From positions 168,101 through 232,100 of the forward strand of contig JAGBEG010000012.1 in the NCBI GenBank assembly GCA_017937095.1: a DNA stretch of 64,000 bases, given 5' to 3'. Below, piece after piece: positions 1 to 64,000 of this stretch. The position numbers were made by a program, and so were the translations under genes. The first letter of the stretch is position 1. Each line of letters opens with the position of its first letter. Source of the DNA: Roseburia sp. (GTDB taxonomy: Bacteria > Bacillota > Clostridia > Lachnospirales > Lachnospiraceae). A model generated the notes under the pieces. That model was not told the origin of the DNA and ran no database searches. It worked only from the letters and a program-made list of their open reading frames with translations.

Positions 1-922
1 CATTCTCATCCGTTACCATGTAAGTGATCTCATACTCGCCCGCCGCCTCAAGGTCAACTGCCGCAGAATCGCACACAATATTCGCCGTGATATCATTCCC
101 ATTGCTGTCCGCCGCCGTCACGCCGTCAAGGTAATCAATCTCATCTGCCTCAGTACCGACTGTCACGGTAATGTCTTCGATACCGGAAAGCTCCGGCGCA
201 TCCCCAACCACAATATGTACACTTACCTCCGTGCTGTTGCCGGATGCATCCGTTACGGTAAGCGTATTGTCATATTCGCCCGTCTCCGGGTAGATTACAT
301 ATGTATTGCTGCAGATGACATCGCCGATTACAAATTCCGCCTCCGGCTCTGCTGTCTCGGTGGATTCTGTGGAGTCAACAGCGCTTTCCGTCCCTTCCTC
401 TGTTTCGGTCGCATCTACTGCTTCGGTATTCCCAGCTTCCTCCGTTGACTCCTCCGCTATCTCGGTATTTTCCAGCGATTCTGTTCCCTCGGCAGTCTCT
501 GCACCATCCACGGTTTCCGGCTCTGAAAATGTCACTTCCACTTCTCCGCCAAGCTCTGTGATTCCTGTAATGACATCCTTTGCATAGAGCGGCTCACCCG
601 CTGCCGCAACGATCTGATCTGCAACCGTTACCTCCGGTGCAGTCGTATCTACAACAACGACATCAAAGCCTGCCGTCTGATCCTTATACGTCACAGTCGC
701 GCTGTACGTACCCACCTTTGTCATGTCAACTGCCGAAAAGTCAACCGTTGCTTCTGCGGCTACATCCGCATCCGCTACATAAGTTGCCACCGCCGTGTCC
801 AGCTCACTGCCAAGTTCTGCCTCGACCTGATTCGCGGTAAGCTCCAATTCCTTTGCTCCGCAGGCACTTACTCCAAGTGTTGCCATTACTGCTAATGTTG
901 CTAATACTTCTCTCTTTTTCAT
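1..922 (-). CDS. Lipoprotein with bacterial Ig-like domains and an acidic linker (3' end outside window)
   Basis: Hand translation MKKREVLATLAVMATLGVSACGAKE...; lipobox VSAC; VDMTKVGTYSATVTY and DTTAPEV Ig-like motifs; RBS upstream; not in the ORF track because the stop is outside the window. Confidence 0.75.
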   Translation of the reverse strand, partial: MKKREVLATLAVMATLGVSACGAKELELTANQVEAELGSELDTAVATYVADADVAAEATVDFSAVDMTKVGTYSATVTYKDQTAGFDVVVVDTTAPEVTVADQIVAAAGEPLYAKDVITGITELGGEVEVTFSEPETVDGAETAEGTESLENTEIAEESTEEAGNTEAVDATETEEGTESAVDSTESTETAEPEAEFVIGDVICSNTYVIYPETGEYDNTLTVTDASGNSTEVSVHIVVGDAPELSGIEDITVTVGTEADEIDYLDGVTAADSNGNDITANIVCDSAAVDLEAAGEYEITYMVTDEN

Positions 923-960
923 AATCTTTTCTCTCCTTTATGTATTTTCATTTTGGGTTA

Positions 961-989
961 TTGAAAAAATATGGTATATTGCATATAAT
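961..989 (+). promoter_or_regulatory. sigma70-type promoter of antisense sRNA 1
   Basis: TTGAAA(961-966)-17 nt-TATAAT(984-989). Confidence 0.7.
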
Positions 990-994
990 ATACT

Positions 995-1100
995 TAGCAA
1001 GGGAGTCGGAAGATAGATGAAGCCTATCCGTCCCGACGAAAAATATTTACAAGTTACAAATAACCGTCGATTCTGCCAGGGACCGGGCGGTTATTTTTTG
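995..1100 (+). ncRNA. Putative type I antitoxin sRNA 1
   Basis: Promoter upstream, no ORF, ends in hairpin AATAACCG...CGGTTATTTTTT convergent with and overlapping the toxin 1 stop. Confidence 0.6.
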
Positions 1101-1177
1101 CTCTTAAAATTACTAATGAGCGTAATCACAGCACATAACATGATGATGAAAGCAAACAAGTCGCTATATGTAACCAT
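1091..1177 (-). CDS. Type I toxin-like small hydrophobic peptide (28 aa, MVTYSDLFAFIIMLCAVITLISNFKSKK)
   Basis: RBS AAGGGGATGG; one TM helix plus basic tail, typical of holin-like/Fst-like type I toxins. Confidence 0.75.
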   Translation of the reverse strand: MVTYSDLFAFIIMLCAVITLISNFKSKK

Positions 1178-1332
1178 GATACCATCCCCTTTCTGCAAGG
1201 TTCCAGAACAGATGGCACAACCGCCCACCAACTTCCTTGGTAAGCATATTATATTGTCAAAGTCCTCTTTTCCTTATTTTACAATATCATGTGTCCAATT
1301 CTTGGGACAGGTCGGAATTTTTGTCTGAAATA

Positions 1333-1361
1333 TTGACGAAATGGGTGGGAAATGATATTAT
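1333..1361 (+). promoter_or_regulatory. Promoter of antisense sRNA 2
   Basis: TTGACG-17 nt-TATTAT with extended TG. Confidence 0.7.
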
Positions 1362-1366
1362 CATCT

Positions 1367-1460
1367 TAGAGGTGCTACCGATAGACGGTTAGCCCGATTA
1401 ACTTTTTATGTTACTTTGAAAGTAACCGCTAAGTTTGCGAGGCTTGGGCGGTTATTTTCT
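1367..1460 (+). ncRNA. Putative type I antitoxin sRNA 2
   Basis: Promoter upstream; terminator TAACCGC...GCGGTTATTTT overlapping the toxin 2 stop. Confidence 0.6.
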
Positions 1461-1550
1461 TTTGCCATTGTTTCTGCCTAAGGCATAAAACAAGGTGGCA
1501 ACGCTTATTAATAAGCCAGTGAATTGTATCAATTCGCTTAACGTTATCAT
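1452..1550 (-). CDS. Type I toxin-like peptide (32 aa, MITLSELIQFTGLLISVATLFYALGRNNGKRK)
   Basis: RBS GAGGAGG; TM helix plus basic tail; similar to toxins 1 and 3. Confidence 0.75.
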   Translation of the reverse strand: MITLSELIQFTGLLISVATLFYALGRNNGKRK

Positions 1551-1678
1551 TCAGCATCCCTCCTCTTACGTACGATTTCTTCCGACTTATCCGTCTGCAA
1601 AGAGCGGTTTATGTAATCAGAGGGTTCAGTCCCTCTGTCGAGGGCTAACCGCCTACCGTTTCTGGTAGCACTGGTTGA

Positions 1679-1707
1679 ATTATACCATTTTCTCCCAGTT
1701 CCTTCAA
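1679..1707 (-). promoter_or_regulatory. Promoter of toxin 2 mRNA
   Basis: Minus strand TTGAAG-17 nt-TATAAT with extended TG. Confidence 0.7.
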
Positions 1708-1894
1708 TATGTATTAATTTCTTTTGTAGTATACACCTTATTCTCTCTGTTATCTAGCCCATTTTGCTTACTTTCGTAAATTATTCACAATACACTTCCA
1801 ACTCTTTCTGACTCTTTCCGATATCATATCCTTCCTTCGGTTTTGCGTATTAATCTATGCCTTTCTATATATTATCATAATTATATTTATATTT

Positions 1895-1930
1895 CAATAA
1901 TAATCTACGCTATTCTGTAGATTATTATTG
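1895..1930. repeat. Perfect 14-bp inverted repeat upstream of the HTH gene
   Basis: CAATAATAATCTAC-8 nt-GTAGATTATTATTG. Confidence 0.7.
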
Positions 1931-1976
1931 TTTTTTCCAAATATACATGTTACACTAAGAAAAAAGAGGTACGAAC

Positions 1977-2192
1977 ATGGCTATCAAATATTATAAAATG
2001 CTGGATTTAATGAACCGACAAGGTATTGGCAAAGAGGAACTTCGCAAACGAATCAATGCCTCTCCAAGTACGATTGCTAAATTTTCCAAAAACGAATATG
2101 TATCATTGGAAATCATCAATAAAATCTGCGGTGTGCTAAATTGCCAGCCCGGAGATTTATTAGAGTATACCCCTGACGAAAAGATTGACTGA
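1977..2192 (+). CDS. Cro/C1-type (XRE, HTH_26-like) transcriptional regulator
   Basis: SPSTIAKFSKNEYVSLEIINKICGVLNCQPGDLLEY signature; RBS GAGGT. Confidence 0.85.
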   Translation: MAIKYYKMLDLMNRQGIGKEELRKRINASPSTIAKFSKNEYVSLEIINKICGVLNCQPGDLLEYTPDEKID

Positions 2193-2213
2193 TACTCCCA
2201 GAAGTGCTATAGT
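2185..2213 (+). promoter_or_regulatory. Promoter of antisense sRNA 3
   Basis: TTGACT-17 nt-TATAGT with extended TG; overlaps the HTH stop codon. Confidence 0.7.
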
Positions 2214-2218
2214 AAAGA

Positions 2219-2312
2219 CACAGAAGGGAAACCGGAAGCGGTAAGCCCGGACAATGTTTACAGCTTAATTTTTCAAGCCGTCACATTTGCGAGATGTGGC
2301 GGCTACTTTCTT
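2219..2312 (+). ncRNA. Putative type I antitoxin sRNA 3
   Basis: Promoter upstream; hairpin AGCCGTCACAT-7 nt-ATGTGGCGGCT (2276-2304) flanked by T-runs, overlapping the toxin 3 stop. Confidence 0.6.
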
Positions 2313-2395
2313 TTGTCCCTGAAAATCTGATAACACAGACCGACAAGGGCAACAATGAGTATACAAAATTGGATCAACTCCGCATATGTAACCAT
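2303..2395 (-). CDS. Type I toxin-like peptide (30 aa, MVTYAELIQFCILIVALVGLCYQIFRDKRK)
   Basis: RBS AAGGAGG; TM helix plus basic tail. Confidence 0.75.
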   Translation of the reverse strand: MVTYAELIQFCILIVALVGLCYQIFRDKRK

Positions 2396-2478
2396 TGGCA
2401 ACCCTCCTTTCTTTCGTCTGGAGGGTTTTACCCCTCCTTAAAGAGGGCAAGCCGCCTCGCTTTGGTTTCCCTGCCATC

Positions 2479-2507
2479 ATTATAACATCTTCCGACAGGA
2501 ACTACAA
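2479..2507 (-). promoter_or_regulatory. Promoter of toxin 3 mRNA
   Basis: Minus strand TTGTAG-17 nt-TATAAT with extended TG. Confidence 0.7.
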
Positions 2508-2519
2508 TTCATCATTCTA

Positions 2520-3092
2520 TTAATTCATCTCTGCATAATACGTTAATTCTTGCGTCACAGGCTGCGAAAAGTCTGCGAGATATCCATTTGCATCCGTCCA
2601 TCCGGCTACGCCCTGCGGAGTCACCGGCGCACTGATCAGATCCCCCTCGAGCACCACACATGATTTGTACAGTACATTCCCTACATAAAACCTTACCTTA
2701 TAGCTCTCCGGTTCCGGTTGATCGACTTTATTTAAGATGACGGTACGCTCGCATTCCGTCGTACCTTCCCTTCCATTCGGGTGCTTAAATTCCTCCGTCA
2801 CCCGTATCGACATTATCGCTTTCTCTTTATCTGCTGCCAGCACCTCAATACGAATGTCCGAATCCGTATCCAGTGTTTTCATCAGTCCTTCCGCCATATA
2901 CGCTATATACGCATTACGATCATTGATCGTGTAATTCTTCTCCGCCAGATTTTCGACCGTCTCCTCAACAGCCGATGGCAGATTGCTCTTAATCTCCATG
3001 CTCCGGTTTGTCCGCCCTCCTACTGTCATTACGATTGCCAGTGTCAGCACACCAATAAGCGCACTCACAATCACCATTACCACATTTTTCAT
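2520..3092 (-). CDS. Tad-locus minor pilin/pseudopilin-like protein
   Basis: N-terminal hydrophobic helix followed by a soluble domain; last gene of the cpaF operon. Confidence 0.55.
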   Translation of the reverse strand: MKNVVMVIVSALIGVLTLAIVMTVGGRTNRSMEIKSNLPSAVEETVENLAEKNYTINDRNAYIAYMAEGLMKTLDTDSDIRIEVLAADKEKAIMSIRVTEEFKHPNGREGTTECERTVILNKVDQPEPESYKVRFYVGNVLYKSCVVLEGDLISAPVTPQGVAGWTDANGYLADFSQPVTQELTYYAEMN

Positions 3093-3105
3093 CTTCTGCC
3101 ACCAC

Positions 3106-3588
3106 CTATCTGCTCACCGGTATCTGTACATCACACACGACCTTCCGGTTCCACGCATCCGTCGCCGCCACCCGGATTTCGTAAATTCCCGGACGGTCAA
3201 AGCTGACTTCCGCCGCATCCGCATTATAACAGCCCGCCAGCTCCGCGCCGGACCGCCTTTTTACACTAAGCACGTCAAGTGCAAGCTCTGTGCCGTCCCA
3301 TGCCCTCGCACTAATATAATCTGTAAGCTTATTCGTGCCAGTCTGCATCGTGCCGGCGCCCGTATAGCTTATGACAGGTGGCAGACAGTCACTTTCTACC
3401 GCATATGTCTCATAATCCGTATATGTCTCATAATCCGTATCCCAGGTCGTAAGATGTGCTCCGACAATCTGTATAATGCCCTTGTTTCCTTCCGCATCCG
3501 TCACATTTACGAATAAAAAGGCTATCAGAATTCCCAGGACTAGCGCATCCACAAGAAATTTCCCGTATTCATTAATAATCTTTTCCAT
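3106..3588 (-). CDS. Tad-locus minor pilin-like protein with C-terminal Ig-like domain
   Basis: MEKIINEYG then TM helix; PGIYEIRVAATD Ig-like motif. Confidence 0.55.
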   Translation of the reverse strand: MEKIINEYGKFLVDALVLGILIAFLFVNVTDAEGNKGIIQIVGAHLTTWDTDYETYTDYETYAVESDCLPPVISYTGAGTMQTGTNKLTDYISARAWDGTELALDVLSVKRRSGAELAGCYNADAAEVSFDRPGIYEIRVAATDAWNRKVVCDVQIPVSR

Positions 3589-3603
3589 ACATCCTCCTGT
3601 GCA

Positions 3604-3756
3604 TTACATAACCCCGCATATACTGTCCATATAACTACGAACAATATCATTGACCACGCCTCCCGGTGCAATGTAGCTAAAATAAATATTAATTCCAAGC
3701 ACCCCTGCGATCAAAGCTAAGAATCCCACGCCAAAATGTTCTGCGATTTTTTCCAT
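3604..3756 (-). CDS. Small Flp-like pilin (50 aa, MEKIAEHFGVGFLALIAGVLGINIYF...)
   Basis: Hand-translated; RBS GGAGG; similar to the 7230-7403 peptide. Confidence 0.6.
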   Translation of the reverse strand: MEKIAEHFGVGFLALIAGVLGINIYFSYIAPGGVVNDIVRSYMDSICGVM

Positions 3757-3771
3757 ATCAGCCTCCAAAAC

Positions 3772-3879
3772 CTAAAATGATGTCACGAAGTTTAAGATCT
3801 CCATGACCATAACACATGCGGCTGCTCCGCCAAATAAGCCGAGCAGCGCATTACCAATTTCTCCGACTACGATTTTCAA
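3772..3879 (-). CDS. Small pilin-like peptide (35 aa, TTG start, MKIVVGEIGNALLGLFGGAAACVMVMEILNFVTSF)
   Basis: Hand-translated; fills the operon gap; hydrophobic; Gly at position 9 like its neighbours. Confidence 0.45.
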   Translation of the reverse strand: MKIVVGEIGNALLGLFGGAAACVMVMEILNFVTSF

Positions 3880-4066
3880 CCATCATCACCCACCAATCAT
3901 TTATCATTGCTGTCAACTGATCCCTAAATATTAGTACAAGTACAATCAGCACAACAAGAATAAGTATCAGCCCTACAATATTCCCCTGATCCGCCATTAA
4001 CACGTACGTACCCAAAAAGAGCAATGGCGCTCCGACAAAACCTGCCAATATTAAGACTATATGCAT
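3851..4066 (-). CDS. Small two-TM membrane protein; second helix resembles Flp1-like pilins
   Basis: RBS GAGGT; GNIVGLILILVVLIVLVLIFRDQL segment. Confidence 0.5.
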   Translation of the reverse strand: MHIVLILAGFVGAPLLFLGTYVLMADQGNIVGLILILVVLIVLVLIFRDQLTAMINDWWVMMVENRSRRNW

Positions 4067-4068
4067 TC

Positions 4069-4404
4069 TTACCTCGCAATCCCCCGCGTGCTCCTAGTAT
4101 CTGTGATTCCGAACACCGGCATTTTATACTCATACTTTAAAAGGACCTCTGCGGTCTGGATATCATGATCCGCATCATATGTATACCCGCTCACCGTAAG
4201 CTCATAGCCATTCGCCGATGCCTGCGCAATGCACGCATTGATCACATTTGGATTAAAGTTGCTGTTCTCAATCTCCGCGATCACATCCGCTTTATACTCC
4301 TTCGCTGCTGCTGTCTGTCCAGTCACGGAAATCATCGCAGCACAGCCTAACAAATTAAGGACAATTACAATCAGAATGGAAAACGCTTCTACAATATGCT
4401 TCAT
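4069..4404 (-). CDS. TadE-like pseudopilin
   Basis: N-terminal TM helix; C-terminal EVLLKYEYKMPVFG strand typical of TadE-like proteins; start moved to ATG 4404 (RBS GGAGGTG). Confidence 0.6.
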   Translation of the reverse strand: MKHIVEAFSILIVIVLNLLGCAAMISVTGQTAAAKEYKADVIAEIENSNFNPNVINACIAQASANGYELTVSGYTYDADHDIQTAEVLLKYEYKMPVFGITDTRSTRGIAR

Positions 4405-4405
4405 A

Positions 4406-5965
4406 TTAAACACCTCCCATATTTCCGAGCATGCTCATCATATAGACCATACCGAGCGTAAGATCGATGAGCAGCTTGACTGTCGCAGCAAGCACCGGAT
4501 AAGAAAAAATGGTCTTCATACGGAAAGCGATGCTTGCATCCCTCTTTTCGTCCGCCATGACCTGCATCTCATTTACCCGGTGCAGCATATTCGATATCTG
4601 TACGTCTGCGTCCCCAGTACCTGCTTCTGCGATAGAGTGCAGCATCTTCATGATGCTCTGCGTCTCCGGAGCGTCAAAATCCCTGCAGAAATCCGTATAT
4701 GCTGCCAGGGAATCCGGCGCCACCGCCAACCGATCATTAAGCTGCAGCAATTCCTCACGCAATAGTACCGGAGCACTCTCAATTGATTTCGCAATCGATA
4801 CCTGTACATTGTTATGCTGCAGGAGAAGTGCCATCTGAATCATCCATTGCGGCAATGTTGCGTATAATTCTTCGTTCACATCCTTCTTTGCCAGGTTATA
4901 TCCGACCTTATGCTGCACGAGCATAAATGCCCCAATAACCAGGCAGGCGACTGCAAGCCATTTCTTATAAAAAAGATAGACAGGTATGGCAGCAATCAGA
5001 AACGGTGCTGCATAAAGCAGACTCTTGCGCTTTTCCGCCGCCTCATCATAATGTTTGATGTTATCATAGCTGTCCAATATCATTTTCTCACTATGTAGTC
5101 CATCTACCTTTAGCCAGTCCGACGTTAGACTGCGAAAACTCTTTGCCAATACAAAGAGCATGCATAACAAGAAGAAAAATGACGACAGTTGAATGATCGG
5201 CATCTGCATGATCACCACGTCCGTTGCCGCCGCCGGAAACAATATGCTCATGCCATCCATGACATACAGCGCTACCGCACAGAGGATGGTTGCTACCACA
5301 ATGGATATGATATTATCCGTATGCCCCTGCTTCTTCTGCGCCTGCAGCTTATAGCCCCGCCTCTTCCACAACTCAATGTCCTCCAGAAGAATCAGGATTG
5401 CCTTGTCAATGTTTCCGCCGTACTGTTCACCGCTGATGAGCGTATCATGCACTGTGCGCAGCTTCGTGTTGTCATATAACTGTTCTATCATCTCAAGACC
5501 CTCCCGGACAAATCCCTGCTCTGTCCGGCTTACGCCTGCTTCCAGATAAGCGATTGCCCCGTCGATTGCATCCTGCATCTGTCCTGGTTCGAATATTTCC
5601 CTCGTCTCTTTCAACGCCGAAAGAATCTTTCCGTCCTTCTGGTACGCATAGAGCATCTGTTCCATATACTCGCATACGTCCGAAAAGCGCATCTGCTCGT
5701 ACATTTTTTTGTACCCGTCCAATACCAATACCGGAAGCATGATAAATACTGCAGCCATTGCAATTACAAGGTACAACGGGGCAAGTTTGAAAATGATTCC
5801 GATTACCCCAATGCCAAGGAGTGAACATATAATCAGGAGTACATGCGATTTCCAGCTAAAGTTGTAGCCATACATATGTACTTCCTTCTCAAGATTCCTT
5901 GGATTAAGCAGGCTTAAATTCTTCTGAAGCCTTCCCTGTCCGCTTCTTTTATTTATCCTTTTCAT
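4406..5965 (-). CDS. Fused TadB/TadC-like (T2SS F-family) inner-membrane platform
   Basis: Two T2SSF-like halves with several TM helices, directly after cpaF; start probably 5965 (ORF track 6007). Confidence 0.7.
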   Translation of the reverse strand: MKRINKRSGQGRLQKNLSLLNPRNLEKEVHMYGYNFSWKSHVLLIICSLLGIGVIGIIFKLAPLYLVIAMAAVFIMLPVLVLDGYKKMYEQMRFSDVCEYMEQMLYAYQKDGKILSALKETREIFEPGQMQDAIDGAIAYLEAGVSRTEQGFVREGLEMIEQLYDNTKLRTVHDTLISGEQYGGNIDKAILILLEDIELWKRRGYKLQAQKKQGHTDNIISIVVATILCAVALYVMDGMSILFPAAATDVVIMQMPIIQLSSFFFLLCMLFVLAKSFRSLTSDWLKVDGLHSEKMILDSYDNIKHYDEAAEKRKSLLYAAPFLIAAIPVYLFYKKWLAVACLVIGAFMLVQHKVGYNLAKKDVNEELYATLPQWMIQMALLLQHNNVQVSIAKSIESAPVLLREELLQLNDRLAVAPDSLAAYTDFCRDFDAPETQSIMKMLHSIAEAGTGDADVQISNMLHRVNEMQVMADEKRDASIAFRMKTIFSYPVLAATVKLLIDLTLGMVYMMSMLGNMGGV

Positions 5966-5970
5966 CTGTG

Positions 5971-7029
5971 TTATTTGCCCTCCTTGATGTATTTCTCCAG
6001 ATCGCACTGATATGGATCATCTATTCCTGCCAGCTTCATTTTCTTATTGATATCCGGCGGCAGCTCCTTCGATACCAGTTCTCCGTCATCCACAACCATG
6101 TAGATTCGGTTCTCCTGTCCCTCTCTACTGTAAAAGCAAAGCTGATCGATATACCGTCTGGTCTTCCCGCCCGGCTCATCCACACGCCGGATCAGGATGC
6201 CGATATTCACATATCGGTAGATGCGATTTTCCATGCGTGTCGCATCGTTGACATCATTCATCATGTTCTGGATGCGGTCAGGCAGCTTCCTCAGATCGTC
6301 CAGATGGATCGTCGTAAAACCATTCACGCCGGTGCTCCACTGCTCCAATAGAGACGTCACTTCGACCGACCTTGCCTCCGAGAGCATCAGCCATTTCGGA
6401 TTCTGCCGGAGACATGTCTTGATTGCATCTGTGTAAGTAAATCCATCCCCTACCCGAAGTTCGACCGCATCTGCTTCCGGATTGATATCCGGATAATGGA
6501 TTTCAAAGGAATCTTCAATGGTGATGACCCTCTCCTCTCTCGGAATAAATTGCATATAAAACTTTGCCAGCTCGGTCTTCCCAGCGCCCGGTTCCCCGGC
6601 AAAAACAAAATTCATTTTTGCCAGCACACAGTTGATTAGTAAATTTAAGACTTCCCGATGGCAATATCTGTCGTCTAACATCTGCCGGATCGTATTTCTG
6701 ATAAGCGGCGGTGATTTCCGGATACAAATACTGATCCCCGTTCCTGTCACGGATTCATGTATAATGCTGATGCGCAGTTCTCTTGTATCCGCCTCCAAAG
6801 TTTTATTTGCATTATTGAACTGCTTATTAACGCAGTTTGCGATATTATGCGTAAATGCGATAAGGAAATTTGTTGTGATTTCCTCATTCGCCCTGTATCT
6901 TCCCTTTTTCAAATCCGTGATCCACAGTTTACGACCGTTATAGTCGATGTCCGTCACATCTGGATTTTCAATATATTTCCAGAAAACGCCGAACTGCTCT
7001 GCAGTCGGTTCAAATGTTATCTCACTCAT
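5971..7029 (-). CDS. cpaF: CpaF/TadA (VirB11-like) pilus assembly ATPase
   Basis: Walker A GEPGAGKT, ITIEDSFE, LRQNPKWLMLSEAR, GFTTIH motifs. Confidence 0.9.
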   Translation of the reverse strand: MSEITFEPTAEQFGVFWKYIENPDVTDIDYNGRKLWITDLKKGRYRANEEITTNFLIAFTHNIANCVNKQFNNANKTLEADTRELRISIIHESVTGTGISICIRKSPPLIRNTIRQMLDDRYCHREVLNLLINCVLAKMNFVFAGEPGAGKTELAKFYMQFIPREERVITIEDSFEIHYPDINPEADAVELRVGDGFTYTDAIKTCLRQNPKWLMLSEARSVEVTSLLEQWSTGVNGFTTIHLDDLRKLPDRIQNMMNDVNDATRMENRIYRYVNIGILIRRVDEPGGKTRRYIDQLCFYSREGQENRIYMVVDDGELVSKELPPDINKKMKLAGIDDPYQCDLEKYIKEGK

Positions 7030-7143
7030 AGTTCCTCTTTCTTTTTCCTCTTCTGCCGGTTTTCCCCTGTTGTTTTTCCTTGCTTTTCCTACTGATTTCT
7101 GTGTTTACCATACTTTTTACTTGTTTCACGCACCGCAAACGCC

Positions 7144-7229
7144 CAGCCCATGCGGCGGACAGGCTCTGCCTGTCTGGCCGGATGGACTGCATTGGCGTCT
7201 GCATGGCGTCTGCCTAGCAGACGCCATGC
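7144..7229. other. Two stable hairpins between the major pilin and cpaF
   Basis: Perfect 13-bp stem GCATGGCGTCTGC-CTA-GCAGACGCCATGC (7201-7229) and an imperfect stem at 7144-7189. Confidence 0.6.
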
Positions 7230-7403
7230 TTACGGTGTGCTGCCAATTGCGGACATATCACCGAAAAATCCGGTCAGCGCATCCTTGAATGCGAGGTCAA
7301 CATAACCTCCCGCCGAAAGCGCTGAAAGAATGATCGCGCCGAGCGCCAGTAAAACAACGATTGTAAGAATTGAATCGCCATAATGTTCCATTACCTTCTT
7401 CAT
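7230..7403 (-). CDS. Probable major Flp-like pilin (57 aa, MKKVMEHYGDSILTIVVLLALGAIIL...)
   Basis: First gene of the operon; RBS GGAGGTG before ATG 7403; TM helix; followed by a hairpin. Confidence 0.65.
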   Translation of the reverse strand: MKKVMEHYGDSILTIVVLLALGAIILSALSAGGYVDLAFKDALTGFFGDMSAIGSTP

Positions 7404-7439
7404 TGGACTCACCTCCTTTCCCTAATCACTGTCTCATTT

Positions 7440-7515
7440 ATCATACAGATAAAGCTTTTTTATTTCATCTGCCTAAAAGAAAAGTTTTCATTTCTTTTGT
7501 TTCTTATAGGAAACG
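7440..7515 (-). promoter_or_regulatory. Conserved transfer-operon promoter, copy A (Tad operon)
   Basis: -10 TATGAT (7440-7445) and box AAGAAAAGTTTT starting 7477; near-identical to 15967-16047. Confidence 0.7.
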
Positions 7516-7874
7516 TTTTCATTCAATGCACTTGCCATATGTTCTGACATTTTGAGAACAAATTCCACAGTCTGCGGGTTCGCCCCCTGCATGATTTCCT
7601 CGAATTTTTCTCCGTTTGTCAACATTTTAGGAACTTCTGTCAATTCCGTTGGCAATAAATCTGTTACCTCCATCCCAAATGCCGTCGCAATTTTAAGGAG
7701 TGCTCTCAGTCCAATCTCACATTGCTCTGCCTCCACCTTCGATATATGGCTTACTGACAAGTTGGAAATCTCTGCAAGACGTGCCATAGACAAGCCACGC
7801 CTTTGCCGTTCTCTGCGTATATTCTGACTGACCTCCTGCAGCATACCTTTTACCTCTTCATCTGATATTTGCAT
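7488..7874 (-). CDS. XRE-family HTH regulator
   Basis: IRRERQRRGLSMARLAEISNLSVSHISKVE; paralog of 33450-33890. Confidence 0.85.
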   Translation of the reverse strand: MQISDEEVKGMLQEVSQNIRRERQRRGLSMARLAEISNLSVSHISKVEAEQCEIGLRALLKIATAFGMEVTDLLPTELTEVPKMLTNGEKFEEIMQGANPQTVEFVLKMSEHMASALNENVSYKKQKK

Positions 7875-8823
7875 CTAATTCCCTTCTTTCCACCACATCT
7901 AAAATGCCGTCTTTTAATTTCAATTCCTGATCAATCCGTTCCCTTTTTGTAAACGCAAGATTGTTTAAAAACCTATTGTAATACCAGACTTCCTCTCCAA
8001 AGGAAGATAGTTCTTTTACAAGACTCTCCCATTCGCTCTCTGGAACCCAATATGTTTCCGGGAAAGCTGCAACCTCGTGCACAGATAAAGGAATGACATA
8101 AAGATTGCTGCTTAATTCCAATGCGAGGTCTTTTAACGGTCCTTCCTCATAAAATAGCGTTCCCGTGCCAAAGCATCCCAGCTCAGTGCTGATGACATAT
8201 CCATCCATATCCAATATCCCCTGCACCCGCTCAATGCTATATGGGAAAAGTTCCGGCATAACCTTCAATGCCGCCTCAAATAGATCTGTCTCATTCTTCT
8301 GCCACTTTTTCATCAATTCCTGCGTAATGATCATGCTTTGCATATAATCTTCCTGCTTTTTGTCGTAATCCATCATCATCCCATATATCATGTACGCGTT
8401 ACCACAAATTCGTCCGGGGAAACACTCAATTTCCCCTCTCTGATACGGAATCAGCGCCATAAAGATTTTCCGGGCAGGAAAATCTTTTAATAAAGGCAGC
8501 ATCTTCTCCAGCTCCGCGGCTTCATTTTCCAAAGCTTCCTCATACCTTTCTATAAAATCTTTAAGGTACTCACACACAATCGGAGTAACGAACCTGCCGC
8601 CACACGCTTCATATAAATCATCTACATCTATATAAGGCAATTCTTTCACATGCTCCCTGCCATCCAAAAGGTGCATCCTATATGTTCCGGGTACATTATA
8701 ATCACAACGCAATTCATATCTGCCATCCGAATAACCGACAGCATAGGCGGCAGGAAGGCACATGCCACCCTTTGCCGCCAGTTCATCCACAAACCTTTTT
8801 CTTAAATTCTTCTCTTCCCTCAT
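7858..8823 (-). CDS. DUF5688-like hypothetical protein
   Basis: LYVIPLSVHEV motif recalled from this ICE-associated family. Confidence 0.55.
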   Translation of the reverse strand: MREEKNLRKRFVDELAAKGGMCLPAAYAVGYSDGRYELRCDYNVPGTYRMHLLDGREHVKELPYIDVDDLYEACGGRFVTPIVCEYLKDFIERYEEALENEAAELEKMLPLLKDFPARKIFMALIPYQRGEIECFPGRICGNAYMIYGMMMDYDKKQEDYMQSMIITQELMKKWQKNETDLFEAALKVMPELFPYSIERVQGILDMDGYVISTELGCFGTGTLFYEEGPLKDLALELSSNLYVIPLSVHEVAAFPETYWVPESEWESLVKELSSFGEEVWYYNRFLNNLAFTKRERIDQELKLKDGILDVVERRELDANIR

Positions 8824-8829
8824 ATGTTC

Positions 8830-10761
8830 TTACCAGCAATTTTGACAAAATACATGATCCCCTATTATGATAATCTCACTTTCTGAATTCCTTGCCCGGA
8901 TCCTCCGCCACTGCTCAGTTGCTCCCGCACTGCAGCCTGCCGGATTGCAATAGTATTTCATTCCTCCAATCGGGTTCGCTGCCGCTCCGCTATATGCATC
9001 CACCGCTGCCTGCCAACATGCATCCTGTGATCGCTGTGCATCCGTCATAGTCGTATATTCCTGCAGGTATTTTTCTACTGTGTGATACGGTATATAACAG
9101 GAGAATTGATAAGGAGCCGTCAATACGCCTTTAATGTTCCCGGATGCTCCGCCTGCTCGATTCAAAATAACATATGCAACCGCGACTTTTCCCTGGTACG
9201 GCTGATTTCCGGCTTCTGCTTTGATAAAACCTGCCATGTAGACAAGGTTCTCGTCTACTCCTTCCGGAATTACAAGATCTGAAATCGGAACAGACGTACC
9301 TGTTCCCGTAAATCCGCTGTCTCCTCCGGCTTCATTCTCTTTTGCGACCTGTTCTAACAGTGTTTTCAACAAATTCTGTTCCCCGCGTGTCAACTCCGAC
9401 AGATGCTCCGATTTCCACTGCTCGATAGACAGACAATAAACCGACATTTTTTCTGCCTCTGCTTCCCACTCCTCTCCTTCATCGTTCGTACCGCTTACTG
9501 TAATCTCTTCTTTTTCTGTATAATTGAACTGCTCAAATACAGCGGTAAGACGTTCCCTTTCTTTCGGTGTATCTACTAACAGATAAGCCGGATAGCCATC
9601 ATCCATCGACATCTCCCGGTACTCACTTGACATACAGATCTCTGCCAGATAGACCGCTATCACCTCCCGGGATTTTGAATTTTTCCCATATATGTATTCC
9701 ACCTGGTTATTCGCATCCAAATCTTCAAAAGTACTGATATCGCCATAAAACTCCACATACATTTCCTGCACAACATTCGTTATATTCTGCGGATTCTCCG
9801 TCACCTCATCCTCATCGAATAATCCTAGGAAAAATGCTATCGGACTTGTCAGAAAATAAATCAGGGCAAAAGCAGCAAGCATCAGCGGCACAGCCGGAAG
9901 AATGAAGGAAATGATTGCTCCCAGCAGCTTTAATAATGCCCTCTGAATCAGTATGCCTATATAATACAGAGGTTTCCTCAGCTCGTTCTTTAGCAGTTTC
10001 TCAGCCAATTTAAAATGACTGTTTGGATCCGTTTTTCCCGGCTCATGGATCAGCTCGTTTACCATGTATTTGCGCAATAATTCTCTTCTTGCATGATTCG
10101 AACCATTGGTTTTCTGTTCTTTTTCTTTCTTTGTTACGCCTGCACTTTTCTCCTTTCTTTGACGTTCCTTCTTTTGATCTCCGTCATTTTCGTCTTCCTT
10201 TCCTTTAGAAAAGATATTTCCTTCTTCATACCATGATTGCGACGCACCAAAGTCACCGGAGCTTTCCTTTCTGCGTTCCTCCTCTTCATATCGCCTTTCT
10301 TCCCAAAACTCCCGTTCCTCTTGTGAACAGATTTGGGGCTCATCGATTTGTTCGTCTTCAAATAATATCTGTGACATTTTCTGTTCCCGGGTCTTTACAC
10401 CGGAAATGTGGCTTTGCTCCCTGATGCCACACCACTTTATCATCGCCTCCCTGGTTACCTGATTAGATGTTGAAGAAGCTACCAGTGTTGTCGAAGTCGT
10501 CAGATACGTCGGATCAAATGCATAGTCAGAATATACCGCATCTTTTCTTTCCTCATTTTCCGGCTCATCTTTTATCCCCTCTGGCTCATTTATTCCCCCA
10601 TTCGGTGCGTTCTTTCCTTTGACGTCTTCACTTTTTGTTCGAAGCACCTTATCCGCCAGGCGCTGCCTGCCCATATCCTGCACTCTGTACCGCTCTGATC
10701 GTATAGGTTCCTTTCTCCCTATAATCTGCTTGTCTCTCTCATCCACAATACCCCGCTTCAT
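8830..10761 (-). CDS. Conjugative cell-wall hydrolase (VirB1 role) with C-terminal SleB/Hydrolase_2-type domain
   Basis: KAEAGNQPYQGKVAVAYVILNR...APYQFS...IGDHVF; central TM segment; follows virB4. Confidence 0.8.
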   Translation of the reverse strand: MKRGIVDERDKQIIGRKEPIRSERYRVQDMGRQRLADKVLRTKSEDVKGKNAPNGGINEPEGIKDEPENEERKDAVYSDYAFDPTYLTTSTTLVASSTSNQVTREAMIKWCGIREQSHISGVKTREQKMSQILFEDEQIDEPQICSQEEREFWEERRYEEEERRKESSGDFGASQSWYEEGNIFSKGKEDENDGDQKKERQRKEKSAGVTKKEKEQKTNGSNHARRELLRKYMVNELIHEPGKTDPNSHFKLAEKLLKNELRKPLYYIGILIQRALLKLLGAIISFILPAVPLMLAAFALIYFLTSPIAFFLGLFDEDEVTENPQNITNVVQEMYVEFYGDISTFEDLDANNQVEYIYGKNSKSREVIAVYLAEICMSSEYREMSMDDGYPAYLLVDTPKERERLTAVFEQFNYTEKEEITVSGTNDEGEEWEAEAEKMSVYCLSIEQWKSEHLSELTRGEQNLLKTLLEQVAKENEAGGDSGFTGTGTSVPISDLVIPEGVDENLVYMAGFIKAEAGNQPYQGKVAVAYVILNRAGGASGNIKGVLTAPYQFSCYIPYHTVEKYLQEYTTMTDAQRSQDACWQAAVDAYSGAAANPIGGMKYYCNPAGCSAGATEQWRRIRARNSESEIIIIGDHVFCQNCW

Positions 10762-13187
10762 AATATTGCTGTCTCTGCTTTCTTCTTTGCGGCTTTCTCG
10801 TGCATATTTGTGTTGTAGACATCGTAGACAGGATTATCCTTCGGAATTGTATTATCAAACGGTAAGATTGTCCCGCCAAAACGTATCAGCCCCGTCCCCG
10901 GCGCTGCATTTATCGTGTACTTGATCTGCGCTTCACTAAGCCCTTCCAGTGCTTTTCCAAGTGCAGCCGCATCCGGCGCCGCCTGCCGAAGAAGCATTGT
11001 ATATTCACTGTTGGATATCAAGGTAGAAGTGATTGGATCCTTTAATACGGTAACGACATTTTGCGTAATCCCAGTGCAAAGTCCTCCGAGCTTTCTTACC
11101 TGCGCCCAAAGCGATATAAAATAGTTTCTTGAAAACGGCTTCCCTATCAGAACATGGAACTCATCTACATATAACCATGTCGCTCTCCCCAGATAAAAAT
11201 TTCGGATAATCCGCATCCTGATATTTTCAAGCATAATAAGCATCGCAATCCCTTCAAGCTCTTCCCCCATGTCACGCATTCCATATACAAGGACACGATT
11301 ATCTACGTCAATGTTGGTCTGATGATTGAAGATATTTAGAGAACCATCTACAAAAATCTCCATAATCAACGCGATTCGTTTCGCTTCCGGTTCCTTCTGT
11401 CTGTTCAGTTCTTCGATAAAATTTGTCATGATGGGCTGTTCTCTCTCATCAACAGGCAGCATCGCAATTTTCTTATACATATCCCTGGTGCACCGGTCAA
11501 TAATAGATTTGTATTCCGGAGGCAACGCACCTTCCATTGCCTGTTCACAAATGCCGAGCATAAAACTGCATTTTTCTCTTACTTGTCCGCTTTTATCATC
11601 AAAATCAAGTGTCTCAAGATCCACCTCAAGCGGATTCATATACTGATTTGCATAGCTGGCAAGATTAATGACAGCTCCGCCGTATGCTTCCGCCACATCA
11701 AAATACTCCAGCGTCGGATCTACAAATATGATGTCATCCTCTGTATTTAAGAATACGCTTCCCGCCTCCATCTTACATCCGGTAAAACTCTTTCCCGCTC
11801 CCGGCACAGCAAAGACAAATCCATTCCCGTTCATCAGCTTCTTACGGTTTGCCCAGATCGGTTCCCTGGACACCTTATTGATTCCATAATAAAATGGCTG
11901 ATCCATCATCTGCATCTCCACCACATTAAACGGCACAAATGACGCCGCCGCGCTGGTAAAGAGAGCACGCATCATATCCACATATCTGCCGCCAATCGGC
12001 AATGCTGTCGCAAGCGCCTCCCGCTGTCTCATATAATACGGGAAAAGCCTGCATGTCGCCTTTTCCACTACCTGCGTCACTGCCGTTAATTCCTCATTCA
12101 GTTTTTCCTCATCGCCCGCAATGATTCCGACCGTAACGCCTACCCAGAACATCTTCTGGTCATTGTCACGCAGTTCGTCAAGCATATTCTCGAGTTCTTT
12201 CTTCTCCCGGCGCACCTTATACGAAATATCACTCGTGAATGCACCGTTCTTATTGCGCTTTTGCTGTTGCTTTGTGATCTTGTTCTCGACTCCCATCAGC
12301 TTATCTTCCAGTGTCTTGATTGCAACGTCCTGTGGAATTGGTTCGTAATCGATCGTATAAATGGATGGAATCGGAAGTTCCGTCAATTCTTTTAAGAAGG
12401 TATCCCGCATTGAGGTCGGGTATGATTCCGGATCCAGATAAAGCATTTTGCACACTTTATCATCCATGGAAAACTGATCGATCTCAGAATCGAAATCCAT
12501 TCTTGTATCTGCCAGAATGTCCTTTACACTGTGTAAGGCTGCAATCTCTTTTTCAATATTTATATCAGCTTCTTCCTGTCCCATATGATAGAAGTTCCAT
12601 AATACCTGAAGACGTTCGCTTCCATCCATTGGAATAAGTGCGGAAGAAAGCCCTACAAAGCTATTGACAAAGCTTTCCTCAAGCGAGGACAGATGCGCCC
12701 GCGCTGCCTCATAATCTTTACGCTTTACCGTAATCGTCAGAAACTTTTCCTGACGAATTCCCTGCCGACCTTCCGTAATCTTGCTCTCCATGATATCATT
12801 GTAAGCTTCTCTCAGCCAATCATAATCATCTGAGCGATATCGGTAAAATATCTTTTCCTTGATTTCCTTCATATTTCGGTTTCCATTGAATATGGTAAGC
12901 TTTACTGAAATATCAAAAGCATTCATATTTTTGCACCAATCGTAAAAGAAGGATAGCTGCTCATCATAGGTTTTCGTGGTATAGTTGACATCCAACAGAC
13001 GATAGGTTTTTGACCACTTTTCTTTCCCTACCTGGAAAATTCCGTTAGGTGCAATTCTTGCAAATTCAATCGTATCGCGCGTATTTTTAGGATGTTCTGC
13101 CATAAGCTTGTCCGGCTGTTTTAATTCCATGAATATCTTCTGTTTCGCTAAAGCGGGCGTTGCTTTTGGTATCCTGCCCTTTTTCAT
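10758..13187 (-). CDS. virB4: VirB4-like conjugation ATPase
   Basis: Walker A AVPGAGKS, YVDEFH, RKLGGLCTGITQN motifs. Confidence 0.9.
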   Translation of the reverse strand: MKKGRIPKATPALAKQKIFMELKQPDKLMAEHPKNTRDTIEFARIAPNGIFQVGKEKWSKTYRLLDVNYTTKTYDEQLSFFYDWCKNMNAFDISVKLTIFNGNRNMKEIKEKIFYRYRSDDYDWLREAYNDIMESKITEGRQGIRQEKFLTITVKRKDYEAARAHLSSLEESFVNSFVGLSSALIPMDGSERLQVLWNFYHMGQEEADINIEKEIAALHSVKDILADTRMDFDSEIDQFSMDDKVCKMLYLDPESYPTSMRDTFLKELTELPIPSIYTIDYEPIPQDVAIKTLEDKLMGVENKITKQQQKRNKNGAFTSDISYKVRREKKELENMLDELRDNDQKMFWVGVTVGIIAGDEEKLNEELTAVTQVVEKATCRLFPYYMRQREALATALPIGGRYVDMMRALFTSAAASFVPFNVVEMQMMDQPFYYGINKVSREPIWANRKKLMNGNGFVFAVPGAGKSFTGCKMEAGSVFLNTEDDIIFVDPTLEYFDVAEAYGGAVINLASYANQYMNPLEVDLETLDFDDKSGQVREKCSFMLGICEQAMEGALPPEYKSIIDRCTRDMYKKIAMLPVDEREQPIMTNFIEELNRQKEPEAKRIALIMEIFVDGSLNIFNHQTNIDVDNRVLVYGMRDMGEELEGIAMLIMLENIRMRIIRNFYLGRATWLYVDEFHVLIGKPFSRNYFISLWAQVRKLGGLCTGITQNVVTVLKDPITSTLISNSEYTMLLRQAAPDAAALGKALEGLSEAQIKYTINAAPGTGLIRFGGTILPFDNTIPKDNPVYDVYNTNMHEKAAKKKAETAIL

Positions 13188-14377
13188 TCCTCTGCCACCT
13201 CCTTCTTAAAAAATAGTTCCCTCATTTCTTCAATATCATAGGGCATTTCGTTTTGTTCATTGAAGCTTTCCTCAGGCTCAACCATTACCGCCACTTCTTC
13301 TGAAGCCAGAATGCTGTGATACCGCTTCTGTCTGCCCCCCATCAATCCAAATACCGCCAACGTTTTCTTCAATTCCACTACAGTACTTAACGTGGCAAGC
13401 GGCATAACCTCTGCAAGCAATCCCAACCGCCTGCTCTCTTCCATAAACACTGCGGTTATTTTTTCCATTTCCTCTTTATCCGCTGCAGCAAGCAAGAAAT
13501 ACACGCCGCAGCAAAGAAAGTTTTGTCCATCCTTCACCGCCTGCTCTTCCTGCATTAAAATGCTATGCAGTACCGGATTATTTCTCTTCAGCCGCGGCAT
13601 CACACTCTCAAGACCGACATATTCTGACCGGATAAAATCAGCCACTGCCTGATCGCTGACCGGTATTACAGAGACATATGCCGCTTTACTTCCCGCCTGA
13701 TCCAGCAATGTTTTTATAGCTCCGCATGCCGGTTTCGCCAGGAATCGGCGTACTGCAACTATTCTATAAATCCCTGCCTGTGTTTCTATCTCCCCATTAC
13801 CAGTCTCCATTCCGCTATATAGCGCAGCGTTCTTCCAAAGATCTGGCTGCAAGATGCAATTTTCCGGTTCGATTTTCTCCGAAAGAAACTTTCCTAAAAA
13901 GTCCCGATAATATGCTAACCTTCGTTCTGCATTCCACCCCTTCAACGCATACTCCTGCTCCAATGCTTCGAACCAGGCAACTGCCTCATTCATGCTTTTT
14001 CCTGCATAGTGCACAACCAGATAACTTTCGTTTTCCATGAAAAGGAAATCATACTCTATCTCTCTTCGTCTGAATTTTTTGCAAAATGCTCCTATATCCT
14101 TACACTCCTTGCAATCCGACAGCGGATATAACTTCGAGCAGCCGTTCTCCCCCATAACTACTCCGCTTTCAGATATCTCCGTATTGCCGATGGTCCTCTT
14201 CAGGAACGCCGGTACCCGGTATACCGGCTCGTGCTTATTTCTGGTTCGCCGAAACCGATCGCGTCTTGGCGTTCTTCTTTTTTTCTTTCCTTCTTTTGTC
14301 TCTTTTCGTCCGTTGCGTCTTAGCTGTTGAGCCATCCTTCTGTATGTCCTTTCTTTCTCCCGGCAACTTAGCCTCAT
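13184..14377 (-). CDS. Hypothetical protein resembling the N-terminal half of VirB4
   Basis: Several colinear segments align by eye with 10758-13187; no Walker motifs; true start probably near 14335. Confidence 0.55.
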   Translation of the reverse strand: MRLSCREKERTYRRMAQQLRRNGRKETKEGKKKRRTPRRDRFRRTRNKHEPVYRVPAFLKRTIGNTEISESGVVMGENGCSKLYPLSDCKECKDIGAFCKKFRRREIEYDFLFMENESYLVVHYAGKSMNEAVAWFEALEQEYALKGWNAERRLAYYRDFLGKFLSEKIEPENCILQPDLWKNAALYSGMETGNGEIETQAGIYRIVAVRRFLAKPACGAIKTLLDQAGSKAAYVSVIPVSDQAVADFIRSEYVGLESVMPRLKRNNPVLHSILMQEEQAVKDGQNFLCCGVYFLLAAADKEEMEKITAVFMEESRRLGLLAEVMPLATLSTVVELKKTLAVFGLMGGRQKRYHSILASEEVAVMVEPEESFNEQNEMPYDIEEMRELFFKKEVAEE

Positions 14378-14657
14378 ATGCTAATACATTTGTTCTTTTA
14401 TTACTCCCCCGAAACTGCTCCACCACTGTAAGTCCATGCTTCTTGCCGAGCACCGGCAGCATAATTGGCACACACACCGGAAGCGAAAGCCAGATGCTTA
14501 TTTCGATCGGCAAACCACAGACAAAGTGGAGCAGACACGTAATCGCTACCCCGCACATGATTGCGAAAAACGCTGCAAGCGTCTGCTTCGCATCCAGCCC
14601 GAAAGCCACCGGCTCGCGATACTGCTCGACATTTTGATTTATATTTATTGATAACAT
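14235..14657 (-). CDS. prgI: PrgI-family (VirB3-like) protein
   Basis: EQYREPVAFGLDAKQ then two TM helices; upstream of virB4. Confidence 0.75.
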   Translation of the reverse strand: MLSININQNVEQYREPVAFGLDAKQTLAAFFAIMCGVAITCLLHFVCGLPIEISIWLSLPVCVPIMLPVLGKKHGLTVVEQFRGSNKRTNVLAYEAKLPGERKDIQKDGSTAKTQRTKRDKRRKEKKKNAKTRSVSANQK

Positions 14658-14670
14658 TTTTCACTCCCTC

Positions 14671-15594
14671 TTATAATCCCAGTGCTTTCTGTGTAACCAT
14701 CTCAGAGCCTTTCACCAGCCCAAGTGTAAGCATAAAAATAAAGCTGCTCTCAATGATCCATCCCAATACATAAAATGCCCCTGACCATCCGTCTTTCAAG
14801 CCCAGAGTTCCACTGGAAAGCACCGCCGCTGACAGAGCCATCGCAAAATACATCGTGACCGCTTCCAGAATCGTTGCAAGCGCATATTTCCAAAAAGCCT
14901 CTGCCGAACGGTTTAACATATGATTTCCTGCAATCGTGCTGTTTGCCAATGACCCATATGGAACCAGCAGCATGATTTTAAAAAATCTCTGATATGCTTC
15001 ATATAGGATCATTGCCCCGCAGCCTGCCGCAATCAGCATAAACACAAATGCTGTGATATACAAAAGGACAGCAATTCCTAATCCCCCCAGACCACTCATC
15101 CCATTTCCCAGCGGGTCATTCGTAATCGCTGCAACTTCCTGCGGAATCGTACAATTTACGTTAAGATTTAAACCTGCGAATTTGCTGATAACCCCTGTTC
15201 CCAATGCAAAAAGCTGCCGGACGATCGTAAGCGAGTTTATTACGAAAAACTCTGCCAGCATCAGCTTTAGGAACATCCTGAGAATATTCTCCAGACGGAA
15301 ATCCTGCTTGATGTCAACACTGTCTGCACAAAACCCCATCAGGAAAAATATTAATACCAGCACTGCTCCGATGCTTAAAAACACGGTATTCACATTTGTT
15401 ACAAGCTGCCATCCGCTGCTGTTAAAGGCTGTCGGATCCTGTCCCAGCATTCCTGCCGCCATCTGCGCCTGTTTATTATAGATGGATATAGAAAACGATA
15501 AATATTCATAGAGATTCGACATCCACCCTTCAATCCAGTCATCAAACATCTTTTCCTCCGTCCCCTCTGAAAAACTAGAATCCAAGGACTCCAA
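14671..15594 (-). CDS. VirB6-like polytopic T4SS membrane protein
   Basis: Multiple TM helices; position between the VirB2-like gene and prgI. Confidence 0.7.
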   Translation of the reverse strand: MESLDSSFSEGTEEKMFDDWIEGWMSNLYEYLSFSISIYNKQAQMAAGMLGQDPTAFNSSGWQLVTNVNTVFLSIGAVLVLIFFLMGFCADSVDIKQDFRLENILRMFLKLMLAEFFVINSLTIVRQLFALGTGVISKFAGLNLNVNCTIPQEVAAITNDPLGNGMSGLGGLGIAVLLYITAFVFMLIAAGCGAMILYEAYQRFFKIMLLVPYGSLANSTIAGNHMLNRSAEAFWKYALATILEAVTMYFAMALSAAVLSSGTLGLKDGWSGAFYVLGWIIESSFIFMLTLGLVKGSEMVTQKALGL

Positions 15595-15955
15595 GAATCA
15601 CACTGATAAATGCCATAACAGCGCCTGCCGCAATCCCTTTTGCCCCATCATACATTCCGTGGGAATCCTGCTGCTGATATGCAACAGCCGTATCTGAAAT
15701 ACCCTTTGCTAAAATAATGACGCCGATTACGGCTATCAGACCAATAAATATCGCCTTGATAATAGCAAATGCATTATCAAGCTCCGGTATTCCAGTGGAA
15801 GTCTGCATTCCTCCGCCGGAAGTACCATTTGCCAACACTTTCGTGGTTCCGTTAAATACGAACAGTATCATTCCGCTAAGTACTGTCATAAGTTTTTCCT
15901 TCTTATTCCTTGGTTTTTTCATCATTTCTTCCTCCTTCTTGATGCTTTGCATCAT
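15575..15955 (-). CDS. VirB2/Maff2-like small two-TM T4SS protein
   Basis: Signal-like N-terminus; two TM helices flanking AYQQQDSHGM. Confidence 0.65.
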   Translation of the reverse strand: MMQSIKKEEEMMKKPRNKKEKLMTVLSGMILFVFNGTTKVLANGTSGGGMQTSTGIPELDNAFAIIKAIFIGLIAVIGVIILAKGISDTAVAYQQQDSHGMYDGAKGIAAGAVMAFISVILGVLGF

Positions 15956-15966
15956 CCTGATTTTCT

Positions 15967-16047
15967 ATCATACAGATAATCGTTTTTTATTTCATCAGCT
16001 TATAAGAAAAGTTTTTCGTTGCTTTTTTTCTTTTAGGAAAAGGTCAC
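15967..16047 (-). promoter_or_regulatory. Conserved transfer-operon promoter, copy B (virB operon)
   Basis: -10 TATGAT (15967-15972); box AAGAAAAGTTTT at 16004 and TTTCTTTTAGGAAAAGGTCA. Confidence 0.7.
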
Positions 16048-18068
16048 AGCATATATTCCGCCAAAAGTTCTACCGTCTCCAGATCCATCTGACAATCAAA
16101 AGTGCCAAGTATCTCCTCTGTTGTCATTCTCATTTTTTCTGCCAACTGCAGAATGCACTTCATCTGAGGCTCCTTAAATCCAGCTTTCTTTAATTTTGCG
16201 AAGGTAATTGCCTGCTCCGGCGTCTTTAAATCTCTGATGTTCACATGAAGCTTTTCCTGCTCCTGTCTCTCGAGTTCTTCCTTTCGCAGTTGTTCCTCAA
16301 GTTCCTCTCTGGTTTTATTCAGCAGCTCCTCATCCAAAAACATGATGCTCTCCGGATCTTCGTCAAGCTTCTCGACCAATTTACCGAGTTCCTCGAAAGT
16401 CATATGAAAAATATGGCGCTCCGGCTTTTCCGGCATATCTTCCCCAAGCAGTTCCGCTATCTTCGCCTCGTCCTTATAACGAGTCATCTCTTTCTTATCC
16501 ATAAGTTCCAGATGCGTCAGTTCTGCCTCATCTACAAATCCTGTTCTGGCACGCATTTTCCCGACTCTCCTTCTCCTTAAACGCTCGATTCTTGCATCAA
16601 ACAGTTCTCCCTTCGCTGCTTCACACATCTGATTCCAGCAAGGATGCTTTCTTGTTTCAATCTTTTGATCCAATATCGGATCAAATCCCCGGATAAAAAT
16701 GATGCATTTTTTCCCTTCGAGTTTCCGCAGTTCATCGGGAAACATCAGTTCTCTTCCGACCACATCATAATTTCTGGACGAGCTGCCTTGTTTTCCGAGT
16801 GTCTCACCATTGCTTCGCTTGTCGATGGTCGCCTTCCCCATCAATTCACTCAGTTCTTTTTGCGTATCAGGACCATTACCACCCAGATATACCCATGTAT
16901 CACAATTCGCCAGCAATTTCTGATGTGCACCATCCTTGTAACGCGTCTTGATCTGGCTCATGTCCTGAATGATAATAATAGAGCTTATATTTCTGCTTCG
17001 CATAGTAGACAGCAGTGACAAAAAGTTCTCCGGAAGTGCAATATTGTCAAATTCATCCAGCATAAATGTCACAGATACAGGCAGTGAACCTCCATGTACA
17101 AAGTCCGCTTCATAATAAAATTGCTGGAACATGATGTTATACATCATTCCAATCAGGAAATTGTAGGTCGTATCATTATCTGGAATCACGCAGTAGATTG
17201 CTGTCTTTCTCGTCCCGATCAACGGAATATCAATCTCATCATCATCTAAAATAGAAAGTATTGCCTCCGTCTCAACCGGCGCCAGACGTGCATTCATGGA
17301 AATAATGATCGAACGCACCGTATCTGCTGCGCCGCGCATGACTTTGTTATAATTAAGCACTGCCTTATGATTCGGACTTCTCTTCTCGAGATCTTTCATA
17401 ATGACATCAAGCGTGGAATCCAGCTTTGCACCTGTCTTAGGATCTTCCTTGAATTCTGCAAATTTCAGAAGTTCCATGACTGCACGCACATTATGTACCT
17501 TCGGAACTGCCGGATCATGAATCGCCGCAAGAATCCGCTCCCTGTCATCCTCTCCGGATGGCTTCTTATACTCCCAGATATGCTCTGGCACTCCCTCAAG
17601 CCAGACATAGTAGAAAAGAGCCTGCAAGCCTATTCCTTCTGCCTTTTCCCAGAATGGGTCGTTTGTCGTAGATCCTTCCGGTGTCGTGTTTTTAATCAGA
17701 TTGGTAATCAGCTTTAAGACATCTACCTCACTGCGCACGTATCGGAACGGATTAAAGTGGGAGGATTTTACCATCTGTTCTTCATCCAGAAGATTTAGGA
17801 CCTTGATGTCATACCCATTTTGCTTTAGGAATCCGGAAGTATCACGATACAATTCACCTTTTGGATCCGTGATAATATAAGAACCCGTCATCTGCATCAA
17901 CTGCGGTTTTACAAATCGGTACGTCTTTCCGGCACCACTTCCGCCGATAACCAGAATGTTGTTATTGAGATCTGTGTGTCTCGAATTCATAGACATCTGT
18001 ATGTTTTGAGATAATATGCGATTTCTTGTATTCACAAGATATGCATTTCTCATTGCTCTCGCTGTCAT
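16044..18068 (-). CDS. virD4: VirD4/TraG coupling protein, cytoplasmic ATPase part
   Basis: GGSGAGKT, TDPKGEL, DPFWE, FMLDEF, IIIQDMSQ motifs; no N-terminal TM. Confidence 0.9.
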   Translation of the reverse strand: MTARAMRNAYLVNTRNRILSQNIQMSMNSRHTDLNNNILVIGGSGAGKTYRFVKPQLMQMTGSYIITDPKGELYRDTSGFLKQNGYDIKVLNLLDEEQMVKSSHFNPFRYVRSEVDVLKLITNLIKNTTPEGSTTNDPFWEKAEGIGLQALFYYVWLEGVPEHIWEYKKPSGEDDRERILAAIHDPAVPKVHNVRAVMELLKFAEFKEDPKTGAKLDSTLDVIMKDLEKRSPNHKAVLNYNKVMRGAADTVRSIIISMNARLAPVETEAILSILDDDEIDIPLIGTRKTAIYCVIPDNDTTYNFLIGMMYNIMFQQFYYEADFVHGGSLPVSVTFMLDEFDNIALPENFLSLLSTMRSRNISSIIIIQDMSQIKTRYKDGAHQKLLANCDTWVYLGGNGPDTQKELSELMGKATIDKRSNGETLGKQGSSSRNYDVVGRELMFPDELRKLEGKKCIIFIRGFDPILDQKIETRKHPCWNQMCEAAKGELFDARIERLRRRRVGKMRARTGFVDEAELTHLELMDKKEMTRYKDEAKIAELLGEDMPEKPERHIFHMTFEELGKLVEKLDEDPESIMFLDEELLNKTREELEEQLRKEELERQEQEKLHVNIRDLKTPEQAITFAKLKKAGFKEPQMKCILQLAEKMRMTTEEILGTFDCQMDLETVELLAEYML

Positions 18069-18499
18069 ACCACTTTACTCCTCCGTTTCCAGGACCAGAT
18101 TTTCCAACGGATTCCCAACCATAGACTTCTTTTCGGAATCACAACATTTGCTGGATCTGTCGGATCATTACTTAAATCTGCCAGCTTTTTGTTCACCTTT
18201 TTTACGTCCGCATACTTTGCTGACCCCATCTCTCGTCCCGGCAGATAGTTCTTCCTGCTGGTGACATACATCAGCACCAATAACACATACGCAAACAAAA
18301 ATACCAACACTGTTTTTAACGTATAAGCATTCAGGTAATTCCGGAATGGTTCTTCCAATACCTTCCGCAACCGCTCCTGCCACTGAAAAATCGTTTCCCC
18401 ATGGTGCATTGCCGCAGCGCAATAATAGGCAGCAACAATAGTGCATATAGCACCAATCGCAATCATTACGGGAGAATATGTTCTTTTCCTTGGTCGCAC
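18065..18499 (-). CDS. Separately encoded VirD4 N-terminal membrane anchor-like protein
   Basis: Two TM helices and GREMGSAKY motif; ATGA overlap with virD4. Confidence 0.65.
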   Translation of the reverse strand: MRPRKRTYSPVMIAIGAICTIVAAYYCAAAMHHGETIFQWQERLRKVLEEPFRNYLNAYTLKTVLVFLFAYVLLVLMYVTSRKNYLPGREMGSAKYADVKKVNKKLADLSNDPTDPANVVIPKRSLWLGIRWKIWSWKRRSKVV

Positions 18500-19918
18500 T
18501 TATAAGCTCCTCCTTCCTCTCGCCGCTGCCATTTTCACGGGTTGCTCTGCCTTTCCTGCATTTTTGCGCACGCCCTTGCTTACCGGGTCATAATGGTTTC
18601 GGTACAGGTCGTTTCCCCGCTTTTTCTCCGCTACCTTTCCGTCTTCTCCATAAAGCTCGTAATACCTATCCGGATTTAAGGAGGTCAGCATTGACTTTCC
18701 GCCGTATACATCCACGGTATCTGCTTTATCTACCCACAAATAGCGCACATCTTTTCCCCATGTGCCAGGTACTCGCGTTTTCACCGCCTGCTCTGTCTCT
18801 TCGCAAATGATTTCCTTGGATATGGTAATATCCAGATTATTCTGCGTACTCCGGTCCGCTGCAGTCTGATATTTCCTGCCACTCGTCTCAAATGTGCCTG
18901 CATTCCAGCCTTTTGTTTTATGTATTTCCGAAGCCTTGATCTTTTGTGGCTGCTTCTTTCCTGTCGGATCCTCCATTACGACCTCTGTGTCCTTCGCCAG
19001 ATATACCGTTCGCATTCCGCCTTCTTCCGGCTTTTTATCAAGCGGCGGAACGATTGCAGCCTTAGGCACCCATATGCTTCCCCACTTCTTCGGATCGCCA
19101 TCTGCATTCATGCCCTTTCCGGCAATCTTTACATGCGTTTCCGTTTCTTCCGTAATCTGGCTCTTCCCGTTCTCTGCATCATAAATAAATTGGAACTGCA
19201 TGGGATGATTCTCTTTTAACTGCTCGGACCGCTCCCTGAATTGGATAATATCCGCAAGGTTGTCCACCTTTTCATGATCCACCCCTGCGGTTTGCTCTTT
19301 TGGGTTCTTTTCCTCCTGATGCTTCTGCACATACTCCGAGAAATTGATAATCTTTTCTTCGTAATCCTCCCCAAAACGTTCCTTCATATCGGCTTCAAAC
19401 GCTTCTTCCGGCACTGTGGCGCCTACATTTTCCGCAAATTCCTCCATTGTTTCAGCATGATTATTCTGATCAAAAGAACGCTCCGACTCCTCTTCTGACA
19501 TACCGTTCTTCACATCTTCTTGCATTTGCTTTTTCTTTTGTCTTGCTAAAAGCTCCTGAAACATAGCCAGATCCTTCTCCATGATAACAATCTCCACGGA
19601 ACCCTTCTTCCCTGATTTTAGCGGTCGAAATGCATGATAGAGGATTCCGTATTTTTTTAACATTGAATTCATCTCATGATATGTTTTTTCATCTAATGTT
19701 ACCGGAATCGTCGCCTGATCGCCCGCACGCGCCTTGAAGTTTTTCATATTCGTCTGCCCCATTGCTTTTTTGTATGGCGCATCCTTAATTGTACATAAAA
19801 GGAATTTCAGCAGTTGCAATGCTACTTTCACAGCATCCTTTGACAACTGATATGCCAGCTTGATTCCTTCAACTTCCATGTAGATTACCTGCATGGCATC
19901 TCCGCCCTGCCCTGTCAT
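18500..19918 (-). CDS. PcfB/DUF3801-like protein with long C-terminal extension
   Basis: GQTNMKNF...LKKYGILY motif; located between the relaxase region and virD4. Confidence 0.6.
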   Translation of the reverse strand: MTGQGGDAMQVIYMEVEGIKLAYQLSKDAVKVALQLLKFLLCTIKDAPYKKAMGQTNMKNFKARAGDQATIPVTLDEKTYHEMNSMLKKYGILYHAFRPLKSGKKGSVEIVIMEKDLAMFQELLARQKKKQMQEDVKNGMSEEESERSFDQNNHAETMEEFAENVGATVPEEAFEADMKERFGEDYEEKIINFSEYVQKHQEEKNPKEQTAGVDHEKVDNLADIIQFRERSEQLKENHPMQFQFIYDAENGKSQITEETETHVKIAGKGMNADGDPKKWGSIWVPKAAIVPPLDKKPEEGGMRTVYLAKDTEVVMEDPTGKKQPQKIKASEIHKTKGWNAGTFETSGRKYQTAADRSTQNNLDITISKEIICEETEQAVKTRVPGTWGKDVRYLWVDKADTVDVYGGKSMLTSLNPDRYYELYGEDGKVAEKKRGNDLYRNHYDPVSKGVRKNAGKAEQPVKMAAARGRRSL

Positions 19919-21102
19919 TCGTTCTCCTCCTTCTCATCTTCCTGTTCTCGTGCATCCTCTGTATCAATGACCTCCCTCTCCATTCCCGGCATGTCCTCGA
20001 CCAACGTATCACACAGCTCCATCAGCTCCTCCTCCGGGAGATCCTTCTCCAGAAGTGAGAAAATGAACTCATTTGTCATACCGCCATTCATTAAGCGCCG
20101 GATTGCAAGTATCTTGTCTTTTCTGTATTTTTTCTCTACCATGATCTCAAAGATCTTCCCGACCTGCGTCTCCGCATCCATTTTCTCGAACGCTTTTTTC
20201 ATATGTCTGCTTAATAGAATCTGAAAAAAAGAAACGCGTTCGCCATGCGCTTTCTCCGCCTCTCTCAGTTCCGTCACAAGAATTCTGTTATCAAGAAATT
20301 CTTTTCCGTCCGGAAATTCCGGAACCTCATGCTGCTCGTCCCCCTTCTTTTCCTGCACATTTGCTTCTTTCTCTTTCTGCTCCCCCTGCCTCTCCTTGAA
20401 TTCAACATCCTTCGGCTGCTCTGGCAGATACTCCTTATCATTTTCTTTTATCCGTTCCCTGCCACTTGCCATTCCTCCCATAAATTTCTGCATTGCTGTA
20501 AGCACAGCATCCGTCACAGCCTTTGCCATGTCAGCTTCCATTCTGTCTGCGGGCGCACTCTGCCTGTCCTGCTTAACTTCTTTCTCCTGCGGCTGCACCT
20601 TTATCTGCGATTGTGTTTCTTCCCGAAACTCACCTATACACCCTTCTTCTCTCAGTGTAAGTCCTATTCTGCGCTGACAAAGTTCAAATACAGTTTCCGA
20701 TTCCTTTAACAACTGCCGCATCACTTCTACCCGAATCCCCGCCTTGTATGCCTCTGTAATTTCATTCACATACAATGTTCCGGAAATCCTGTTCTTCTGC
20801 AGCGCTTGTACTGCAAGCTGCACCCATTCAACAGACGCTGCATAACATAAAAGAATACCCATAGATGCTACGGAAGCGGAATCCTGAAATCTCGGATACA
20901 ACAAATATTCATATACGTCTTTTCTGATTCCTCCCATATTTAATACGAAATTCAGCAGCACTTCCTGCGCTTCTGATGCCGGCGTAGAATTTCCCGTCGC
21001 TTTATCATATGCACATTCGACAGAGCTTCTGGCTCGCTCTCTCCACTCCTCAGAATTAAGTTCCTTCAATGTCAATACTTCCATTCTCTCTTCCTGCAGC
21101 AT
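19915..21102 (-). CDS. Hypothetical protein
   Basis: 395-aa ORF coupled within the mobilisation operon. Confidence 0.6.
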   Translation of the reverse strand: MLQEERMEVLTLKELNSEEWRERARSSVECAYDKATGNSTPASEAQEVLLNFVLNMGGIRKDVYEYLLYPRFQDSASVASMGILLCYAASVEWVQLAVQALQKNRISGTLYVNEITEAYKAGIRVEVMRQLLKESETVFELCQRRIGLTLREEGCIGEFREETQSQIKVQPQEKEVKQDRQSAPADRMEADMAKAVTDAVLTAMQKFMGGMASGRERIKENDKEYLPEQPKDVEFKERQGEQKEKEANVQEKKGDEQHEVPEFPDGKEFLDNRILVTELREAEKAHGERVSFFQILLSRHMKKAFEKMDAETQVGKIFEIMVEKKYRKDKILAIRRLMNGGMTNEFIFSLLEKDLPEEELMELCDTLVEDMPGMEREVIDTEDAREQEDEKEENE

Positions 21103-21105
21103 GTA

Positions 21106-22725
21106 TTATCGCTCCCTTCCTTTATTCCTTTTCCGATTTCTGTTTTGCTCATTTTCTTCTCTTTCTGCTCCATGCTGTTCCAAGCTCTCTAGCTCCGCTT
21201 CCTCCGCCGGAGCATATTCCTCCATTACTTTCTGGTACTCTTCACAAAGTTCGCTTAGTGCTTCCAGCTTCTTTTTCTCCTCCCGAAGCTGCCTTAAACT
21301 GTCTCTTTTCTTTTGTGTACACCCTTCCAGATATATTTCCAGTTCCTCTTTTCCATATGGAAACGCCGAAACTTTTTCCTTCAGCCGCTCATAAGCCTTT
21401 GCCTCCTCATCAAATACTGTCTTCCCTTCCTGTGCTAACAGGTATGCTCCTTCCAGTTCTGCAAGTTTCTCATAATCTGCAACCATATTTTCATATGGTT
21501 TTCTATCTTTCGCCTGCTCCTTAAGCTCTCCTTTAAGTCCTTCCACCTTTTTCTGCAGTTCTGCCATATCCGCTTCTATCCCTGCCTTTGTCCGGTAATC
21601 ATGCTCTATAAGCAGGCTTATCTGATATTCCAGTTTGCGAATACTCTTGATCCGCTCTCGCGTTTCCCGATAGGTAGGACGTTTTCTGTGTCCCGAAAGG
21701 ATGCCCAATCGGTACAATCGTGCATATTGCTTCCTGAGATACTCATTATCTGTTTTGTAACATATGCGCACATGATAGAATCTTCCCGTAAGCAGATAAA
21801 ATGTATCCTGCTCTCCGGTCTGTGCTTCTCTTGGCGGGAGTTCCTTATGATATGCGTTAATACGCCGTTTTATCATATCGAGCGTGTAATCCGCTCCAAG
21901 TGTATGCGTTCTCCGAAACCTTTTCATGCCATAGGTTCTAAGTTTCATGTAGGTACCGTATTTCTCACTTTTTCCATATCCGATTTCATATCCCAGATCT
22001 TTTAATTTCTCTTCAAATTCCGCAAAGTTCTCACTGCTCCCGATGAGCATGTCAATATCATCCCGGATATAGTCCGACATGGAATAGCCGTCTTTCCCCT
22101 CCTTCTGATAATGGTAATTACCGTGTGCCTTTCGCCCGCGCCCTGTACTCTTCATCCGCTTCTTCTCCTGACGCTCTTTCGCATATTCCGCGATTGATAT
22201 GCCTGTATCCTCCTCTAAGGTATGAAGCCCCTGTTCTTTACAGAGCTGATCCATAAGCGGCTGTATATTTCTTTCCCACTCATCAGCCGGAAAATGATAT
22301 TTTCGACCAGTCTTATAATTCACGCTGTTAAATACAATGTGCGTGTGCATATGTTCTGTATCCAGATGTGCGCTGTAAACCGCCTCATAATCCGGCAAAT
22401 ACTTCTCACAAAACTGCCTCGTAATCTCCATCGCAGTCTCCGGGGATACCGCCTCCTTTGGACTCCATGAAATTACAATGTGATACCCAAGCCGATCATG
22501 TTCGTAGCCTTGTGACTGTGGATCCGGCTCCTTACCATATTGCCGTTTCGTCTCTATCATCTCTTTTAATGCTGTTTCGCATCTGCAGTTTAAGCTCGCC
22601 GTATAAAGTCCTCCCAGCGTCTTCTCCGGTTTCAAAATATATTTAATGGCATGTCTTAAATGTGCATAAATTCCTCTTCCGGTTCCTGGATGGATGTGTG
22701 GCTCTACAACATGTACGATTGCCAT
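21106..22725 (-). CDS. MOB_P-type relaxase
   Basis: GYHIVISW...AHLDTEHMHTHIVFNSV HUH motifs. Confidence 0.9.
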   Translation of the reverse strand: MAIVHVVEPHIHPGTGRGIYAHLRHAIKYILKPEKTLGGLYTASLNCRCETALKEMIETKRQYGKEPDPQSQGYEHDRLGYHIVISWSPKEAVSPETAMEITRQFCEKYLPDYEAVYSAHLDTEHMHTHIVFNSVNYKTGRKYHFPADEWERNIQPLMDQLCKEQGLHTLEEDTGISIAEYAKERQEKKRMKSTGRGRKAHGNYHYQKEGKDGYSMSDYIRDDIDMLIGSSENFAEFEEKLKDLGYEIGYGKSEKYGTYMKLRTYGMKRFRRTHTLGADYTLDMIKRRINAYHKELPPREAQTGEQDTFYLLTGRFYHVRICYKTDNEYLRKQYARLYRLGILSGHRKRPTYRETRERIKSIRKLEYQISLLIEHDYRTKAGIEADMAELQKKVEGLKGELKEQAKDRKPYENMVADYEKLAELEGAYLLAQEGKTVFDEEAKAYERLKEKVSAFPYGKEELEIYLEGCTQKKRDSLRQLREEKKKLEALSELCEEYQKVMEEYAPAEEAELESLEQHGAEREENEQNRNRKRNKGRER

Positions 22726-22728
22726 ACT

Positions 22729-22968
22729 TTATCTGGATCGTGCCGGTCGCTTTTCCTGCACCTGATTTTCCTTCTCAAACTGTGTTCTGCACTCTCTTTC
22801 TGTCTGTTCCACCCTTTCCTTAATCTGTGTCAAATAAGTGTAATCCAGACTTCCTTCCAAAAATCCCTTTCCAAGCATCGCCGCAATCTCATTTTCCACA
22901 CCTGCCATCCGCTCTATGCTCTCGGATTTCTCTAATTGTTCTAACAGTTCTTCCATACGGTCGTTCAT
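22729..22968 (-). CDS. Small hypothetical protein
   Basis: Coupled between mobC and the relaxase. Confidence 0.6.
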   Translation of the reverse strand: MNDRMEELLEQLEKSESIERMAGVENEIAAMLGKGFLEGSLDYTYLTQIKERVEQTERECRTQFEKENQVQEKRPARSR

Positions 22969-23303
22969 CTTTTATTTCCTTCCTTTCTCTCATCCGCACA
23001 AAGTTCCATGATTTTTTGCATCATGGCAAACAATTTTTTCTTTTCATACTCTGTGTAATAATGCATATTTACATTTCTTACAATCTGATTGATATTGTTA
23101 CCGATTCGATTGATTTCGTAAGCCAACTGTTTTTTTGCCAGGAATTCTTCCTGCGTCTGTACCGAAACCGTTTTTCCCATGTCCTCATCAATCAGTCTAC
23201 GGATATATTCCGAATATTTAATGCCATACATTTCGCATCGGCTTTTTGTATGTTCCCATTGTGCCTGCGTAATACGGACATTTTTATGAATACTTTTATC
23301 CAC
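22965..23303 (-). CDS. mobC: MobC relaxosome accessory protein
   Basis: RHH-like N-terminus; EINRIGNNINQIVR motif. Confidence 0.85.
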   Translation of the reverse strand: MDKSIHKNVRITQAQWEHTKSRCEMYGIKYSEYIRRLIDEDMGKTVSVQTQEEFLAKKQLAYEINRIGNNINQIVRNVNMHYYTEYEKKKLFAMMQKIMELCADERKEGNKR

Positions 23304-23333
23304 TGTGTTTTATCCCTTCGCCGACATTTTGAT

Positions 23334-23864
23334 TCATCTGCCTCTTTTCGCCGCTCTCTCAGGCAGTTCTTTCCTTAAAACTTGAGATTCCGATAGTGTC
23401 TGCTTTCTCATATTCTCTCCACAGAAAAGCAGATATGCCTTAAAAATGTCTTTCATCTCTTTAGGCAGCGTATGTTCACTCAATGTCTGTCCGCACATAT
23501 CTATCCTTGCAATCGCTTCCTTTTGCTTCGCTTCGTCCGCTATCTGTTCCTGGTATTGATCTGTCACATCAAACAGCTCCGTAACCACCGCTTCAAGCAT
23601 TTGCATCTGTTCCTTGTTAAGTATCTTTCCCTGCCTTGCCACCCCGTCCAGATATGCGGACATTGCCACTGCGCTTTTGATAATCATTGCGTTATTTTTT
23701 GACTTTCTTGTATAATTCGAAAATGCTCCGGCGACGTTCTCATAATCCGTCTCCTTTAATGGCTGTCTTGCGAAACTATAATATGCTGTCAACTCCACCA
23801 TATTTTTCATTACCTTGCACATCCAATCCCTCTGACTCTTTGATAGGACAATGAATTCGTTCAC
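23334..23864 (-). CDS. Hypothetical protein, first gene of the mob operon
   Basis: GTG start at 23864 with RBS GGAGGTG (ORF track start 23909 lies inside the promoter). Confidence 0.6.
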   Translation of the reverse strand: MNEFIVLSKSQRDWMCKVMKNMVELTAYYSFARQPLKETDYENVAGAFSNYTRKSKNNAMIIKSAVAMSAYLDGVARQGKILNKEQMQMLEAVVTELFDVTDQYQEQIADEAKQKEAIARIDMCGQTLSEHTLPKEMKDIFKAYLLFCGENMRKQTLSESQVLRKELPERAAKRGR

Positions 23865-23889
23865 TTTTCTCACCTCCAGTCCGCTCTCT

Positions 23890-23969
23890 ATTATGAATAT
23901 TTCGCACACTCATTTCGACGGAATAAAAGAAAAGTTTTCGTTCTATTTCTTTCTTTTAGGAAAAGGTCA
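23890..23969 (-). promoter_or_regulatory. Conserved transfer-operon promoter, copy C (mob operon)
   Basis: -10 CATAAT (23890-23895); box AAGAAAAGTTTT at 23927 and TTTCTTTTAGGAAAAGGTCA. Confidence 0.7.
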
Positions 23970-24080
23970 ATCTCTTGCATTTGGGCACAAAAAAAACAGC
24001 TCTACGACTATTCGCCGTAAAGCTGTTTTTGACTTCGCGACACAATGTCGCGAAGTTCGCCGCGCAAGCAAATGCAAATT

Positions 24081-24575
24081 TCATCTACCTCGTTTCCTAT
24101 TTCTGTTTTCTCTTACAAATTCCTCACTCGGTTGACCATTTTCTTCCTCACCTACATATTCTGGTTTCCGTACTTTCAAATATGTCAATACTGATTCTCT
24201 GCATGCATCAACCGCCTCCATGCATTCTTCCAAATCCTCTTTATCTACCGTTATACTTTCATCCCCTGGATATCTTGTATTAAAATAATATCCATCCACT
24301 TTTTTTATGCTGCCTTCATCACAGCAGAATCCCGGTACTTCCTGTTTTATATACTTCAATAATTTCCGTATGTTGTGTGTCTTCATCACGCTCTCGTATT
24401 GCGGTTTTCTGCAATCCGAATCTAACTCAATTAAATACTTCAAGTACTTCTCACATATTCCCTGCGCTATGGCTGCCATACTATTCGCCACAAATCCATT
24501 TTCATACGCGGCTTTAAAAAACGTATAATCATTTTCTGCAAAATCAAAATACGTTACTAATTGCTTCTTTTCCAT
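24081..24575 (-). CDS. HEPN domain protein
   Basis: CEKYLK, KTHNIRKL, TRYPG motifs; paired with the upstream MNT. Confidence 0.85.
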   Translation of the reverse strand: MEKKQLVTYFDFAENDYTFFKAAYENGFVANSMAAIAQGICEKYLKYLIELDSDCRKPQYESVMKTHNIRKLLKYIKQEVPGFCCDEGSIKKVDGYYFNTRYPGDESITVDKEDLEECMEAVDACRESVLTYLKVRKPEYVGEEENGQPSEEFVRENRNRKRGR

Positions 24576-24910
24576 ATATTTCTCCCCTCTTTTCTTATAT
24601 TTCTATGATAAAACTGATTACTCTCTTTCCATGTATCTCCAAATGTAACCTTTAAATCTACATCCACACCGCTAAAATCTTCCGCATCAGTCACATCGCT
24701 TTTTAATTCCAGAATTTCAGAATGATATTCTCTGCCCTTTTCATCCAAAACCAAAAACAGATCAATGTCGCTCGAATATTTGTAATCGCCACGTGCATAA
24801 CTTCCATACAGGTACAGTTCTTTTACGAACTCTGCCAAAGGTGAAGTACGAATTACCCTGACCGCATATTCAAGCGCTTTTTCATGACGGTCTATTTTTT
24901 CTGCATCCAT
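24557..24910 (-). CDS. Minimal nucleotidyltransferase (MNT)
   Basis: LYGSYARGD..YSSDIDL; start moved to ATG 24910. Confidence 0.85.
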   Translation of the reverse strand: MDAEKIDRHEKALEYAVRVIRTSPLAEFVKELYLYGSYARGDYKYSSDIDLFLVLDEKGREYHSEILELKSDVTDAEDFSGVDVDLKVTFGDTWKESNQFYHRNIRKEGRNIWKRSN

Positions 24911-24982
24911 TCTACGATTCTCCTTCTGATTATCAACTTCACGACACAATGTCGCGAAGTTACATAGCGAGACTTCTTCCTA

Positions 24983-25699
24983 TCATCTTCCATGTCTTTT
25001 TCTTTTAAACATTTCCTCATTGATTGGTTCATTTTCAATTTCTCTTACTGTCTTCTTTCCCAGAATCGAGGTCTGATATAGAAACTCTGTAATCCGTTCA
25101 TCCTGATTTGTCTCGTAATATTTCACAAGCAGTTCAAAGAACTCGTTATTTTTCTCTACTGGAATCCGCAGCAATCCCTTTCCGCTCTGTATCAATATCT
25201 GGTTCGCTGCTAACTGTGCCACCCTTTTGTTTCCATCGCTGAACATCTGTGTACGCATTATATACAGCATCATCTTTATCGCCTTCTGCGTACAGCAGTC
25301 CATTTCCATAATACGCTTCAAATCGTTTATGATTTGTTCCTTTTCCGGGATTTCCGGTTTCCATGATGTTCCCCCAATATTGACATCATAATTTCGCAAA
25401 TTTCCGGCATCTGACATCAGCCCCGTATTTATAATCTGATTCAACTGCCGCAAATATAAGATGTCCAATGGATAATCCAGGCTATCAAACACGAACTGCC
25501 ATGCATGCTTCAGATTATTGACCTTGTTAATATCATCGACCGACAGTCCTGCAACACTTCTTCCCTCATAAATCTGCTGCGTGTCAGGAAAAGTAACTGC
25601 AATTCCCTCGATACGTGCAGAAGAATAAATGCAATCCACAATATTCCGTTTTGCCAGTTCCACGCATTCCTCTTGTGTCATATTGTAAATATCATCCAT
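24983..25699 (-). CDS. Fic/Doc family protein
   Basis: QMFSDGNKR variant of the HPFxDGNGR motif. Confidence 0.8.
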   Translation of the reverse strand: MDDIYNMTQEECVELAKRNIVDCIYSSARIEGIAVTFPDTQQIYEGRSVAGLSVDDINKVNNLKHAWQFVFDSLDYPLDILYLRQLNQIINTGLMSDAGNLRNYDVNIGGTSWKPEIPEKEQIINDLKRIMEMDCCTQKAIKMMLYIMRTQMFSDGNKRVAQLAANQILIQSGKGLLRIPVEKNNEFFELLVKYYETNQDERITEFLYQTSILGKKTVREIENEPINEEMFKRKRHGR

Positions 25700-25934
25700 G
25701 TGTTTTCCCCCTGCAACCCTTACGTATCAAGTTTTACCTCATTGCTTATATTATACCAGACGCCTTGGGTTTTTCAACGCCATATTCCATAGCTTTTCTC
25801 ACTTTTGCCACTTCACGACATACTGTCGCAAAGTTCACCCTATCCCATTAACTTCGCGACAGCGTGACGCGAAGTTAAACTCTTATATCCAACTTCACGA
25901 CACGCTGTCGCGAAGTTGTCAGCGTAAGCATCGC

Positions 25935-26010
25935 CGGGGTATTAGGGGTGTCCCCTAACAAGTGCATTTGTATTACAAATGCGTATCTTGCCATTGATGG
26001 CAATCAATGG
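25935..26010 (+). other. Putative oriT
   Basis: Inverted repeats TTAGGGG-3-CCCCTAA and GCATTTGT-3-ACAAATGC followed by TATCTTG^CCA (25984-25993), matching the MOB_P nic consensus YAWCYTG. Confidence 0.65.
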
Positions 26011-26097
26011 TTTCACACAAAACCCTGCGGATAAAAAGAAAATCCTGCAACTTCACGACACGCTGTCGCGAAGTTCCAATAACCGTTCCGGACTCCC

Positions 26098-26140
26098 TCA
26101 AAAAAACAGGACTGCATCACGATTGTGTCACAGTCCTGTC
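26098..26140 (-). terminator. Rho-independent terminator of the Rpn-like gene
   Basis: ACAGGACTG...CAGTCCTGT stem followed by a T-run on the minus strand. Confidence 0.7.
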
Positions 26141-26183
26141 ACTCTATTTTCTTTAAATATCATTTTATATCCCTGTTGCGAAA

Positions 26184-27191
26184 TCATCTTCGTTTCGCAG
26201 GTCTTCTTCTCTCCTGCATCTCTTCAGCCTGCATCTCCTCTTCTTCCTGTTTCTTTATCTGTAGCACATCCTCTTTCGTACAGCCGGAATACATCATAAT
26301 TTTCTCCATAGACTCTCCCTCTTCCAGCATCCTCTTGACAAAATTTACCGTTGCCTGCTCGATTCCCTGCTCAATTCCCTGCTCGATTCCCTGCTCGATT
26401 CCTTCTTCTAACAAACTCGCACCTAATCCTGACATATGTGCCACCTCCTGTCTCAATGCTTCATTCCCTGCTATATCCGTGTATTGTTCCATCTTTTTGA
26501 TTTCACCGTCAAATACTGCCGAGAGGAAATCAAAAATCTTATCTCTGCTGTTGCCGCCTCTGCGGATCATGATTACATTCAATAAATCAAAATCCTCTTC
26601 TGCCTCGTTACATACCCCGATAATATCACTTTTTTGTATAGAGTATGCTGTCGCCGTATCACGCAGCTCTGGCGGAATATTCTTATTGCAAATCCAGATT
26701 GAATACACCTTTTCCAACGCTGAATAATCCGTCGTCTCTGTCAATCCCCCTAACTGTGCACTTAGTTCACGCACTGCATAATAAAGTGCCCTCTTTATAA
26801 CAGGATATGCCGGATTTCTCGGCTTATAATCATTCTGCACCTCAAGATCAATATGCAAATGTACACAAATCCTGGAATCCGTCAATACTGGGTTCACTGA
26901 CTTAAAATGTACATCATAACGAATCAGCTTCTCCGTGACAGACGAAAGTTCTGTCGGAAGTCCTTCAATCTTTATTGGCACATCCTCTACCGGTATTTCT
27001 TCAATCGTATCCGAATCAATACACCTGATGACCTCTTCCACTGTACAATTCTTGTATTCCGGTACCACCATCTGCATAATAGGAGCAATGATCTCTTTAT
27101 TCCGAAATATCCGTTTACATGCTTCATCATATTCCCGGCTGGTTGCTGCCGTTGCATATAAGTCCGTTCTGGTTTCCTCTCTCACGCACAT
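26184..27191 (-). CDS. Rpn/PD-(D/E)XK nuclease family protein
   Basis: YDVHF...IDLEVQND, YSIWIC, GIEQGIEQGIEQ repeat. Confidence 0.8.
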   Translation of the reverse strand: MCVREETRTDLYATAATSREYDEACKRIFRNKEIIAPIMQMVVPEYKNCTVEEVIRCIDSDTIEEIPVEDVPIKIEGLPTELSSVTEKLIRYDVHFKSVNPVLTDSRICVHLHIDLEVQNDYKPRNPAYPVIKRALYYAVRELSAQLGGLTETTDYSALEKVYSIWICNKNIPPELRDTATAYSIQKSDIIGVCNEAEEDFDLLNVIMIRRGGNSRDKIFDFLSAVFDGEIKKMEQYTDIAGNEALRQEVAHMSGLGASLLEEGIEQGIEQGIEQGIEQATVNFVKRMLEEGESMEKIMMYSGCTKEDVLQIKKQEEEEMQAEEMQERRRPAKRR

Positions 27192-27534
27192 TTTCCTCTT
27201 TCTATCTTGATTATATCAAATTTCAGTTCTTTTACAACATGATTTTCCTAATGGCTCTCTTTCCTGATTACTCTCTTTCCCGCAACTTCGCGTCACGCTG
27301 TCGTGAAGTTCCGTCCCGCCTGACTGTCAAACAGTTGTTTTCTGTTAATTGTCTGGTATTCGTATAGCAGCATATGTCAGCTTAATTGTACTCACAAGAC
27401 AGCAAGATTTTCTGGCAATTACGAGCAGCATTCGCATGACAAGTACGATAGCGATTACTCTGACATTTTTACATCTTCGCAAGCCAAACTGTTGAAAATT
27501 TTCTCATACTCCCCGCTGCACCGGAACAGGATAT

Positions 27535-27796
27535 CAGAATAAATAAAGAAAAACACATATATAATAAATATAGAAGAAATATACTCAATTTCTATTTTCC
27601 GCCAAATGCCTCTATTTCCTGTATTCGCGCCGATTTTCCGATGTAAGAAACTTGAATGCTCTCCCCCGCTGATATTACCCCGAAACTTGAATACTTTTTT
27701 CGAAACATGCATCAGACTTGAATACTTTTTTCAGTGCGTCATGAAACTTGAATACTTTTTCCAAAATATGTCACAGAACTTGAATACTTTTTCCGA
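27535..27796. repeat. Putative oriV: AT-rich tract plus five iteron-like direct repeats
   Basis: Core ACTTGAATRCT starting at 27650, 27685, 27716, 27746, 27778; four continue with TTTT; AT-rich tract at about 27535-27600. Confidence 0.7.
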
Positions 27797-27943
27797 GATA
27801 CAAAAAACATCTGCCCGCACCAGTCCGATCCAGTGCTCCTGCAGATGCAAAAATTTACTTCCTATTCGATTTTGTCCATACATCCGGCATTCTGCGGAAC
27901 GCCGAATAGACTATCTGCTGTGCAGACAGTCCCTGTATTTTCC

Positions 27944-29068
27944 TTAGTCAGTCGGTAAACTCCGTGGATTTGTAAGAAGCAATAGCTTCTCCAGTGCTTC
28001 CATATCATATTCCCTTTGATTAAAATTGTTAAATTTATTATTATTCTTGTATTTCTTCTCTCCGGCGTCGCCCTTGCGCTGCGCCGCTTTGGGGTGCAGC
28101 GCCTGGTACAGCAGTTCCTCAATCACCGGATCCTTTTCTACCCGTTCGTTATTGTTTTCCGACCGTTCCTCACTCGGACTCTCCTTTGCTTTCTGCTGCT
28201 TATCAGTTCCCGACCACTCCTCACGGAGCAGCTTATGTATCAGTTTGATATTAATAATCTTATACTTTATCCATGACTTTCCCTTATTAAGGATTTCTAG
28301 ACTTTTTTTGACAGCGCGATCTATTAAGGACACAAGCTGCTTCTTTTCCACCTCTGCTTTCGCGTCGTACTGTCTGAACAGATTATAGATTTCCTGTTCT
28401 CCTGCCCCAGGTTCCTTGATCCGGCTTCTCCGCAGCACGACCTCGACTGCTTTTTCCCGGAAGCGTTCTGCCTCTTCCTTCGTTCCTGCCTTCCTGTAAA
28501 TAATTTTCTTAGGCTCTATATAATACTTTCCATCCTTTATTCCAATAGAAAATAGTGGTTTTAACGACATCAGATAAGACCGCATCACCCGGCTACTGAC
28601 GTCAAAGCGTTTCTGATATCCATTTTCCTTATCATAGAATTTTTTCACACCAATTTCAAAGTAGCCTTTTCCGGAAAAGGTGATGATCATAAGCTTCATC
28701 GCCAAAAGCTTCGCTCCTGCTTTGAGCTCCTGAAATTCTTTGCAGAAAAATATATTATGATTTGTGTTAATATAACCCGCACGATTATATTCTTCACCGT
28801 TGTATGCATTTCCTACGATTGTGATATCGCAATCACTATAATCATTCTTCTCACACCTTATGAACCCTTTGTTTTCCAGTGATTCCTTTACGTCATAATA
28901 TCCCTGTATACTCATATTTGTTGCATCACAAACATCTTTATAATGCACTCCTGTTACCCTGCCGGTGAGGTCCTGAAACATGGAAATATAAAGCAGAAAA
29001 GTAATTTCGTTTGCTGTGCATTTCTGTTCAATCATCCGGTCAACTATGCTGTTTTTTATTTTCTGCAA
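27944..29068 (-). CDS. Putative replication initiator (winged-helix)
   Basis: N-terminal wHTH-like pattern; C-terminal NKFNNFNQREYDMEALEK recalls DnaD/phage replication protein tails; adjacent to iterons; TTG start. Confidence 0.55.
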   Translation of the reverse strand: MQKIKNSIVDRMIEQKCTANEITFLLYISMFQDLTGRVTGVHYKDVCDATNMSIQGYYDVKESLENKGFIRCEKNDYSDCDITIVGNAYNGEEYNRAGYINTNHNIFFCKEFQELKAGAKLLAMKLMIITFSGKGYFEIGVKKFYDKENGYQKRFDVSSRVMRSYLMSLKPLFSIGIKDGKYYIEPKKIIYRKAGTKEEAERFREKAVEVVLRRSRIKEPGAGEQEIYNLFRQYDAKAEVEKKQLVSLIDRAVKKSLEILNKGKSWIKYKIINIKLIHKLLREEWSGTDKQQKAKESPSEERSENNNERVEKDPVIEELLYQALHPKAAQRKGDAGEKKYKNNNKFNNFNQREYDMEALEKLLLLTNPRSLPTD

Positions 29069-29101
29069 CTATATTTCCCTCCCCTCTCTGCTTTTTTTAA
29101 A

Positions 29102-29209
29102 TGGTGGCGGTCGGATTCGAACCGACAACCTCTTACTTTCCACCTTGGTTACAAGCAGCTTTATACTTGTCCAGGAATCGAACCTGGCAGCTGTGTACCA
29201 TACACCACC
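29102..29209 (-). ncRNA. tRNA-like RNA with two T-arms (non-canonical, no encoded CCA)
   Basis: 7-bp acceptor-like stem GGTGGTG/CGCCACC+A; T-arms CCAGG-TTCGATT-CCTGG and GTCGG-TTCGAAT-CCGAC. Confidence 0.65.
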
Positions 29210-29216
29210 TATATAT

Positions 29217-29549
29217 TCATTCTGCCATTATCTGCGTCAAATCCTCAATAAGCTCCTCGGAGTCTCCTGCATATATACCACTTACAAGCTTGCGGGCAAC
29301 CATCTTTCGGTATTCCTGTTTCGGAACTTCCGGCACGTAGTATGTGTATCTGCCCTTCTTGTATGCCGACAGAAAACCTTTCTTTCTGAGCCGCCCCAGA
29401 AACGTTGATACTGTCTGTGGTTTCCATGATTTTCCATAACGCTCATTTACCTTCGTCATTGTTTCTTCCAGATCGGGAGCTTCCGTCGCATCCCACACAA
29501 CCATCATCACCAGTTCCTCACTCTCCGGTAATTTTCTTATTTCTGCCAT
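29217..29549 (-). CDS. BlaI/MecI/CopY family regulator
   Basis: LPESEELVMMVVW...WKPQTVSTFLGRLRKKG. Confidence 0.85.
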   Translation of the reverse strand: MAEIRKLPESEELVMMVVWDATEAPDLEETMTKVNERYGKSWKPQTVSTFLGRLRKKGFLSAYKKGRYTYYVPEVPKQEYRKMVARKLVSGIYAGDSEELIEDLTQIMAE

Positions 29550-29773
29550 AGATTTTTCTCCTCACCTTCTTCAATCGACATATTTCCATCGCTGCTTCTC
29601 CTAATATTCCATACACTATTTACCCATCCTCTTTCAGCATTCCAAGCACTAATTAATAAATCTAATTCTAATAGTTTGCGTTTATACTCCCGAAACAATA
29701 TTGCAATAACTATTCCCTCAAATACTGTGCCTAATCCCAAGAGCAAACATACTATTACCCACACGTTCAGCAT
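29537..29773 (-). CDS. Small membrane protein
   Basis: ATG 29773 with RBS GAGGTG; one TM helix. Confidence 0.5.
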   Translation of the reverse strand: MLNVWVIVCLLLGLGTVFEGIVIAILFREYKRKLLELDLLISAWNAERGWVNSVWNIRRSSDGNMSIEEGEEKNLWQK

Positions 29774-29911
29774 AATACTCACCTCAAAATACTTATTAAT
29801 CAATGAGCTTCCTTTTCTCCTTCTACAATCCCGCCTGTCCAAACATCACTCTGCTTTTTTGAATAGCTGTTCAAGTTGATAAATAATAACGTTTTTCATC
29901 TTTCATTTACA

Positions 29912-30961
29912 TTAATTTTCCGGCACTATTCCCGGATAATCCCCAATATCCATCTGACCATTCAACTGCCGCTCTTCTTTTTCTGCATCATTCTCCCGCT
30001 TTGCCCATTCATCGAGCAGTTGCAATATAACCTGTTCTATGTAATCTGGTGTCGCCTCAACCGGGAAATACTGCCTCAAACAGGAATCCTTCAGCGTTAT
30101 ATTTTTCTTTACAGGCTTTTCTGCCTTTTCGCGCTTTGACATGATTCGATCTACCGCCGCCTCGTCCAATTTGCCCTGCTCCCTAAGATCTCCCATGGCT
30201 GCGAGCTGCGCTTTATCCGGTAAAATATGATGTTCCTTGTAATATTCAAGAATGTACTCCTGTTCCTCGTGTCCAAAAAAAGATAAAAGGTAGCCAATCC
30301 CTACAGTCATTTTTTCTTCATCCACGATATCTAACAATTCTGAAATAAGATAAGTAAGCCTGATATAACGCTGCACCGTTCTTACTCCATCTCCATTTTT
30401 CTCACCGATTGCATTCATTCCTCCATTGTCCTTTGCTGCGTCCTTCATTTCTTCATTTTGAAGCAAGTCTGTGCGCTTCCCCTGACGACGCAATGCTTCT
30501 GCCTTCGTTCGATAAGCCCAGGCTTTTTCACTGGGTAATAGCACCTCTCTTCTATTATTAGAGTCCACCATAATGACAGCAGCTTCGTCATCATCAATCT
30601 CTTTTATGTAAGCGGGTACTTCCGTCAAGCCGGCAAGTCCTGCAGCATAATTCCGACGATGTCCTGCGATGATCTCATATTCTCCCAGCTTATCCTTGTC
30701 TGGTCGTATTAATAATGGTTCCAGAATTCCCAGCTCCCGAATACTATCCGACAGCTCCAGCATCTTTTCATCCTCCATAACCCGAAAGGGATGCCCATAA
30801 AAAGAAGAAAATGCATGCAGGGCGCTCCTTTTTACCATGACCCACGATGATTTGCTTTGCTCATTCACTGTAGCTTTCTTTTCCTCTTCTCTGGCTTCAT
30901 ACGCCGGAATATTCTGAAACATACCGCCAAAAATATCCGCGTTTGTCACATTTTTTGCCAT
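29912..30961 (-). CDS. parB: ParB/Spo0J family partition protein
   Basis: SIRELGILEPLLIRP...YEIIAGHRR; start probably ATG 30961. Confidence 0.9.
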   Translation of the reverse strand: MAKNVTNADIFGGMFQNIPAYEAREEEKKATVNEQSKSSWVMVKRSALHAFSSFYGHPFRVMEDEKMLELSDSIRELGILEPLLIRPDKDKLGEYEIIAGHRRNYAAGLAGLTEVPAYIKEIDDDEAAVIMVDSNNRREVLLPSEKAWAYRTKAEALRRQGKRTDLLQNEEMKDAAKDNGGMNAIGEKNGDGVRTVQRYIRLTYLISELLDIVDEEKMTVGIGYLLSFFGHEEQEYILEYYKEHHILPDKAQLAAMGDLREQGKLDEAAVDRIMSKREKAEKPVKKNITLKDSCLRQYFPVEATPDYIEQVILQLLDEWAKRENDAEKEERQLNGQMDIGDYPGIVPEN

Positions 30962-30966
30962 TTCCG

Positions 30967-31725
30967 CTACCTCCCGATAATTTCTTCGCATACCTTCCAG
31001 TAATCCTTCGCCGTGCTGCAGGCAGGATTATATTCCTGCACGCTCATCCGCGCTGACTGGGCTTTTTTGCAATCCTCACACTCACGGATTTTCGTATCAA
31101 ATACAGTGGTATCAAACATCTTTAACACCTCGGGCAGTCCACTGCTGATTTCCCGGCAAAGAGTTGTGCGCTCCTTATACTTATTTAGAAGCACACCTGT
31201 CACACGCAAACTGCGGTTTGTATATTTTTTCGTGGCATTTATGGTAACATACAAATCGTTGATTCCCTCCATCCCGTAGCGATCACATGTTACCGGTATT
31301 ACTACTTCATCTGCGAATGTAAGCGCATTTGATAACATGCATCCCAGGCTCGGCGGAGTATCTACAACAATAAAATCATATTGATCTCTGATATCCTCAC
31401 AGGCATCCCGCAACGTAAACAGCCTTGTCGCATCATCCGGAAACTTCGTCTCCGGATTCTTCAGAAGCTTGTCCGATGCAATTACATCCAGCTTCTCCAT
31501 ATGCTGAATACATTCTTTCGCACTCTCATGCTCAAAAAGCAGATCATAGAGCGTTGCCACGCCTTCCACCTGTGCCCGGCAGGTATCTGTGGAATTACAC
31601 TGCCCATCCGTATCAATCAACAACACCCTCTTTCCCAGTTCTGCCAAATCAAACGCGATATTCACCGCTGTAGTCGTTTTCCCAATTCCACCCTTCTGAT
31701 TCGCTACTGCAATTACTCTGCTCAT
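30967..31725 (-). CDS. parA: ParA family ATPase
   Basis: NQKGGIGKTTT, IDTDGQCN, VDTPP motifs. Confidence 0.92.
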   Translation of the reverse strand: MSRVIAVANQKGGIGKTTTAVNIAFDLAELGKRVLLIDTDGQCNSTDTCRAQVEGVATLYDLLFEHESAKECIQHMEKLDVIASDKLLKNPETKFPDDATRLFTLRDACEDIRDQYDFIVVDTPPSLGCMLSNALTFADEVVIPVTCDRYGMEGINDLYVTINATKKYTNRSLRVTGVLLNKYKERTTLCREISSGLPEVLKMFDTTVFDTKIRECEDCKKAQSARMSVQEYNPACSTAKDYWKVCEEIIGR

Positions 31726-31763
31726 ATGCTTTTCTCCTTTTTCTCCGTCTTATTTATTTTCCT

Positions 31764-33446
31764 TTATCTGCGTTTTCTTGTGTTCCTGAACCGCTGCACA
31801 CGCTCCGATCCAGAGGCTGATATCCTCTCATGAGTTTTCTGTACATTCTGAACAATTACATCTAACGTTCCATGATTATAAACTCCATAAAACAGATTGT
31901 AGCGCTGCATCATCTGTCCTACTTCTTTATCCTTGGCAATACTCTCCTCATAGGAATGTATTCTTCCTTCCTCCTCGAATTTTCCGTCCCGCTGTACCAG
32001 AAAGTTGAAATTATCATACTGTGCATTTAAGTGTTCAAGCATTTCTTCATATTCCGGGGTCAGTTCCTTGTTATAGACTGCATTTAAAAGAATCGATGCA
32101 TCTGTAACTATGAAATCTACTTTTCCATATAACCGGTCAATCCGATGAAGCTGCTCTTTCAATATTTCAAGCTGATGTTCTTCACTTCCATCCAATAACT
32201 CATAGTTTTCCTCCCACACCAGATCCTTGGCGTATTCTGACACATATTCCACCACATATCCCAGCTTCTTCAATTCCTCTACAATGTGAAAGCACGCCGT
32301 TGACTTCCCTGCGCCTGGTCCTCCAAACGCATTTATGACCAATGAATGGTGCTTTCCCTTTTCCCGCAATTCCCCCATTAACCTCTGATGCTGTTCTATA
32401 AAATCCTTCCATACATTTCCTGTATCTGGCTTTCCTTCCTGTTTCTGAACCGCCTCTGTCTTCCGGTATATCAAATATTCGTTCCAATCCTTGCAGCCGG
32501 TTTCTTTCGGAACAATATCTGTATGAGTCTGATAGCCCTCCAGCATATATTTCTCTAATAAGCCCGTGGTTCCCTTCTGCTCGTTTCCATACAGTGCTTC
32601 CATGCCCGCCTTGTCATTATCCAGGCAAAAGCCAATTTCTTTAATATGCCGATAATCCTTTAGAAATTGCACGAGCGGATTATCAGCCACCATGCCAAGC
32701 ACAAGCTTGTTGCTCTCATAGTCTCCTGTTATATCCAGATAAGACATCAGATCAATATTTGCCTCAAAGACCTTTAACACGCCGCTTTCCTCATTCACGA
32801 TGTTAATTCCGTAGTTTTTATCATTTCCAGCCACATCCCCGCGATATTTCTTACCATAAATGTCCGCTGTTCCGCGCTTGGTGGCATAACGTACTACACC
32901 ATCCTTGTCTTTGCCAAGGAATACCAGATTGTGATGTTCCTTTTCTTCGTATAAGATTTTCAAATCCTTGACAAAATAATCGACGACCTTCTGCGATAAT
33001 CCCCTTGTCTTCATTAAGTAGGCATATGCCCTTCTGTAATTCCCTTCTGCCATCGCCTCCGGCAAAATGAATTCCTGACGCTCTTTCTGTGGGATTTTCA
33101 CTGCCTGATTTCTTAACGTTCCCTCTTCCACATGATTCTTCCACGATGTATCCCGCGCCGAAATTCCCTGAAATTCCAGAAGGATGCCAATCGCATCTGA
33201 AATAGATTCCACACCGCAAAACTGCATGAGAAAATCAACCTGCGAACCGCCTTCTGCCCCTTTCGTTCCTGCTTTCGACCAGCGATACCACGTCCTGTCA
33301 TTGTATATCCGGACAGAATCATGCTCCGTCAGCGTAAAAAGCTGATTTCCTACGTGCCTGGGATGATATCCATAATGTGCAGCAAGCGCCGTCAGGCTTA
33401 CCTCTTTTGCCTGAAGAATCTGTTCATCTGTAAAACGATATGTCAT
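31764..33446 (-). CDS. DUF3991/Toprim primase-like protein fused to a C-terminal P-loop (NadR/kinase-like) domain
   Basis: VFEANIDLMSY, CLDNDKAG, KDWNEYL; then GGPGAGKST and VTDAS. Confidence 0.75.
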   Translation of the reverse strand: MTYRFTDEQILQAKEVSLTALAAHYGYHPRHVGNQLFTLTEHDSVRIYNDRTWYRWSKAGTKGAEGGSQVDFLMQFCGVESISDAIGILLEFQGISARDTSWKNHVEEGTLRNQAVKIPQKERQEFILPEAMAEGNYRRAYAYLMKTRGLSQKVVDYFVKDLKILYEEKEHHNLVFLGKDKDGVVRYATKRGTADIYGKKYRGDVAGNDKNYGINIVNEESGVLKVFEANIDLMSYLDITGDYESNKLVLGMVADNPLVQFLKDYRHIKEIGFCLDNDKAGMEALYGNEQKGTTGLLEKYMLEGYQTHTDIVPKETGCKDWNEYLIYRKTEAVQKQEGKPDTGNVWKDFIEQHQRLMGELREKGKHHSLVINAFGGPGAGKSTACFHIVEELKKLGYVVEYVSEYAKDLVWEENYELLDGSEEHQLEILKEQLHRIDRLYGKVDFIVTDASILLNAVYNKELTPEYEEMLEHLNAQYDNFNFLVQRDGKFEEEGRIHSYEESIAKDKEVGQMMQRYNLFYGVYNHGTLDVIVQNVQKTHERISASGSERVQRFRNTRKRR

Positions 33447-33449
33447 GCC

Positions 33450-33890
33450 CTACCTCTCTTTCGATTCTTTATTGATTGCCCTCATAAGTTCATCCGCCAT
33501 GTCAAGTATAAGTGTCACCGTTTCTTCACCTGCTATCTCCATGATCTGCTCAAACCGCTTACCATTTGTAACACTTGCACCTTCTCTGTTGCATGTTTCC
33601 GATACGTCCGCCAGATCAATCCCGTCAATATCCAGGAACTGTCTGACTGGTACTTTCAGTGCCGTCGCAATTTTAATCAGCGCTTTTAAGCTTATCCTGC
33701 ATTTTTCTGTCTCTGCCTTTGATATGCAGCTAACAGAAAGATTCGACAGCTCTGCTAACTTTGATATTGATAGCTCCTGCTTTATCCGTTCTTCACGTAT
33801 CCGGCTTCCAACTTCTGCGAGGCAGGCTTCCATCTTCTCATCATCATAGGCAAGTGACTCCACACTAATTCGACTTTGCTGTTCTTCCAT
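33450..33890 (-). CDS. XRE-family HTH regulator
   Basis: IREERIKQELSISKLAELSNLSVSCISKAE; paralog of 7488-7874. Confidence 0.85.
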   Translation of the reverse strand: MEEQQSRISVESLAYDDEKMEACLAEVGSRIREERIKQELSISKLAELSNLSVSCISKAETEKCRISLKALIKIATALKVPVRQFLDIDGIDLADVSETCNREGASVTNGKRFEQIMEIAGEETVTLILDMADELMRAINKESKER

Positions 33891-33893
33891 CTG

Positions 33894-34271
33894 CTACCTC
33901 ACTTTTTTCTTGTTATGCTTCTCCTGATCTAGCTGCTTCTGCGGCTCATTCTGCTTTTTCTGCTCTTCCTCCTTCCGCTGCTCTTCTTCCCGCTGCCACT
34001 GTATGAACTCCCAATGCTCCCGTACAGCCTCCGCAATCGCTCTGCCTGCCCGCTTTCCCATCACTGCCGAAAGACGCTCAGTATTATAAAATGTATCTGT
34101 CGGTGTTCCTGCCTCCGTGCTGATCTGCCAGTTTGGAATCGCAATATACCATCCATTAATATGACGCCCATAAATCACAAGATAATTGTTCCCATTCCAA
34201 TCAATGCTCGCCTCATGTGTTTCTGTAGTATCATAGCTGTGTCTTATCTCTGCCTTTCCAATGCTCCCCAT
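33894..34271 (-). CDS. Hypothetical protein (DUF6618-like)
   Basis: YGRHINGWYIAIPNW...DTFYNTERL recalled from Lachnospiraceae mobile-element proteins. Confidence 0.5.
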   Translation of the reverse strand: MGSIGKAEIRHSYDTTETHEASIDWNGNNYLVIYGRHINGWYIAIPNWQISTEAGTPTDTFYNTERLSAVMGKRAGRAIAEAVREHWEFIQWQREEEQRKEEEQKKQNEPQKQLDQEKHNKKKVR

Positions 34272-34274
34272 AGA

Positions 34275-34472
34275 CTACTCCTTTCTTTCCTTGTTTTTAT
34301 TTGTTTTCTTTTCTTCCCGAAACCTCTTGTATTTCAGATATTGAATTGCGCCACATAAACCCAGAATGGCACATACCAATATAATGTTTATGACATCAAT
34401 AATCTTAATCGTTGTCGCCATTTTTCCTCTTTTCCGCGTAATAGCGCTGTTCTTCGTCATATTTTTTCTCAT
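34275..34472 (-). CDS. Small membrane protein
   Basis: One TM helix; coupled to the downstream gene. Confidence 0.45.
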   Translation of the reverse strand: MRKNMTKNSAITRKRGKMATTIKIIDVINIILVCAILGLCGAIQYLKYKRFREEKKTNKNKERKE

Positions 34473-34575
34473 ATATAAACATCACACTGTATGGTATCGT
34501 TTCCTTCAAACCACATTCTTTTGAAAATTTAATTCTTGCAGCCTCATATGCACAATCAATTTCCCACGGTCCAGA

Positions 34576-35043
34576 CTAATCCAGTTTTGATTTTTCTCTC
34601 CATTCAAAATACTTTCTTCTTAACGCATACTGTCCGCTTTGTCTTTCAAAATCATCCGTCTCTTGCTCCATATGCCATAACACGCGTTCTAATGATTGTT
34701 TTTCCTTATCGTCCATTTCGAATATGCAGAATAAATCCGGGTACTTCAAAACAACATACGGGTGCACATATGCAGTTCCATTCCTTGATCTCCAGTTATC
34801 TGTCAAACACTCCAGAAGATAATCTTTCATATACCGGGCTATCTCTATTTCGAAAAAGAATTTGTCGGCTTCCTTGCAAGCCATTAATAAGCAGATTTGA
34901 ATATAGATGAGCTGCTGTGATAAAAGCAGCAATTCTTTTCTTCTTTTCACTTGTTGCCGCTCTGAATTCTTGACTTTACAAAACCATACTCCTACAATTA
35001 TTAAAAACAGCAATAATATGAAGTTAATCATTATCAATATCAC
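34576..35043 (-). CDS. Hypothetical protein with N-terminal TM helix
   Basis: RBS GGAGGTG. Confidence 0.55.
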   Translation of the reverse strand: MILIMINFILLLFLIIVGVWFCKVKNSERQQVKRRKELLLLSQQLIYIQICLLMACKEADKFFFEIEIARYMKDYLLECLTDNWRSRNGTAYVHPYVVLKYPDLFCIFEMDDKEKQSLERVLWHMEQETDDFERQSGQYALRRKYFEWREKSKLD

Positions 35044-35048
35044 CTCCT

Positions 35049-35827
35049 ATGAAAGGACAAATTATGCTCTTAAAAAAAATATTTCACCAGACACCAAACC
35101 AACTCCCCGAAAATCAAAGGTTGCTGCAAATCCATACATACTACCTGAATTTTGCCAAGGATATCCTAGCATCTCCATTTTACATGCAACCCCAAAATGA
35201 ACTAATGAAGCTAAATGCCCTAAACAAGTTAATAAAAGTATTGACACTTGATATCGAGAATCATATTCTATTGCATACTATCAGTGTTGAACACGATTAT
35301 CCATTTAGCTCAACACTATTTCTCGACAGTCCAGTTTGTCCCAAATGTGGACGTTTGAATAACTGCACCTTAAATCGTAAAAAAATCGTTAAACCTATTG
35401 CCATTGATATATCTATGCATCCTACAATTTCCTGCCCCTGGAACAAGACTCGACTAATGAATGCTTTTGGAAGTATTGGTGTTTCCGTTGATAATCCCTA
35501 TATTTTTGACAAAAACAATCACTTTTCCGGTGAACTATATGCACCATTGAATCTTACAAAAATACATAATGGCTATCATTCCTCTGCCTGTGGCATATAT
35601 GATACAAATGCTATATATTATCCAGAGTATTTCTGCGATTTTTATGATTTCTACGATGAAATCTATTTTGATGGAATGTCATTCCGTCACAAAACTGTAG
35701 GTCTGTCATAGAAACGCCTGAACCAAAATCTTTAGGTACGATATACGAAATCGGTCGCTTACTTTATGAACACAATCTATCTCTATTGACACTGCTAAAA
35801 ACAGAAATTATTACCACAGATCTATAA
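35049..35827 (+). pseudogene. DUF6710-like gene interrupted by a one-base frameshift near 35691-35694
   Basis: ORF stops at 35711, but the -1 frame stays open to TAA 35827 with CRSVIETPEPKSLGTIYEIGRLL; AT-rich, opposite strand to neighbours. Confidence 0.55.
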
Positions 35828-35957
35828 TTATTATCCCACCATAGTCCTTGCTACCTACTCCTTTCTCTCGTGGAAGCTGCACGTACAGCAGCCTCTACGA
35901 GTTCTGACGCTTAACGAGTAACGTGTGATATAATAACCCAAGTATGAGAAAATTCCA

Positions 35958-37097
35958 TTATCTTCCCTTTCTTTGATGTCTTCTGGATTCAAATTCCTGC
36001 TGATCCTGTTCGTGTCCATCTTCCACATGTCCCGTATCTCGCTCCTCTTCCCTTTCGTTCCCCGACGTACGGATAATCTCTGCAATATCTGCCGCGAGCA
36101 TTTCCGGCATCCGATTCCAGGGCACCATCGCCTTCTGCCACGAACCATTTGTATGATTTATTCCATTCAACAGCTTAATACCACGTGCCGGCGGTTCCCA
36201 TGCGTTCAGATTCAAAGTGTAATCATCCAAAAGAAAATCCCTTTCGGTAACACCGCCCTTTATCACATCCTTTTTATCGCTCCCGCACGGCGGGAACAGT
36301 CTGTGAGCCATATCAACCTCCGGTAAATAACGGTCCAGCCACGCGTTTTTCTCCTTCAGAGCGTATGGGCTGTCACTGAGCACCGCCGAAAGAATATGTA
36401 CCTCAATATCCGGATTGTCCTTGATGATAAGCTTAACAGCCTCCACGACTGCCATCTGCGGCTGCAAGTTCTCGAAGTAGCCTTTTTCATATAACTGCTC
36501 TAATGTATCGACCTGCTTAAATTCGGCAAGTGTGCCATCCATATCAACAAAAAGCCGCTTCTTCCCTCTCTCCTGTTCCAGTTCTTCCTGTTCTAACCGC
36601 TCCAGCACATTTTCCTCTGCATAGCGGACAAATGCACGCAGTCCCAGATCCTCACAATAACTCAACGACTTACTGTCCATGGAAAGCTGAAATTCCCTTG
36701 TCTGCAGGTCATATTCATAGAAACGCTCTTTCTGCGGTGAGATCAGACAGCCGCTGCCATCCTTTTCATGATCCCACTTCCAGCCTTCCGGAAGCATGCT
36801 TGTCCGTTCATTCACATTAGCGCTAACCTTCGTCATTGAATCCGGGAAGTACACCGCTACATAATCCCGGATCAGATTAATCTCCTCCTGTGACAATCTT
36901 ACCAGCCCATCCCTTTCGCTCCAGATGCTCTCCTGCAAAAGTTCCCCTGCTTCCTCCTCCGTCCTTGCATACTTTAATGCTTTCTCGATCACTGCATATG
37001 CTGCCCGGACATCTGGCTGCATATCATCCGTTGCGAGCGCCTTGTTGACTTCCGCTGCAACCTCCCTTAGTGTTTTAAGACTCTCATCTGTTTTCAT
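35958..37097 (-). CDS. HAD-superfamily 5'-nucleotidase-like protein with N-terminal extension
   Basis: LFVDMDGTLAEF and LLDDYTLNL motifs. Confidence 0.75.
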   Translation of the reverse strand: MKTDESLKTLREVAAEVNKALATDDMQPDVRAAYAVIEKALKYARTEEEAGELLQESIWSERDGLVRLSQEEINLIRDYVAVYFPDSMTKVSANVNERTSMLPEGWKWDHEKDGSGCLISPQKERFYEYDLQTREFQLSMDSKSLSYCEDLGLRAFVRYAEENVLERLEQEELEQERGKKRLFVDMDGTLAEFKQVDTLEQLYEKGYFENLQPQMAVVEAVKLIIKDNPDIEVHILSAVLSDSPYALKEKNAWLDRYLPEVDMAHRLFPPCGSDKKDVIKGGVTERDFLLDDYTLNLNAWEPPARGIKLLNGINHTNGSWQKAMVPWNRMPEMLAADIAEIIRTSGNEREEERDTGHVEDGHEQDQQEFESRRHQRKGR

Positions 37098-37237
37098 GCT
37101 GTTCCTCCTGTTTTCTTTTTATTTGTTTCTTTTCCTGCAATTACCAGCCGTTCTGCCACAATGCTTAAATAAAGTACCTCAATCTTATATTCTCTTTCTG
37201 TCATCTGCTCTCCTTCCCCCGCCTATCACACCCCTAC

Positions 37238-37702
37238 TCACATTTGCCCCATACCCCTATCCTCAAAATTGAAAGCTTCTTCCGGCTTCATGCCCATTTT
37301 TAACCTTCTTCTTACCGTCGATTCCTTATCCGATAAATTCATTTGTTTCAATGCTGCAGCAATAGAATTGTATAAAAGTCCATTTACTACAATGGGGATG
37401 CCCTGTCTCGATACCTTTTTAGGCTTATTAAGCGCATCATTTAACGAATATCCATATTTCAACCTGTTTCTGATCAGCCCGGCGTCTTTTGCCTGCTCTT
37501 TGCATATCTGGGTTACGGATTTCCTGGTACCCTTATCCTCATAATAAGAACATCTGAAATCTGATGTATCACATGCTGCTTCTACAGACATTCCTCTCCT
37601 TAACCGAGCTGTTAAGGTTTTTTCGTTAATACCCACATATTCCGCCAGTTCCCTTATTGATAAAAAATTTTTGCCATCATAAGGGTATAGATTTTTTCTC
37701 AT
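37238..37702 (-). CDS. Protein of three tandem small HTH-like modules
   Basis: Repeated L..RLRRGMSVE / RNRLKYGYSLNDAL / RRRLKMGMKPEEAF. Confidence 0.55.
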   Translation of the reverse strand: MRKNLYPYDGKNFLSIRELAEYVGINEKTLTARLRRGMSVEAACDTSDFRCSYYEDKGTRKSVTQICKEQAKDAGLIRNRLKYGYSLNDALNKPKKVSRQGIPIVVNGLLYNSIAAALKQMNLSDKESTVRRRLKMGMKPEEAFNFEDRGMGQM

Positions 37703-37802
37703 ATATCTGCTCCTCCAACTGGATGAGATTCGCCGGATCCGTCATGTTCTCCAATATGCCCCATTACCCCTACGCCATCTGCTCCTCGTTCAAATGCATT
37801 CT

Positions 37803-38279
37803 TTACATATACCTTGAAGTAATATCCACCCTGTCTTCATTAAGTGTTATTAACTCCCATACCGATCTCAACATCTGGTGTATCTCTCGACTTTTTGATA
37901 CTATGTAATTTTCGTACCATGACAAAATCCGTAAATCTTCTGCTGTAATCCCTTCTATTTCCTGCATCTGTTGCACAATGACATACAGTTTATGAGTACA
38001 TACCCTCTCATAACTCTGGCAACTAAGTACTTGCTCATAGAATTTATCTCTCACCTCATGTTGTGAAATATCCTGATCCGTGTAGGAACCAATATAAATC
38101 AAAAGCCGTTCTACATTCTCTTCCAATTTCTGATAATTCTCTATAAATACCTTCAGTTCCATAATTTCATTTTTACAATGCATACTAAAATCTGCCGAAA
38201 AACAGTTCTGCTTTTGATATTCACCAATCACTTTCTCCATTTCCAGCATAATTTCACGGCTGCTCTTATATTTTTTCAA
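37803..38279 (-). CDS. Hypothetical protein
   Basis: 158-aa ORF with RBS AAGGAG. Confidence 0.55.
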   Translation of the reverse strand: MKKYKSSREIMLEMEKVIGEYQKQNCFSADFSMHCKNEIMELKVFIENYQKLEENVERLLIYIGSYTDQDISQHEVRDKFYEQVLSCQSYERVCTHKLYVIVQQMQEIEGITAEDLRILSWYENYIVSKSREIHQMLRSVWELITLNEDRVDITSRYM

Positions 38280-38289
38280 TGTGTCTCCT

Positions 38290-38532
38290 TTAATCCTTCA
38301 GTTCAAACGTAACTTTCACACCGGCAACATCCGCCAGAGCAAGAACTCTCTCAAATGATGCCTTGCTTAAATCCCCGTGAATCCCTATGTAATTATGAAG
38401 TGACCTCTCAGCGATACCTGTCTTCTTACTGATTTCTTCATAACTCTTCTCCGATAATCCACCAGCAATGATCTTTTTGGCGCCAGACGCCTTCTTTGCA
38501 ATCCGATCTTCGCATAAATTTGATTTAGGCAT
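38290..38532 (-). CDS. Small HTH protein
   Basis: SYEEISKKTGIAERSLHNY. Confidence 0.65.
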   Translation of the reverse strand: MPKSNLCEDRIAKKASGAKKIIAGGLSEKSYEEISKKTGIAERSLHNYIGIHGDLSKASFERVLALADVAGVKVTFELKD

Positions 38533-38548
38533 GATTCAATCCTCCTCC

Positions 38549-38776
38549 CTACACTTTAGCGTTTTTCTCCTTATCGCTCTCTTTATAAAAACCCATAGGA
38601 TCTTTGTCTAAAAAAATACAAATCGCCAGAAATTCATCTGCTCTCAATTCTCTTTCTCTTCCAGTCCCCAAAGATGAATACAGGACACCCTGAGACAATC
38701 CCGTATTATTAGATATCGCCTTTATGGATATTCCCATTTTATTGATATATGCCGCCACATTTTTAGTTGCAATCAT
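38549..38776 (-). CDS. Cro-like HTH protein
   Basis: GISIKAISNNTGLSQGVLY...LRADEFLAIC; divergent from the cI-like gene. Confidence 0.75.
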   Translation of the reverse strand: MIATKNVAAYINKMGISIKAISNNTGLSQGVLYSSLGTGRERELRADEFLAICIFLDKDPMGFYKESDKEKNAKV

Positions 38777-38794
38777 GCTTTCACCTTCCTTTAT

Positions 38795-38916
38795 TCTTCA
38801 TATCGAGGATTTTTCCTCTTTTTATTACATATTATCCTTCGTTTCGAAGAATGTCAACATTTTTCTTCATTATGAGGATTTTATTTGTTGACTTTGGAAA
38901 TTTTATTGATTAAACT
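38795..38916. promoter_or_regulatory. Divergent promoters with three 15-bp operator-like palindromes
   Basis: YCTTC-N5-GARGA at 38795, 38836, 38864; minus TTGACA(38857-38852)-17-TAATAT; plus TTGACT(38888)-17-TAAACT. Confidence 0.65.
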
Positions 38917-38933
38917 CATAGAGAGGTGGGAAA

Positions 38934-39380
38934 ATGGAAACTGATTTAAAAATTTCAAATAAATTAAAGGCATTACGAAAAGCATCTGGACTCAGCACTA
39001 ACCAAGTGTGCGAACATCTGAAAAAATGCGGATATATCATAGCTCCCAAAACATTGTATGGTTATGAATCCGGACATCGCACTCCGAATGCAGATATTTT
39101 TCTAGAACTGTGTTCATATTACAATTGCCAAGATATTCTCTTTGAATTTGGCTATACGGATGCTCCCAGAAAGTCCCTTATCTCTTCGGATGCATCAGAG
39201 ATATACTCCAAATATTGTGAACTTTCAAAAGACGGTCAAAATATCATTCGTAATGCTTTAGGGATAAATGAAAATGAAATGTCAGAAGAATCTACTTCTT
39301 TTATTCCTGACACCCCAGAGGAGCTTGAGTCACTATACCCTCCTATTGAAGCGTCAAATGAAAAAAAGAATATTTCATAA
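38934..39380 (+). CDS. cI-like XRE repressor
   Basis: KLKALRKASGLS...TLYGYESGHRTP. Confidence 0.85.
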   Translation: METDLKISNKLKALRKASGLSTNQVCEHLKKCGYIIAPKTLYGYESGHRTPNADIFLELCSYYNCQDILFEFGYTDAPRKSLISSDASEIYSKYCELSKDGQNIIRNALGINENEMSEESTSFIPDTPEELESLYPPIEASNEKKNIS

Positions 39381-39754
39381 AAAAACTATTTCTGAAATAC
39401 CACACCAGGAATCGGATCATACATCCAATCTTCCTTTTTTTATCTTAACGAACGTAAATTATACAAACAGAACCATTATAATTTATATTGTAGTAGATTG
39501 TGTGATTACAGAAATAGTATATAGCAAAAATTTTATGATTATTTAGTTTAATGTATTTTTTTATCATTGAATAACACCCTCTTTTTCGGAAGATTGGATG
39601 TTATAACCATTATGATAGCGAGTGTAGTTTTTTGTCATCTACCTATTGTTGTATTTAATATGTTAAACACGAAAATCTGGGAGTACAATTTACGATTGAT
39701 TTTTTCCTCTCATTCAGACACTAATACATTATTCAAAAGGAGTTTAGAACACAA

Positions 39755-40759
39755 ATGAATAATTACTATGTATTTAAGAAAGATAACTTTAGCGCGTGCT
39801 GCAACCTGATTGTATGGGATTTTATAATCACTGTAGCAATCGTAGCCACAATGTCCTCAAAGTGGTTTTCAACACCTCTAACAGGCTTTCAACAATTTTT
39901 TATTGGTCTGCTTGGTGGCTTTCTCCTTATTGGTCTAATGGCTATACGTTTTTTACGAAACATCATCATGGTCGCCTTTTCCGTTTTTTGGGCATGTTTT
40001 ATTTATGGTACATTAGATTTATTTTTTCACATCTCTGATTTATCTTCCTCTTGGCGCTATGGAATTGGCATTTTCCTATTTTTAATGGCTCTCGCAATAC
40101 ACATCGGCTCTGCGGAAGACTTTGGTATACTCTCATTGGCGTCCCCCTCTCGCAAAAGGGATTTTTCTGATTCTAATTTCGACTTCAATGCCAATGTGCA
40201 AAATACTTCAGCGGCTATGGCAGTCCAGGACGATTTAAGACAATGTGAAAAGCTATTTCGCACAGCCATCGCACTAGCTGATTCTGTTCAAGCACTTACT
40301 GACAGTAATGCCAGTTTTCCGTTAAAGGAATTTGTAAAACGAAATACCTCAAAGCTTGTCAGACAATACAATCATCTGGGTCGTTCCATAAGCAGATATA
40401 ATAAAACACTAACTGAAGCTTCCTTACAACAACTTACTGTGATATTGGACGAAACTTCCCTAATGCTTGAGGAATACATTGATACCCTACAAACCATGTT
40501 GGATGAATATAACGAATGTGCATTTGAAGAGCAAACGCAGGCGCACTCACAATATAACCGTACAGATTATGCAGAACAAAACCATCATAATTCTGGTTCT
40601 TCCAACTATTTCAAAGGCTGTGATACCCTCGAAAAACTCAATAAACGATATCGTGATTTGGTAAAGATTTACCATTCTGATTCTGGAAATGGCAATGATG
40701 AAGTATTTATAGAAATTACAGATGAATACAATCGTCTAAAAGAAACCTTTTCAAAATAA
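39755..40759 (+). CDS. Multi-TM membrane protein with C-terminal J-domain-like module
   Basis: Four TM helices; YFKGCDTLEKLNKRYRDLVKIYHSD...EITDEYNRL. Confidence 0.7.
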   Translation: MNNYYVFKKDNFSACCNLIVWDFIITVAIVATMSSKWFSTPLTGFQQFFIGLLGGFLLIGLMAIRFLRNIIMVAFSVFWACFIYGTLDLFFHISDLSSSWRYGIGIFLFLMALAIHIGSAEDFGILSLASPSRKRDFSDSNFDFNANVQNTSAAMAVQDDLRQCEKLFRTAIALADSVQALTDSNASFPLKEFVKRNTSKLVRQYNHLGRSISRYNKTLTEASLQQLTVILDETSLMLEEYIDTLQTMLDEYNECAFEEQTQAHSQYNRTDYAEQNHHNSGSSNYFKGCDTLEKLNKRYRDLVKIYHSDSGNGNDEVFIEITDEYNRLKETFSK

Positions 40760-40878
40760 TTTGTCTAAAAGCACGCAAACTACGCATAGTGAAGCCTTTT
40801 TATCGTACCTTGAAGACCAAGACACTTTTAACATTGTAAATAAGAAATTCAGAACAATTATTAAGGAGAAATGATGCA

Positions 40879-42111
40879 ATGGCGCGTAAAAAGAAAGGTG
40901 AGCTGCCGTCTGGCAACATTCGAAGACAGATTTATGACCACTCCGAACTTCTCTATGATTCCCAGGGGCAGCCTGTCATCGATCCGAAAACTGGAAAGCA
41001 GGCAAAGAAAAGAATATACCGCTCCATCACTGCACCTACTGCTGCGGAAGCAAATCTTATCAAGGCTGAGATTCAGGCAGGTAAGAAGAAGCATGTCAAG
41101 CCTGTAGATATGACCTTAAGCGAAGCCATTGATAACTACGTAGCATCGTCGGATGCGCTGCTCTCTCCGTCAACCATACGGGGTTACAGAACCATCCAGC
41201 GTAACGCATTTAAAGGAATCATGCAGGTAAAGTTGCATGATATAACCAATGAGCTGCTGCGTAATGCAGTAAATGCCGAATGCAAACGTACTACTGGAAA
41301 AAACAATCCCAAACCCATATCGTCCAAGACCGTAATTAATGAATACGGGCTTATATCAGCGGTCTTAAATATGTACGCCCCTGACTTGGACTGTACTGTT
41401 AAGTTGCCACAGGTAGAACATAATCAGCACGAATTGTCTACCCCTGATACCATTTATAATCTCGTAAAGGGTACAGACATCGAACTGCCGGTGCTTCTCG
41501 CCATGTGGCTATCCTTTACGGCATCGGAAATATTGGGGCTTACAAAATCAAAATCTATATCAGCGGACGGCTGTTACATCTCTATTAAAGAAGTCATTGT
41601 CAAAGACGAACACGGGAAATCAGTAATAAAAAACAAGGGCAAGCAACCCTCCAGAGATCGCACGCTTCGCATCCCGGACTATATTAAGGGACTAATAGAT
41701 CAAGTCGAAACAGATCGTCTCGTAACAATGACTGGTACTGCGTTATCTAAAAGATTCGCCCGGATAGTGAAGAACTCTGGTATACCATACATGACTTTTC
41801 ACGATCTTCGCCACGTCAACGCCTCCGTCATGACCCTGCTCCGGGTACCTGACAAATACGCTCAAGAGCGTGGCGGCTGGAAGTCCGATCACATCATGAA
41901 AAGCACTTACATGCAGACCTTTTCTTCTGAACGGGCAGCTATAGATGAGCAGATTGATGATTACCTCTCTTCACTTCTCTTCGCAACAGAATCCGACCGA
42001 AAAAGAGAAAAGAAGTACAACTGCTGGCTCATTTTATTTGATTGCGAAGACTCGGAAGAGAGTCGGGCGAAATTCGATACTTTCTGTATCGAAAATCATA
42101 TTGTCATATAA
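40879..42111 (+). CDS. int: Tyrosine recombinase/integrase
   Basis: FHDLRHVNAS...ERGGW...STYMQ; core-binding segment LSPSTIRGY. Confidence 0.92.
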   Translation: MARKKKGELPSGNIRRQIYDHSELLYDSQGQPVIDPKTGKQAKKRIYRSITAPTAAEANLIKAEIQAGKKKHVKPVDMTLSEAIDNYVASSDALLSPSTIRGYRTIQRNAFKGIMQVKLHDITNELLRNAVNAECKRTTGKNNPKPISSKTVINEYGLISAVLNMYAPDLDCTVKLPQVEHNQHELSTPDTIYNLVKGTDIELPVLLAMWLSFTASEILGLTKSKSISADGCYISIKEVIVKDEHGKSVIKNKGKQPSRDRTLRIPDYIKGLIDQVETDRLVTMTGTALSKRFARIVKNSGIPYMTFHDLRHVNASVMTLLRVPDKYAQERGGWKSDHIMKSTYMQTFSSERAAIDEQIDDYLSSLLFATESDRKREKKYNCWLILFDCEDSEESRAKFDTFCIENHIVI

Positions 42112-42132
42112 ATACAACACGAAATGCAACAC
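42112..42132 (+). repeat. Tandem arm-type repeats after int
   Basis: ATACAACACGAAATGCAACAC (CAACAC twice). Confidence 0.5.
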
Positions 42133-42180
42133 ATTTATGTGGATTGCTTGATTTTATGCGGTTTATTCATGATTTTCGAT

Positions 42181-42203
42181 GGGTTCGATTCCCGTTGTCC
42201 GCT
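42181..42203 (+). other. attR core: 3' fragment of a tRNA (Gly-like)
   Basis: GGGTTCGATTCCCGTTGTCCGCT = T-loop plus 3' acceptor strand; no 5' half upstream. Confidence 0.7.
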
Positions 42204-42212
42204 TGCATTAAG

Positions 42213-42270
42213 AATCGTCGAAAATCAGGATTTTGTTAGAAAAATCAATGGTTTTCGGCGATTATTTTTT
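42213..42270. terminator. Probable bidirectional terminator after the att core
   Basis: AATCGTCGAAAATCA...TGGTTTTCGGCGATT followed by ATTTTTT; abuts the stop of 42262-42849. Confidence 0.6.
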
Positions 42271-42849
42271 GTCATCTTTCACTTCTGCCCTCAAAACTCT
42301 TTCCCAATTATTGAATGTGCGAGGTTTCGTTTTTTGGAAGCTCATATAGCTAATGGATATGTAAGTTACAAACATCACAACTATAATCTGTAAAACTATG
42401 TAGCCATATACTTGAGCAACTGTAAATTGGATTTCCTCTTGCTTGATATATTTTCCCCAAAATAAAATTGAGCTTAATAGCGACATTACTATATATTCGA
42501 CACTTGAACCATAATAAATTATCTTTTCCCGAATATTTCTTGAGTTTAATTTGTAATATTTTTCATGATAACGCTCCCATTTAAAACATTCCACATCCTT
42601 TTCATTCTCTAACACTCTGTTCATATACCCCGCCAAATAAGCAACAGCATATTTATGATTAGCAACCTTCAAAGCTACTGGAACAATGACAACATACGGA
42701 AGTAAGAACAATTCAATTACATCCATTGACAAGGCGACACCTAAAATGGTAACAACCGCTGTATATGCAAATGTAGCAAGACTATCAACCAATTTCAATC
42801 TCCATGTAATTTCATCCCTTAACATTAAATATTCTTTTTCATTTTTCAT
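42262..42849 (-). CDS. AT-rich multi-TM hypothetical protein
   Basis: EYLMLRDEI start then about four TM helices; own TATAAT upstream. Confidence 0.7.
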   Translation of the reverse strand: MKNEKEYLMLRDEITWRLKLVDSLATFAYTAVVTILGVALSMDVIELFLLPYVVIVPVALKVANHKYAVAYLAGYMNRVLENEKDVECFKWERYHEKYYKLNSRNIREKIIYYGSSVEYIVMSLLSSILFWGKYIKQEEIQFTVAQVYGYIVLQIIVVMFVTYISISYMSFQKTKPRTFNNWERVLRAEVKDDKK

Positions 42850-42934
42850 ATAATTTCCTTTCTGCCATCGTTTATCTTGTTCTTGCCCTCTTTTTTATTA
42901 TACCCTACAAACGAAGATAAATCTATTTCCTTTT

Positions 42935-43738
42935 TTACAATGATTCGAGCCCTGCTTTCCAGCTCTTTGCTCCAACAATCCCGTCTGCTGTCAGTCCGTG
43001 GCTTGTCTGCCAGTTTTTTGTTGCGCTCTCCGTGCCGCTGCCAAAGATTCCGTCCGGCGTTGTCCCGACAATAATCTGCCACACCCTGACAGCTTTTCCC
43101 CTGCTTCCTCTCCTGATTGTATTCATGCTGCAAACCTCCTTCTCTTCTATATCGTCCTCCCGCAATTTTCCCTGTTCTTCTCCACAGTTCATCTGCCCTG
43201 CCGTTTTGCTGTTCATCTGCCCTGCCATTCCACCGTTCATCTGCCCTGCCGTTCCACTGTTCGTCTGCTCTGCCGTTTCGCTGTTTGGCGCACTGTCCTC
43301 CTCAATGACAGCCGTCTGAAACAGAGCGGTTTCCGCCGCTCTTCTTTTCACAAGTCCGGCAAGTGTCCTGCCCGCCGCCTTGCAGTATTGCGGCATTGCC
43401 GCCGCAATCTGCGCCGCACTTCTTCCCGCGCAAAGCTTTTTCAAATTTCCCGCTCCGCAATTAAATGCGAAAGAAACCAACGCATCGAACTGGTTCTGGT
43501 TGAGCTGCGCCGTGATTGGCACGTATACGGCGTTGTTGACATACTGCTCGAACTTCCGGCAATCCTCCCGCAAGTACTCCTCTGCCTGCGCCTGTGTAAT
43601 GGTCTGCCCCTGTTTTACGCCTGCGGTGTGTCCGTAACCGATTGTCCAGACGCCCGCCGCGCACTGGTATGCCTTAAGGCGGCAGCCCTCAAACTGCATG
43701 ATAAGCTTTAAGCCTTCCTGTCCGATTGTTCTTGCCAT
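42935..43738 (-). CDS. Endolysin: GH24 lysozyme plus peptidoglycan-binding domain
   Basis: LIMQFEGCRLKAYQCAAGVWTIGYGHT; QNQFDALVSF; LTADGIVGAKSW. Confidence 0.92.
   Translation of the reverse strand: MARTIGQEGLKLIMQFEGCRLKAYQCAAGVWTIGYGHTAGVKQGQTITQAQAEEYLREDCRKFEQYVNNAVYVPITAQLNQNQFDALVSFAFNCGAGNLKKLCAGRSAAQIAAAMPQYCKAAGRTLAGLVKRRAAETALFQTAVIEEDSAPNSETAEQTNSGTAGQMNGGMAGQMNSKTAGQMNCGEEQGKLREDDIEEKEVCSMNTIRRGSRGKAVRVWQIIVGTTPDGIFGSGTESATKNWQTSHGLTADGIVGAKSWKAGLESL
43187..43282. repeat. 4 x 24-bp tandem repeat in the endolysin linker
   Basis: GTTCATCTGCCCTGCC(N8) units; encodes repeated xAGQMN. Confidence 0.85.
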
Positions 43739-43741
43739 TGT

Positions 43742-44209
43742 TTATTCCTCCCTTACATCCTGATCCGTTCCTGCCACGCGCTCCGCCTGCTTTTTGATAT
43801 TTTTTATCAGCGGCAATAAAAAGCCCGGAACGCCCACCCCGATATCGATCATATTTTCCAGTATACTGATGATTTCGTTGCAAATGATCCAGATCGCCAC
43901 GATGCAGGCAACCAGAAATGTAAACGGCATTGCAAAGCCCAGCGTAACTGCCCCATACGCTAACAATTGATCGATAATCGCTCCGACCACCACCAGGAGC
44001 CACATCATGATTTTTTTCGTAATGCCCTTCATGCTCTTGTAGGAGCTGATACCGCCGTCCGTCCGGTATTTTGCCGCCGCAAGTCCGGTTATGTAGTCAA
44101 TGATATTACAAATCACCATAAGCAGCACCGGGATGTACATAATTCCCAGGATTGACGACAGGAAGCTCCCTATCGCAGTGAATAATACTTTTACTGAATT
44201 TGTTTTCAT
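43742..44209 (-). CDS. Phage holin (toxin secretion/phage lysis holin family)
   Basis: IIDYITGL...SSYKSMKGITKK...NEIISILEN. Confidence 0.9.
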   Translation of the reverse strand: MKTNSVKVLFTAIGSFLSSILGIMYIPVLLMVICNIIDYITGLAAAKYRTDGGISSYKSMKGITKKIMMWLLVVVGAIIDQLLAYGAVTLGFAMPFTFLVACIVAIWIICNEIISILENMIDIGVGVPGFLLPLIKNIKKQAERVAGTDQDVREE

Positions 44210-44307
44210 ATTTTCCTCTCTTTCCCCGGCTTTTAGCCGGAATAAAATTAAAAGCGCCGGGTAACCAGTCTGTGATAGACCAGTTATCCGGCACGAAATA
44301 TCCCCTC

Positions 44308-45180
44308 CTACGCATACTTTCCATCGTTATATCCGGCATGATAGCCATTCCAATACCCGTCGTCCAGCCCTTTGCTGTATCCGGCATCATAACCAGCCTT
44401 ATAATTGGCACTGCTGGTATTCGCTCTGGCATCTGCCGCCGCAACGCCTGCATTATAGCCGTTATTATATCCTGTCTTATAATTCACGGAATTAGCATTT
44501 GCCCGGTTATCTGCGGCGGTCACCCCTGCATTGTATGCCCCCGCACCGGAAACATATCCCCCGCCGCTATGGTAGCCTGCAGGAATCGTCACATTTCCGC
44601 TGCCAGTCGTGGCACCCGTCCAATTTCCCCGATATGCCATCGGATAGGAAAACAGTGTGTTGCTGTCCGTATACCCTGCATTATTTGCACCTGTCCTTAT
44701 GCAGCACCTTTGTACTCCATCGCTGTTTTTTTCAAAAAATATGGCATCCCCTGCGACAACAGGCGTTTTATTACTCGTGGTATATGTTACAGCAGCGCTG
44801 GCAGACAGATTTTTCATTGTACCGCTTAATCCTATACCAGCAGCATTTGTAAATGTTTTCCCCGCCAGAACGTCCGCCGTCGTTGCTGTTCCCACCTTAG
44901 CGTCTGCTGTTCCGGCATTGTACCTCGCAGTTCCCGCCGCCGTCACATTCTCCGCCATCGTTTCAAATGACGCGTCTGCCGCCGTCGCCGTTCCCTGTGC
45001 AGTGATGGCATCGGCGACAAGTGTTTTGCCATCACTGACAGATTTTTTTACGGCTGCCATTTCCGCTTCTACCGCACCGAGTTTCTCGTCGATGACGTCC
45101 GCATTTGCGTTGAAATCCTCCACATTTACAAGGTCGGCGCCCTCCGGCTTTTTCAGACCATAATTACTTGTCAATATCAT
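44308..45180 (-). CDS. Tail fiber-like protein A
   Basis: Start ATG 45180 (MILTSNYGLKKP); ADVLAGKTF...SGTM and IPAGYHSGGG fiber motifs; GYxxG repeats. Confidence 0.7.
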   Translation of the reverse strand: MILTSNYGLKKPEGADLVNVEDFNANADVIDEKLGAVEAEMAAVKKSVSDGKTLVADAITAQGTATAADASFETMAENVTAAGTARYNAGTADAKVGTATTADVLAGKTFTNAAGIGLSGTMKNLSASAAVTYTTSNKTPVVAGDAIFFEKNSDGVQRCCIRTGANNAGYTDSNTLFSYPMAYRGNWTGATTGSGNVTIPAGYHSGGGYVSGAGAYNAGVTAADNRANANSVNYKTGYNNGYNAGVAAADARANTSSANYKAGYDAGYSKGLDDGYWNGYHAGYNDGKYA

Positions 45181-45181
45181 C

Positions 45182-45802
45182 TTAATCCCTCCCATGATAT
45201 GTTCCATCATTAAATCCGACATGATAACCATTCCAGTAGCCATCATCCAGCCCCTTGCTATATCCGGCATCATAACCTGCTTTATAATTCGCACTGTCAG
45301 TGTTTACTCTGCCGTCTGCGGCGGCAACCCCGGCATGATAGCCCGCCATATAATTTGCTGACGAAGGATTCTCCCTGCCGTCCGCGGCGGCAACGCCTTC
45401 GCCGTATTTCTTATTTCCCGCTGCCGTGATATTATCCGCCATCACGGAAAATGCCGCGTCTGCCGCCGTGTTTACTCCCTGTGCAGTGATAGCTCCGGCG
45501 ACAAGTGTTTTGCCATCACTGACAGATTTTTTTACGTTTTCCATCTCCTTTATCAGCTCCAAAAGCTTCCTTACCGCAAGCTTTAGCTTGCCGAACAGCC
45601 CCCGCAGGGAATCTCCGCTTGTAAGCTCTGTAAGCTGCACTGCCTCCTCAAATTCAACGGTCAGCCCACTCGCTCCGCCGTCCGCGGTCGGTCTTCTTTT
45701 TAACTCCGCGTCAATGATGTCTGCATTGTAATTAAAATCCCGCACATCTACGGGCTCGCCGAGCTCCGGCTTTCTCAATCCATAATTTCCTGTTAATAAC
45801 AT
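45182..45802 (-). CDS. Tail fiber-like protein B (paralog of A)
   Basis: MLLTGNYGLRKP; shared SVSDGKTLVA.AITAQG module and GYxxG tail. Confidence 0.7.
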   Translation of the reverse strand: MLLTGNYGLRKPELGEPVDVRDFNYNADIIDAELKRRPTADGGASGLTVEFEEAVQLTELTSGDSLRGLFGKLKLAVRKLLELIKEMENVKKSVSDGKTLVAGAITAQGVNTAADAAFSVMADNITAAGNKKYGEGVAAADGRENPSSANYMAGYHAGVAAADGRVNTDSANYKAGYDAGYSKGLDDGYWNGYHVGFNDGTYHGRD

Positions 45803-46425
45803 GTTCTTTCCTCCTCTAAAATTCGAAATTCTTCCCAGCTATAACGCTGTGCTTCTTCCCATGTGTAATTTAGTGCTTCCTGCCATGTCGTAAAGCGGTA
45901 TTCAAACTCATATGCCAGATGCGCGGGCTTGATGGTTTCAAGCATCGTGACAAACCCCTGCATATTCTGCGGGATTCCTTTCTTCCCGACAAACCGCACC
46001 GTAAACCTGTAATGAGGGGTGTCCTCGATTACCTCGACCTCGATTCCGGAAAACGCTTCCGCCGTATTCTTTATCATTTCCACCGTCGTTGTTCCCTGTC
46101 CCCGGAGTTTCGCAAAAAGTAATTCCCGCCGCTGTTCATAGGTCAGCAGGAGATTGGTGTCTACTTTTAGAAATTTCTCCCATCTCGCCAACCCCCAGGT
46201 CGCCGATGTGAGAAAGCACTGGTCTGTCACGTCTTCCAATGCGTGTTCGAGATATCCGACCTCATAGCCCTGTGTATCGTACAGGGCGTGCATTTCCTTT
46301 TTTTCGGAGATGAATACCGGAACGAGCGGAAACAGATTCACATAGTACTCTTCCCGCTCCCCGTCTGACGTTTCCGCCGCATAGCGTTTCGTTCCGTACG
46401 GATTCTGTCCATACATTTCTATCAC
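45793..46425 (-). CDS. xkdU: YmfQ/DUF2313 (XkdU-like) baseplate protein
   Basis: TWGLARWEK...RRE...KLRG.GTTT...KPAHL. Confidence 0.8.
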   Translation of the reverse strand: MIEMYGQNPYGTKRYAAETSDGEREEYYVNLFPLVPVFISEKKEMHALYDTQGYEVGYLEHALEDVTDQCFLTSATWGLARWEKFLKVDTNLLLTYEQRRELLFAKLRGQGTTTVEMIKNTAEAFSGIEVEVIEDTPHYRFTVRFVGKKGIPQNMQGFVTMLETIKPAHLAYEFEYRFTTWQEALNYTWEEAQRYSWEEFRILEEERTCY

Positions 46426-47549
46426 CTCCCCATCAGTTCATCCCACGTCGGAGCTTTTCTCACGAAGTCGCCGCCCGCAGACGGCGGTTCCTTCCATGTA
46501 CCGTCTGCACAGAGATATTTTTCCTGCATCCCCGCAGCGGGAGCCGGGACAAGCCCATCCTCTCCTGCGCTTTCTGCGGTCGCACCGGAAAATGGCGCAT
46601 AGGTCGTGTCAGTAAATACCGCATCCGAAGGAACGTCTGCCTCAACCGTGTGCGCATTTACGGTATCTGCATTTCCGCCGTCTGCCGGAAGCGCAGACGG
46701 CTTATTTCGGATAAAGGCGTCCGATGCCGTGTCAGTCACATTCCAGTCCGGCTGCACGTTGACCTCCGCCCCCTGTGCAATGCCAGAGAGCTTATCGAGC
46801 TGCGCCTGTGTGATACCATCAAGCACCGCTTTATTGTCGTGTACATGCTTTTTTAGGTTCGCCTCATCGTATGCCGCTTTGTCCTCGTGACTTAGAAGAC
46901 CGTCAACCTCCTGCGTTGCCTTCGGGATCGCGTTCGCAGAGATCGCTACCCATTCGCTCCCATTCCAGCGGTAAGTATAATCCGTATCCCTGACATTCAC
47001 AGTCCAGCCATCTTCCGGCGCCGGGTATGCCGCCGCAAGATCCTCATAAGTTCCTACCGCTTCTTTCCAGTCAATCGCTGTTTCAAAAGCAGAGAACTTA
47101 TTATCGACCTCATTTCTTGTATACTTGTTATCCCAGTTCGGCTTATTTTCCTCAATAACCTTTTGCAGTTCTGTTTCTGCCGCCCGGGCGCGTTCTTCCT
47201 CGGCATTTAACGCCTCCTGTGTCGTCAAAATGGAGACCTGCACACGGTTGATATCATCCGCCTCGACCGTATCTCCCGGCGTCTCGTAGGTGATATACAC
47301 CGTCGGAACGTCCGCATAGATTCGAATGATGCGCTTCCACGGCGCATTGCTCGGTGTGGACAACGCATAGTTTGTAATCCGCTCTCCGGTAAGCTTGGAA
47401 CCCGTGCAGACCGCAAGCGTGCCCTCCGCTATGTTGTCATGCAAAAGTTCTGCCTCATACACGCCGTTCGTGACGGAGACCTTCTCCTCAATCACATAGA
47501 TCACGCCGTCAATTTTATTTAATTTCTCTGAAAATCTGCTTACTTCCAT
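46422..47549 (-). CDS. Tail fiber/baseplate-associated protein
   Basis: Start ATG 47549 overlapping the baseplate J stop; PAPEDGWTVNV and VNVQPDWN motifs seen in clostridial phage tail proteins. Confidence 0.6.
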   Translation of the reverse strand: MEVSRFSEKLNKIDGVIYVIEEKVSVTNGVYEAELLHDNIAEGTLAVCTGSKLTGERITNYALSTPSNAPWKRIIRIYADVPTVYITYETPGDTVEADDINRVQVSILTTQEALNAEEERARAAETELQKVIEENKPNWDNKYTRNEVDNKFSAFETAIDWKEAVGTYEDLAAAYPAPEDGWTVNVRDTDYTYRWNGSEWVAISANAIPKATQEVDGLLSHEDKAAYDEANLKKHVHDNKAVLDGITQAQLDKLSGIAQGAEVNVQPDWNVTDTASDAFIRNKPSALPADGGNADTVNAHTVEADVPSDAVFTDTTYAPFSGATAESAGEDGLVPAPAAGMQEKYLCADGTWKEPPSAGGDFVRKAPTWDELMGR

Positions 47550-48592
47550 CACATCACCTCCAGACGCACCGCTCCGCACACTGCGATTTCTTCCTGTGCC
47601 AGCGAAATATTTGCGGCTTCGCCGTTCAGCTTCATTTCCGCAAAATCCTCCACGCCCGCCACATCCATCAGCAGACTGCCCATCCGCGCAAGGCTGATAT
47701 ATTCTGCGTCAAATGCATTGCTCTGCAAATACGCATCGACCATTTCATGAAATGTATTCTGCGCAGTACCCAGGGTTGTTTCCCCTGTCAGTTTTACCTT
47801 CGCACTGACGTTGACCGTCAGCTCACGCGCGGAAACAACTGTGACCGCTGCTCCGATTGGCCGCATCTGCTCAATGTAATCTGCGACCTTTGCGATAAGC
47901 GTCTCATCTGCGGCAGTCTTGTTCTCACTCGCAACGACCACCTTGACCGTTCCCGGGCCGTCTGCAAGCGGAAAAATTTTTGCCGCTCCGCTTCCGGTAC
48001 AGGCTAACGCCCAGTTGTAATAATCGCTCACGTTACCGCTCGTTGAAGGTCTCTGCACCTTCGCAAATAAACGCTCACGCAATGCTTCGTCGGATTCCTC
48101 ATCCACGCCTGCCGACAAAATACCAACAAGCTCCGCCGTGCCAAGCCCGCTTATGTACTCGACCGGGAGCAGCGTGCCGATATACTCATTTCCGGTTTTT
48201 CCCGGCGTCTCACACTCCATTTCATAGATGTATGTTTCCCCATCCTTGCGCCGCAGCTCCCCCGCCGCAAAAAATAGCGCCTCTTCCCCGCTCGTGGAAA
48301 AGCGGCTGCCTTCCGGCAGTTCCTTATCAAATCTTCCCTCGCGGATTGCTTTCGTGGCAGCCTTGCGCTCTAATCCAAATTCCTTCACCAGCCTGCTTAA
48401 ATACTCCCCCGCAGACGTGTCCGGCATCACAAGCTCCGGGAAATTGCCGAGCTTAAAATACGCCATTGCAAGGTTGTAGGCGACTGCTGCGGTCGCGTCA
48501 TAGATGATGCTGCCCTCCCGTTTATCCAGATTTTCCGGCAAACGTTGAAACATTGCATCCATAATGTTTTCATACGTCATTTCTTCATACAT
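47549..48592 (-). CDS. xkdT: Baseplate J/gp47 family protein
   Basis: DKREGSIIYDA, GVDEESDEALRER, GPGTVKV. Confidence 0.9.
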   Translation of the reverse strand: MYEEMTYENIMDAMFQRLPENLDKREGSIIYDATAAVAYNLAMAYFKLGNFPELVMPDTSAGEYLSRLVKEFGLERKAATKAIREGRFDKELPEGSRFSTSGEEALFFAAGELRRKDGETYIYEMECETPGKTGNEYIGTLLPVEYISGLGTAELVGILSAGVDEESDEALRERLFAKVQRPSTSGNVSDYYNWALACTGSGAAKIFPLADGPGTVKVVVASENKTAADETLIAKVADYIEQMRPIGAAVTVVSARELTVNVSAKVKLTGETTLGTAQNTFHEMVDAYLQSNAFDAEYISLARMGSLLMDVAGVEDFAEMKLNGEAANISLAQEEIAVCGAVRLEVM

Positions 48593-48986
48593 TAATGTCC
48601 CACCTCATTTCTTCTGTCGTGCCGCCATAAATCGTGCGCACGAAAAAAGTGACAAGGATTTGCTTTCCCGTCACTTCAAATTCAAATGCTTCCACCGTCT
48701 TGATGCGGTCATCCTGTTTTAACGCCTCTGTAATACGCCGTTTCAATTCCGACATCACATAGTCCGTCGGCTTTCCGTAAAGATCCATCAGGTCAATCCC
48801 GTAATTCCACGAGTAGACCGGATATCTGTAGCGTTCCGTGTTTAAGATACAGAAAATAGTCTGCCGAAGTTCCTCAAGCTCCTCACAGGTTCCGGTTATA
48901 TGCTCTCCTCCCGTTTCCATGCGGAAATCCTTCGACGGAATCGTCAGAATATCCACTTCTTTTAATTGATTTCTGACCGGTATCAT
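48585..48986 (-). CDS. xkdS: DUF2634 (XkdS-like) baseplate wedge protein
   Basis: ILNTERYRYPVYSWNYG...RRITEAL.QDDRI. Confidence 0.85.
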   Translation of the reverse strand: MIPVRNQLKEVDILTIPSKDFRMETGGEHITGTCEELEELRQTIFCILNTERYRYPVYSWNYGIDLMDLYGKPTDYVMSELKRRITEALKQDDRIKTVEAFEFEVTGKQILVTFFVRTIYGGTTEEMRWDINV

Positions 48987-48989
48987 GTT

Positions 48990-49364
48990 CTACACCACCT
49001 TTCCCACCAGTAAAAATTTCTGCCCGCCGTGCTGCCTGATCAGTTGCACGTGATCGCCCTTTTGTAAGGGGCTGTGCACTTTTACGGTAAGTTCACCGCC
49101 ATATTCATGCAGGTGCGCAGGTTCGCCAGCCTCCTTGGTGTCCGCAGGTTCTACTGTCACCTTGATTTCATGCTCCGTCAGATGCTCGGGCACGACCAGC
49201 ATATCGCCGCTTATCGTAAAGCGCTGCTCCACCTGTACCTTTAGCGGCTTTGCCGAAAGGATTGTCCCCGACATCACATCCGCCGGATAGGACGCCTCAC
49301 TCGCGCCGACGGACATCTGCTGCATTGCTCTCACCAGATCATTTGTGTCATACACGAAAATCAC
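48990..49364 (-). CDS. DUF2577 (XkdR-like) spike-related protein
   Basis: GTILSAKPLKVQV...LQKGDHVQLIRQHGGQKF. Confidence 0.8.
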   Translation of the reverse strand: MIFVYDTNDLVRAMQQMSVGASEASYPADVMSGTILSAKPLKVQVEQRFTISGDMLVVPEHLTEHEIKVTVEPADTKEAGEPAHLHEYGGELTVKVHSPLQKGDHVQLIRQHGGQKFLLVGKVV

Positions 49365-50304
49365 CTCCCGACACCGTTAAATCCATTGTGTGTTCACTTT
49401 CGCCGTATTTGTGGACACATTTTTCCACAAGCATAAGATTTTGTATCTTTGTGCCGCCAAGATCAAGCTGTACCACAACCAGCGAGCCGCCGCGCACTCT
49501 CGAATCCCCACAGGCATCCCTGATCGTGAGCGACTTCGTTTCCTTGTTGTAAAGCGAAAGCAATGCCGCCGCTTTTGCCTCTCCGTTCTCACCCTCCTGC
49601 AGCTTATCAAAATACTGCAAAAGTCCCCAGCGGTTGATGTTGCCTGAATCTCTCGCCATGTATATCTCTCTTTCTCCCTGCTCCTCGTTGTCGTATACGA
49701 GTTTGACACAGTTGTAGGTGTCAGAATCTATCGTCGTCTCGTAATCAAAGTTCTGTCCTGTCTCCGCGTCTATGACAATCGGCACATACATATCGCCGAG
49801 AAAGGACAGGTTCAATTTTCCAAACGCATCGTACAGCAGATACAAATCTCCGGTATTCTGCAGTGTGAAATTCAGCGCATTTGCAATCATATCAAGCAGC
49901 GATACGTTATCCTCCACTCTGGAAGCAATTTTCCATCCGGTTTCTGCGATCGTGCCGAGATTAAAGCCGTATTTGCTTCCAATCAGCCGCACAAGTCCCG
50001 CCGCCGTCTTGTCTGTATAGACCAGCGTATCCTTATTTTTCAGGTATCTGATCTGGTCATACGCGGTCACTGTCACAATACTGCTGCGGTCACGCTTGAT
50101 GCGGAAAATGAATCCGTAAAACACCTCTGCACCGCTGCTGTCCTTAAACCGCACCGGATTTCCGTTTGCAATGTGGATGCCTGTGTCCACAAAGCTAAAT
50201 TCCAGAACTCCCGGGCTAATCTGCCGCTCGGTCGTGACTTTGACCGTCTCCTCGACCGGGGGCATGTATGCGGTATTCTCATTTTGAATTAGCAACTCGT
50301 ACAT
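49348..50304 (-). CDS. xkdQ: XkdQ/YqbQ-like baseplate hub
   Basis: TAYDQIRYLKNKD, RWGLLQY motifs. Confidence 0.85.
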   Translation of the reverse strand: MYELLIQNENTAYMPPVEETVKVTTERQISPGVLEFSFVDTGIHIANGNPVRFKDSSGAEVFYGFIFRIKRDRSSIVTVTAYDQIRYLKNKDTLVYTDKTAAGLVRLIGSKYGFNLGTIAETGWKIASRVEDNVSLLDMIANALNFTLQNTGDLYLLYDAFGKLNLSFLGDMYVPIVIDAETGQNFDYETTIDSDTYNCVKLVYDNEEQGEREIYMARDSGNINRWGLLQYFDKLQEGENGEAKAAALLSLYNKETKSLTIRDACGDSRVRGGSLVVVQLDLGGTKIQNLMLVEKCVHKYGESEHTMDLTVSGGDFRV

Positions 50305-50399
50305 GGCTTCCTCCTCTCAGTTTTTCTCATAATCCTCATCCTTTCTTCTTTAATTTTCTAAAACTATCTCCATCTACTTGTAAAATCGGCATAATAATA

Positions 50400-50422
50400 C
50401 CCGCCTACATAATGTAGGCGGG
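50400..50422 (-). terminator. Hairpin after the first inserted gene
   Basis: CCCGCCTACA-TAA-TGTAGGCGGG. Confidence 0.6.
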
Positions 50423-50430
50423 CAAATTTT

Positions 50431-51255
50431 CTACTGTATCATTTCTTGTCCATCAAATATAAATGACTGAATTGTGTTTGTGTCTGTATCAATTATAAAT
50501 TGAAAATTGCTTCTTATTTCTGCCCCAAAACTATTTTGTGCATCCACATACCCTTGAACAGTTACAATATTCTTTTCTTTAGCAAATCCCCACTCAAGAA
50601 TATTGGGGAATTGGGCTGTTGACGGAGATTTCAATACTTCTTTTACCTTATCTTCACATTTAATCATTAAATCGGATGCCTCGTCCGAAGTAAATGTGTA
50701 GTCCTGCAATGTAGCCATCGCAGCACCATTCTCATATAATGGATAGATATCATAACTCAAAGAATACACTGTGTTATCCGCGTTAATGTATAAAATGATA
50801 TTGTCTACATTATTATTAACAGCTAATCTATAACCAGTTTCTCCGTCAGAATGTGTATTGTCCAAAAGTTCATCATGCTCAAATGAAGATACTTTCGTAA
50901 TCCCACAATCATTAAGAACATTGTCAATTTTAGAACTCTCTTCACTGCTAATGTCCATGTACTTAGCAGCTATTGAGTCATCATATTTTTGTGGATTTTC
51001 TTCCATCTCTTTTATTCCCCTAGTCATAATAACACCAAACCCACCAAAGATTACTACCATTATAATAAACGTAATAAGACAGCCATGTCCTTTCTTACGT
51101 TTAGTTGGCACTTGGGGCTGTATGTTAGGTGTTGTCTGCGGCATTGGCGGTGGTGTAATTCCCGCTTTTAAATTTACTGGGCACCCACAATTAGGGCACA
51201 CCGTAGCCTTGTCACTTATTTCTTTTCCACATTCAGTACATTGGACTAATCCCAT
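50431..51255 (-). CDS. Zinc-ribbon, single-TM protein (moron-like insert)
   Basis: CTECG...CPNCG; TM helix; VDAQNSFGA motif; AT-rich; own promoter TCGACA-17-TATAAT (51314-51286). Confidence 0.75.
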   Translation of the reverse strand: MGLVQCTECGKEISDKATVCPNCGCPVNLKAGITPPPMPQTTPNIQPQVPTKRKKGHGCLITFIIMVVIFGGFGVIMTRGIKEMEENPQKYDDSIAAKYMDISSEESSKIDNVLNDCGITKVSSFEHDELLDNTHSDGETGYRLAVNNNVDNIILYINADNTVYSLSYDIYPLYENGAAMATLQDYTFTSDEASDLMIKCEDKVKEVLKSPSTAQFPNILEWGFAKEKNIVTVQGYVDAQNSFGAEIRSNFQFIIDTDTNTIQSFIFDGQEMIQ

Positions 51256-51321
51256 AACTTTTTTCCTCCTTAACGTTATAGGAGAATTATATAATACTTT
51301 CTTTCGAATGTCGACTATCTT

Positions 51322-51996
51322 TTATCCGGCAGGAATTGTCAAAACCTGTCCCGGATAAATCAGATTCGGATTGCCGCCGACCACCGATTTATTCGCATTA
51401 TAGATCGTATTCCAGTCTGTGCCTTTTCCGTAATACTGCTTTGCAATATTCCACAGGCAGTCGCCTTTTTTGACGGTGTAAGTACCGCCGGACGGTGCAT
51501 TTTGCGACACCTCCCTTGTCGTCTGCATTTCCGCCTGCGGTCTTGGCAGTGATATATCAATCGTACAGGTCTTTGTCGTAAATGCCCGGTACTGTTTCAG
51601 GCTGACTTTTACCGTGATATCAAATCCTTCGCCCGCGTCCTCCACAATTGAATAATCGTCCAGACACACTGTCATATTACTGTCGAACAGCTTCTTGTTC
51701 TGCGCATCCGTCCGTGTGACTACATATTGAAACGGCTGCTTTGCAAGCATCAGTTCCTGTAACTTATCCATATAGAACTTCGGTTCGCGAAATTCATCCG
51801 GGTATACCGCAAAGGAATACTCGGCATGGGGCAGCAGCAATTCAAATTCAATATCCGTAAGTCCGGGACTTTTTAAAATCGTTGCTTCCCCCTCGTCGAT
51901 CAGTGTGACCTTCTCATTGTTCCCGTTGACTTTTACAGTGATTTTCGATGGCGCAACGGGAAATAAAATTCCATCGAGATATAATCTGTATGACAT
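51322..51996 (-). CDS. xkdP: XkdP-like LysM domain tail protein
   Basis: YTVKKGDCLWNIAKQYYG...NPNLIYPGQVL. Confidence 0.88.
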   Translation of the reverse strand: MSYRLYLDGILFPVAPSKITVKVNGNNEKVTLIDEGEATILKSPGLTDIEFELLLPHAEYSFAVYPDEFREPKFYMDKLQELMLAKQPFQYVVTRTDAQNKKLFDSNMTVCLDDYSIVEDAGEGFDITVKVSLKQYRAFTTKTCTIDISLPRPQAEMQTTREVSQNAPSGGTYTVKKGDCLWNIAKQYYGKGTDWNTIYNANKSVVGGNPNLIYPGQVLTIPAG

Positions 51997-52045
51997 GTTT
52001 TCCTCCTTTTGTATTTTGTTTTTCCTTAAAAATGGGTATAAAAAT

Positions 52046-52068
52046 CCCGCTTACATAATGTAAGCGGG
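52046..52068 (-). terminator. Hairpin after the second inserted cassette
   Basis: CCCGCTTACA-TAA-TGTAAGCGGG followed by ATTTTT on the minus strand. Confidence 0.65.
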
Positions 52069-52074
52069 TTGGTT

Positions 52075-52836
52075 TTATATCCCTAACAACTGTTTCTTTT
52101 TTGCTTCAAACTCTTCCTTTGTGATTACACCATCATCGCACAGTTTTTTGTACTTTGCGATCTCATCAGCTCCGGAAGTTGTCCCATATCTGTTCTGTGC
52201 TTTTTTCTCTTCCGCGTCTGCCATCATAATCTTAAACTCAGATAAAATATTCTGCACATCCAATTTCAAAAAATTATAGGTCGTACTCCCTTCCTGCACT
52301 TTTCCGTTCGACAGCAGAAAAATGTACTCTTTGCGCATGTTTGGATTCTTCGTTGATATCATTATCATAAGTGAAGTTATCTCCTCCTTCACGCTCTTTT
52401 TCCCGACAGCGGCTCCTGCAATTGCTCCTGCTGCGCCAAATAATGCTCCGCCCGCCAATGCGCTTGCTGTTCCACCGCTTATGACACTGTTTCCATTTTG
52501 TATAACATCTACGCTGACAATATCATCATAAGACATCACAATCGGATCTTTAATGTCATTGGGCACTATCCATTGTCTTTTGTTCTCATCTATGTACAGA
52601 TATTTCTTTACCTTCCTTGTGGCTGAGAACTGCGCTAATAACTCCATATTTTTCTTGTGATTTTCCGTACACTGCAGCACTCTCGCCTTTGGTACATCTT
52701 TAAATTTCTCTCCGCCCGAAAGAAATCCTCCGCTATTGTTTATACAGTTCTGGCAAATCCATCCGTCAGCCAATTTCTCCTTCACCTGAGTGCTCCCGCA
52801 TATACAGCACGGCTCTTTTTTCGCAAACAAACCCAT
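52075..52836 (-). CDS. Zinc-finger plus SHOCT domain protein (moron-like insert)
   Basis: CCICG...ICQNC; ADEIAKYKKLCDDGVITKEEFEAKKKQLL. Confidence 0.8.
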   Translation of the reverse strand: MGLFAKKEPCCICGSTQVKEKLADGWICQNCINNSGGFLSGGEKFKDVPKARVLQCTENHKKNMELLAQFSATRKVKKYLYIDENKRQWIVPNDIKDPIVMSYDDIVSVDVIQNGNSVISGGTASALAGGALFGAAGAIAGAAVGKKSVKEEITSLMIMISTKNPNMRKEYIFLLSNGKVQEGSTTYNFLKLDVQNILSEFKIMMADAEEKKAQNRYGTTSGADEIAKYKKLCDDGVITKEEFEAKKKQLLGI

Positions 52837-52900
52837 TGCTTATTTCTTCTTGAAGTTACTATAACGCATTATGTCACACGCCCTGCCATCAGCGCCCCAT

Positions 52901-53251
52901 TTAAAAACACATTGCTACAATGCCTTTATATGTTGCATCATCCACTTCTATTAACGACTTTTTACCATCCTTGAACTGGATTGCAATCTGATAAATCCCC
53001 TTATCCTTTGCAGATAAACCACCTGCCACCATGCCGACCGGTCCAAGCAACGCACCTCCTACCAAACCTCTGGCGACCCCAGATGCCGCACTCTTGCGAT
53101 GTTCATCTGTAATTACCTCGTAAGATTCAACTGTCGTGCTATCTAAATACAATGGACGAAAAACCTTCACTACGATTGCCGGTTTTGCTCCGCTCATCAC
53201 TGCTTTTCCCTGATAGTCTCCTGCAATAACCATGTTTTTTGCTTTTGCCAT
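52901..53251 (-). CDS. Hypothetical protein (moron-like insert)
   Basis: RGLVGGALLGPVG glycine-rich helix; own promoter CTGACA-17-TATAAT (53313-53285). Confidence 0.7.
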   Translation of the reverse strand: MAKAKNMVIAGDYQGKAVMSGAKPAIVVKVFRPLYLDSTTVESYEVITDEHRKSAASGVARGLVGGALLGPVGMVAGGLSAKDKGIYQIAIQFKDGKKSLIEVDDATYKGIVAMCF

Positions 53252-53325
53252 AATAAGTATTCCTCCTTAATATTTGTAAAACTTATTATACAACATTCTA
53301 CTCCAAATGTCAGCAGTTTTATTTG

Positions 53326-55464
53326 TTATACACCTTCCTTGACAACTTCCATGGATTCAATCACCCGCATGGTCAAACCATCTACGATGCCGTCCAAGTC
53401 ATTCGTGTTGTTTACCATATTCTGCATACCGGACATATCCACCTTGATTTCGGCTGTTGTAAAACGATTGATGGCTTCCTGTTCCGCGAGGTCAAGCAAA
53501 TACTTAAGATTCTCCTGTGAGATATCCAGAGAGTCCGATATATTTGCGGTATCACCCGCTATTCCTGCGATATTATCTGCTACATCCGGGGATGCTCCAT
53601 AGCCGCCATTATCTGTTCCCAAAAATCCGGTTGCATTATTTGCTAAATTCTGAATGCCACCAAATGCATCTTCTCCACCAAAGAAATTAGATATGGAATC
53701 TTCCACACCCTGCCCCCAGTCATAACCAGAATTGTAGGCGTTTGAAACCCATCCATCCTCAAAAGTATCAAATGTTGAGCTGCCTTTATCAAACTCCTCT
53801 CCTATATCCTTGTACTCCATTTTATTACCGGCAGCTTCTGCCGATTTTGCAGCATAATCATCTGCCATTGACGTAATTCCCGAATAATCAATCTCAACAA
53901 ACGGTAATTTGTTCAATGCCACGCATATCTTCTCTACGACTTCAAGCGCTGTAGCCAGCATATCATACCACCACGCAATCACTGAAAATATTGCGTTATG
54001 GAATGCCGCCTGGATATTATATCCTACCGCCTTTACCGCACTGATAATTCCAAGAACAATATTGGCTATGGATAGCCCCAGATTCTTAAAAAACTGAATT
54101 ACAACATTAATGCATCCGCAAATAATCCCGGTCGCAGAGTATGTTGTGTTCTGTGTTTTATTGATCCATGCAACCACCACATATATAACTGCAATCAACG
54201 CGATAATTGCTAAGACAATTATTCCGACTGGATTCATAGACATAACTGTGTTGAATACTGTTTGTACAGTCGTCCATGCTTTCGTCGCCAGTTCTGCCGC
54301 TTTTGCGACTATTGTCGCCCCTTTCGTAATAAGCGTATACGCTGCAATCGCCGCCACAACTCCCCCAATAACCGGCGCAATCATCGACCAATTATCCACG
54401 ATCCATGCTCCGCCTGCTGCCAGCATATCCACTACTCCGAGCGCAATCGTCGCCACGCCGGACAACGCATTCATGACGCCCATGACACAGGTCTGAAGTT
54501 CTCCGCTATTTGCAAGCTCATTTATCCGCTGCAGCACAGGCTGAAACGCCACAAGCGCCCCATTCTGGAACATCGTCCACACCTGTCCCCAGGTCATAGG
54601 CATACTCTCGAACCGTGCATTAATCTCATCCTGCGCCGCAAACATTGCATTCTTCATGATGTCTGCGGTAATCTGTCCCTGCGATGCCAACTCACTGATT
54701 TCGCTTGTCGGAACGCCCATATAGTCCGCCAGTGTCTGCACGAGATTCGGCGCCTGTTTGAAGATACCGCTTAACTCGCTCCCGCTTAAGACGCCATCCC
54801 CCATCGCCTCAGACAACTGCGAAAATGCGGCGGACGATTCGTTCGCTGATAATCCCGCGATTGCGAACTGCTTGTTGGCAAGCTCCGCAAAACCGACCAT
54901 CTCCTCTGTGGAAGAGAACGCATTCTGCGCGCGATTGCCGAGTTCGGCTACAGCCTCCGCCGTGCCCAGATACGATGTTCTGGAGCTCTGCGCCGATTGA
55001 TAAATCATCCGGGACAAATCCGTTGTCGTCTGCATGGTACCGTTCATTTCATTATAACGGGCAACCATCGTATCAAGATGCGTCATCGTCTGTGTCAGTT
55101 CATCCGACATTCCAAGAACATCCTTTACCGTGGAAAGATTTGCGTATTTGCCCACAAGTGTCTTGACTTTGCCAGCCAGCTTCCCGGCAAGGGATGTGCC
55201 TTTCTCCATTTTGCCATTGTGCGCCTCCTGCTTTTCCGCTGCTTCATTGGTCGCGCTTGCAATCTGCTCAATCGGCACCAACTGCTCAGTCAGCTTTACC
55301 CGCGCTGCCTCAAAGACCGACGTATTAAATGCATTTCCTGACACGACCCGCAGCAGCTCCAGTTCCCTTGTCACGGTCTGGACTGCCGTACTGATCTGAT
55401 AAAGCGGCGCAGACGCATGATCTGTCAGCGCTATCGCTGTCTCCATACTTGACATAGTTCTCAC
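53326..55464 (-). CDS. Tape measure protein
   Basis: QSAQSSR, QLSEAMGDGVLSGSEL, SMPMTWGQ motifs; hydrophobic C-terminal repeats. Confidence 0.88.
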   Translation of the reverse strand: MRTMSSMETAIALTDHASAPLYQISTAVQTVTRELELLRVVSGNAFNTSVFEAARVKLTEQLVPIEQIASATNEAAEKQEAHNGKMEKGTSLAGKLAGKVKTLVGKYANLSTVKDVLGMSDELTQTMTHLDTMVARYNEMNGTMQTTTDLSRMIYQSAQSSRTSYLGTAEAVAELGNRAQNAFSSTEEMVGFAELANKQFAIAGLSANESSAAFSQLSEAMGDGVLSGSELSGIFKQAPNLVQTLADYMGVPTSEISELASQGQITADIMKNAMFAAQDEINARFESMPMTWGQVWTMFQNGALVAFQPVLQRINELANSGELQTCVMGVMNALSGVATIALGVVDMLAAGGAWIVDNWSMIAPVIGGVVAAIAAYTLITKGATIVAKAAELATKAWTTVQTVFNTVMSMNPVGIIVLAIIALIAVIYVVVAWINKTQNTTYSATGIICGCINVVIQFFKNLGLSIANIVLGIISAVKAVGYNIQAAFHNAIFSVIAWWYDMLATALEVVEKICVALNKLPFVEIDYSGITSMADDYAAKSAEAAGNKMEYKDIGEEFDKGSSTFDTFEDGWVSNAYNSGYDWGQGVEDSISNFFGGEDAFGGIQNLANNATGFLGTDNGGYGASPDVADNIAGIAGDTANISDSLDISQENLKYLLDLAEQEAINRFTTAEIKVDMSGMQNMVNNTNDLDGIVDGLTMRVIESMEVVKEGV

Positions 55465-55467
55465 CTC

Positions 55468-55650
55468 CTACCTTTTTGAAATTTTCTTCGCCCTGCGCTT
55501 CTCCTCCTCCACCCGGAGGTCGATTGACGCAATGACAAACGCTTTTTCGTTCGCATCCAGCCCCGCAAAAAATGACGGCAGCCAGTGAAACTTCTGTAAG
55601 CAATAATGCGCATACGCCGCCTCACTGTCGCCGCCATCGATTAGTTTTTT
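55468..55650 (-). CDS. -1 frameshift extension of the tail assembly chaperone
   Basis: Slippery A AAA AAC (55650-55644); -1 frame KKLIDGGDSEAAYAHYCLQKFHWLPS...KISKR to TAG 55468. Confidence 0.75.
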   Translation of the reverse strand, partial: KKLIDGGDSEAAYAHYCLQKFHWLPSFFAGLDANEKAFVIASIDLRVEEEKRRAKKISKR

Positions 55651-56099
55651 GCTTCGGCAATCTTCTCCGGCATCGTCTCATCCAGACCGCTGTACTGCTG
55701 CACAAAGGTCGCCAGCTCGCCAAATTCTTCGGGGTTGTCCACCATCTCGGCAATTAATGCCTCCGCGCTGAGGACTCCGTAGGAATCCTGCAGCTCCTTG
55801 CTGTTGAGGTCCGGCTCTACGACCGCTGCGCAGATCATCTTTGTCAGAAGCTTATGGCTGTCTACCTTCTGACGGTACATACCCGGTTTCCCGGTCACCT
55901 GCACCTCCGTCGTGCACTCCTCGCGGATTGCTTCGGACTCCTTTGTGGTGATAGCGCGGATCGTCCACAACAGCGGATTTCCCTTCTCATCACACAGCGA
56001 CCTCGTCACCGGAAACTGTACGGTTTTCTTCTCTTTCTTATTTGTCTTTAAAAATGCCTTCAAATTTCCCATTTTTTCCTCCATTCCAAGGCTATGCAA
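55641..56099 (-). CDS. xkdN: XkdN-like tail assembly chaperone
   Basis: AVVEPDLNSKELQDSYG...EAKN. Confidence 0.85.
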   Translation of the reverse strand: MHSLGMEEKMGNLKAFLKTNKKEKKTVQFPVTRSLCDEKGNPLLWTIRAITTKESEAIREECTTEVQVTGKPGMYRQKVDSHKLLTKMICAAVVEPDLNSKELQDSYGVLSAEALIAEMVDNPEEFGELATFVQQYSGLDETMPEKIAEAKN

Positions 56100-56242
56100 A
56101 TCCCCTTGTCAGCATAAACTACCATCAGAATTTATTCAGCCTTGCTCCATTTTCAATCACAATATTTATAAGCTTCTATCTGTCCTGCCTTCCGGTAATT
56201 CCACCGCAAACGGCAGGCGGCTCTTGCCGCCTTGCCCGCCGT

Positions 56243-56716
56243 TTACAGATAAGACGGTTCCGTATAGGATTCGGGACTGGTGTAATCCGCCGCATAGAAA
56301 TTGATTTCCTGCTCGATGAAACCGCCCTCGGCGTCGAACATCGACAGAAGCACATCCCCGTCAAGTACACAGTCGGTGTACACCTTGGTACTGCGCCCCA
56401 TACAGGTCGATGCGTCGTTATTTGTGGTCTGGATTTCAAACACCGGAAGCTTGCCTGTGTTCTTGTACTCCGTCACCACGCGGTCAAACATTTCCGTGCA
56501 TTTATACACGGTCATCTTTCCCTGAATCACCATGCCTGTCGGCTTCCTGCCGGAAATGATTTTGCCGAGCACCGGAATTTCCTCGGTGCTGATACTTGCC
56601 TTCGCCTCAAAATTTTTCGCGTGAAGCGCCGCATAGCGCCGTCCGCCTATCGTGACAAAGCACTCCGCCTCTTTTGCGCTTGGCACGTCCTGTTCATTCA
56701 TATATGTATTCAACAT
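56243..56716 (-). CDS. xkdM: XkdM-like tail tube protein
   Basis: Follows the sheath; FEIQTTNND. Confidence 0.85.
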   Translation of the reverse strand: MLNTYMNEQDVPSAKEAECFVTIGGRRYAALHAKNFEAKASISTEEIPVLGKIISGRKPTGMVIQGKMTVYKCTEMFDRVVTEYKNTGKLPVFEIQTTNNDASTCMGRSTKVYTDCVLDGDVLLSMFDAEGGFIEQEINFYAADYTSPESYTEPSYL

Positions 56717-56727
56717 TTTTCCACCTC

Positions 56728-58008
56728 CTACTGAACCACTACGGTCATATAAAGCTGTGACATTGCGCCTACGATCGTAACTTTATCCTCCACGGATACG
56801 CCGCGTTTCTCGCTTCCCGCCGTCACGACAACATCTTCCTCCGAAAAGCCCTCGATTGCGCCGCGCTTTTCAAGCTCCTTGTGATGGCGCACGATATCGC
56901 TCCAGAGGCTCACACGCCCTGCCTCGTTGTTCTGAATCTTCCCGTGATACTTTTCATTGAACAGCGCTGCGATATCCATCGCGATCTGATCGAGCACACG
57001 GATGGTCTGATTGCTCTGGAAAAGCTCATTCTTATCCTCGGTCAACGTCACAAGCGAATTGATATCCTCCAGAATACGAACTTCCGTGCCGACCGAATGA
57101 AGTACAAGCTCGCCCGCTGCGATTGCCTTCTCAAGCTGTGTCTGCGTGTAGGAGGTATCTATAGAAAGCTCGCCGTCGTACACCGCGTTCGTGCAGGTTG
57201 CGTTCACCGCGCACGCTGCTTCCATACCTGTAATCCACGGGATAATATCCATGCCGTTTTTCACATTGATGACGCTCTCGCTGTCCGCATCGCAGCCGTA
57301 AAGCACACACTGGAACTTCGTGCCAACCTGATCACGCATACGTCTGGCATATGCTGCGTATAATGCCTTTGTCGTGGCGTCATCCGTGCAGACTCCCATT
57401 GCATTAAAGCTGTACGGCTCGAGCGCGTCCAGATACGCCTGATGCGACTCCCCTGTGATTGTCCCGTTCGTACCTCCGGTAAGTGCTGTTCCGGCGGTTG
57501 CCGAAAGCTCCGCATCCTTTTTCCAGATGACAAATTCGTTGTCCGAAAGCTCCGCCGCACTCTTCACGGTCTGCGCGTCCACGAGGGCTGCATCCATGTA
57601 GAGCTTCACGTCATACGCGCCTTCCACATCAACGCTGTCGCCCACGACGACGCGGAGTGCATTTCCGCGAATGCCCGAATACCTTGCCGTTGCAAACAGG
57701 TTGGACGCTTTCTCTCCCCCGGACGTCAGCTTGTACAGATATGCCTTTGTCGCATGACGGAAAAGCTCCCTAAGCGGCTGCATCTGCTCTGCGGAATACG
57801 GATATCCAAAGACGGCAACCGTATCCTTAAGAAAATCCTCCTGCTCCACGGTAAAGATTACATGATCCGGCCCCCAGTCCAACGCAAGCGGCATCGTTGC
57901 CGCTCCGCGCCCGCTAAGCGCCGCTGCCGCTCTCGCCGCAGAAATAAAATTAATGTATGCACCGGGCAGAACCTTGTTCTGACTGGTAAATGTTCCTCCT
58001 CCTAACAT
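56728..58008 (-). CDS. xkdK: XkdK-like contractile tail sheath
   Basis: GGTFTSQNKVLPGAYINF, LDWGP, IRVLDQIA. Confidence 0.92.
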   Translation of the reverse strand: MLGGGTFTSQNKVLPGAYINFISAARAAAALSGRGAATMPLALDWGPDHVIFTVEQEDFLKDTVAVFGYPYSAEQMQPLRELFRHATKAYLYKLTSGGEKASNLFATARYSGIRGNALRVVVGDSVDVEGAYDVKLYMDAALVDAQTVKSAAELSDNEFVIWKKDAELSATAGTALTGGTNGTITGESHQAYLDALEPYSFNAMGVCTDDATTKALYAAYARRMRDQVGTKFQCVLYGCDADSESVINVKNGMDIIPWITGMEAACAVNATCTNAVYDGELSIDTSYTQTQLEKAIAAGELVLHSVGTEVRILEDINSLVTLTEDKNELFQSNQTIRVLDQIAMDIAALFNEKYHGKIQNNEAGRVSLWSDIVRHHKELEKRGAIEGFSEEDVVVTAGSEKRGVSVEDKVTIVGAMSQLYMTVVVQ

Positions 58009-58172
58009 ACTCCCACCATTCCTTTCATGTATTTTTCAATCATTTTGTCCACATCACTCAAAGAGTACTTTTTGCTGCCGCTAAGGAGCGCTGACAGCAG
58101 ATCGCGTTTGTCCGCATAGCGCTTTGACTCCATAAGCTGCTCTTTCGTGTATATCTTAGTTCCTGTCGCCAT
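58002..58172 (-). CDS. Small conserved pre-sheath protein (56 aa)
   Basis: Hand-translated MATGTKIYTKEQLMESKRYADKRDLLSALL... Confidence 0.65.
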   Translation of the reverse strand: MATGTKIYTKEQLMESKRYADKRDLLSALLSGSKKYSLSDVDKMIEKYMKGMVGVC

Positions 58173-58590
58173 TTTTTACCTCTCCTTTCATTTGATAATT
58201 TTCCATGTAATTTTCTGTTTCCTTCTGGTTTAAAAACATCACGTATTCCGCCACAACCACAAGTCCATCTCCGGAAATGTCCTCGCAGGTCAGGTTCCCA
58301 CGGATTTTTCTGCCCTCCGCCTCAATCAGTTCCAGACAGTCATAAAGCTTTTCAAACACCGTGTTCATTTCCTGATTCGGCGTCTGCGATGCCGGAAGAT
58401 ACTGAATGGAAAACAACAGCGTCATTTTCTTTCGCTCTCCGGGTAGCCTCTCGATTCCCGGATTCCTGCACCGTATGAAAAAGATTGGCGCTCCGCTTCC
58501 CTGTTCTGCTTCCTCCTTACAGATCAGACAGCCGCTTCCAAACGTTCCCCCAATGGCATCCGCTATCGAACCCATTACTTCATTGATCAT
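58156..58590 (-). CDS. Tail terminator-like protein
   Basis: First late gene; EEAEQG...PIFFI...IQYLP pattern. Confidence 0.7.
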   Translation of the reverse strand: MINEVMGSIADAIGGTFGSGCLICKEEAEQGSGAPIFFIRCRNPGIERLPGERKKMTLLFSIQYLPASQTPNQEMNTVFEKLYDCLELIEAEGRKIRGNLTCEDISGDGLVVVAEYVMFLNQKETENYMENYQMKGEVKNGDRN

Positions 58591-58641
58591 TTCACACCTC
58601 CTTTCGCCTGCGGTTCTTTTGATTTGCTTCTTGCAGTTTAC

Positions 58642-58683
58642 ACTATAGCATCCGAAAATCGGACAGTCCGGACAGAACGGACA
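58642..58683 (-). promoter_or_regulatory. Activator-dependent late promoter
   Basis: Extended -10 TGCTATAGT, no -35; three TGTCCG repeats at 9-bp spacing upstream. Confidence 0.6.
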
Positions 58684-58687
58684 AACC

Positions 58688-59110
58688 TTAATTTTCTTTC
58701 ATAAACCGCTCAAACTCCTTGCGGACGCTCTCTCCGGTCGTGTTTCTTCCAATCCGGTCCGCCGTCTGTTCCCAGCTTAAACCTTCGAAAAAACGATACC
58801 GGATGATCCGCTGCATACGCGCAGGACTTACGTTCATCCACTCCTCCACCAGAAGCTTGGACGCCTCCGCTCTCGCGATCCGGTCCTCTAAAAGCTTTTC
58901 CTCCGCGCGGAGCCTGATATCGTCCGAGGTCGTAAACGGCGTTCCCTCCACCGTAAAATGCGTCTGTACATATGGAAACTGATTCATGGAACCGCTCACG
59001 CTGTCCTTTACGATTGTCTGGCGCTTTCTGCGCAGCTTTTCAATATCCTCCTCTGTTTCCTTAATCAGCACACAGGCGTCTATGTATTCATTCAATGCGT
59101 TTTTATCCAT
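58688..59110 (-). CDS. ArpU/RinA-like late transcription activator
   Basis: Start ATG 59110 (RBS GGAGG); RIIRYRFFEGLSWEQTADRIG sigma-4-like HTH. Confidence 0.8.
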   Translation of the reverse strand: MDKNALNEYIDACVLIKETEEDIEKLRRKRQTIVKDSVSGSMNQFPYVQTHFTVEGTPFTTSDDIRLRAEEKLLEDRIARAEASKLLVEEWMNVSPARMQRIIRYRFFEGLSWEQTADRIGRNTTGESVRKEFERFMKEN

Positions 59111-59137
59111 ATATTTTTCCTCCATTCTCTTTCTACT

Positions 59138-59358
59138 CACGTTTCGTGTGTTCTTTTGGCAGAAATATGCCGCGGTGCATCGGCGTACCCGACCATTCCG
59201 CCGCTTTTCATGCATGACGCTACCGGGGCTGTCCGTTTCATGCATGTTTTTAAAATCAGAACATTTGTTCGTTTCATCTGTAATATACACGATTCGTGAG
59301 TTTATGTCAACACATTTTGTGTGTATATCTTGTTTGTTTCTCACAATTCGTGTACAAT
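59138..59358. promoter_or_regulatory. Divergent promoters, four 11-bp operators and a LexA-type box
   Basis: CAC-N5-GTG at 59138, 59288, 59311, 59342; GAAC-ATTT-GTTC at 59259-59270; minus TTGACA-17-TATATT; plus TTGTTT-17-TACAAT. Confidence 0.7.
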
Positions 59359-59390
59359 AAGGAAATAAAAGACAGAAAGGATGTAGAACC

Positions 59391-59783
59391 ATGCCGGAAT
59401 TTAAAGATATGCTGAAATATTTCCGAATGAAGGAGAATCTTTCCCAGAGCGAGCTGGCAGCAAAGCTTGGTATTTCACCATCGGCTGTCAGTATGTATGA
59501 AGTAGGGAAACGGGAACCGGATTTTGAAACCGAGGAGAAGATTGCGGATTTTTTCCATACGGATCTTGATACGCTGCGGGGACGCGAGAGTAGTGACGCA
59601 GAACAGCAGCCTTCCTACTATCTTGACAAGGATTCCTCCGATGCCGCGCAGTTTTTATTCAGCAATCCGGAGTACAAGGTGCTCTTTGACGCTTCCAGAA
59701 AGGTGAAGCCGGAAGATATCAATCTCGTCGCAGAGATGATCAAGCGGATGGCAGGCGGAAGTTCCGACGACACCGGATGTTAG
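59391..59783 (+). CDS. XRE-family repressor (ImmR/cI-like)
   Basis: LKYFRMKENLSQSELAAKLGISPSAVSMYEVGKREP. Confidence 0.9.
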   Translation: MPEFKDMLKYFRMKENLSQSELAAKLGISPSAVSMYEVGKREPDFETEEKIADFFHTDLDTLRGRESSDAEQQPSYYLDKDSSDAAQFLFSNPEYKVLFDASRKVKPEDINLVAEMIKRMAGGSSDDTGC

Positions 59784-59784
59784 T

Positions 59785-60066
59785 ATGTGTCCAAAGAATT
59801 GGACACATACCATGCTATACTGTCCACAGATAGGAGGAATGCGCGTGGATAATGTAAGAACGATTTATTGTGACCTTCCAAACACGGTGGGCGGATTTAC
59901 AGTCGCAACTGCCGACGATTATTTTACAATCGTCTTAAACCAGAATTTATCTTATTATCAGAATTTGGAAACTTACCGACACGAACTTATGCACATCGAA
60001 AACGGTGACTTCGATAAGACATGCTCTGCGGATTTGATTGAAGTGTGTGCACACAACATTATTTAG
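59785..60066 (+). CDS. ImmA/IrrE-like short metallopeptidase
   Basis: YFTIVLNQNL...HELMH (HExxH); true start probably near 59819. Confidence 0.75.
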   Translation: MCPKNWTHTMLYCPQIGGMRVDNVRTIYCDLPNTVGGFTVATADDYFTIVLNQNLSYYQNLETYRHELMHIENGDFDKTCSADLIEVCAHNII

Positions 60067-60105
60067 ATTTCGCATATGATATAGAAAATGTTTTCCGGGC
60101 GTGCC

Positions 60106-60267
60106 ATGAATAACTGCCAAAATCTCTATTTCCTGTCAACCCTTGCCTGCCAGCTTGCAGACTGCCTGACCGCAGATGAACTTGCCGTGCTCTCTGCCGA
60201 CCTGATGACGCTTGGGGATATGCTTGCGTCCATCCTTGCGCGCAGGGATGCCTGCGATAATGAATAG
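60106..60267 (+). CDS. Small conserved protein (DUF6774-like, 53 aa)
   Basis: Hand-translated LACQLADCLTADELAVLSADLMTLGDML. Confidence 0.55.
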   Translation: MNNCQNLYFLSTLACQLADCLTADELAVLSADLMTLGDMLASILARRDACDNE

Positions 60268-60293
60268 TTACACTCTGTTTTGCAGAGTATACA

Positions 60294-60330
60294 AAACGAA
60301 ACCGACGCATCTTTCCCGCGTCGGTTTCCT
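60294..60330. terminator. Hairpin between convergent small genes
   Basis: GAAACCGACGC...GCGTCGGTTTC. Confidence 0.65.
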
Positions 60331-60335
60331 TCCCA

Positions 60336-60482
60336 TCATCTCTTCTGATTAATCGGCTGTATGCCCTCTTTTCTTACATTGTGCGTCTGGTTCTGGTTCT
60401 CCGGCTTCACCTTCTGTGTCACGCTGTTGAACGCATTTAAGTTTTCCTGACGCTCCATCTTTTCCTGCGCTTTTTTATCCAT
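60336..60482 (-). CDS. Small hypothetical protein (48 aa, MDKKAQEKMERQENLNAF...)
   Basis: RBS GAGGTG; hand-translated. Confidence 0.55.
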   Translation of the reverse strand: MDKKAQEKMERQENLNAFNSVTQKVKPENQNQTHNVRKEGIQPINQKR

Positions 60483-60538
60483 ATTCTCACCTCTGTGATA
60501 GTATGGAACACTCCTCGAAATTTATACGAAAAACGCAA

Positions 60539-63500
60539 TTATTCCACGCTCTTTAGCGCCTCCACCGGGTCGATATGGTCCAGCGAACGATTCGTAATTG
60601 CATCCACAATCAGTGCAAATACGAAAGAAAGCCCCGCTGCGATCAGATAGCTTCTCATATGCAGCGACACCGCCAGATAGATGGAAGGCATATTCAGCAC
60701 ATAAGTGAGTGTCTGCGCGAACGCATAGCCAAGCGGTATGCCAAGCACAATTCCGATTGCCGTCAGAATCAGCGTCTCCTTATTCACATACAAATGCACC
60801 TCGCGGTCGAAAAAGCCAAGCACCTTAATTGTCGCAAGTTCTCTGCACCGCTCGGAAATATTGGTTGTTGAAAGCGTAAACAGCACCACAAACGCGAGAC
60901 ATGCCGCCATGACGATCACAATATATACCACCATATTGATCAGCGCAAACGCATCCGTAAATTCCTCCCGGAGTTCTTTTGTACTGACAACGGAAAGCAC
61001 GCCGTCTTTCTTCTCCATTTCATCCGCATAGGCGATCTGATCCGTGCATGCATCCGAAAGCTTCACAAACACACCGTTCGGCTCGTAAGCTCCAAAGAGC
61101 TTCTCATAAGCGGTCTGCGTCATGTAAATATTATTTCCCAGATAATTCTTTACCAGCGCGGACACCTGTGTTTCCTGCCGTTTCAAATCAATATCCTGAA
61201 TCCAAACGGTATCGCCCGCCTCAAATTCCAGCACATCCGCTGCATTCCGCGTGACAAACACATCGTCATCCAAAAGCGATATATCATTTCCGTCCAGATC
61301 CTGTAAATGAATATACGAGTTCAATGTTCCGTCATCCGGTACGACAATCAACTGCACCGTTTCCTCGTCTCCTGCCGCATTGATAAGCTTCACTGATGAA
61401 ATCTGCACATTCAGAAAATCAGAAACATTTTCATCTTCCTCGACATAAGACAGCAGTTGTTCGTTGTCCTTAGCAGAAGAGACCGCCATCAGATCATACT
61501 GATACACCTGCTCATACTGCCTTGGCATCAGATCTGTTACCGAATCTTTGACCGCAAATCCAAACAACAGCAATGCCATGCAGCCCATGATTCCCGACAC
61601 AGTCATAAAAAGCCTTTTCTTGTAGCGGAACAAATTACGCGCTGTCACCTTATTGAGAAAGGAAAGCCTGCTCCACACAGGCGTGACATACTCCAGAAAT
61701 ACCCGCGAACCGGAACGCGGCGCCTTGGGGCGCATCAGCACTGCCGGAGTCTGCAAAAGCTCCGCCTTGCATGCAAGCACTGCCGCAGCGGCAATTCCTG
61801 CGACAAACAGCAGCGCGCCTCCTATTCCATAGAGGATATCAAACTGCAGCAGATACGCAGGCAGCAAATACATCGTGTCAAAAATGACAAAAATGATGCC
61901 CGGCAATACCACAAATCCGCAGACGTCGCCCAAAATACTGCCAAGCAGACTTGCCGCCAATGCGTAGAGCAGATATTTACGGCGGATTTCCCTGTCGGTA
62001 AAGCCCAACGCCTTATACGTTCCAATGAGCCCGCGGTCTTCCTCCACCATACGGGTAATCGTCGTAAGACCGATCAGGATTGCCACGATAAAGAATACGA
62101 TCGGAAATACCGTACCGATCGCCTCGATAGACGCAGCATCGCTTTTTACATTCGCATAGCCGCTTAAGGAAGTGCGATCCTGTACATACCACTGCGTCAT
62201 GTCAATCTCTTCAATCTCTTCCCGTGCGTCTGCAAGCTTCTGCTCTACCTCGGCTTTTTTGTCCTGATATTCCGCCTCGCCGTCCGCAAGCTCGTGCTCT
62301 CCATCGGTAAGCTCCTGCCTGCCGTCCGCAAGCTCTGCTTCGGCGTCCGCGAGCTGCTTTGCCGTATCCCGCTCCTTTTCCTCCAGCTCCGCTTCTCCTT
62401 CGGCAAGCTTTGTCTCATTATAAGCAATTTCCGCCCGTCCGTCTGCAATCTGCTGTTTTCCGTAGGCTAACTGCCCTTCGGCATCCGCAAGCTGCCTTTC
62501 CGCTTCCTCAAACTGCTGCTTTGCCGTCTCTTCCTGCGCCAAAAGCGCGTCCATGCTTTCTGCCAGCACCTGTTCGGTTGCCCGCAGTCTGCCAAGCCCC
62601 AGCGCCAACTGCGGCATCTGCGCGGGGAGCGCATCGAGCTGCTGCTTTGCGGCTTCCAGTTCTGCCAGTCTTGTATCATATTCCGGCTCTGCCGGATCAA
62701 GCAGCGCCGCCTGTCCGTCGATTCCCTGCTTTGCGGTATCTACTGCCTGTGTCAGTGCCGCCAGATATGTATTCTGCTGCTCGGCGACCATGCCCGGCAC
62801 CGCCGCCTCGGCTGCCGTCACGTCTTCGCCTGCCGCCTGTGCGCCTGCGACCGGAAGATATGCATTCTGCGCCGCCTGCACATACGCATTCCACTCCGCT
62901 TCCGGCCACAGCTCCCCAAGCATTCCCGCGACCGTCTGTACCTGACCTTCTACCTCCACCTTCGCCGCCGCAGTCTGGCTCTGGCTTTCCGTAAGTTTGC
63001 TCCGCGCAGCCTCTATCTGCGCGTAAACCTCTGTCTCCTTCTGCGCCAGTTCATCTCTTGCCGCGTAAAGCTCCTGTTCTCCGCTTCCAAGCTCGCCCTC
63101 CGCCGCATCAAGCTGCGCGCTTCCGTCTGCAAGCGCCGCATACCCATCGGCAAGCTGCGCCCGCGCATCCGCGAAGCCGTCCTCTGCCTCCTGCTTTGCG
63201 TCATTAAGCTCCTGCTCTCCGTCTGCAAGCTCTTCCCAGCCATCTGCAAGCTCCTGCCTTGCATCATCAAGCTCCTGCTCGGCGTCTGCAAAAGCGTCCC
63301 CTGCTTCCTGCTCGGCATCCGCAAGCTTCTCATATGCCTCCCCTGTAATCTCGTCATAACGCGCCTGCTCCCGCTGTTCCTTGATCTGACTCTCAATCGC
63401 ATCCACGACCTCCGCCACCCGGCTCTCATATGCCTCGGAATAACAGAACAGCTCACTGCCGCCCTCGACTGTCAGATATACCTGTGTATAAATATCACTG

Positions 63501-64000
63501 TCTACCGCCTCCGGCAGCACAAAAAGCGTATGCTCTTCCGTTGATGAAGAGCGGAATACGACCGCCCCCTCGGAGTTGTTGATATCCAGCGGGTCTGTCG
63601 CTACGCCTGTAATTACGTATTCCGTATACCGGAAATTCGGCTTCTCCTCTTCCTCAAAATCTACATCCACATCGAGGTCTGCATCTTTCCCGGTCTCCGG
63701 CTCTGCATCTTCCCCGCTTTGGGCATCTTCCCCGGTCTCCTCTCCTGCATCCTTGTCGCCGTCGCCCGATTCAAGCTCCTCCTCTAGCACAAGCGTATCT
63801 CCAATCCCATATCCGGTATCTTCCGCGAATTTCCCCGTGACAGCAATCTCATCCGGTTCCTCGGGAAGCCTGCCCTCCGTTACATAAGGCATGTTCATAC
63901 CACTTCTGGAAAGCGTTTTTACATTGGCGCTCTGCTCCGTCTCCCCGATTCTGATATGCACCGTCTCGCTGTAGCCTCCTTCTGCCGCTTTCACGCCCTC
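60539..64000 (-). CDS. Large FtsX-like ABC transporter permease with coiled-coil region (5' end outside window)
   Basis: RMVEEDRGLIGTYKALG, NISERCRELATIKVLGF, IDPVEALKSVE. Confidence 0.9.
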   Translation of the reverse strand, partial: EGVKAAEGGYSETVHIRIGETEQSANVKTLSRSGMNMPYVTEGRLPEEPDEIAVTGKFAEDTGYGIGDTLVLEEELESGDGDKDAGEETGEDAQSGEDAEPETGKDADLDVDVDFEEEEKPNFRYTEYVITGVATDPLDINNSEGAVVFRSSSTEEHTLFVLPEAVDSDIYTQVYLTVEGGSELFCYSEAYESRVAEVVDAIESQIKEQREQARYDEITGEAYEKLADAEQEAGDAFADAEQELDDARQELADGWEELADGEQELNDAKQEAEDGFADARAQLADGYAALADGSAQLDAAEGELGSGEQELYAARDELAQKETEVYAQIEAARSKLTESQSQTAAAKVEVEGQVQTVAGMLGELWPEAEWNAYVQAAQNAYLPVAGAQAAGEDVTAAEAAVPGMVAEQQNTYLAALTQAVDTAKQGIDGQAALLDPAEPEYDTRLAELEAAKQQLDALPAQMPQLALGLGRLRATEQVLAESMDALLAQEETAKQQFEEAERQLADAEGQLAYGKQQIADGRAEIAYNETKLAEGEAELEEKERDTAKQLADAEAELADGRQELTDGEHELADGEAEYQDKKAEVEQKLADAREEIEEIDMTQWYVQDRTSLSGYANVKSDAASIEAIGTVFPIVFFIVAILIGLTTITRMVEEDRGLIGTYKALGFTDREIRRKYLLYALAASLLGSILGDVCGFVVLPGIIFVIFDTMYLLPAYLLQFDILYGIGGALLFVAGIAAAAVLACKAELLQTPAVLMRPKAPRSGSRVFLEYVTPVWSRLSFLNKVTARNLFRYKKRLFMTVSGIMGCMALLLFGFAVKDSVTDLMPRQYEQVYQYDLMAVSSAKDNEQLLSYVEEDENVSDFLNVQISSVKLINAAGDEETVQLIVVPDDGTLNSYIHLQDLDGNDISLLDDDVFVTRNAADVLEFEAGDTVWIQDIDLKRQETQVSALVKNYLGNNIYMTQTAYEKLFGAYEPNGVFVKLSDACTDQIAYADEMEKKDGVLSVVSTKELREEFTDAFALINMVVYIVIVMAACLAFVVLFTLSTTNISERCRELATIKVLGFFDREVHLYVNKETLILTAIGIVLGIPLGYAFAQTLTYVLNMPSIYLAVSLHMRSYLIAAGLSFVFALIVDAITNRSLDHIDPVEALKSVE

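Follow-up and report, generated by a model that had tools for sequence, protein, structure and literature searches.

The 64,000-nucleotide window of Roseburia sp. DNA analysed here includes DNA of a conjugative element (ICE) of gut Roseburia type. On its minus strand, between positions 7403 and 2520, the window carries a locus of this element with eight genes plus one extra gene (X), and five of the small membrane proteins encoded there begin directly at a shared N-terminal motif. No leader precedes this motif, and no prepilin peptidase gene of the A24 class (TadV/PilD/FlaK) is encoded with the system. The eight genes encode a VirB11/CpaF-class ATPase, a PilC-like platform candidate, five small bitopic proteins (slots A to E) and a sixth anchored protein, F (Table 1). 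The leaderless, motif-bearing N-termini are real and not due to chance. We read the locus, with a probability of roughly 0.55, as a type IV filament-related (Tad-like) machine that builds a fibre or short pseudopilus from uncut subunits; we infer the uncut state, the filament and a role in mating.

Table 1. Features of the locus and its immediate surroundings (positions within the window)
Feature	Position	Strand	Description
HTH_3 regulator gene	7488..7874	-	Immediately upstream of the locus; Pfam HTH_3 2e-9
Slot A, candidate major subunit, 57 aa	7230..7403	-	MKKVMEHYG, membrane helix, short amphipathic C-terminal helix
Hairpin, 13-bp stem	7201..7229	-	GCATGGCGTCTGC-tag-GCAGACGCCATGC, read from the sequence, directly 3' of the slot A stop codon
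Secretion ATPase, VirB11/CpaF/FlaI class, 352 aa	5971..7029	-	Pfam T2SSE 4e-17
Polytopic membrane protein, ~519 aa from ATG at 5965	4406..5965	-	Candidate fused TadB/TadC or PilC-type platform
Slot B, 111 aa	4069..4404	-	MKHIVEAFS, membrane helix, ~85-aa outer domain
X, Flp1_like protein, 71 aa	3851..4066	-	Pfam PF16982; extra N-terminal membrane helix
Slot C, mini-protein, 35 aa	3772..3879	-	(TTG)KIVVGEIG and membrane helix
Slot D, mini-protein, 50 aa	3604..3756	-	MEKIAEHFG and membrane helix; C-terminal end ..ICG
Slot E, 160 aa	3106..3588	-	MEKIINEYG; N-terminal module fused to Ig/PKD-like beta-sandwich; candidate adhesive/tip subunit
Slot F, 190 aa	2520..3092	-	N-terminal anchor (MKN and helix), without the motif; conserved last gene of the locus
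Surface lipoprotein with Ig-like domains, cut by window edge	2..922	-	Downstream of the locus

Slot F was present in 54 of the 61 homologous loci with enough downstream DNA. A homologue of the downstream lipoprotein followed the locus in only 7 of 61. The slot E profile had picked up this protein, which has a visible lipobox and matches Pfam Big_3 and Bact_surface_Ig-like (1e-12). The upstream regulator had a homologue in only 6/58 loci. The 60 nt that follow the stop codon of slot A have a minimum free energy of -30.1 (z -4.7), and the same stretch folds at or below -15 kcal/mol in 42 of 85 loci, with unrelated sequences.

The N-termini of slots A to E follow the pattern M-x2-[IV]-[ILMF]-x2-[YF]-[G>S/T/A] from a Met start backed by a ribosome-binding site (RBS), and a membrane helix comes next. 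Met1 is followed by two polar residues, two hydrophobic ones, one or two acidic residues or His, a Tyr or Phe and a small residue, usually Gly, and then by ~20 hydrophobic residues. Slots A, C, D and E carry this N-terminal module; their four N-termini, which the earlier note had reported at 7403, 3879, 3756 and 3588 on the minus strand, are present there. Slot B (4404) is a fifth motif-bearing protein, with the module in weaker form and the motif intact except for Gly9; its exact 111-aa product was found in public collections.

For slot A, AAGGAGGTGA lies 6 nt upstream of the ATG at 7403, and an alternative GTG at 7412 was rejected, as it falls within the Shine-Dalgarno sequence of the 7403 start. 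The TTG start of slot C has two TGA stops two codons upstream, and its orthologues begin with ATG and read MEIV[VM]GE[FL]G; slot D has GGAGG upstream of its start. With the Shine-Dalgarno match as the sole criterion for choosing starts, the motif appeared at every gene position in 85 homologous loci, many of which have a stop codon 0-3 codons upstream of the motif Met. Start calls by the NCBI pipeline agree in Roseburia yibonii, and the start fell exactly at the motif in 98 of 119 database relatives. Among the best 150 of the 264 slot A clusters found in a representative library of 1.8 billion proteins, most align profile position 1 to residue 1. An upstream leader was found neither in the 85 loci nor among these best 150 clusters, the single apparent leader-bearing homologue being an assembly chimera. 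The claim that no G-ended class III leader precedes these proteins is thus borne out by the RBS-backed starts, the near upstream stops and the recurrence of the motif in 85 loci, and the homologues with real leaders that would have spoken against it did not turn up.

At 35-57 aa the ORFs are very short, and they lack family annotation, as would be expected if the motif had arisen by coincidence or through the way in which start codons were chosen. The conservation data refute this reading, to which we give a negligible probability: the motif is conserved across 85 loci and 264 clusters together with ribosome-binding sites and upstream stops, and a strict pattern of motif plus uncharged helix is strongly enriched: of its ten six-frame matches in the 3.9-Mb genome, half (five) fall in just two loci, this one and its paralogue.

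Profile comparisons indicate that, as in pilin sets, a single N-terminal module is common to the small proteins. In hhalign, slot A matched slot D at 6.7e-10, slot C at 8.5e-8 and slot B at 2e-4, slot B matched slot E at 7e-5, and the match between A and E (1.5e-8) covered 27 N-terminal columns; several subunits thus have one N-terminal helix module and differing C-terminal parts. Slot A is the best conserved of the aligned small proteins, with a mean column identity of 54% (alignment A5) compared to 35% for slot E (alignment A4). No Pfam family was found for slots A, C, D, E and F. In an AlphaFold model of slot E (pLDDT 89.6), residues 2-27 form one continuous helix and residues 72-159 a beta-sandwich, with fold matches to the SraP adhesin, the ColG PKD domain and Big_3 domains.

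The ATPase is a hexameric secretion ATPase of the GspE/PilB/TadA/FlaI-VirB11 family, its T2SSE match being above the Pfam cut-off. Its profile matches in the PDB were HP0525 VirB11 (1e-28), Archaeoglobus GspE (1e-27), CpaF (2e-23) and FlaI (8e-19); it is no closer to CpaF than to VirB11, a point against the filament reading. VirB11 was also its best match in NCBIfam, where the VirB11 and TadA-family models both scored below their cut-offs. It falls short of VirB11 proper, as defined by an equivalog score together with a T4SS gene set (TIGR02788, 97.7 bits against a cut-off of 250). For the platform candidate, the top Pfam family was T2SSF at a sub-threshold E of 0.002, a match seen in 8/35 homologues (best 9e-5). 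Its AlphaFold model is all-helical (pLDDT 86), and the best PDB fold match was chain Ca of 3jc8, a type IVa pilus machine model, which we take to be PilC; this was the only match with probability 1.0 (E 8e-3), at a low TM-score. Against the host's TadB/C-type protein it gave an hhalign P of 0.006. That the platform similarity stays sub-threshold also weighs against the filament reading.

These components resemble the Tad/Flp (type IVc) pili of monoderms, such as that of the canonical Tad locus on contig C24 of this host; other examples are the Flp pili of Bifidobacterium breve and Micrococcus luteus. Shared features are a motor ATPase from the CpaF/TadA-VirB11 clade, a candidate platform of TadB/C-like type, a putative major subunit of ~50 aa with one hydrophobic helix and a short amphipathic helix, and several pseudopilin-like proteins with the N-terminus of that subunit. 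Unlike Tad/Flp systems, the locus has no leader, no Gly(-1)/Glu5 site and no TadV-type peptidase, and its candidate platform is one fused protein with sub-threshold T2SSF similarity. The earlier note had likened the N-termini to the mature Flp motif. The aromatic-Gly pair just before the helix does recall the E-Y-G of Flp, but six residues precede the aromatic here and four in mature Flp, and homology was not established: slots A-E match neither of the Pfam families Flp_Fap (PF04964) and Flp1_like (PF16982), for which 41 slot A proteins gave not a single hit at E<=10, and in profile-profile comparison Flp1_like was matched with P 1e-4 and a probability of 53% over the helix and tail only, the motif excluded. 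In the whole locus only gene X matches the Flp1_like family (6.5e-11, above the cut-off), and X is present in only 2 of 85 loci. The earlier proposal of a Tad-like pilus assembled from unprocessed pilins is supported in part, by the leaderless starts, the absence of A24 genes from the element, the common N-terminal module and the pilus-type ATPase with a platform-like protein; the suggested link to Flp lacks such support.

No A24 peptidase was found by six-frame Pfam search in the window or on its contig (C9), nor in the 10 kb on either side of each of the 85 loci (a positive control was run), in agreement with the earlier claim that the operon holds no TadV or other peptidase ORF. Two A24 peptidases are encoded on contig C24 of this host, and A24 genes were present in all four other hosts checked; in these five genomes they lie on contigs other than that of the locus. 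In the hosts checked they belong to a canonical Tad locus on the chromosome, where Flp carries a normal leader (...EEDG↓VGVVE). Since every host examined has A24 genes and canonical Flp occurs in 59 of 61 Lachnospiraceae genomes, cutting may take place in trans, the first nine residues being a very short class III leader that ends in Gly9 and is removed by the host enzyme. Consistent with this, most sequences have Gly9 (slot A, 58 of 83; slot C/D, 77 of 103; slot E, 34 of 50), Gly or Ala stands at position 9 or 10 in 107/115 slot A representatives, and ~20 hydrophobic residues come after Gly9. MSH pili are thought to borrow a peptidase encoded elsewhere. Their type IV filament loci likewise all lack a prepilin peptidase (Denise et al., PMC6668835), but MSH pilins keep canonical leaders, whereas here the canonical site itself is missing.

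We consider such trans-cutting unlikely. The stretch before the small residue has a fixed length of 8 residues, and its conserved hydrophobic/aromatic pattern in five paralogous families is unlike known leaders. In widespread, conserved lineages Gly9 is replaced by S/T/L/F/M, at times followed by Pro, as in the HF[ST]-P of the R. yibonii type (75 and 41 contigs), and only 4 of 39 slot B sequences have Gly9. Nor is an acidic residue conserved at +5 from Gly9; acidic residues or His occupy positions 6/7 instead, and these sole conserved acidic residues would be lost with the leader. The subunits therefore lack the class III signal peptide of charged leader, Gly(-1) and, usually, Glu5. The host Flp site is different, and when aligned to it even gene X reads ..MADQ-GNIVG, without a class III cleavage site; the L017 orthologue of X reads ..MAEQNIVA, with neither Gly at -1 nor Glu5.

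The gene family is common in Lachnospiraceae; 389 relatives were found among GTDB species genomes. We found no published description of such a leaderless-subunit locus in the literature. Within the window, T4SS genes lie directly upstream of the locus. Because the same genome holds a chromosomal paralogue, the locus is not specific to the ICE; the paralogue has housekeeping genes for neighbours and no T4SS close by, and VirB4 was found upstream in only 5 of 58 loci, so that the locus is mostly not ICE-linked.

This distribution bears on whether there is a filament at all. The ATPase, polytopic protein and small membrane proteins could instead form a membrane-embedded energising or translocation complex, a Gram-positive counterpart of the VirB11 part of the conjugation channel, as annotated for pLS20 gene 37. 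The top VirB11 matches of the ATPase and the adjacent T4SS genes favour this, as do ATPase relatives with 28-30% identity on 567 records of plasmids from Gram-positives, of which 330 are conjugative. The pLS20 annotation names the ATPase VirB11 and its neighbours as unknown; on the Listeria plasmid pLGUG1 and, from the gene table, on pLS20, the genes flanking the ATPase encode membrane proteins and mini-proteins of 47-57 aa without a known function (PMC8557374). In these regions (genes 36-41 in pLS20), which lack a peptidase, the ATPase is followed by membrane proteins with a weak platform match (P 8e-5) and a ~120-aa anchored protein, and the mini-proteins have a Met start, a short polar N-terminus and one helix. 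However, the plasmid platform is split into two genes, and the mini-protein motif there is MLDxNT.., with no detectable homology to the small proteins of the locus. The T4SS-free paralogue and the rarity of VirB4 also argue against a channel part, and one N-terminal module on differing outer domains, including an adhesin-like Ig domain, is a hallmark of pilin sets. We therefore regard a complex without a filament as improbable.

A filament beside a T4SS would have parallels. R64 PilS-PilV and PAPI-1 are thin type IVb mating pili of conjugative elements, and R64 has PilU as its prepilin peptidase. These systems share with the putative filament module of the locus its place on a conjugative element next to a T4SS and, with slot E as the candidate here, an adhesin-bearing minor subunit, and they stabilise mating pairs, the function also proposed here; they differ in having pilins with normal class III leaders, a prepilin peptidase of their own, and a diderm envelope with a secretin. 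TP114 has PilS-PilV pili of the same kind (PMC9045228).

In the peptidase-independent assembly that we favour, the small proteins would be translated from exactly the motif Met and would keep it; Met1 should be retained because residue 2 is almost always Glu, Lys, Arg or Gln. The subunits would insert N-in, C-out. The ATPase and platform would draw them out and assemble them, uncut by any prepilin peptidase, as a fibre or short pseudopilus, and what Glu5 does in classical pilins would fall to the acidic residue conserved at position 6/7. Slot A is the proposed major subunit because it is first in order, is best conserved and is followed by the hairpin. The Ig-like domain of slot E points to an adhesive role, probably as a minor subunit. 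The ICE copy would most likely aid contact between donor and recipient.

More tentatively, and at rather less than an even chance, the locus may represent a distinct peptidase-independent class of type IV filaments, with subunits made "mature", Met1 retained, an acidic residue at 6/7 replacing Glu5 and a VirB11/CpaF-like motor; the ICE copy would then be a Gram-positive mating pilus and the pLS20-type "VirB11" regions distant versions of it. If true, these bacteria would make a surface fibre without a processing step that is, to our knowledge, considered universal in type IV filaments.

The module, between positions 7403 and 2520, encodes five small proteins with an N-terminal helix and a common motif (slots A–E), an ATPase, a polytopic membrane protein, an extra protein (X) and, last, a protein without the motif (slot F). 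It belongs to a run from 7874 to 2 in which every gene lies on the minus strand. Upstream of the module lay genes for a cell-wall hydrolase, a VirB4-like ATPase, PrgI and a VirD4 coupling protein, with a tyrosine integrase and a MobA/VirD2 relaxase farther out. These T4SS, relaxase and integrase genes identify the setting in the window as a Firmicute integrative conjugative element (ICE). Neither a 397-aa protein adjoining VirB4 (13184–14377, minus strand) nor a 144-aa protein ahead of VirD4 (18065–18499, minus strand) belonged to a Pfam family. Three short ORFs at 1091–2401 (minus strand), pointed out in the earlier note as type I toxin candidates, encode related hydrophobic peptides of 28–32 aa with basic C-termini (..LISNFKSKK, ..ALGRNNGKRK, ..QIFRDKRK).

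Features of the module and of two related loci in the same genome. Coordinates are those of the window unless a contig is named (C3 and C24, other contigs of this genome); a slash marks a class III site.
Feature	Coordinates	Strand	Remarks
HTH_3 regulator	7874-7488	-	first in transcription order
Slot A	7403-7230	-	57 aa, MKKVMEHYG...
Hairpin	7229-7201	-	13-bp stem, immediately 3' of slot A stop, no T-run
ATPase	7029-5971	-	352 aa
Polytopic membrane protein	5965-4406	-	~519 aa
Slot B	4404-4069	-	111 aa, MKHIVEAFS...
Protein X	4066-3851	-	71 aa, Pfam Flp1_like
Slot C	3879-3772	-	35 aa, TTG start, KIVVGEIG...
Slot D	3756-3604	-	50 aa, MEKIAEHFG...
Slot E	3588-3106	-	160 aa, MEKIINEYG...
Slot F	3092-2520	-	190 aa
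Ig-like-domain surface lipoprotein	922-2	-	truncated by window edge
Chromosomal paralogue of whole module	C3:48466-55452		ATPase 73% identical
Canonical Tad-like locus	C24:92523-100538		Flp1_like prepilin (..EEDG/VGVVE), T2SSF protein, DUF5702 protein, 2 A24 genes

The earlier note had read four of the small products as leaderless pilins. All four N-termini were in place, and slot B proved to be a fifth. The motif comprises Met1, a hydrophobic pair at positions 4–5, acidic or His residues at 6–7, an aromatic residue at 8 and a small residue, usually Gly, at 9, followed by a membrane helix. The slot A start at 7403 is preceded by AAGGAGGTGA, and the alternative GTG at 7412 falls within this Shine-Dalgarno sequence. 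We compared starts across 85 homologous loci (80 from one genome per species, the C3 paralogue, three more distant loci and the window itself); Roseburia and Lachnospiraceae are the names attached to related loci. A rule taking the last start codon ahead of the helix gave results too noisy for use, since the motif itself contains Val and Met, and was replaced by a choice made solely on the best Shine-Dalgarno match. Starts picked in this way yielded a single motif at each gene position: M-[EK]-x-[VI]-[MFIL]-[KE]-[HE]-Y-[G58 S17 T4] for slot A (n = 83), M-[EKR]-x-[IV]-[ILVFM]-E-E-[FY]-[G77 A10] for slots C and D (n = 103) and M-[KE]-Q-[IV]-x-[RKE]-x-[YF]-[G34 S11 A4] for slot E (n = 50). Slot B shares the motif through the aromatic residue and continues with L, S, T or G.

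In many of the 85 loci an in-frame stop lay 0–3 codons 5' of the Met, so that a longer leader is impossible there. The NCBI pipeline called identical starts in Roseburia yibonii, naming every product 'hypothetical protein', and 98 of 119 relatives from a 5.8-billion-protein collection started exactly at the motif. Longer gene calls, seen in about 20 relatives, were rejected as leaders; their extensions are unconserved and translate the ribosome-binding site (..KGGTGM.., ..RKEGISM..). Searched with a profile, 1.84 billion representatives yielded 264 clusters, and profile position 1 aligned to residue 1 in most of the best 150 of these. A strict pattern (motif plus uncharged helix) had only 10 occurrences when the 3.9-Mb genome was read in all six frames, and five of these fell in the window locus and its paralogue. 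The motif is real, and chance is ruled out. Upstream stops, Shine-Dalgarno starts and independent gene calls agree that no leader lies upstream of it, as had been claimed. The sole candidate for a homologue with a true leader was P0280, in which MKKKNG/FTLIE.. is joined to a slot A tail; it is a singleton from a 541-bp metagenome scaffold (L137, ENA). We rejected it as an assembly chimera because GC content shifts at the junction of the canonical prepilin N-terminus and the slot A tail, and because the match to L084, a homologous locus, begins only at base 205 (98% identity over bases 205–541, none before). Bases 1–204 are AT-rich DNA from another organism.

None of the small slot proteins matched a Pfam or NCBIfam family. 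In profile–profile comparison slot A matched slots D (7e-10), E (1.5e-8) and C (8.5e-8), slot B was more distant (7e-5 with slot E), and slot F was unrelated to A–E. This comparison shows A, C, D and residues 1–27 of E to be, by sequence, paralogues. Pilin sets have a common N-terminal helix module and diverge beyond it; the small proteins likewise share one such module and differ beyond it, and thus look like a pilin set. Slot A was the best conserved of the aligned small proteins, with a mean column identity of 54% (alignment A5) against 35% for slot E (alignment A4). It is also the first of the small genes, and a stable hairpin was found within 60 nt 3' of its stop in 42 of the 85 loci, with unrelated sequences. 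Conservation, first place and hairpin fit a highly expressed major subunit; as an attenuator or mRNA stabiliser, the hairpin may set how much of this subunit is made relative to the machinery.

The slot E model (pLDDT 89.6) has an unbroken helix at residues 2–27, a linker and an Ig/PKD-like sandwich, and its nearest solved folds were adhesin and PKD domains. The slot E profile (gene at 3106–3588, minus strand) also pulled in downstream lipoprotein-type proteins (2–922, minus strand), so slot E and the downstream lipoprotein probably have a common Ig-like domain. Only 7 of 61 loci have a homologous lipoprotein 3' of the module.

The ATPase matched Pfam T2SSE and was about equidistant from VirB11 (HP0525, 1e-28), archaeal GspE (1e-27), CpaF (2e-23) and FlaI (8e-19). 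For the polytopic membrane protein the top Pfam family was T2SSF, below the cut-off. Its AlphaFold model (pLDDT 86) is all-helical and, as read from the helix list, consists of two similar halves. In the PDB fold search, model 3jc8 of the type IVa pilus machine gave the top match, and the only one at probability 1.0, through its chain Ca; we take this chain to be PilC, and the E of 8e-3 is weak. An alignment-based profile comparison with the host TadB/C-type protein gave P 0.006, and comparison with the single host TadB/C-type sequence gave no match. We consider this protein a likely candidate for the pilus platform, and only likely because the Pfam match is sub-threshold, the fold scores are weak and P is 0.006. 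Genes upstream in the paralogous loci had no Pfam family (for the C3 gene, in its first 90 residues), and within that scope no TadZ-like partner turned up. We rate the module as a candidate type IV filament system of Tad-like kind.

The motif had also been compared with the E-Y-G motif of mature Flp. The comparison holds as a resemblance and not as demonstrated homology: no slot A protein matched Flp_Fap or Flp1_like, and the slot A profile matched Lachnospiraceae Flp1_like weakly (P 1e-4, probability 53%), over helix and tail only. Six residues lie ahead of the aromatic residue in the slot proteins, compared to four in mature Flp. Gene X, which lies between those of slots B and C and shares 29 nt with the 5' end of slot C, encodes an extra N-terminal membrane helix and was found in just 2 of the 85 loci. 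We rejected its origin as a recent copy of host flp, as identity is only 75% over 75 nt.

Removal of the class III leader by an A24 peptidase counts as a defining step for all type IV filaments, a group that includes pili, type II secretion pseudopili, competence pili and archaella. The lack of a peptidase gene in the operon, noticed earlier, extended to the window and its whole contig. A six-frame search of the genome with Pfam Peptidase_A24 found two genes, both on C24 and adjoining a canonical Flp1_like gene with a textbook class III site (MRGIREFVKEEDG/VGVVELILILVV...). A local A24 profile, which recovered the C24 genes as a control, found none in the 10 kb to either side of each of the 85 loci. 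A24 genes were present in four other hosts too, each time on other contigs, and 59 of the 61 genomes sampled from the family had canonical Flp. The peptidase is therefore missing from the element, not from the hosts.

A rival reading takes the frequent Gly9 as position –1 of a class III leader nine residues long, cut in trans by the host peptidases, which are always available; type IV loci without their own peptidase are known, as in all MSH loci (PMC6668835). Position 9 or 10 is Gly or Ala in 107 of 115 representatives, but slot B has Gly9 in just 4 of 39 sequences, and entire conserved lineages read ..HFS-P.., ..HFT-P.., ..HYL-P.. or ..HHM-K.. at positions 7–10. Position +5 after Gly9 has no conserved acidic residue, and the sole conserved acidic or His residues, at positions 6–7, would be discarded with the leader. 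Compared to host Flp, gene X has lost both Gly(–1) and Glu5, and its orthologue in the homologous locus L017 lacks them as well. Across five paralogous families the nine-residue length is fixed and the hydrophobic/aromatic pattern is kept, a combination we know from no leader. Residue 2 is Glu, Lys, Arg or Gln in almost every A, C, D and E protein, and methionine aminopeptidase specificity leaves Met1 in place before such a residue; Met1 should therefore stay. We favour leaderless subunits over cutting in trans by roughly three to one.

The C3 paralogue sits among ATP synthase, purine-synthesis, IMP dehydrogenase and glutamine synthetase genes, with no T4SS genes nearby; after it come a 538-aa lipoprotein with an Ig domain and a surface protein of 1093 aa. 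Among loci with sufficient flanking DNA, slot F was kept in 54 of 61, and a window-like VirB4 lay upstream in only 5 of 58. The housekeeping setting of this paralogue, the rare VirB4 linkage and 389 relatives among species genomes indicate that the module is a widespread Lachnospiraceae system and not ICE-specific; the window's ICE lineage bears one copy.

A DNA search of plasmids with the whole module gave no match. Gram-positive plasmid records with ATPase relatives at 28–30% identity numbered 567, and 330 of these are predicted conjugative. In Listeria grayi plasmid pLGUG1 (6387–10423) the ATPase is accompanied by a 132-aa anchored protein and followed by two membrane proteins, an anchored protein of 120 aa and two proteins of 48 and 57 aa with an MLDxNT.. 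start and one helix, the entire set annotated as hypothetical. Besides the ATPase, only one platform half was weakly similar to the module (P 8e-5); comparing the small proteins with slots A, B, D and F gave nothing significant. The equivalent genes 36–41 of pLS20 are listed as 'putative VirB11' and 'unknown' (PMC8557374).

We propose that the subunits would be synthesised in final form, without cleavage, and would enter the membrane with an N-in, C-out topology. The ATPase and platform would then pull them out and build a fibre or short pseudopilus from the stacked subunits. In this scheme slot A would provide the major subunit, slot E an adhesive one with an Ig domain, and slots B, C and D minor subunits. 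The gene set, its starts, the common module, the missing peptidase gene and the spread of the family are observed; the lack of cleavage, the polymerisation and the use in mating are inferred. The ICE copy would likely be used for donor–recipient contact, a role in which it would parallel thin type IV pili of the R64/TP114 type. Pilins of that type have leaders, and R64 also has a peptidase. Full-text searches of the literature returned no account of leaderless pilins, nor of a module like this one from Lachnospiraceae or ICEs.

The copy on the ICE suggests re-reading unexplained genes near 'VirB11' in plasmids like pLS20. If the proposal is true, the cleavage step would be dispensable: a large family in abundant gut Lachnospiraceae would have kept the motor, platform and pilin-like subunits and dropped the leader and peptidase. 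This would point to the N-terminal features truly required for extraction and stacking, and the module would be self-contained and portable between hosts by a mobile element. The ICE-borne copy is a testable candidate for the means by which conjugative elements of Gram-positive gut bacteria establish contact between cells.

Follow-up and report, generated by a model that had tools for sequence, protein, structure and literature searches.

Gene content of the conjugative element

The window, the whole stretch of 64,000 nucleotides of Roseburia sp. DNA that was analysed, carries a conjugative element (ICE) whose left end lies ~8.4 kb before the window start and whose right end is marked by a tyrosine integrase (Table 1). 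Roughly a dozen soluble proteins of this element, unrelated to one another, end in a dense run of 4-6 Arg/Lys residues, with GR, RR or KR as the last residues and a non-acidic residue at position -2. The set reaches to the left of the window, to an ArdC-N/LPD1 protein of 926 aa with the C-terminus RRKGRGR and a DUF6674 protein with the C-terminus RKAKAR. The ten C-termini quoted in the original prediction are all found in the sequence exactly as given, and its protein names agree with the Pfam assignments (MobA/VirD2 relaxase, HEPN, Fic, PDDEXK_2 for Rpn, NT5C, DUF3991-Toprim-AAA, DUF6618, and DUF3801 for PcfB).

Table 1. Genes of the ICE in the window, with their C-terminal features
Feature	Position	Strand	Domains or C-terminus
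VirD4-type coupling protein (T4CP), 674 aa	16044..18068	-	Pfam T4SS-DNA_transf, TraG-D_C, TrwB_AAD_bind
144-aa protein directly upstream of virD4	18065..18499	-	Trp-rich basic end ..WSWKRRSKVV, in part coded by the virD4 ribosome-binding site
PcfB-like DUF3801 protein	18500..19918	-	end ..ARGRRSL (GGAAGGAGG)
395-aa conserved protein between relaxase and PcfB	19915..21102	-	
MobA/VirD2-type relaxase, 539 aa	21106..22725	-	tail ..EREENEQNRNRKRNKGRER, codons ~21109-21165
78-aa protein upstream of relaxase	22729..22965	-	tail ..EKRPARSR, not coded by a ribosome-binding site
MobC/NikA-like relaxosome accessory protein, 112 aa	22965..23303	-	no Arg-rich tail
191-aa protein	23334..23909	-	tail ..ERAAKRGR
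HEPN-domain protein, 164 aa	24081..24575	-	domain to ~residue 140, then tail ..EEENGQPSEEFVRENRNRKRGR, codons ~24084-24155
MNT nucleotidyltransferase, HEPN partner	24557..24949	-	tailless in every family member
Fic-fold protein, 238 aa	24983..25699	-	conserved linker EPINEEMF, then tail KRKRHGR
Rpn / PD-(D/E)XK nuclease-like protein, 335 aa	26184..27191	-	tail ..EEEEMQAEEMQERRRPAKRR
Maintenance genes	27944..31725	-	Rep-like 27944-29068, ParB 29912-30991, ParA 30967-31725
DUF3991-Toprim-AAA primase-like protein, 560 aa	31764..33446	-	tail ..RVQRFRNTRKRR
DUF6618 protein, 125 aa	33894..34271	-	Lys-rich end ..EKHNKKKVR, last 3 residues in the downstream ribosome-binding site
NT5C-like 5'-nucleotidase module protein, 379 aa	35958..37097	-	long acidic linker, then tail ..EQDQQEFESRRHQRKGR
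Tyrosine integrase, right ICE end	40879..42111	+	

The tails are appended to otherwise complete domains. They had been described as basic ends preceded by an acidic linker and extending beyond the folded domains; the basic ends stand, and just 7 of the 13 tails have the linker, taken as at least six Asp/Glu between residues -30 and -13. The HEPN tail does lie beyond its domain, but in a structure model of the Fic-fold protein the EPINEEMF linker packs onto the domain, leaving only about the last 8 residues floppy. The coupling protein has an acidic, hydrophobic C-terminus of its own, without a basic tail. Opposite charge is also found in the 395-aa protein encoded between relaxase and PcfB, in which folded N- and C-terminal domains flank an acidic, disordered middle and the tail is acidic; it has no Pfam match and no PDB fold match, and as a candidate partner of the basic tails it is speculative.

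Enrichment of basic C-termini and overlap with ribosome-binding sites

When a basic tail is defined by at least four Lys/Arg and at most one Asp/Glu in the last 8 residues, 9 of the 18 minus-strand genes in 18065-37097 encode one; stretches of 8 residues taken from inside these proteins would lead one to expect 0.38. The N-termini of this gene block show no enrichment (1/18 basic). Across the genome 136 of 3573 C-termini are basic (3.8%), so that the comparison with the host proteome called for by the original prediction gives a hypergeometric p of 4.7e-9. Arginine is the final residue of 13/25 proteins here, against 8.2% genome-wide, and the densest 20-gene cluster of Arg-ending proteins in the genome is this ICE (11/20; the runner-up has 6). 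The predicted lack of the pattern in the MNT partner, ParA/B, Rep and core T4SS proteins is borne out by their C-termini.

Some of these ends coincide with Shine-Dalgarno sequences. The ribosome-binding site of the downstream gene codes for the tails of PcfB and the 144-aa protein, for 5 residues at the very end of the relaxase and 3 at that of the DUF6618 protein; an HTH protein ending in KER is likewise affected. PcfB had been listed among the tail examples, but GGAAGGAGG, which codes for its end ..ARGRRSL, is the Shine-Dalgarno sequence of the next gene; as an example PcfB is unreliable and should be dropped. The HEPN, Fic, Rpn, primase, NT5C, 191-aa and 78-aa proteins and the 926-aa ArdC/LPD1 protein are free of this confound. 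If only genes with 25 nt or more between their stop and the next start are counted, basic tails number 6/10 in the ICE block and 94/2491 in the genome (p=4.6e-7); genome-wide, a nearby downstream start makes no difference to their frequency (3.9% with one, 3.8% without).

Tail types across related elements and homologues

Five syntenic relatives of the ICE (L038, L040, L074, L081, L208) encode coupling proteins 69-80% identical to that in the window, which we group as clade A. Across the six ICEs, the one in the window included, the basic ends are kept on the same orthologues while the tail sequences differ; like all the evidence here this is correlative, and the relatives are not independent of one another. 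The HEPN tails, for example, read NRNRKRGR, IRNRNRGR, SRGTRTR, HKRTLKQRMKR, NLRKHFAR and NLNRHMRR; the orthologues of the 191-aa protein end in KRAKNR, RCAKGR and QQVRGR and those of PcfB in GRGRSI, GMGRSL and KGRGRNI, and the relaxase retains a basic end in 6/6 family members. Tail charge is thus conserved across orthologues while sequence drifts. In none of the six ICEs is a basic tail found on ParA, ParB, Rep, HTH, MobC (annotated as NikA-like/MobC in L038 and L040), VirD4 or membrane proteins. Against the pattern, two more distant relatives (G396 and G535; T4CP 54-61% identical) have no Arg-rich tails.

Each of three domains (HEPN, Fic and NT5C-like) is found in four forms: tailless, or with a tail that is Arg-rich, acidic, or K-rich and ending in PKL. 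The K-rich/PKL tails belong to elements with a second clade of coupling proteins, clade B (L001, L042, L043, L124, L128), 31-38% identical to clade A, and in these same elements K-rich ends with a final Leu are found on the relaxase and on the ArdC-like, DUF5688 and PcfB-like proteins as well. The type of tail therefore follows the coupling-protein clade, other types replacing the Arg-rich one in elements with another clade. Other T4SS elements in the same host genome have proteins ending in ..QEKER, ..RDAER and ..RDQER, implying that the tail type belongs to the element and not to the host.

Comparison with orthologues outside ICEs, proposed with the original prediction, favours the tails as ICE-linked. 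Among 50 dereplicated HEPN loci from species genomes, four of the five with a basic tail are within 10 kb of a VirD4, relaxase or VirB4 gene, compared with 0/45 of those that have none (Fisher p=2e-5); one tailless copy has leuA and ABC-transporter genes as neighbours. In the Rpn family a tail is found only in the subclade nearest the ICE copy; a tailed homologue sits in a syntenic ICE, and a chromosomal homologue 71% identical, flanked by the housekeeping genes for IspD, Pth, Mfd and AroA, is tailless. For Fic proteins the association with a T4SS is weak (p=0.07 in the dereplicated set): one basic-tailed type (..EKRFRK) has no T4SS marker within 10 kb and lies near ParAB and LPXTG adhesin genes, and a tailless Fic is found in a mobilizable element with a relaxase. 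Together, the orthologue comparison and the tracking of coupling-protein clades support a link between tag and T4SS.

A possible address signal for conjugative transfer

What might such tails do? The reading we favour, to which we give about an even chance of being right, is that they form a tag specific to the element, which the coupling protein reads and which serves for docking or translocation. The carriers would be the relaxase, the HEPN, Fic-fold, Rpn and NT5C-like proteins, the Toprim primase, the ArdC/LPD1 polyvalent protein and several small proteins, and the reader the ICE's own VirD4-type T4CP or a factor associated with it. Once read, the tag would direct its carriers to the T4SS, from which they would probably enter the recipient together with the T-strand or in parallel with it. 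Their action there could precede expression of the incoming DNA: priming, countering restriction, or attacking recipient defences or competing DNA as nucleases and nucleotidases. Several of the tagged families (relaxase, primase, ArdC, polyvalent modules) are known or proposed to be transferred by conjugation, which supports a translocation tag; injection into recipients, as originally proposed, is nevertheless something we infer from sequence. We know of no C-terminal tag of this kind yet defined for Gram-positive conjugation; if the reading is true, the tails would mark proteins as addressed to the DNA-transfer machine, by a type of signal new to such systems.

The same evidence for element specificity would also fit tails that recruit their carriers to the complex of relaxosome and T4CP, or to another ICE-encoded hub inside the donor, where they would be concentrated or regulated with no passage through the channel. 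The oppositely charged 395-aa protein, whose gene lies between those for relaxase and PcfB in each of the six ICEs, could be such a hub, but it is a protein without recognisable fold whose acidic end is partly coded by a ribosome-binding site. We regard recruitment within the donor as rather unlikely, given that proteins of the nuclease, nucleotidase, HEPN and anti-restriction-type polyvalent families make more sense in the recipient. It is also unlikely, in our view, that the tails are non-specific, AT-hook-like binders of nucleic acid that tether enzymes to ICE DNA or to the transferred strand, with transfer a form of hitch-hiking. Motifs such as RRRPAKRR, RRPGRRR and RKGRGR are indeed rich in Arg, Pro and Gly, and most tagged proteins act on nucleic acids; elsewhere, however, the same domains bear acidic or PKL-type tails in the same position, which cannot bind DNA by charge, so that a common docking function is more economical. 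Moreover, the tag is strictly C-terminal, with neither N-terminal nor internal enrichment, and the true DNA binders of the ICE (ParB, HTH, MobC, Rep) lack it.

Basic C-terminal tags can also be degradation signals; that of MuA, ..RRKKAI, is recognised by ClpX (C-motif-2). The tails, basic, unstructured and at the extreme C-terminus, might by analogy be recognised by a host protease or unfoldase that keeps potentially harmful ICE enzymes scarce in the donor, and several carriers (nuclease, HEPN, Fic-fold) could be toxic. This we consider quite improbable: with a host reader there would be no need for tails to differ between ICEs in one host or to vary with the T4CP clade; the tag is also on the relaxase and the primase, and chromosomal homologues of the same enzymes are tailless. 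Least probable, and already disfavoured, is that the tails have no function and result from purine-rich coding strands, overlap with Shine-Dalgarno sequences and weak C-terminal selection. The coding strand is strongly purine-rich and the five overlapping ends are real, but the basic-tail rate is indifferent to a nearby start, the excess persists in ICE genes whose ends are clear of ribosome-binding sites and over internal windows, orthologues conserve charge despite diverged sequence, and chromosomal homologues lack the tails.

Comparison with characterised systems helps to place the favoured docking or translocation tag. Substrates of the Agrobacterium VirB/VirD4 system (VirE2, VirE3, VirF, VirD2 and VirD5) reportedly carry a positively charged C-terminal transport signal. 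The ICE tails resemble it in being short, unstructured, Arg-rich and positive at the extreme C-terminus of unrelated proteins, the relaxase included, and in being encoded alongside a VirD4-type coupling protein. Positive C-terminal charge, on which the original prediction drew, is cited in PMC8406263 as an established feature of VirB/D4 signals (Vergunst 2005). The ICE belongs however to a monoderm Firmicute, in contrast to a diderm effector translocator; none of 13 ICE tails matches the strict Agrobacterium consensus R-x7-R-x-R-x-R, and most stop exactly on Arg, often after an acidic stretch. Positively charged C-terminal tails are also present on alphaproteobacterial relaxases and on the Bartonella Bep effectors, which combine Fic domain, BID domain and tail. 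Here too a Fic-fold enzyme and a relaxase are both positively tailed in a T4SS context, but the ICE tail is preceded by a linker of only 10-40 residues with no BID domain (no Pfam match), and the Fic motif lacks its catalytic His. The Legionella Dot/Icm system uses an E-block signal with DotM as its reader; 7/13 ICE tails have a Glu-rich stretch in their last ~30 residues, yet their ends are basic, not acidic, the system is T4A-like and Gram-positive, and no DotM or IcmSW-type adaptor was recognised.

Some conjugation systems transfer proteins for maintenance or establishment, among them the Sog and TraC primases and ArdC; a primase and an ArdC-like protein are likewise in the tagged set. To our knowledge no simple C-terminal signal is defined for the F-plasmid substrates. 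Conjugation of F-plasmid pED208 transfers ParA, ParB, SSB, PsiB and PsiA (PMC8406263, PMC11288057), whereas in the ICE ParA and ParB are precisely the untagged proteins. Polyvalent proteins of phages and conjugative elements have been proposed to be delivered with DNA (Iyer et al. 2017, PMC5512222), and ArdC-N and LPD1, both in the 926-aa protein, and the NT5C-like module are within their repertoire; most of the ICE modules, however, stand alone as single-domain proteins with individual tails instead of being parts of one giant polypeptide.

Finally, the HEPN and Fic proteins are uncertain as toxins, the Doc-like motif of the Fic protein reading QMFSDGNKR, with Gln in place of the catalytic His, and no R-x(4-6)-H motif being found in the sequence of the HEPN protein. 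Within the HEPN/MNT pair the tail is on HEPN only, in 6/6 family members, which is consistent with the speculation that HEPN may be delivered without its antitoxin.

Arginine-rich C-termini in the element

The window spans 168101-232100 of contig C9 (G000:C9) of the host genome. The element is an integrative conjugative element (ICE) with a Gram-positive type T4SS, in which relaxase, VirD4, VirB4, cell-wall hydrolase and integrase genes all lie in one block.

Features of the ICE, with window positions, and C-terminal codons that double as ribosome-binding sites (RBS)
Feature	Position	Strand	Description
ICE genes	~2.5 kb to 37 kb	-	integrative conjugative element
Cell-wall hydrolase	8830-10761		Gram-positive type T4SS
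VirB4	10758-13187		Gram-positive type T4SS
VirD4 coupling protein	16044-18068		Gram-positive type T4SS
Dtr block			MobC-like protein, 78-aa protein, MobA/VirD2 relaxase, 395-aa protein, PcfB/DUF3801, 144-aa protein
395-aa protein	19915-21102	-	
Relaxase tail	21109-21150 (shared peptide)	-	
HEPN	24081-24575	-	164 aa
HEPN tail	24084-24110 (shared peptide)	-	
Fic-fold protein	24983-25699	-	linker at residues ~211-230
NT5C-like protein	35958-37097	-	module at residues ~179-343
Accessory and maintenance genes			MNT-HEPN, Fic, Rpn, Rep-like, ParB, ParA, DUF3991-Toprim-AAA, HTH, DUF6618, NT5C-like
Tyrosine integrase	40879-42111		
ICE part left of the window	~8.4 kb		adhesins, DUF6674 protein, 926-aa ArdC-N/LPD1 polyvalent protein
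RBS-coded end, PcfB			AGA GGA AGG AGG AGC TTA
RBS-coded end, 144-aa protein			CGG AGG AGT
RBS-coded end, relaxase (last five residues)			AAA GGA AGG GAG CGA
RBS-coded end, DUF6618			GTG AGG
RBS-coded end, HTH protein			GAG AGG

The original prediction held that many enzymes of this element carry appended, Arg-rich C-terminal tails; every C-terminus that it quoted is correct in the sequence, and comparison with the host proteome shows basic ends to be strongly enriched in the ICE block. With a basic end defined as at least four K/R and at most one D/E in the last eight residues, 136 of 3573 ORFs (3.8%) have one across the genome, the set being greedy, non-overlapping ORFs of at least 70 aa in which start-codon choice does not affect the C-termini. 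Between 18065 and 37097, nine of the 18 minus-strand genes qualify (hypergeometric p=4.7e-9). Internal eight-residue windows of the same 18 proteins give an expectation of 0.38, nine being reached in 0/10^6 simulations, and no N-terminal enrichment is seen (1/18 ICE proteins, compared with 155/3573 genome-wide). Arg is the final residue of 13 of 25 proteins here, compared with 8.2% of genome ORFs, and the ICE forms the densest terminal-Arg cluster of the genome (11 per 20-gene window; the runner-up has 6). The 13 tails examined individually have four to seven K/R in their last 12 residues, one to six of these being Arg and 10/13 having at least three. Their final two residues are GR, RR, KR, SR or VR, with ER only in the relaxase, where it is RBS-coded. 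The acidic linker said to precede the tail is present in seven of the 13 and missing from the rest. Elsewhere in the genome, strongly basic ends are found on membrane anchors, in a ribosomal-protein region and on ordinary proteins and enzymes, V-ATPase subunit D, GerA, a permease and an SDR among them. Direct reading of these sequences showed no appended acidic linker.

Could such tails be a by-product of translation signals? When only a few bases separate the end of a gene from the next start, its final codons also serve as a Shine-Dalgarno sequence, and we accept this purine-rich artefact for PcfB, the 144-aa protein and the final residues of the relaxase, DUF6618 and the HTH protein. PcfB, offered in the original prediction as one of the tail examples, is best dropped because its last codons are the Shine-Dalgarno of the next gene. 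As a general cause the artefact is rejected. The overlap is absent from the ends of the HEPN, Fic, Rpn, primase, NT5C, 191-aa, 78-aa and 926-aa proteins, and genome-wide the frequency of basic tails is 3.9% with a close downstream start codon and 3.8% without. Restricting the count to genes with 25 nt or more between their stop and the next start leaves basic ends on 6/10 in the ICE block, compared with 94/2491 genome-wide (p=4.6e-7).

Conservation, exchange and loss of tails

Five syntenic relatives (L038, L040, L074, L081 and L208), found via HEPN and Rpn homologues, keep the ICE gene order and encode VirD4-type coupling proteins (T4CPs) 69-80% identical to that of the window. The evidence from them is comparative and these related loci are not independent. 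In nearly all copies the HEPN, Fic, Rpn, relaxase, primase, 191-aa, 78-aa and 144-aa proteins stay basic at the C-terminus (net +2 to +8), although the residues of the orthologues' tails differ widely, and most orthologues of tagged proteins finish in Arg. As predicted, ParA, ParB, Rep-like, MNT and VirD4 proteins are never basic-tailed in the orthologue table; HTH, MobC and the membrane proteins have no basic tail in any family member. The relatives have further tagged cargo, such as RadC (L208) and, in L081, a 533-aa protein of unknown function. DNA methylases are untagged in both and, if the tag marks exported proteins, those of L208 would not be among them. At L208:4487-7274, tailless D12-class and C5 DNA methyltransferases have tailed RadC, Rpn and HEPN as neighbours. 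The relaxase and HEPN tails of the window share N-R-N-R-K-R in near-identical codons (AAC AGA AAT CGG/AGG AAA ..), a shared peptide that could reflect convergence or a small recombination.

The 395-aa protein is encoded between relaxase and PcfB in all six family members, and has an acidic end in all relatives (net -2 to -7). Its AF2 model comprises two helical domains and a disordered, acidic middle that varies in length within the family; the protein has no Pfam match, and Foldseek against the PDB returned nothing below E=0.8. The basic tails may have this protein as their partner.

Aligned with tailless homologues, the tails fall past the end of the folded domain. HEPN homologues (72 clusters) have a common domain to about residue 140, followed by one of four kinds of end: none (141-aa forms), Arg-rich (the closest relatives), ..[DE]LPxKPKxK..L, or acidic (..DYDDWER, ..DDFDL). 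The ends of Fic homologues are ..EEMFKRKRHGR, ..EFYRKKVKSIEPKL, or ..DWDEQER or ..EDLEL, with tailless forms of 207-226 aa, and NT5C-like module proteins end in an RRPGRRR-type sequence, ..[ST]PKL or acidic ..E-R. In the Rpn family Arg-rich ends (RRTPQRRR, GRRPQHRR, FPGRGRGR and others) are confined to the subclade nearest the ICE copy (at least 58% identity); some 80 more distant members end ..LYKEYNLID and similar. The window presents an Arg-dense variant of the tag, together with natural swap and loss controls in four enzyme families. These swaps, in which one enzyme domain has different tails in different ICE families and none in the chromosome, are ready-made constructs for reporter fusions.

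The acidic class, ..[WFY]-[DE]-x-E-R or acidic plus hydrophobic (..DDFDL, ..EDLEL), is seen on HEPN, Fic and NT5C-like homologues (P0049, P0055, P0071, P0136, P0150, P0321, P0323 and others), and its ends look like the acidic tip of SSB. The AF2 model of Fic loses confidence only over the last ~8 residues. The preceding linker, ..EPINEEMF, is packed on the domain with pLDDT ~90, and its pattern P-x-S/N-x-E-E-[MF]-[FY] is conserved in Arg-tailed and PKL-tailed homologues and missing from tailless ones. The appended module may include this linker as a second, structured segment.

Comparison of the C-termini with non-ICE orthologues, a check put forward in the original prediction, came out in favour of an ICE-linked tail. 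Tailless homologues lie among chromosomal genes: the HEPN protein P0042, flanked by an ABC transporter and leuA, and the 71%-identical Rpn protein P0195, among ispD, pth, mfd and aroA. The tailed Rpn P0204 is located in the syntenic ICE L208. For HEPN, 80 loci from species genomes (50 after dereplication) were surveyed for VirD4, relaxase or VirB4 within 10 kb; such a marker accompanies 4/5 basic-tailed loci and 0/45 of the others (Fisher p=2e-5), the fifth 'basic' protein having a helix end within the domain and no extension. Fic proteins in metagenome contigs show the same trend more weakly, a suggestive result (p=0.07) from a marker set that misses other T4SS types and from many short contigs. 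Some 20 tailless Fic proteins on long contigs have no T4SS marker, save one beside a relaxase, and PKL-type forms adjoin VirB4 or a clade B T4CP, the clade of elements with K-rich tails. A basic Fic type ending ..EKRFRK has ParAB and LPXTG adhesins as neighbours but lacks T4SS genes within 10 kb, and tailless Fic is found in a relaxase-bearing mobilizable element too. Of the acidic-tailed loci, L004 (HEPN) lacks T4SS genes out to 10 kb. L122 (Fic) belongs to a conjugative element that also encodes VirB4, SSB, RecJ and a PARP-like protein, and only some of its neighbours have acidic ends.

Tail class, coupling-protein clade and known signals

Over 11 loci the type of tail co-varies with the clade of the T4CP, a correlation, and the ICE itself has a VirD4 homologue. 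Clade A comprises the T4CPs of the window and its five syntenic relatives. Leu-ended, K-rich tails occur in clade B elements (L001/L042, L043, L124/L125 and L128), whose T4CPs share 40-100% identity among themselves and 31-38% with clade A. Five proteins of L001 (HEPN, PcfB-like, ArdC-N, DUF5688 and relaxase) are K-rich with a final L or I, and at L124 both Fic and an 80-aa protein end in PKL. The Lys-rich class (PKL, PRL or other Leu) is found at L001, L042, L043, L124, L128 and L197-L207, its carriers being HEPN, Fic, ArdC-N, DUF5688, PcfB-like and relaxase proteins. A T4CP search of 400 genera of the family turned up only two distant relatives, G396 and G535 (T4CPs 54-61% identical), neither with Arg-rich tails; T4CPs of this lineage do not all go with the tag. 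Relaxase homologues from 400 genomes of the order, 28-43% identical and with heterogeneous C-termini, proved uninformative for this family.

What, then, might read the tails? The host genome has at least two further T4SS/relaxase loci (contig C7, ~700-717 kb; contig C20, ~39-47 kb), whose soluble proteins end ..QEKER, ..RDAER, ..RDQER or ..REQSR, with no Arg runs; their ParA- and ParB-like proteins are also among those ending ..[DE]-x-R or ..ER. That elements sharing one host bear distinct tags speaks against a reader supplied by the host, for instance a protease or the nucleoid, and in favour of one that the element itself encodes. The most economical reading is that the tag would be a docking or translocation signal read by the T4CP or a T4CP-bound factor; export, T4CP binding and a role in the recipient are what we infer from the sequence comparisons. 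Relaxases, primases and ArdC are among the proteins known or proposed to enter recipients. The tagged set overlaps these classes, and also the polyvalent-protein modules, for which entry has been proposed (PMC5512222).

Two proteins belong with the polyvalent-protein repertoire, whose domains recur across giant multi-domain proteins of both conjugative elements and phages: the 926-aa protein, with ArdC-N (weak) and LPD1 domains, and the NT5C-like protein. Modules sharing ~60% identity with the NT5C-like one occur in proteins of 200-3724 aa. Such modules sit inside hundreds of multi-domain proteins, typical of the polyvalent proteins of conjugative elements.

A positively charged C-terminal signal is described for VirB/D4 substrates (Vergunst 2005, as cited in PMC8406263). 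Signals of this type occupy the last ~20-50 residues, beyond the folded domain; the tails here likewise lie outside the folded domain and are net positive and Arg-rich. The Agrobacterium consensus R-x7-R-x-R-x-R-x-x(n), however, is matched by 0/13 tails when searched as a regular expression, and R-x-R-x-R is present only in relaxase and HEPN. Because none of them matches this consensus, the tails are analogous in logic to the VirB/D4 signal and not members of its motif class. The bipartite signal of Bartonella Beps differs too, since Pfam finds no BID domain in any tagged protein and the linkers have just 10-60 residues. The F plasmid (PMC8406263) differs from the present ICE, in which ParA and ParB are untagged. 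We found no published description of such a C-terminal signal for Gram-positive conjugation in the literature. A December 2025 review calls the near-total limitation of known Gram-positive T4SS functions to DNA transfer surprising, and regards whether these systems translocate proteins as a question long left open (PMC12857230).

We tentatively propose, as a possibility somewhat short of an even chance, that in gut Firmicutes the conjugative elements address proteins by short, interchangeable C-terminal tags, each matched to a T4CP clade, which define an element-specific set of injected proteins. Three types of tag would exist: one Arg-rich with Arg as its last residue, one Lys-rich with a PKL end, and one acidic that finishes in ER or a hydrophobic residue. 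On this proposal the cargo of the present ICE would comprise relaxase, primase, an ArdC-type polyvalent protein, Rpn nuclease, nucleotidase, HEPN and a Doc-like Fic-fold protein. If this is true, Gram-positive conjugative T4SSs would gain their first protein translocation signals defined by sequence, and their first lists of cargo. A tag readable from sequence would let candidate ICE protein cargo in gut commensals be listed directly, would be a simple handle for reporter fusions, and might provide a means of addressing heterologous proteins to the Gram-positive conjugation channel. The 'toxin-antitoxin', nuclease and nucleotidase genes of ICEs may then be establishment or anti-defence factors, working in the recipient ahead of DNA expression, and not addiction or cargo genes.

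The HEPN and Fic-fold proteins

For two of the putative cargo proteins, the label 'injected toxins' would go beyond the evidence. Read directly, the HEPN sequence has no R-x(4-6)-H motif: its sole His is H67, the nearest Arg residues being R56, ten residues before it, and R70, after it. The invariant residues of the family are A13, E14, C41, E42, Y44 and R101-Y-P-G104, and a function as an RNase toxin is doubtful. HEPN is paired with an upstream, overlapping MNT gene. In the orthologue table the tail is on HEPN and never on MNT, which fits selective tagging and is not proof of delivery without the MNT partner.

The Fic-like fold is confident (Pfam match; AF2 pLDDT 94.8), with a Doc-like motif, QMFSDGNKRVAQ / QMFSDGNKR. 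The catalytic His of the AMPylase motif HxFx[DE]GNGRxxR is not present in the ICE protein, its place being taken by Gln151, invariant in 41 Fic homologues. The protein may be a kinase-like or inactive Fic and not an AMPylase. Elsewhere in the host genome (G000:C7:174653-175396), surrounded by apparently chromosomal genes, is a solitary second copy of the gene, 92% identical and with its tail altered to ..KRERHRK.

Follow-up and report, generated by a model that had tools for sequence, protein, structure and literature searches.

A headless contractile-tail locus of Roseburia sp. as a probable domesticated, SOS-inducible R-type tailocin

What is a contractile phage tail without a head doing between the host genes of a gut bacterium of the Roseburia group? 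The window analysed here, the whole stretch of 64,000 nucleotides from Roseburia sp. (GCA_017937095.1, JAGBEG010000012.1:168101-232100), holds a complete phiC2-type contractile tail with holin and endolysin at 42,262-60,330 on the minus strand, and a sigma-like activator and a divergent XRE/ImmA-like switch stand ahead of the tail operon. As the tail and lysis genes are intact and wired to DNA damage while the heads are cleanly cut out, the locus is most likely a tailocin; in full, we consider it probable that it is a domesticated SOS-inducible R-type tailocin derived from a phiC2-like temperate myovirus of Lachnospiraceae. Weapons of this kind are known, but none has so far been described from this family. 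The features from the deletion junction to the left edge are, in window coordinates:

58601..58611, unstranded: deletion junction, late-promoter leader joined to the tail terminator RBS
58156..58590, minus: tail terminator/collar (PF20765, E 2e-19; weak full-length match to diffocin collar CD1362)
58002..58172, minus: 56-aa conserved tail-module protein (phrog_966)
56728..58008, minus: tail sheath (PHROG/Pfam profile match)
56243..56716, minus: tail tube, DUF2001 (PHROG/Pfam profile match)
55468..56099, minus: XkdN-type tail assembly chaperone with frameshift extension (extension end 55468)
53326..55464, minus: tape measure protein (profile match)
52046..53313, minus: moron cassette 1 (own promoter 53313-53285; hairpin 52068-52046)
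52901-53251, minus: PH_gly_zipper protein of moron cassette 1
52075-52836, minus: PH_gly_zipper+SHOCT protein of moron cassette 1
51322..51996, minus: XkdP-like LysM tail protein (profile match)
50398..51314, minus: moron cassette 2 (own promoter 51314-51286; hairpin 50424-50398)
50431-51255, minus: Zn-ribbon membrane protein of moron cassette 2
49348..50304, minus: XkdQ/YqbQ-like baseplate hub, 318 aa, without C-terminal hydrolase domain, as in the closest complete phages
48990..49364, minus: XkdR-like protein, DUF2577 (profile match)
48585..48986, minus: XkdS-like sheath initiator/baseplate wedge (profile match)
47549..48592, minus: baseplate J-like wedge protein (profile match)
46422..47579, minus: 385-aa baseplate-distal protein, function unknown (phrog_13589/18608)
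45793..46425, minus: XkdU/Mu Gp48-like baseplate protein (profile match)
45182..45802, minus: tail fibre 1, 206 aa
44308..45180, minus: tail fibre 2, 290 aa from MILTSNYGL..., paralogue of fibre 1
43742..44209, minus: holin, Phage_holin_4_1 (profile match)
42935..43738, minus: endolysin, GH24 lysozyme and PG_binding_1 with a linker of 8-aa tandem repeats
42262..42849, minus: 195-aa membrane protein, function unknown; invariably adjoins the endolysin in strains of this species, locus membership uncertain
42181..42205, unstranded: boundary marker outside the locus, 25-bp copy of the tRNA-Gly 3' end (att repeat of the neighbouring ICE)

Judged against PHROG/Pfam profiles and complete-phage homologues, the reading frames for tail, baseplate and lysis proteins are all full length, which bears out an earlier note on this DNA that had called them intact. 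The contractile set expected of a tailocin is complete, comprising terminator, sheath, tube, frameshifted chaperone, tape measure, hub, baseplate and fibres. The chaperone carries a -1 programmed frameshift at A_AAA_AAC (55650-55644), and a 58-aa frame at 55461-55637 was discarded as spurious because this stretch is read in the -1 frame as the chaperone extension. As fibre 2 is the structural gene with the greatest divergence between variants, it is likely the receptor-binding protein. The moron genes have their own sigma-70 promoters and terminators, and number one to seven depending on the strain. It should be noted that the two cassettes bring hairpin terminators into the late operon, and these could reduce the transcription that reaches the baseplate and lysis genes.

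On the right, a hairpin just past the XRE-ImmA-DUF6774 genes marks its end, with the host FtsX permease gene (stop at 60539) beyond. On the left, a tyrosine integrase at 40879-42111(+), unmentioned in the earlier note and just beyond the interval that it covered, is not part of the tail locus: it belongs to a ~50.8-kb ICE in the tRNA-Gly gene (window part 1-42205), on both sides of which 25 bp of the tRNA-Gly 3' end are repeated, and strain GCA_965314465.1 lacks this ICE, host genes there directly adjoining the end of the tail locus. Within the locus no integrase was found, and no direct repeats flank it, so that it has no att of its own. The chromosomal site, with FtsX and tRNA-Gly/S66 flanks, is constant in several strains, all of the headless layout; a ~92% variant has a different flank. 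Thus, the locus is not excisable and its chromosomal position is fixed, as expected of a tailocin.

Between 42262 and 60330 there are no terminase, portal, capsid, adaptor, replication or integrase genes, in agreement with the earlier claim that the integrase, cro/replication and terminase/portal/capsid blocks are absent. An intact temperate phiC2-like prophage was rejected on the same grounds: no integrase, no early or replication genes and no head module. The closest complete phages are phiC2-like IMG/VR UViGs, e.g. 3300029851_000242 and 3300029830_000326 (identity to the locus 70-74% for the sheath, 84-85% for the tube and 63-65% for the activator). Complete phiC2-like myoviruses, the C. 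difficile phages phiC2, phiMMP01 and CDMH1 included, correspond to the locus gene for gene in the tail module; they also have a late promoter of the same design and a moron hotspot at the same place, between the genes for tape measure and LysM protein. Identity to phiC2-type phage sheaths is ~50%. In the closest phages the order is activator, terS, terL, portal, minor head protein, scaffold, capsid, adaptors, neck and terminator. Here, everything from terS through the neck/tail-completion gene is missing, and the gap between the activator and the tail terminator (58156-58590, PF20765 match) is 97 bp, compared to ~8.9 kb of head genes in the complete relatives; the earlier statement that the terminator directly follows the late activator is thereby confirmed. 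The early genes that precede the activator in complete phages are likewise missing, whereas the repressor/anti-repressor, activator, late promoter, complete contractile tail operon and holin-endolysin pair are retained. The junction left by the loss of the head genes is clean.

The control region that is now fused to the tail genes comprises the following features:

58642..58683, minus: late promoter, three TGTCCG hexamers (58683-58660) and extended -10 TGcTATAGT (58650-58642)
58688..59110, minus: late activator, 140 aa, sigma-70 region-4-like (phrog_36, transcriptional regulator, E 1e-15)
59138..59352, unstranded: four 11-bp palindromic operators CACRWTTYGTG, at 59138, 59288, 59311 and 59342
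59258..59271, unstranded: LexA (Cheo) box CGAACAAATGTTCT, just downstream of the activator promoter -10
59282..59310, minus: activator promoter, sigma-70-type, TTGACA-17-TATATT (11/12 matching)
59391..59783, plus: XRE/RstR-like HTH repressor, divergent from the activator across a 280-bp spacer
59785..60066, plus: short ImmA/IrrE-like Zn-metalloprotease, HELMH motif, presumed anti-repressor
60088..60267, plus: small ORF, last in the regulatory operon (DUF6774 in sister-contig gene calls)
60298..60328, minus: hairpin, 12-bp stem (terminator scan and sequence)

The repressor is directly divergent from the activator, as had been claimed. The activator matches sigma-70 ECF region 3-4 below threshold, and its homologues stand directly upstream of terS in complete phages. 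The ImmA-like gene is called at 73-84 aa, from later starts, in sister contigs; the 93-aa product was not taken to be a fragment, because the HELMH motif is present and it matches a short family end to end. The operator motif occurs four times against 0.35 expected in the whole window, with one copy inside the spacer of the activator promoter. LexA-type boxes number 15 in the 3.9 Mb genome; another of them lies ~100 bp upstream of recA and served to validate the one here. The late-promoter hexamers are spaced at a 9-bp period (consensus 3x TGTCCG plus TGnTATAGT), and the triple hexamer is unique in the genome; among phages the position of this promoter is conserved and the hexamer sequence varies. 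In the ~92% variant the operators, the LexA box and the other control elements are kept with changes at non-critical positions only, the LexA box retaining both half-sites with a changed N4. SOS-responsive control of the kind expected of a tailocin can thus be read, at sequence level, from the LexA box, the XRE operators and the ImmA-like protease.

A working scheme can be put forward from these elements. In unstressed cells, the XRE repressor on its four operators and host LexA on the Cheo box would hold the activator promoter shut. Upon DNA damage, LexA would be removed and the small ImmA-like metalloprotease would inactivate XRE. The sigma-region-4-like activator would then be made and bind the three TGTCCG repeats standing in for a -35 element. 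In this way the only late promoter, which now leads straight into the tail terminator gene, would be switched on. The resulting ~15.7-kb operon would yield terminator-capped sheath/tube particles built on the tape measure, with baseplate and two paralogous fibres, to be released as holin and endolysin lyse the producer. Once attached to a related cell by its variable second fibre, such a particle would contract and pierce the cell's envelope.

The ~92% variant, with an identical junction, is present in at least 24 metagenome contigs from several samples. Selection between the two headless variants is strongly purifying, with a pN/pS of 0.087 (297 synonymous vs 93 non-synonymous differences), and the per-gene omega is 0.03 for XRE, 0.03 for ImmA, 0.05 for the activator, 0.14 for the terminator, 0.07 for the sheath, 0.01 for the tube and 0.02 for the chaperone. 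These two variants differ by dS 0.2-1.25 (the upper value in XRE) with no stop codon or frameshift in any gene. Tape measure identity between variants is 72-88%. Within the chaperone -1 extension, all 11-12 substitutions fall at third positions of the -1 frame and are synonymous there. Relaxed selection, which the earlier note had named as an outcome that would count against its reading, therefore does not apply. A strain with the locus at the same site differs in the back-half genes by 146 synonymous and 64 non-synonymous changes, without any stop codon. In the front half, strains that have a dS of 0.215 in the adjacent FtsX gene are 100% identical. The locus is thus a mosaic, as the tape measure and XRE values also show, and recombination with functional phages could have brought in some of the low dN/dS, which would then not have arisen in the headless state; the pN/pS of 0.087, read as selection while headless, carries this caveat.

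The same mosaic divergence and identical front half suggest ongoing exchange, and are what a cryptic prophage remnant would also show, i.e. a recent product of several deletions, without function of its own, left intact through short time or phage recombination. Its patchy occurrence in the genus (a related sheath in 6/100 other species genomes sampled, only one at >90% identity) and an IS element in the moron region of one variant fit such a remnant as well. Still, we regard it as quite unlikely. A recent remnant is difficult to reconcile with same-junction variants that have diverged to the above dS at such a low pN/pS, or with conservation of the non-coding control elements and the chaperone frameshift signal. 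Moreover, the losses (integrase side, early and head genes) leave exactly the switch, tail and lysis genes, and the core tail genes are kept in all seven headless loci examined (see below), with no partial sets.

Heads supplied from elsewhere, by the prophage on contig C24 or by unassembled DNA, could in principle attach to these tails, and the resulting particles would be filled with DNA and either infectious or transducing. The assembly (24 contigs) is 94.6% complete, and the absence of head genes is to that extent not absolute; C24 does encode a portal and a minor head protein, both distant (23-30% identity). The only heads in the assembly, however, are those of this C24 element, a complete but unrelated siphophage that has a major tail protein and a tape measure of its own. 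Genome-wide tblastn and Pfam searches of the assembly gave no homologue for any of the cognate terS, terL, scaffold, capsid, adaptor and neck genes, and the cognate capsid is also missing from the five other headless-locus genomes tested. A locus that is still viral is thus very improbable, and capsid genes in trans, the other outcome raised earlier against a tailocin, do not apply. Head, packaging and replication genes are thereby lacking in the locus and cognate ones elsewhere in the 94.6% complete genome. Together with purifying selection and the shared chromosomal site, this supports the earlier suggestion of domestication rather than decay.

A domesticated locus could nevertheless be maintained for something other than killing: altruistic SOS lysis releasing vesicles, DNA or public goods, tails for a tail-less phage or capsid-only satellite, or phage exclusion by the morons. 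The intact, SOS-wired lysis cassette and the moron genes with their own promoters and strain-dependent content are compatible with such roles. However, lysis or morons alone would not account for purifying selection on ~14 structural tail genes and on the frameshift of the chaperone, the genome contains no capsid-only element (its sole capsid gene being that of the siphophage), and the locus has lost the neck/tail-completion gene that the joining of heads requires. A non-killing role is hence judged unlikely, and the tailocin is preferred.

Comparable headless loci occur in six other Lachnospiraceae species, Konateibacter massiliensis and five more, each keeping tube, chaperone, tape measure, LysM protein, XkdQ, XkdS and baseplate J. 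They resemble the Roseburia locus in having a repressor/activator switch directly before the tail terminator and host genes as flanks, but differ in insertion site, in LexA-like repressors in some and the lack of an activator in others, and in a sheath identity of only ~50-53%. In the sheath tree, the headless loci fall on separate branches beside complete phages, which points to independent head losses. It is tentatively proposed, with somewhat less than even confidence, that Lachnospiraceae repeatedly convert phiC2-like prophages into chromosomal SOS-inducible R-type tailocins by removing the head block and placing the terminator directly behind the switch or late promoter, an undescribed weapon family. 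If so, Roseburia and its relatives, abundant gut commensals that produce butyrate, would wage part of the warfare between their strains with tailocins, and the variable moron cassettes may act as accessory immunity or exclusion genes.

Among known systems, the R-type pyocins of Pseudomonas aeruginosa (cited via PMC13324602 and PMC6088184) likewise consist of a headless contractile tail set fixed between host genes, with an SOS-tied repressor and a positive activator, their own holin/lysin cassette and variable fibres setting specificity. They differ in their P2-like ancestor, Gram-negative host and PrtR/PrtN control, and share no sequence relationship with the locus, which has a phiC2-like Firmicute myovirus as its putative ancestor, XkdN/XkdP/XkdQ-type parts and the XRE/ImmA-like and sigma-region-4-like switch. 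An extracellular contractile injection system of the Afp/PVC type, as defined by an AAA+ ATPase, an Afp16-type cap, cargo toxins and no phage lysis cassette, was rejected, as the locus carries holin and endolysin and is built from parts of the phage Xkd type; ATPase and toxin families gave no match in PHROG scans of all locus ORFs and Pfam/NCBIfam scans of part of them. PBSX of Bacillus subtilis (mentioned in 10.1101/2024.11.15.623857), a defective phage acting as a bacteriocin, shares Xkd-type tail parts, an Xre repressor and a sigma-like late factor. PBSX is SOS-induced and kills without productive infection, as the locus is predicted to do; unlike the locus, PBSX keeps head and terminase genes and packages host DNA. 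A PBSX-like defective phage or gene transfer agent was rejected, given that head and terminase genes are absent from the locus and cognate ones from the genome.

The functional parallel drawn already in the earlier note is the diffocin of Clostridioides difficile, an R-type bacteriocin from a Gram-positive host that is encoded in ~20 kb (rtb cluster, CD1359-CD1376) and induced by the SOS response (PMC10996793, PMC4453579). Both place a collar/terminator directly before the sheath, followed by tube, tape measure, LysM protein and baseplate. The resemblance in sequence is slight: the locus sheath aligns to CD1363 with E 1.8e-10 over half its length, and the terminator to the collar CD1362 in a weak full-length alignment (E 0.28). 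The hub of the locus lacks the hydrolase domain, unlike diffocin. In the figure legend of PMC4453579 a lysis cassette is drawn only in the phi027 prophage, and by that legend the holin/endolysin cassette is a further difference from diffocin. A diffocin lineage, i.e. orthology to CD1362-CD1374, was rejected, the closest relatives being phiC2-type phages. The parallel thus holds for function and not for genealogy, since the sheath is only distantly related to CD1363 and a lysis cassette is present here, and the putative Roseburia tailocin probably arose independently of diffocin.

The ORF listing and profile scans of the window reveal a single minus-strand operon running from a tail terminator gene to an endolysin gene, with the genes of a regulatory switch upstream. 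The two ends of the operon and the components of the switch are as follows.

58156-58590, minus strand: tail terminator (PF20765)
42935-43738, minus strand: endolysin (GH24 and PG_binding_1)
58688-59110, upstream of the operon: activator, 140 aa (phrog_36; match to sigma-70 ECF region 3-4 below threshold)
59391-59783, divergent from the activator: XRE repressor
59785-60066, divergent from the activator: ImmA/IrrE-like protein, 93 aa, with a HELMH motif
After the ImmA-like gene, divergent from the activator: small DUF6774 ORF

Downstream of the terminator, the operon encodes a 56-aa protein, sheath, tube, XkdN-type chaperone, tape measure and XkdP-like LysM protein, followed by XkdQ-, XkdR- and XkdS-like proteins, baseplate J, a 385-aa protein and an XkdU/Mu-Gp48-like protein; two paralogous fibres, the holin and the endolysin form its end. 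Judging from the tape measure (712 aa), predicted particles would have an estimated length of about 100-110 nm. The XRE-ImmA-DUF6774 gene run is terminated by a hairpin right before a host FtsX-type ABC permease gene. In 42262-60330, ORF listing and profile scans detected no genes for heads, packaging, replication or integration. The earlier note had described a contractile tail locus with switch and lysis genes that lacks these four functions, and this description is correct. Truncation of the ImmA-like gene was considered and ruled out, as the HELMH motif is present and the protein matches a short family end to end. The endolysin linker (43181-43300) consists of 24-nt tandem repeats (8 aa, TAGQMNxG-like); the enzyme measures 267, 259 or 243 aa depending on the strain, and the 243-aa copy has a visibly shorter repeat-bearing linker.

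A tyrosine integrase gene at 40879-42111 (plus strand) lies just beyond the interval listed in the earlier note (42935-60066) and was considered as a further member of the locus. In GCA_965314465.1, a strain with the same tail locus at the same site, a 195-aa membrane protein adjoins host genes directly (Peptidase_S66, NfeD, patatin and others). Alignment with this strain identified an insert of ~50.8 kb in the present genome (C9:159,513-210,305, covering window 1-42,205), the ends of which form a 25-bp direct repeat corresponding to the 3' end of a tRNA-Gly(CCC) gene. Because the integrase lies inside this insert, which is missing in GCA_965314465.1, it is assigned to an integrative conjugative element and ruled out as a gene of the tail locus. 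Around the tail locus itself, no att-like direct repeats beyond chance were found. Numerous metagenome contigs break ahead of the Peptidase_S66 gene, at a distance of ~130-155 bp, and in some a different element (LPD1/DUF6674 genes) is present there, which identifies this site as an insertion hotspot.

The origin of the headless layout can be traced by comparison with complete phages. The sheath is ~50% identical to that of the C. difficile phages phiC2, phiMMP01 and CDMH1, and 70-74% identical to that of a set of 38-49-kb IMG/VR viral contigs, the activators of which are 63-65% identical to the one in the window. In these complete phages, early genes (PAPS-reductase-like, DNA methyltransferase) precede the activator, which is followed by the head block (terS, terL, portal, minor head protein, scaffold, major head protein, two adaptors and a neck/tail-completion protein) and then by terminator, 56-aa protein and sheath. 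Activator and terminator are thus ~8.9 kb apart in the complete phages versus 97 bp in the window. All relatives have a common promoter architecture directly 3' of the activator stop codon, in which three hexamers with a 9-bp period precede an extended -10 element (TGnTATAGT). The hexamer varies from phage to phage (TGTCCG, TGTTCG, GTTACG, GTCACG, TTTTCG), as expected for the putative binding site of the activator itself. In the window, the late promoter (58683-58642) and the first ~30 nt of the leader are kept and joined directly to the ribosome binding site of the terminator gene; the triple TGTCCG occurs only once in the 3.9-Mb genome. Since promoter and leader are retained in this manner, the tail operon is, judging from the sequence, wired to the phage's own late promoter, with all head-related genes removed, among them that for the neck protein through which a head would be attached. 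With a readable junction, an activator-dependent promoter still in place and complete phages available for comparison, the locus presents a clean natural example of the conversion of a phage into a putative weapon.

Capsid genes acting in trans had been named in the earlier note as a possible refutation of a tailocin. The genome (94.6% complete, 24 contigs) holds one sheath gene and one HK97-type capsid gene, and a tblastn search with the head proteins of the closest complete phage found no cognate head genes in it. The sole head genes are those of a complete siphophage prophage (C24:236000-256000) encoding terminase, portal, minor head protein, scaffold, HK97-type capsid, major tail protein and a 1004-aa tape measure. 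As the only capsid belongs to this unrelated phage with its own tail, provision in trans is not borne out. It should be noted that the Pfam models for portal (PF04860) and terminase (PF03354) gave zero hits in the genome, which carries little weight alone because the C24 copies were also missed by these models and were detected only through homology search and PHROG profiles.

The exact sheath protein was found on 11 contigs originating from several samples, all of which share the FtsX flank and the headless layout. A second scan, with the terminator protein as query, revealed a diverged variant (sheath ~92% identical) on at least 24 contigs from several ENA samples. This variant lies in a different flank but repeats the layout, and its junction structure agrees at every base. 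The deletion junction being common to both, head loss predates the split of the two variants. The exact 36-mer of the junction had no match in JGI metagenome contigs. Across XRE, ImmA, activator, terminator, 56-aa protein, sheath, tube and chaperone, the variants differ by 297 synonymous and 93 non-synonymous changes (pN/pS 0.087) with zero stop codons; per-gene omega from XRE to chaperone is 0.01-0.14, except for the 56-aa protein (0.63, a short gene with seven differences only). For the back-half genes, comparison with GCA_965314465.1 gave 146 synonymous and 64 non-synonymous changes and no disruption. Relaxed selection, the other outcome that the earlier note expected to speak against its reading, is therefore not what the variants sharing the junction display.

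Constraint is apparent outside the annotated reading frames as well. 3' of the XkdN stop codon, every one of the 11-12 substitutions affects a third codon position when read in the -1 frame, which is entered at A_AAA_AAC just ahead of that stop codon; this pattern indicates a conserved frameshift extending the chaperone. A 58-aa ORF between chaperone and tape measure (55461-55637) was rejected as a gene: it is in frame with XkdN, yet all between-variant substitutions fall on its second codon positions, the true frame being the -1 extension (55468-55650). Four palindromic operators (CACRWTTYGTG) were found versus 0.35 expected in 64 kb. In the 92% variant the operators persist, as do the TTGACA-17-TATATT promoter and the half-sites of the LexA box at 59258-59271, while neighbouring bases and the central four bases of the box change. 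The genome contains just 15 CGAAC-N4-GTTC sites, this box among them; another lies ~100 bp upstream of recA. Taken together, the predicted chaperone frameshift, the conservation of regulatory sites and the LexA box are hard to explain by chance and are read as signs of constraint.

Divergence is mosaic along the locus: the tape measure is 72-88% identical between variants and XRE reaches a dS of 1.25, which implies that segments were moved by recombination, possibly with complete phages. The stretch from regulators to chaperone (55461-60066) is 100% nucleotide-identical to GCA_965314465.1, whereas identity drops to only 75% in the tape measure and the adjacent FtsX gene has a dS of 0.215. This front-half identity points to a recent recombinational transfer or sweep, and part of the low dN/dS may have been acquired elsewhere via recombination.

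The fibre genes (44308-45802) are tandem paralogues with a common N-terminal "NYGLxKPE..." anchor, differing middles and a C-terminal repeat region (66-nt repeats). The second fibre is only 64% identical in the copy from a Roseburia hominis MAG, as opposed to 90-99% for core genes. Two AT-rich moron cassettes are located within the late tail operon (52046-53313 and 50398-51314). Both have a near-consensus sigma-70 promoter, and their hairpins, at 52068-52046 and 50424-50398, are nearly identical (CCCGCTTACATTATGTAAGCGGG and CCCGCCTACATTATGTAGGCGGG). The tape-measure/LysM hotspot of the window contains two moron genes, with a third beyond the LysM gene; another strain has a single gene at this hotspot, and the 92% variant has seven, in one case with an inserted DDE transposase.

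The sheath was further searched in 300 other Lachnospiraceae species genomes and combined with GTDB contig scan hits. Among related genomic loci (~50-55% sheath identity), seven have full head modules and six have none within 10-12 kb upstream (Konateibacter massiliensis and the genomes G186, G047, G060, G222 and G260). The order in these six is host genes, repressor (XRE with ImmA-like, or LexA-like), in some cases an activator-like gene, and finally terminator and sheath. Tube, chaperone, tape measure, LysM protein, XkdQ, XkdS and baseplate J are kept in 6/6, and most also have XkdR-like, XkdU-like, holin or lysin matches. A cognate capsid was absent genome-wide in all five headless-locus genomes searched. 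In the sheath tree, headless loci occupy separate branches beside complete phages, a pattern suggesting that heads were lost independently on several occasions, probably at least five. Random decay would be an alternative route to headless loci; the retention of the core tail genes in all seven, including that of the window, argues against it. At the Konateibacter massiliensis locus (NZ_LT860099.1, 2239711-2261012), which adjoins genes for a DNA methyltransferase and restriction-like proteins, terminator and sheath are immediately preceded by a LexA-like S24 repressor, an activator-like protein of 197 aa and an HTH protein. The R. hominis MAG copy (93% sheath identity) is unusable as a headless orthologue, as its contig begins 137 bp before the gene for the 56-aa protein; no terminator homologue was found in that assembly. 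Downstream of this tail copy (G259:C28:10500-20300), chromosomal genes are replaced by ParA, ParB-like, BlaI-like, HNH and Rep-like genes, and the copy may be a plasmid-borne or phage-plasmid version.

In summary, the observation of a headless tail locus is confirmed, and its interpretation as a tailocin is supported by all computational tests named in the earlier note as potential refutations; particle production, inducibility and killing are what we infer from the sequence. The same conversion of phage into tailocin appears to have occurred several times independently in one bacterial family. In the human gut, Roseburia and other Lachnospiraceae rank among the most abundant producers of butyrate, and antibiotics and inflammation are inducers of the SOS response. 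If the locus encodes an SOS-inducible, strain-specific killing particle, it would bear on strain replacement and stability in the microbiome, on how antibiotics and inflammation reshape commensal populations, and on narrow-spectrum particle design.

R-type tailocins are well known in Gram-negative bacteria, and to our knowledge only a few Gram-positive tailocins have been studied (diffocin and the F-type monocins and efagins). For Roseburia, and for the Lachnospiraceae as a whole, no paper describing a tailocin turned up in our literature searches. The absence of heads sets the locus apart from PBSX and gene transfer agents, and Afp/PVC-type eCIS are excluded as a class since profile scans gave no match to an ATPase or cargo toxin and phage lysis genes are present. 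Diffocin is not orthologous: the sheath is only a distant match to CD1363, the terminator aligns with the collar protein CD1362 at an E value of 0.28, and, unlike in diffocin, the hub protein has no hydrolase domain. Moreover, the diffocin cluster as depicted in PMC4453579 has no lysis cassette, whereas the window locus has one. The likeness to R-pyocins and diffocin is thus functional, that of a candidate R-type tailocin; to these systems the Roseburia locus adds an exceptionally clear junction and regulatory anatomy, together with evidence of repeated conversion in a family of abundant gut commensals.
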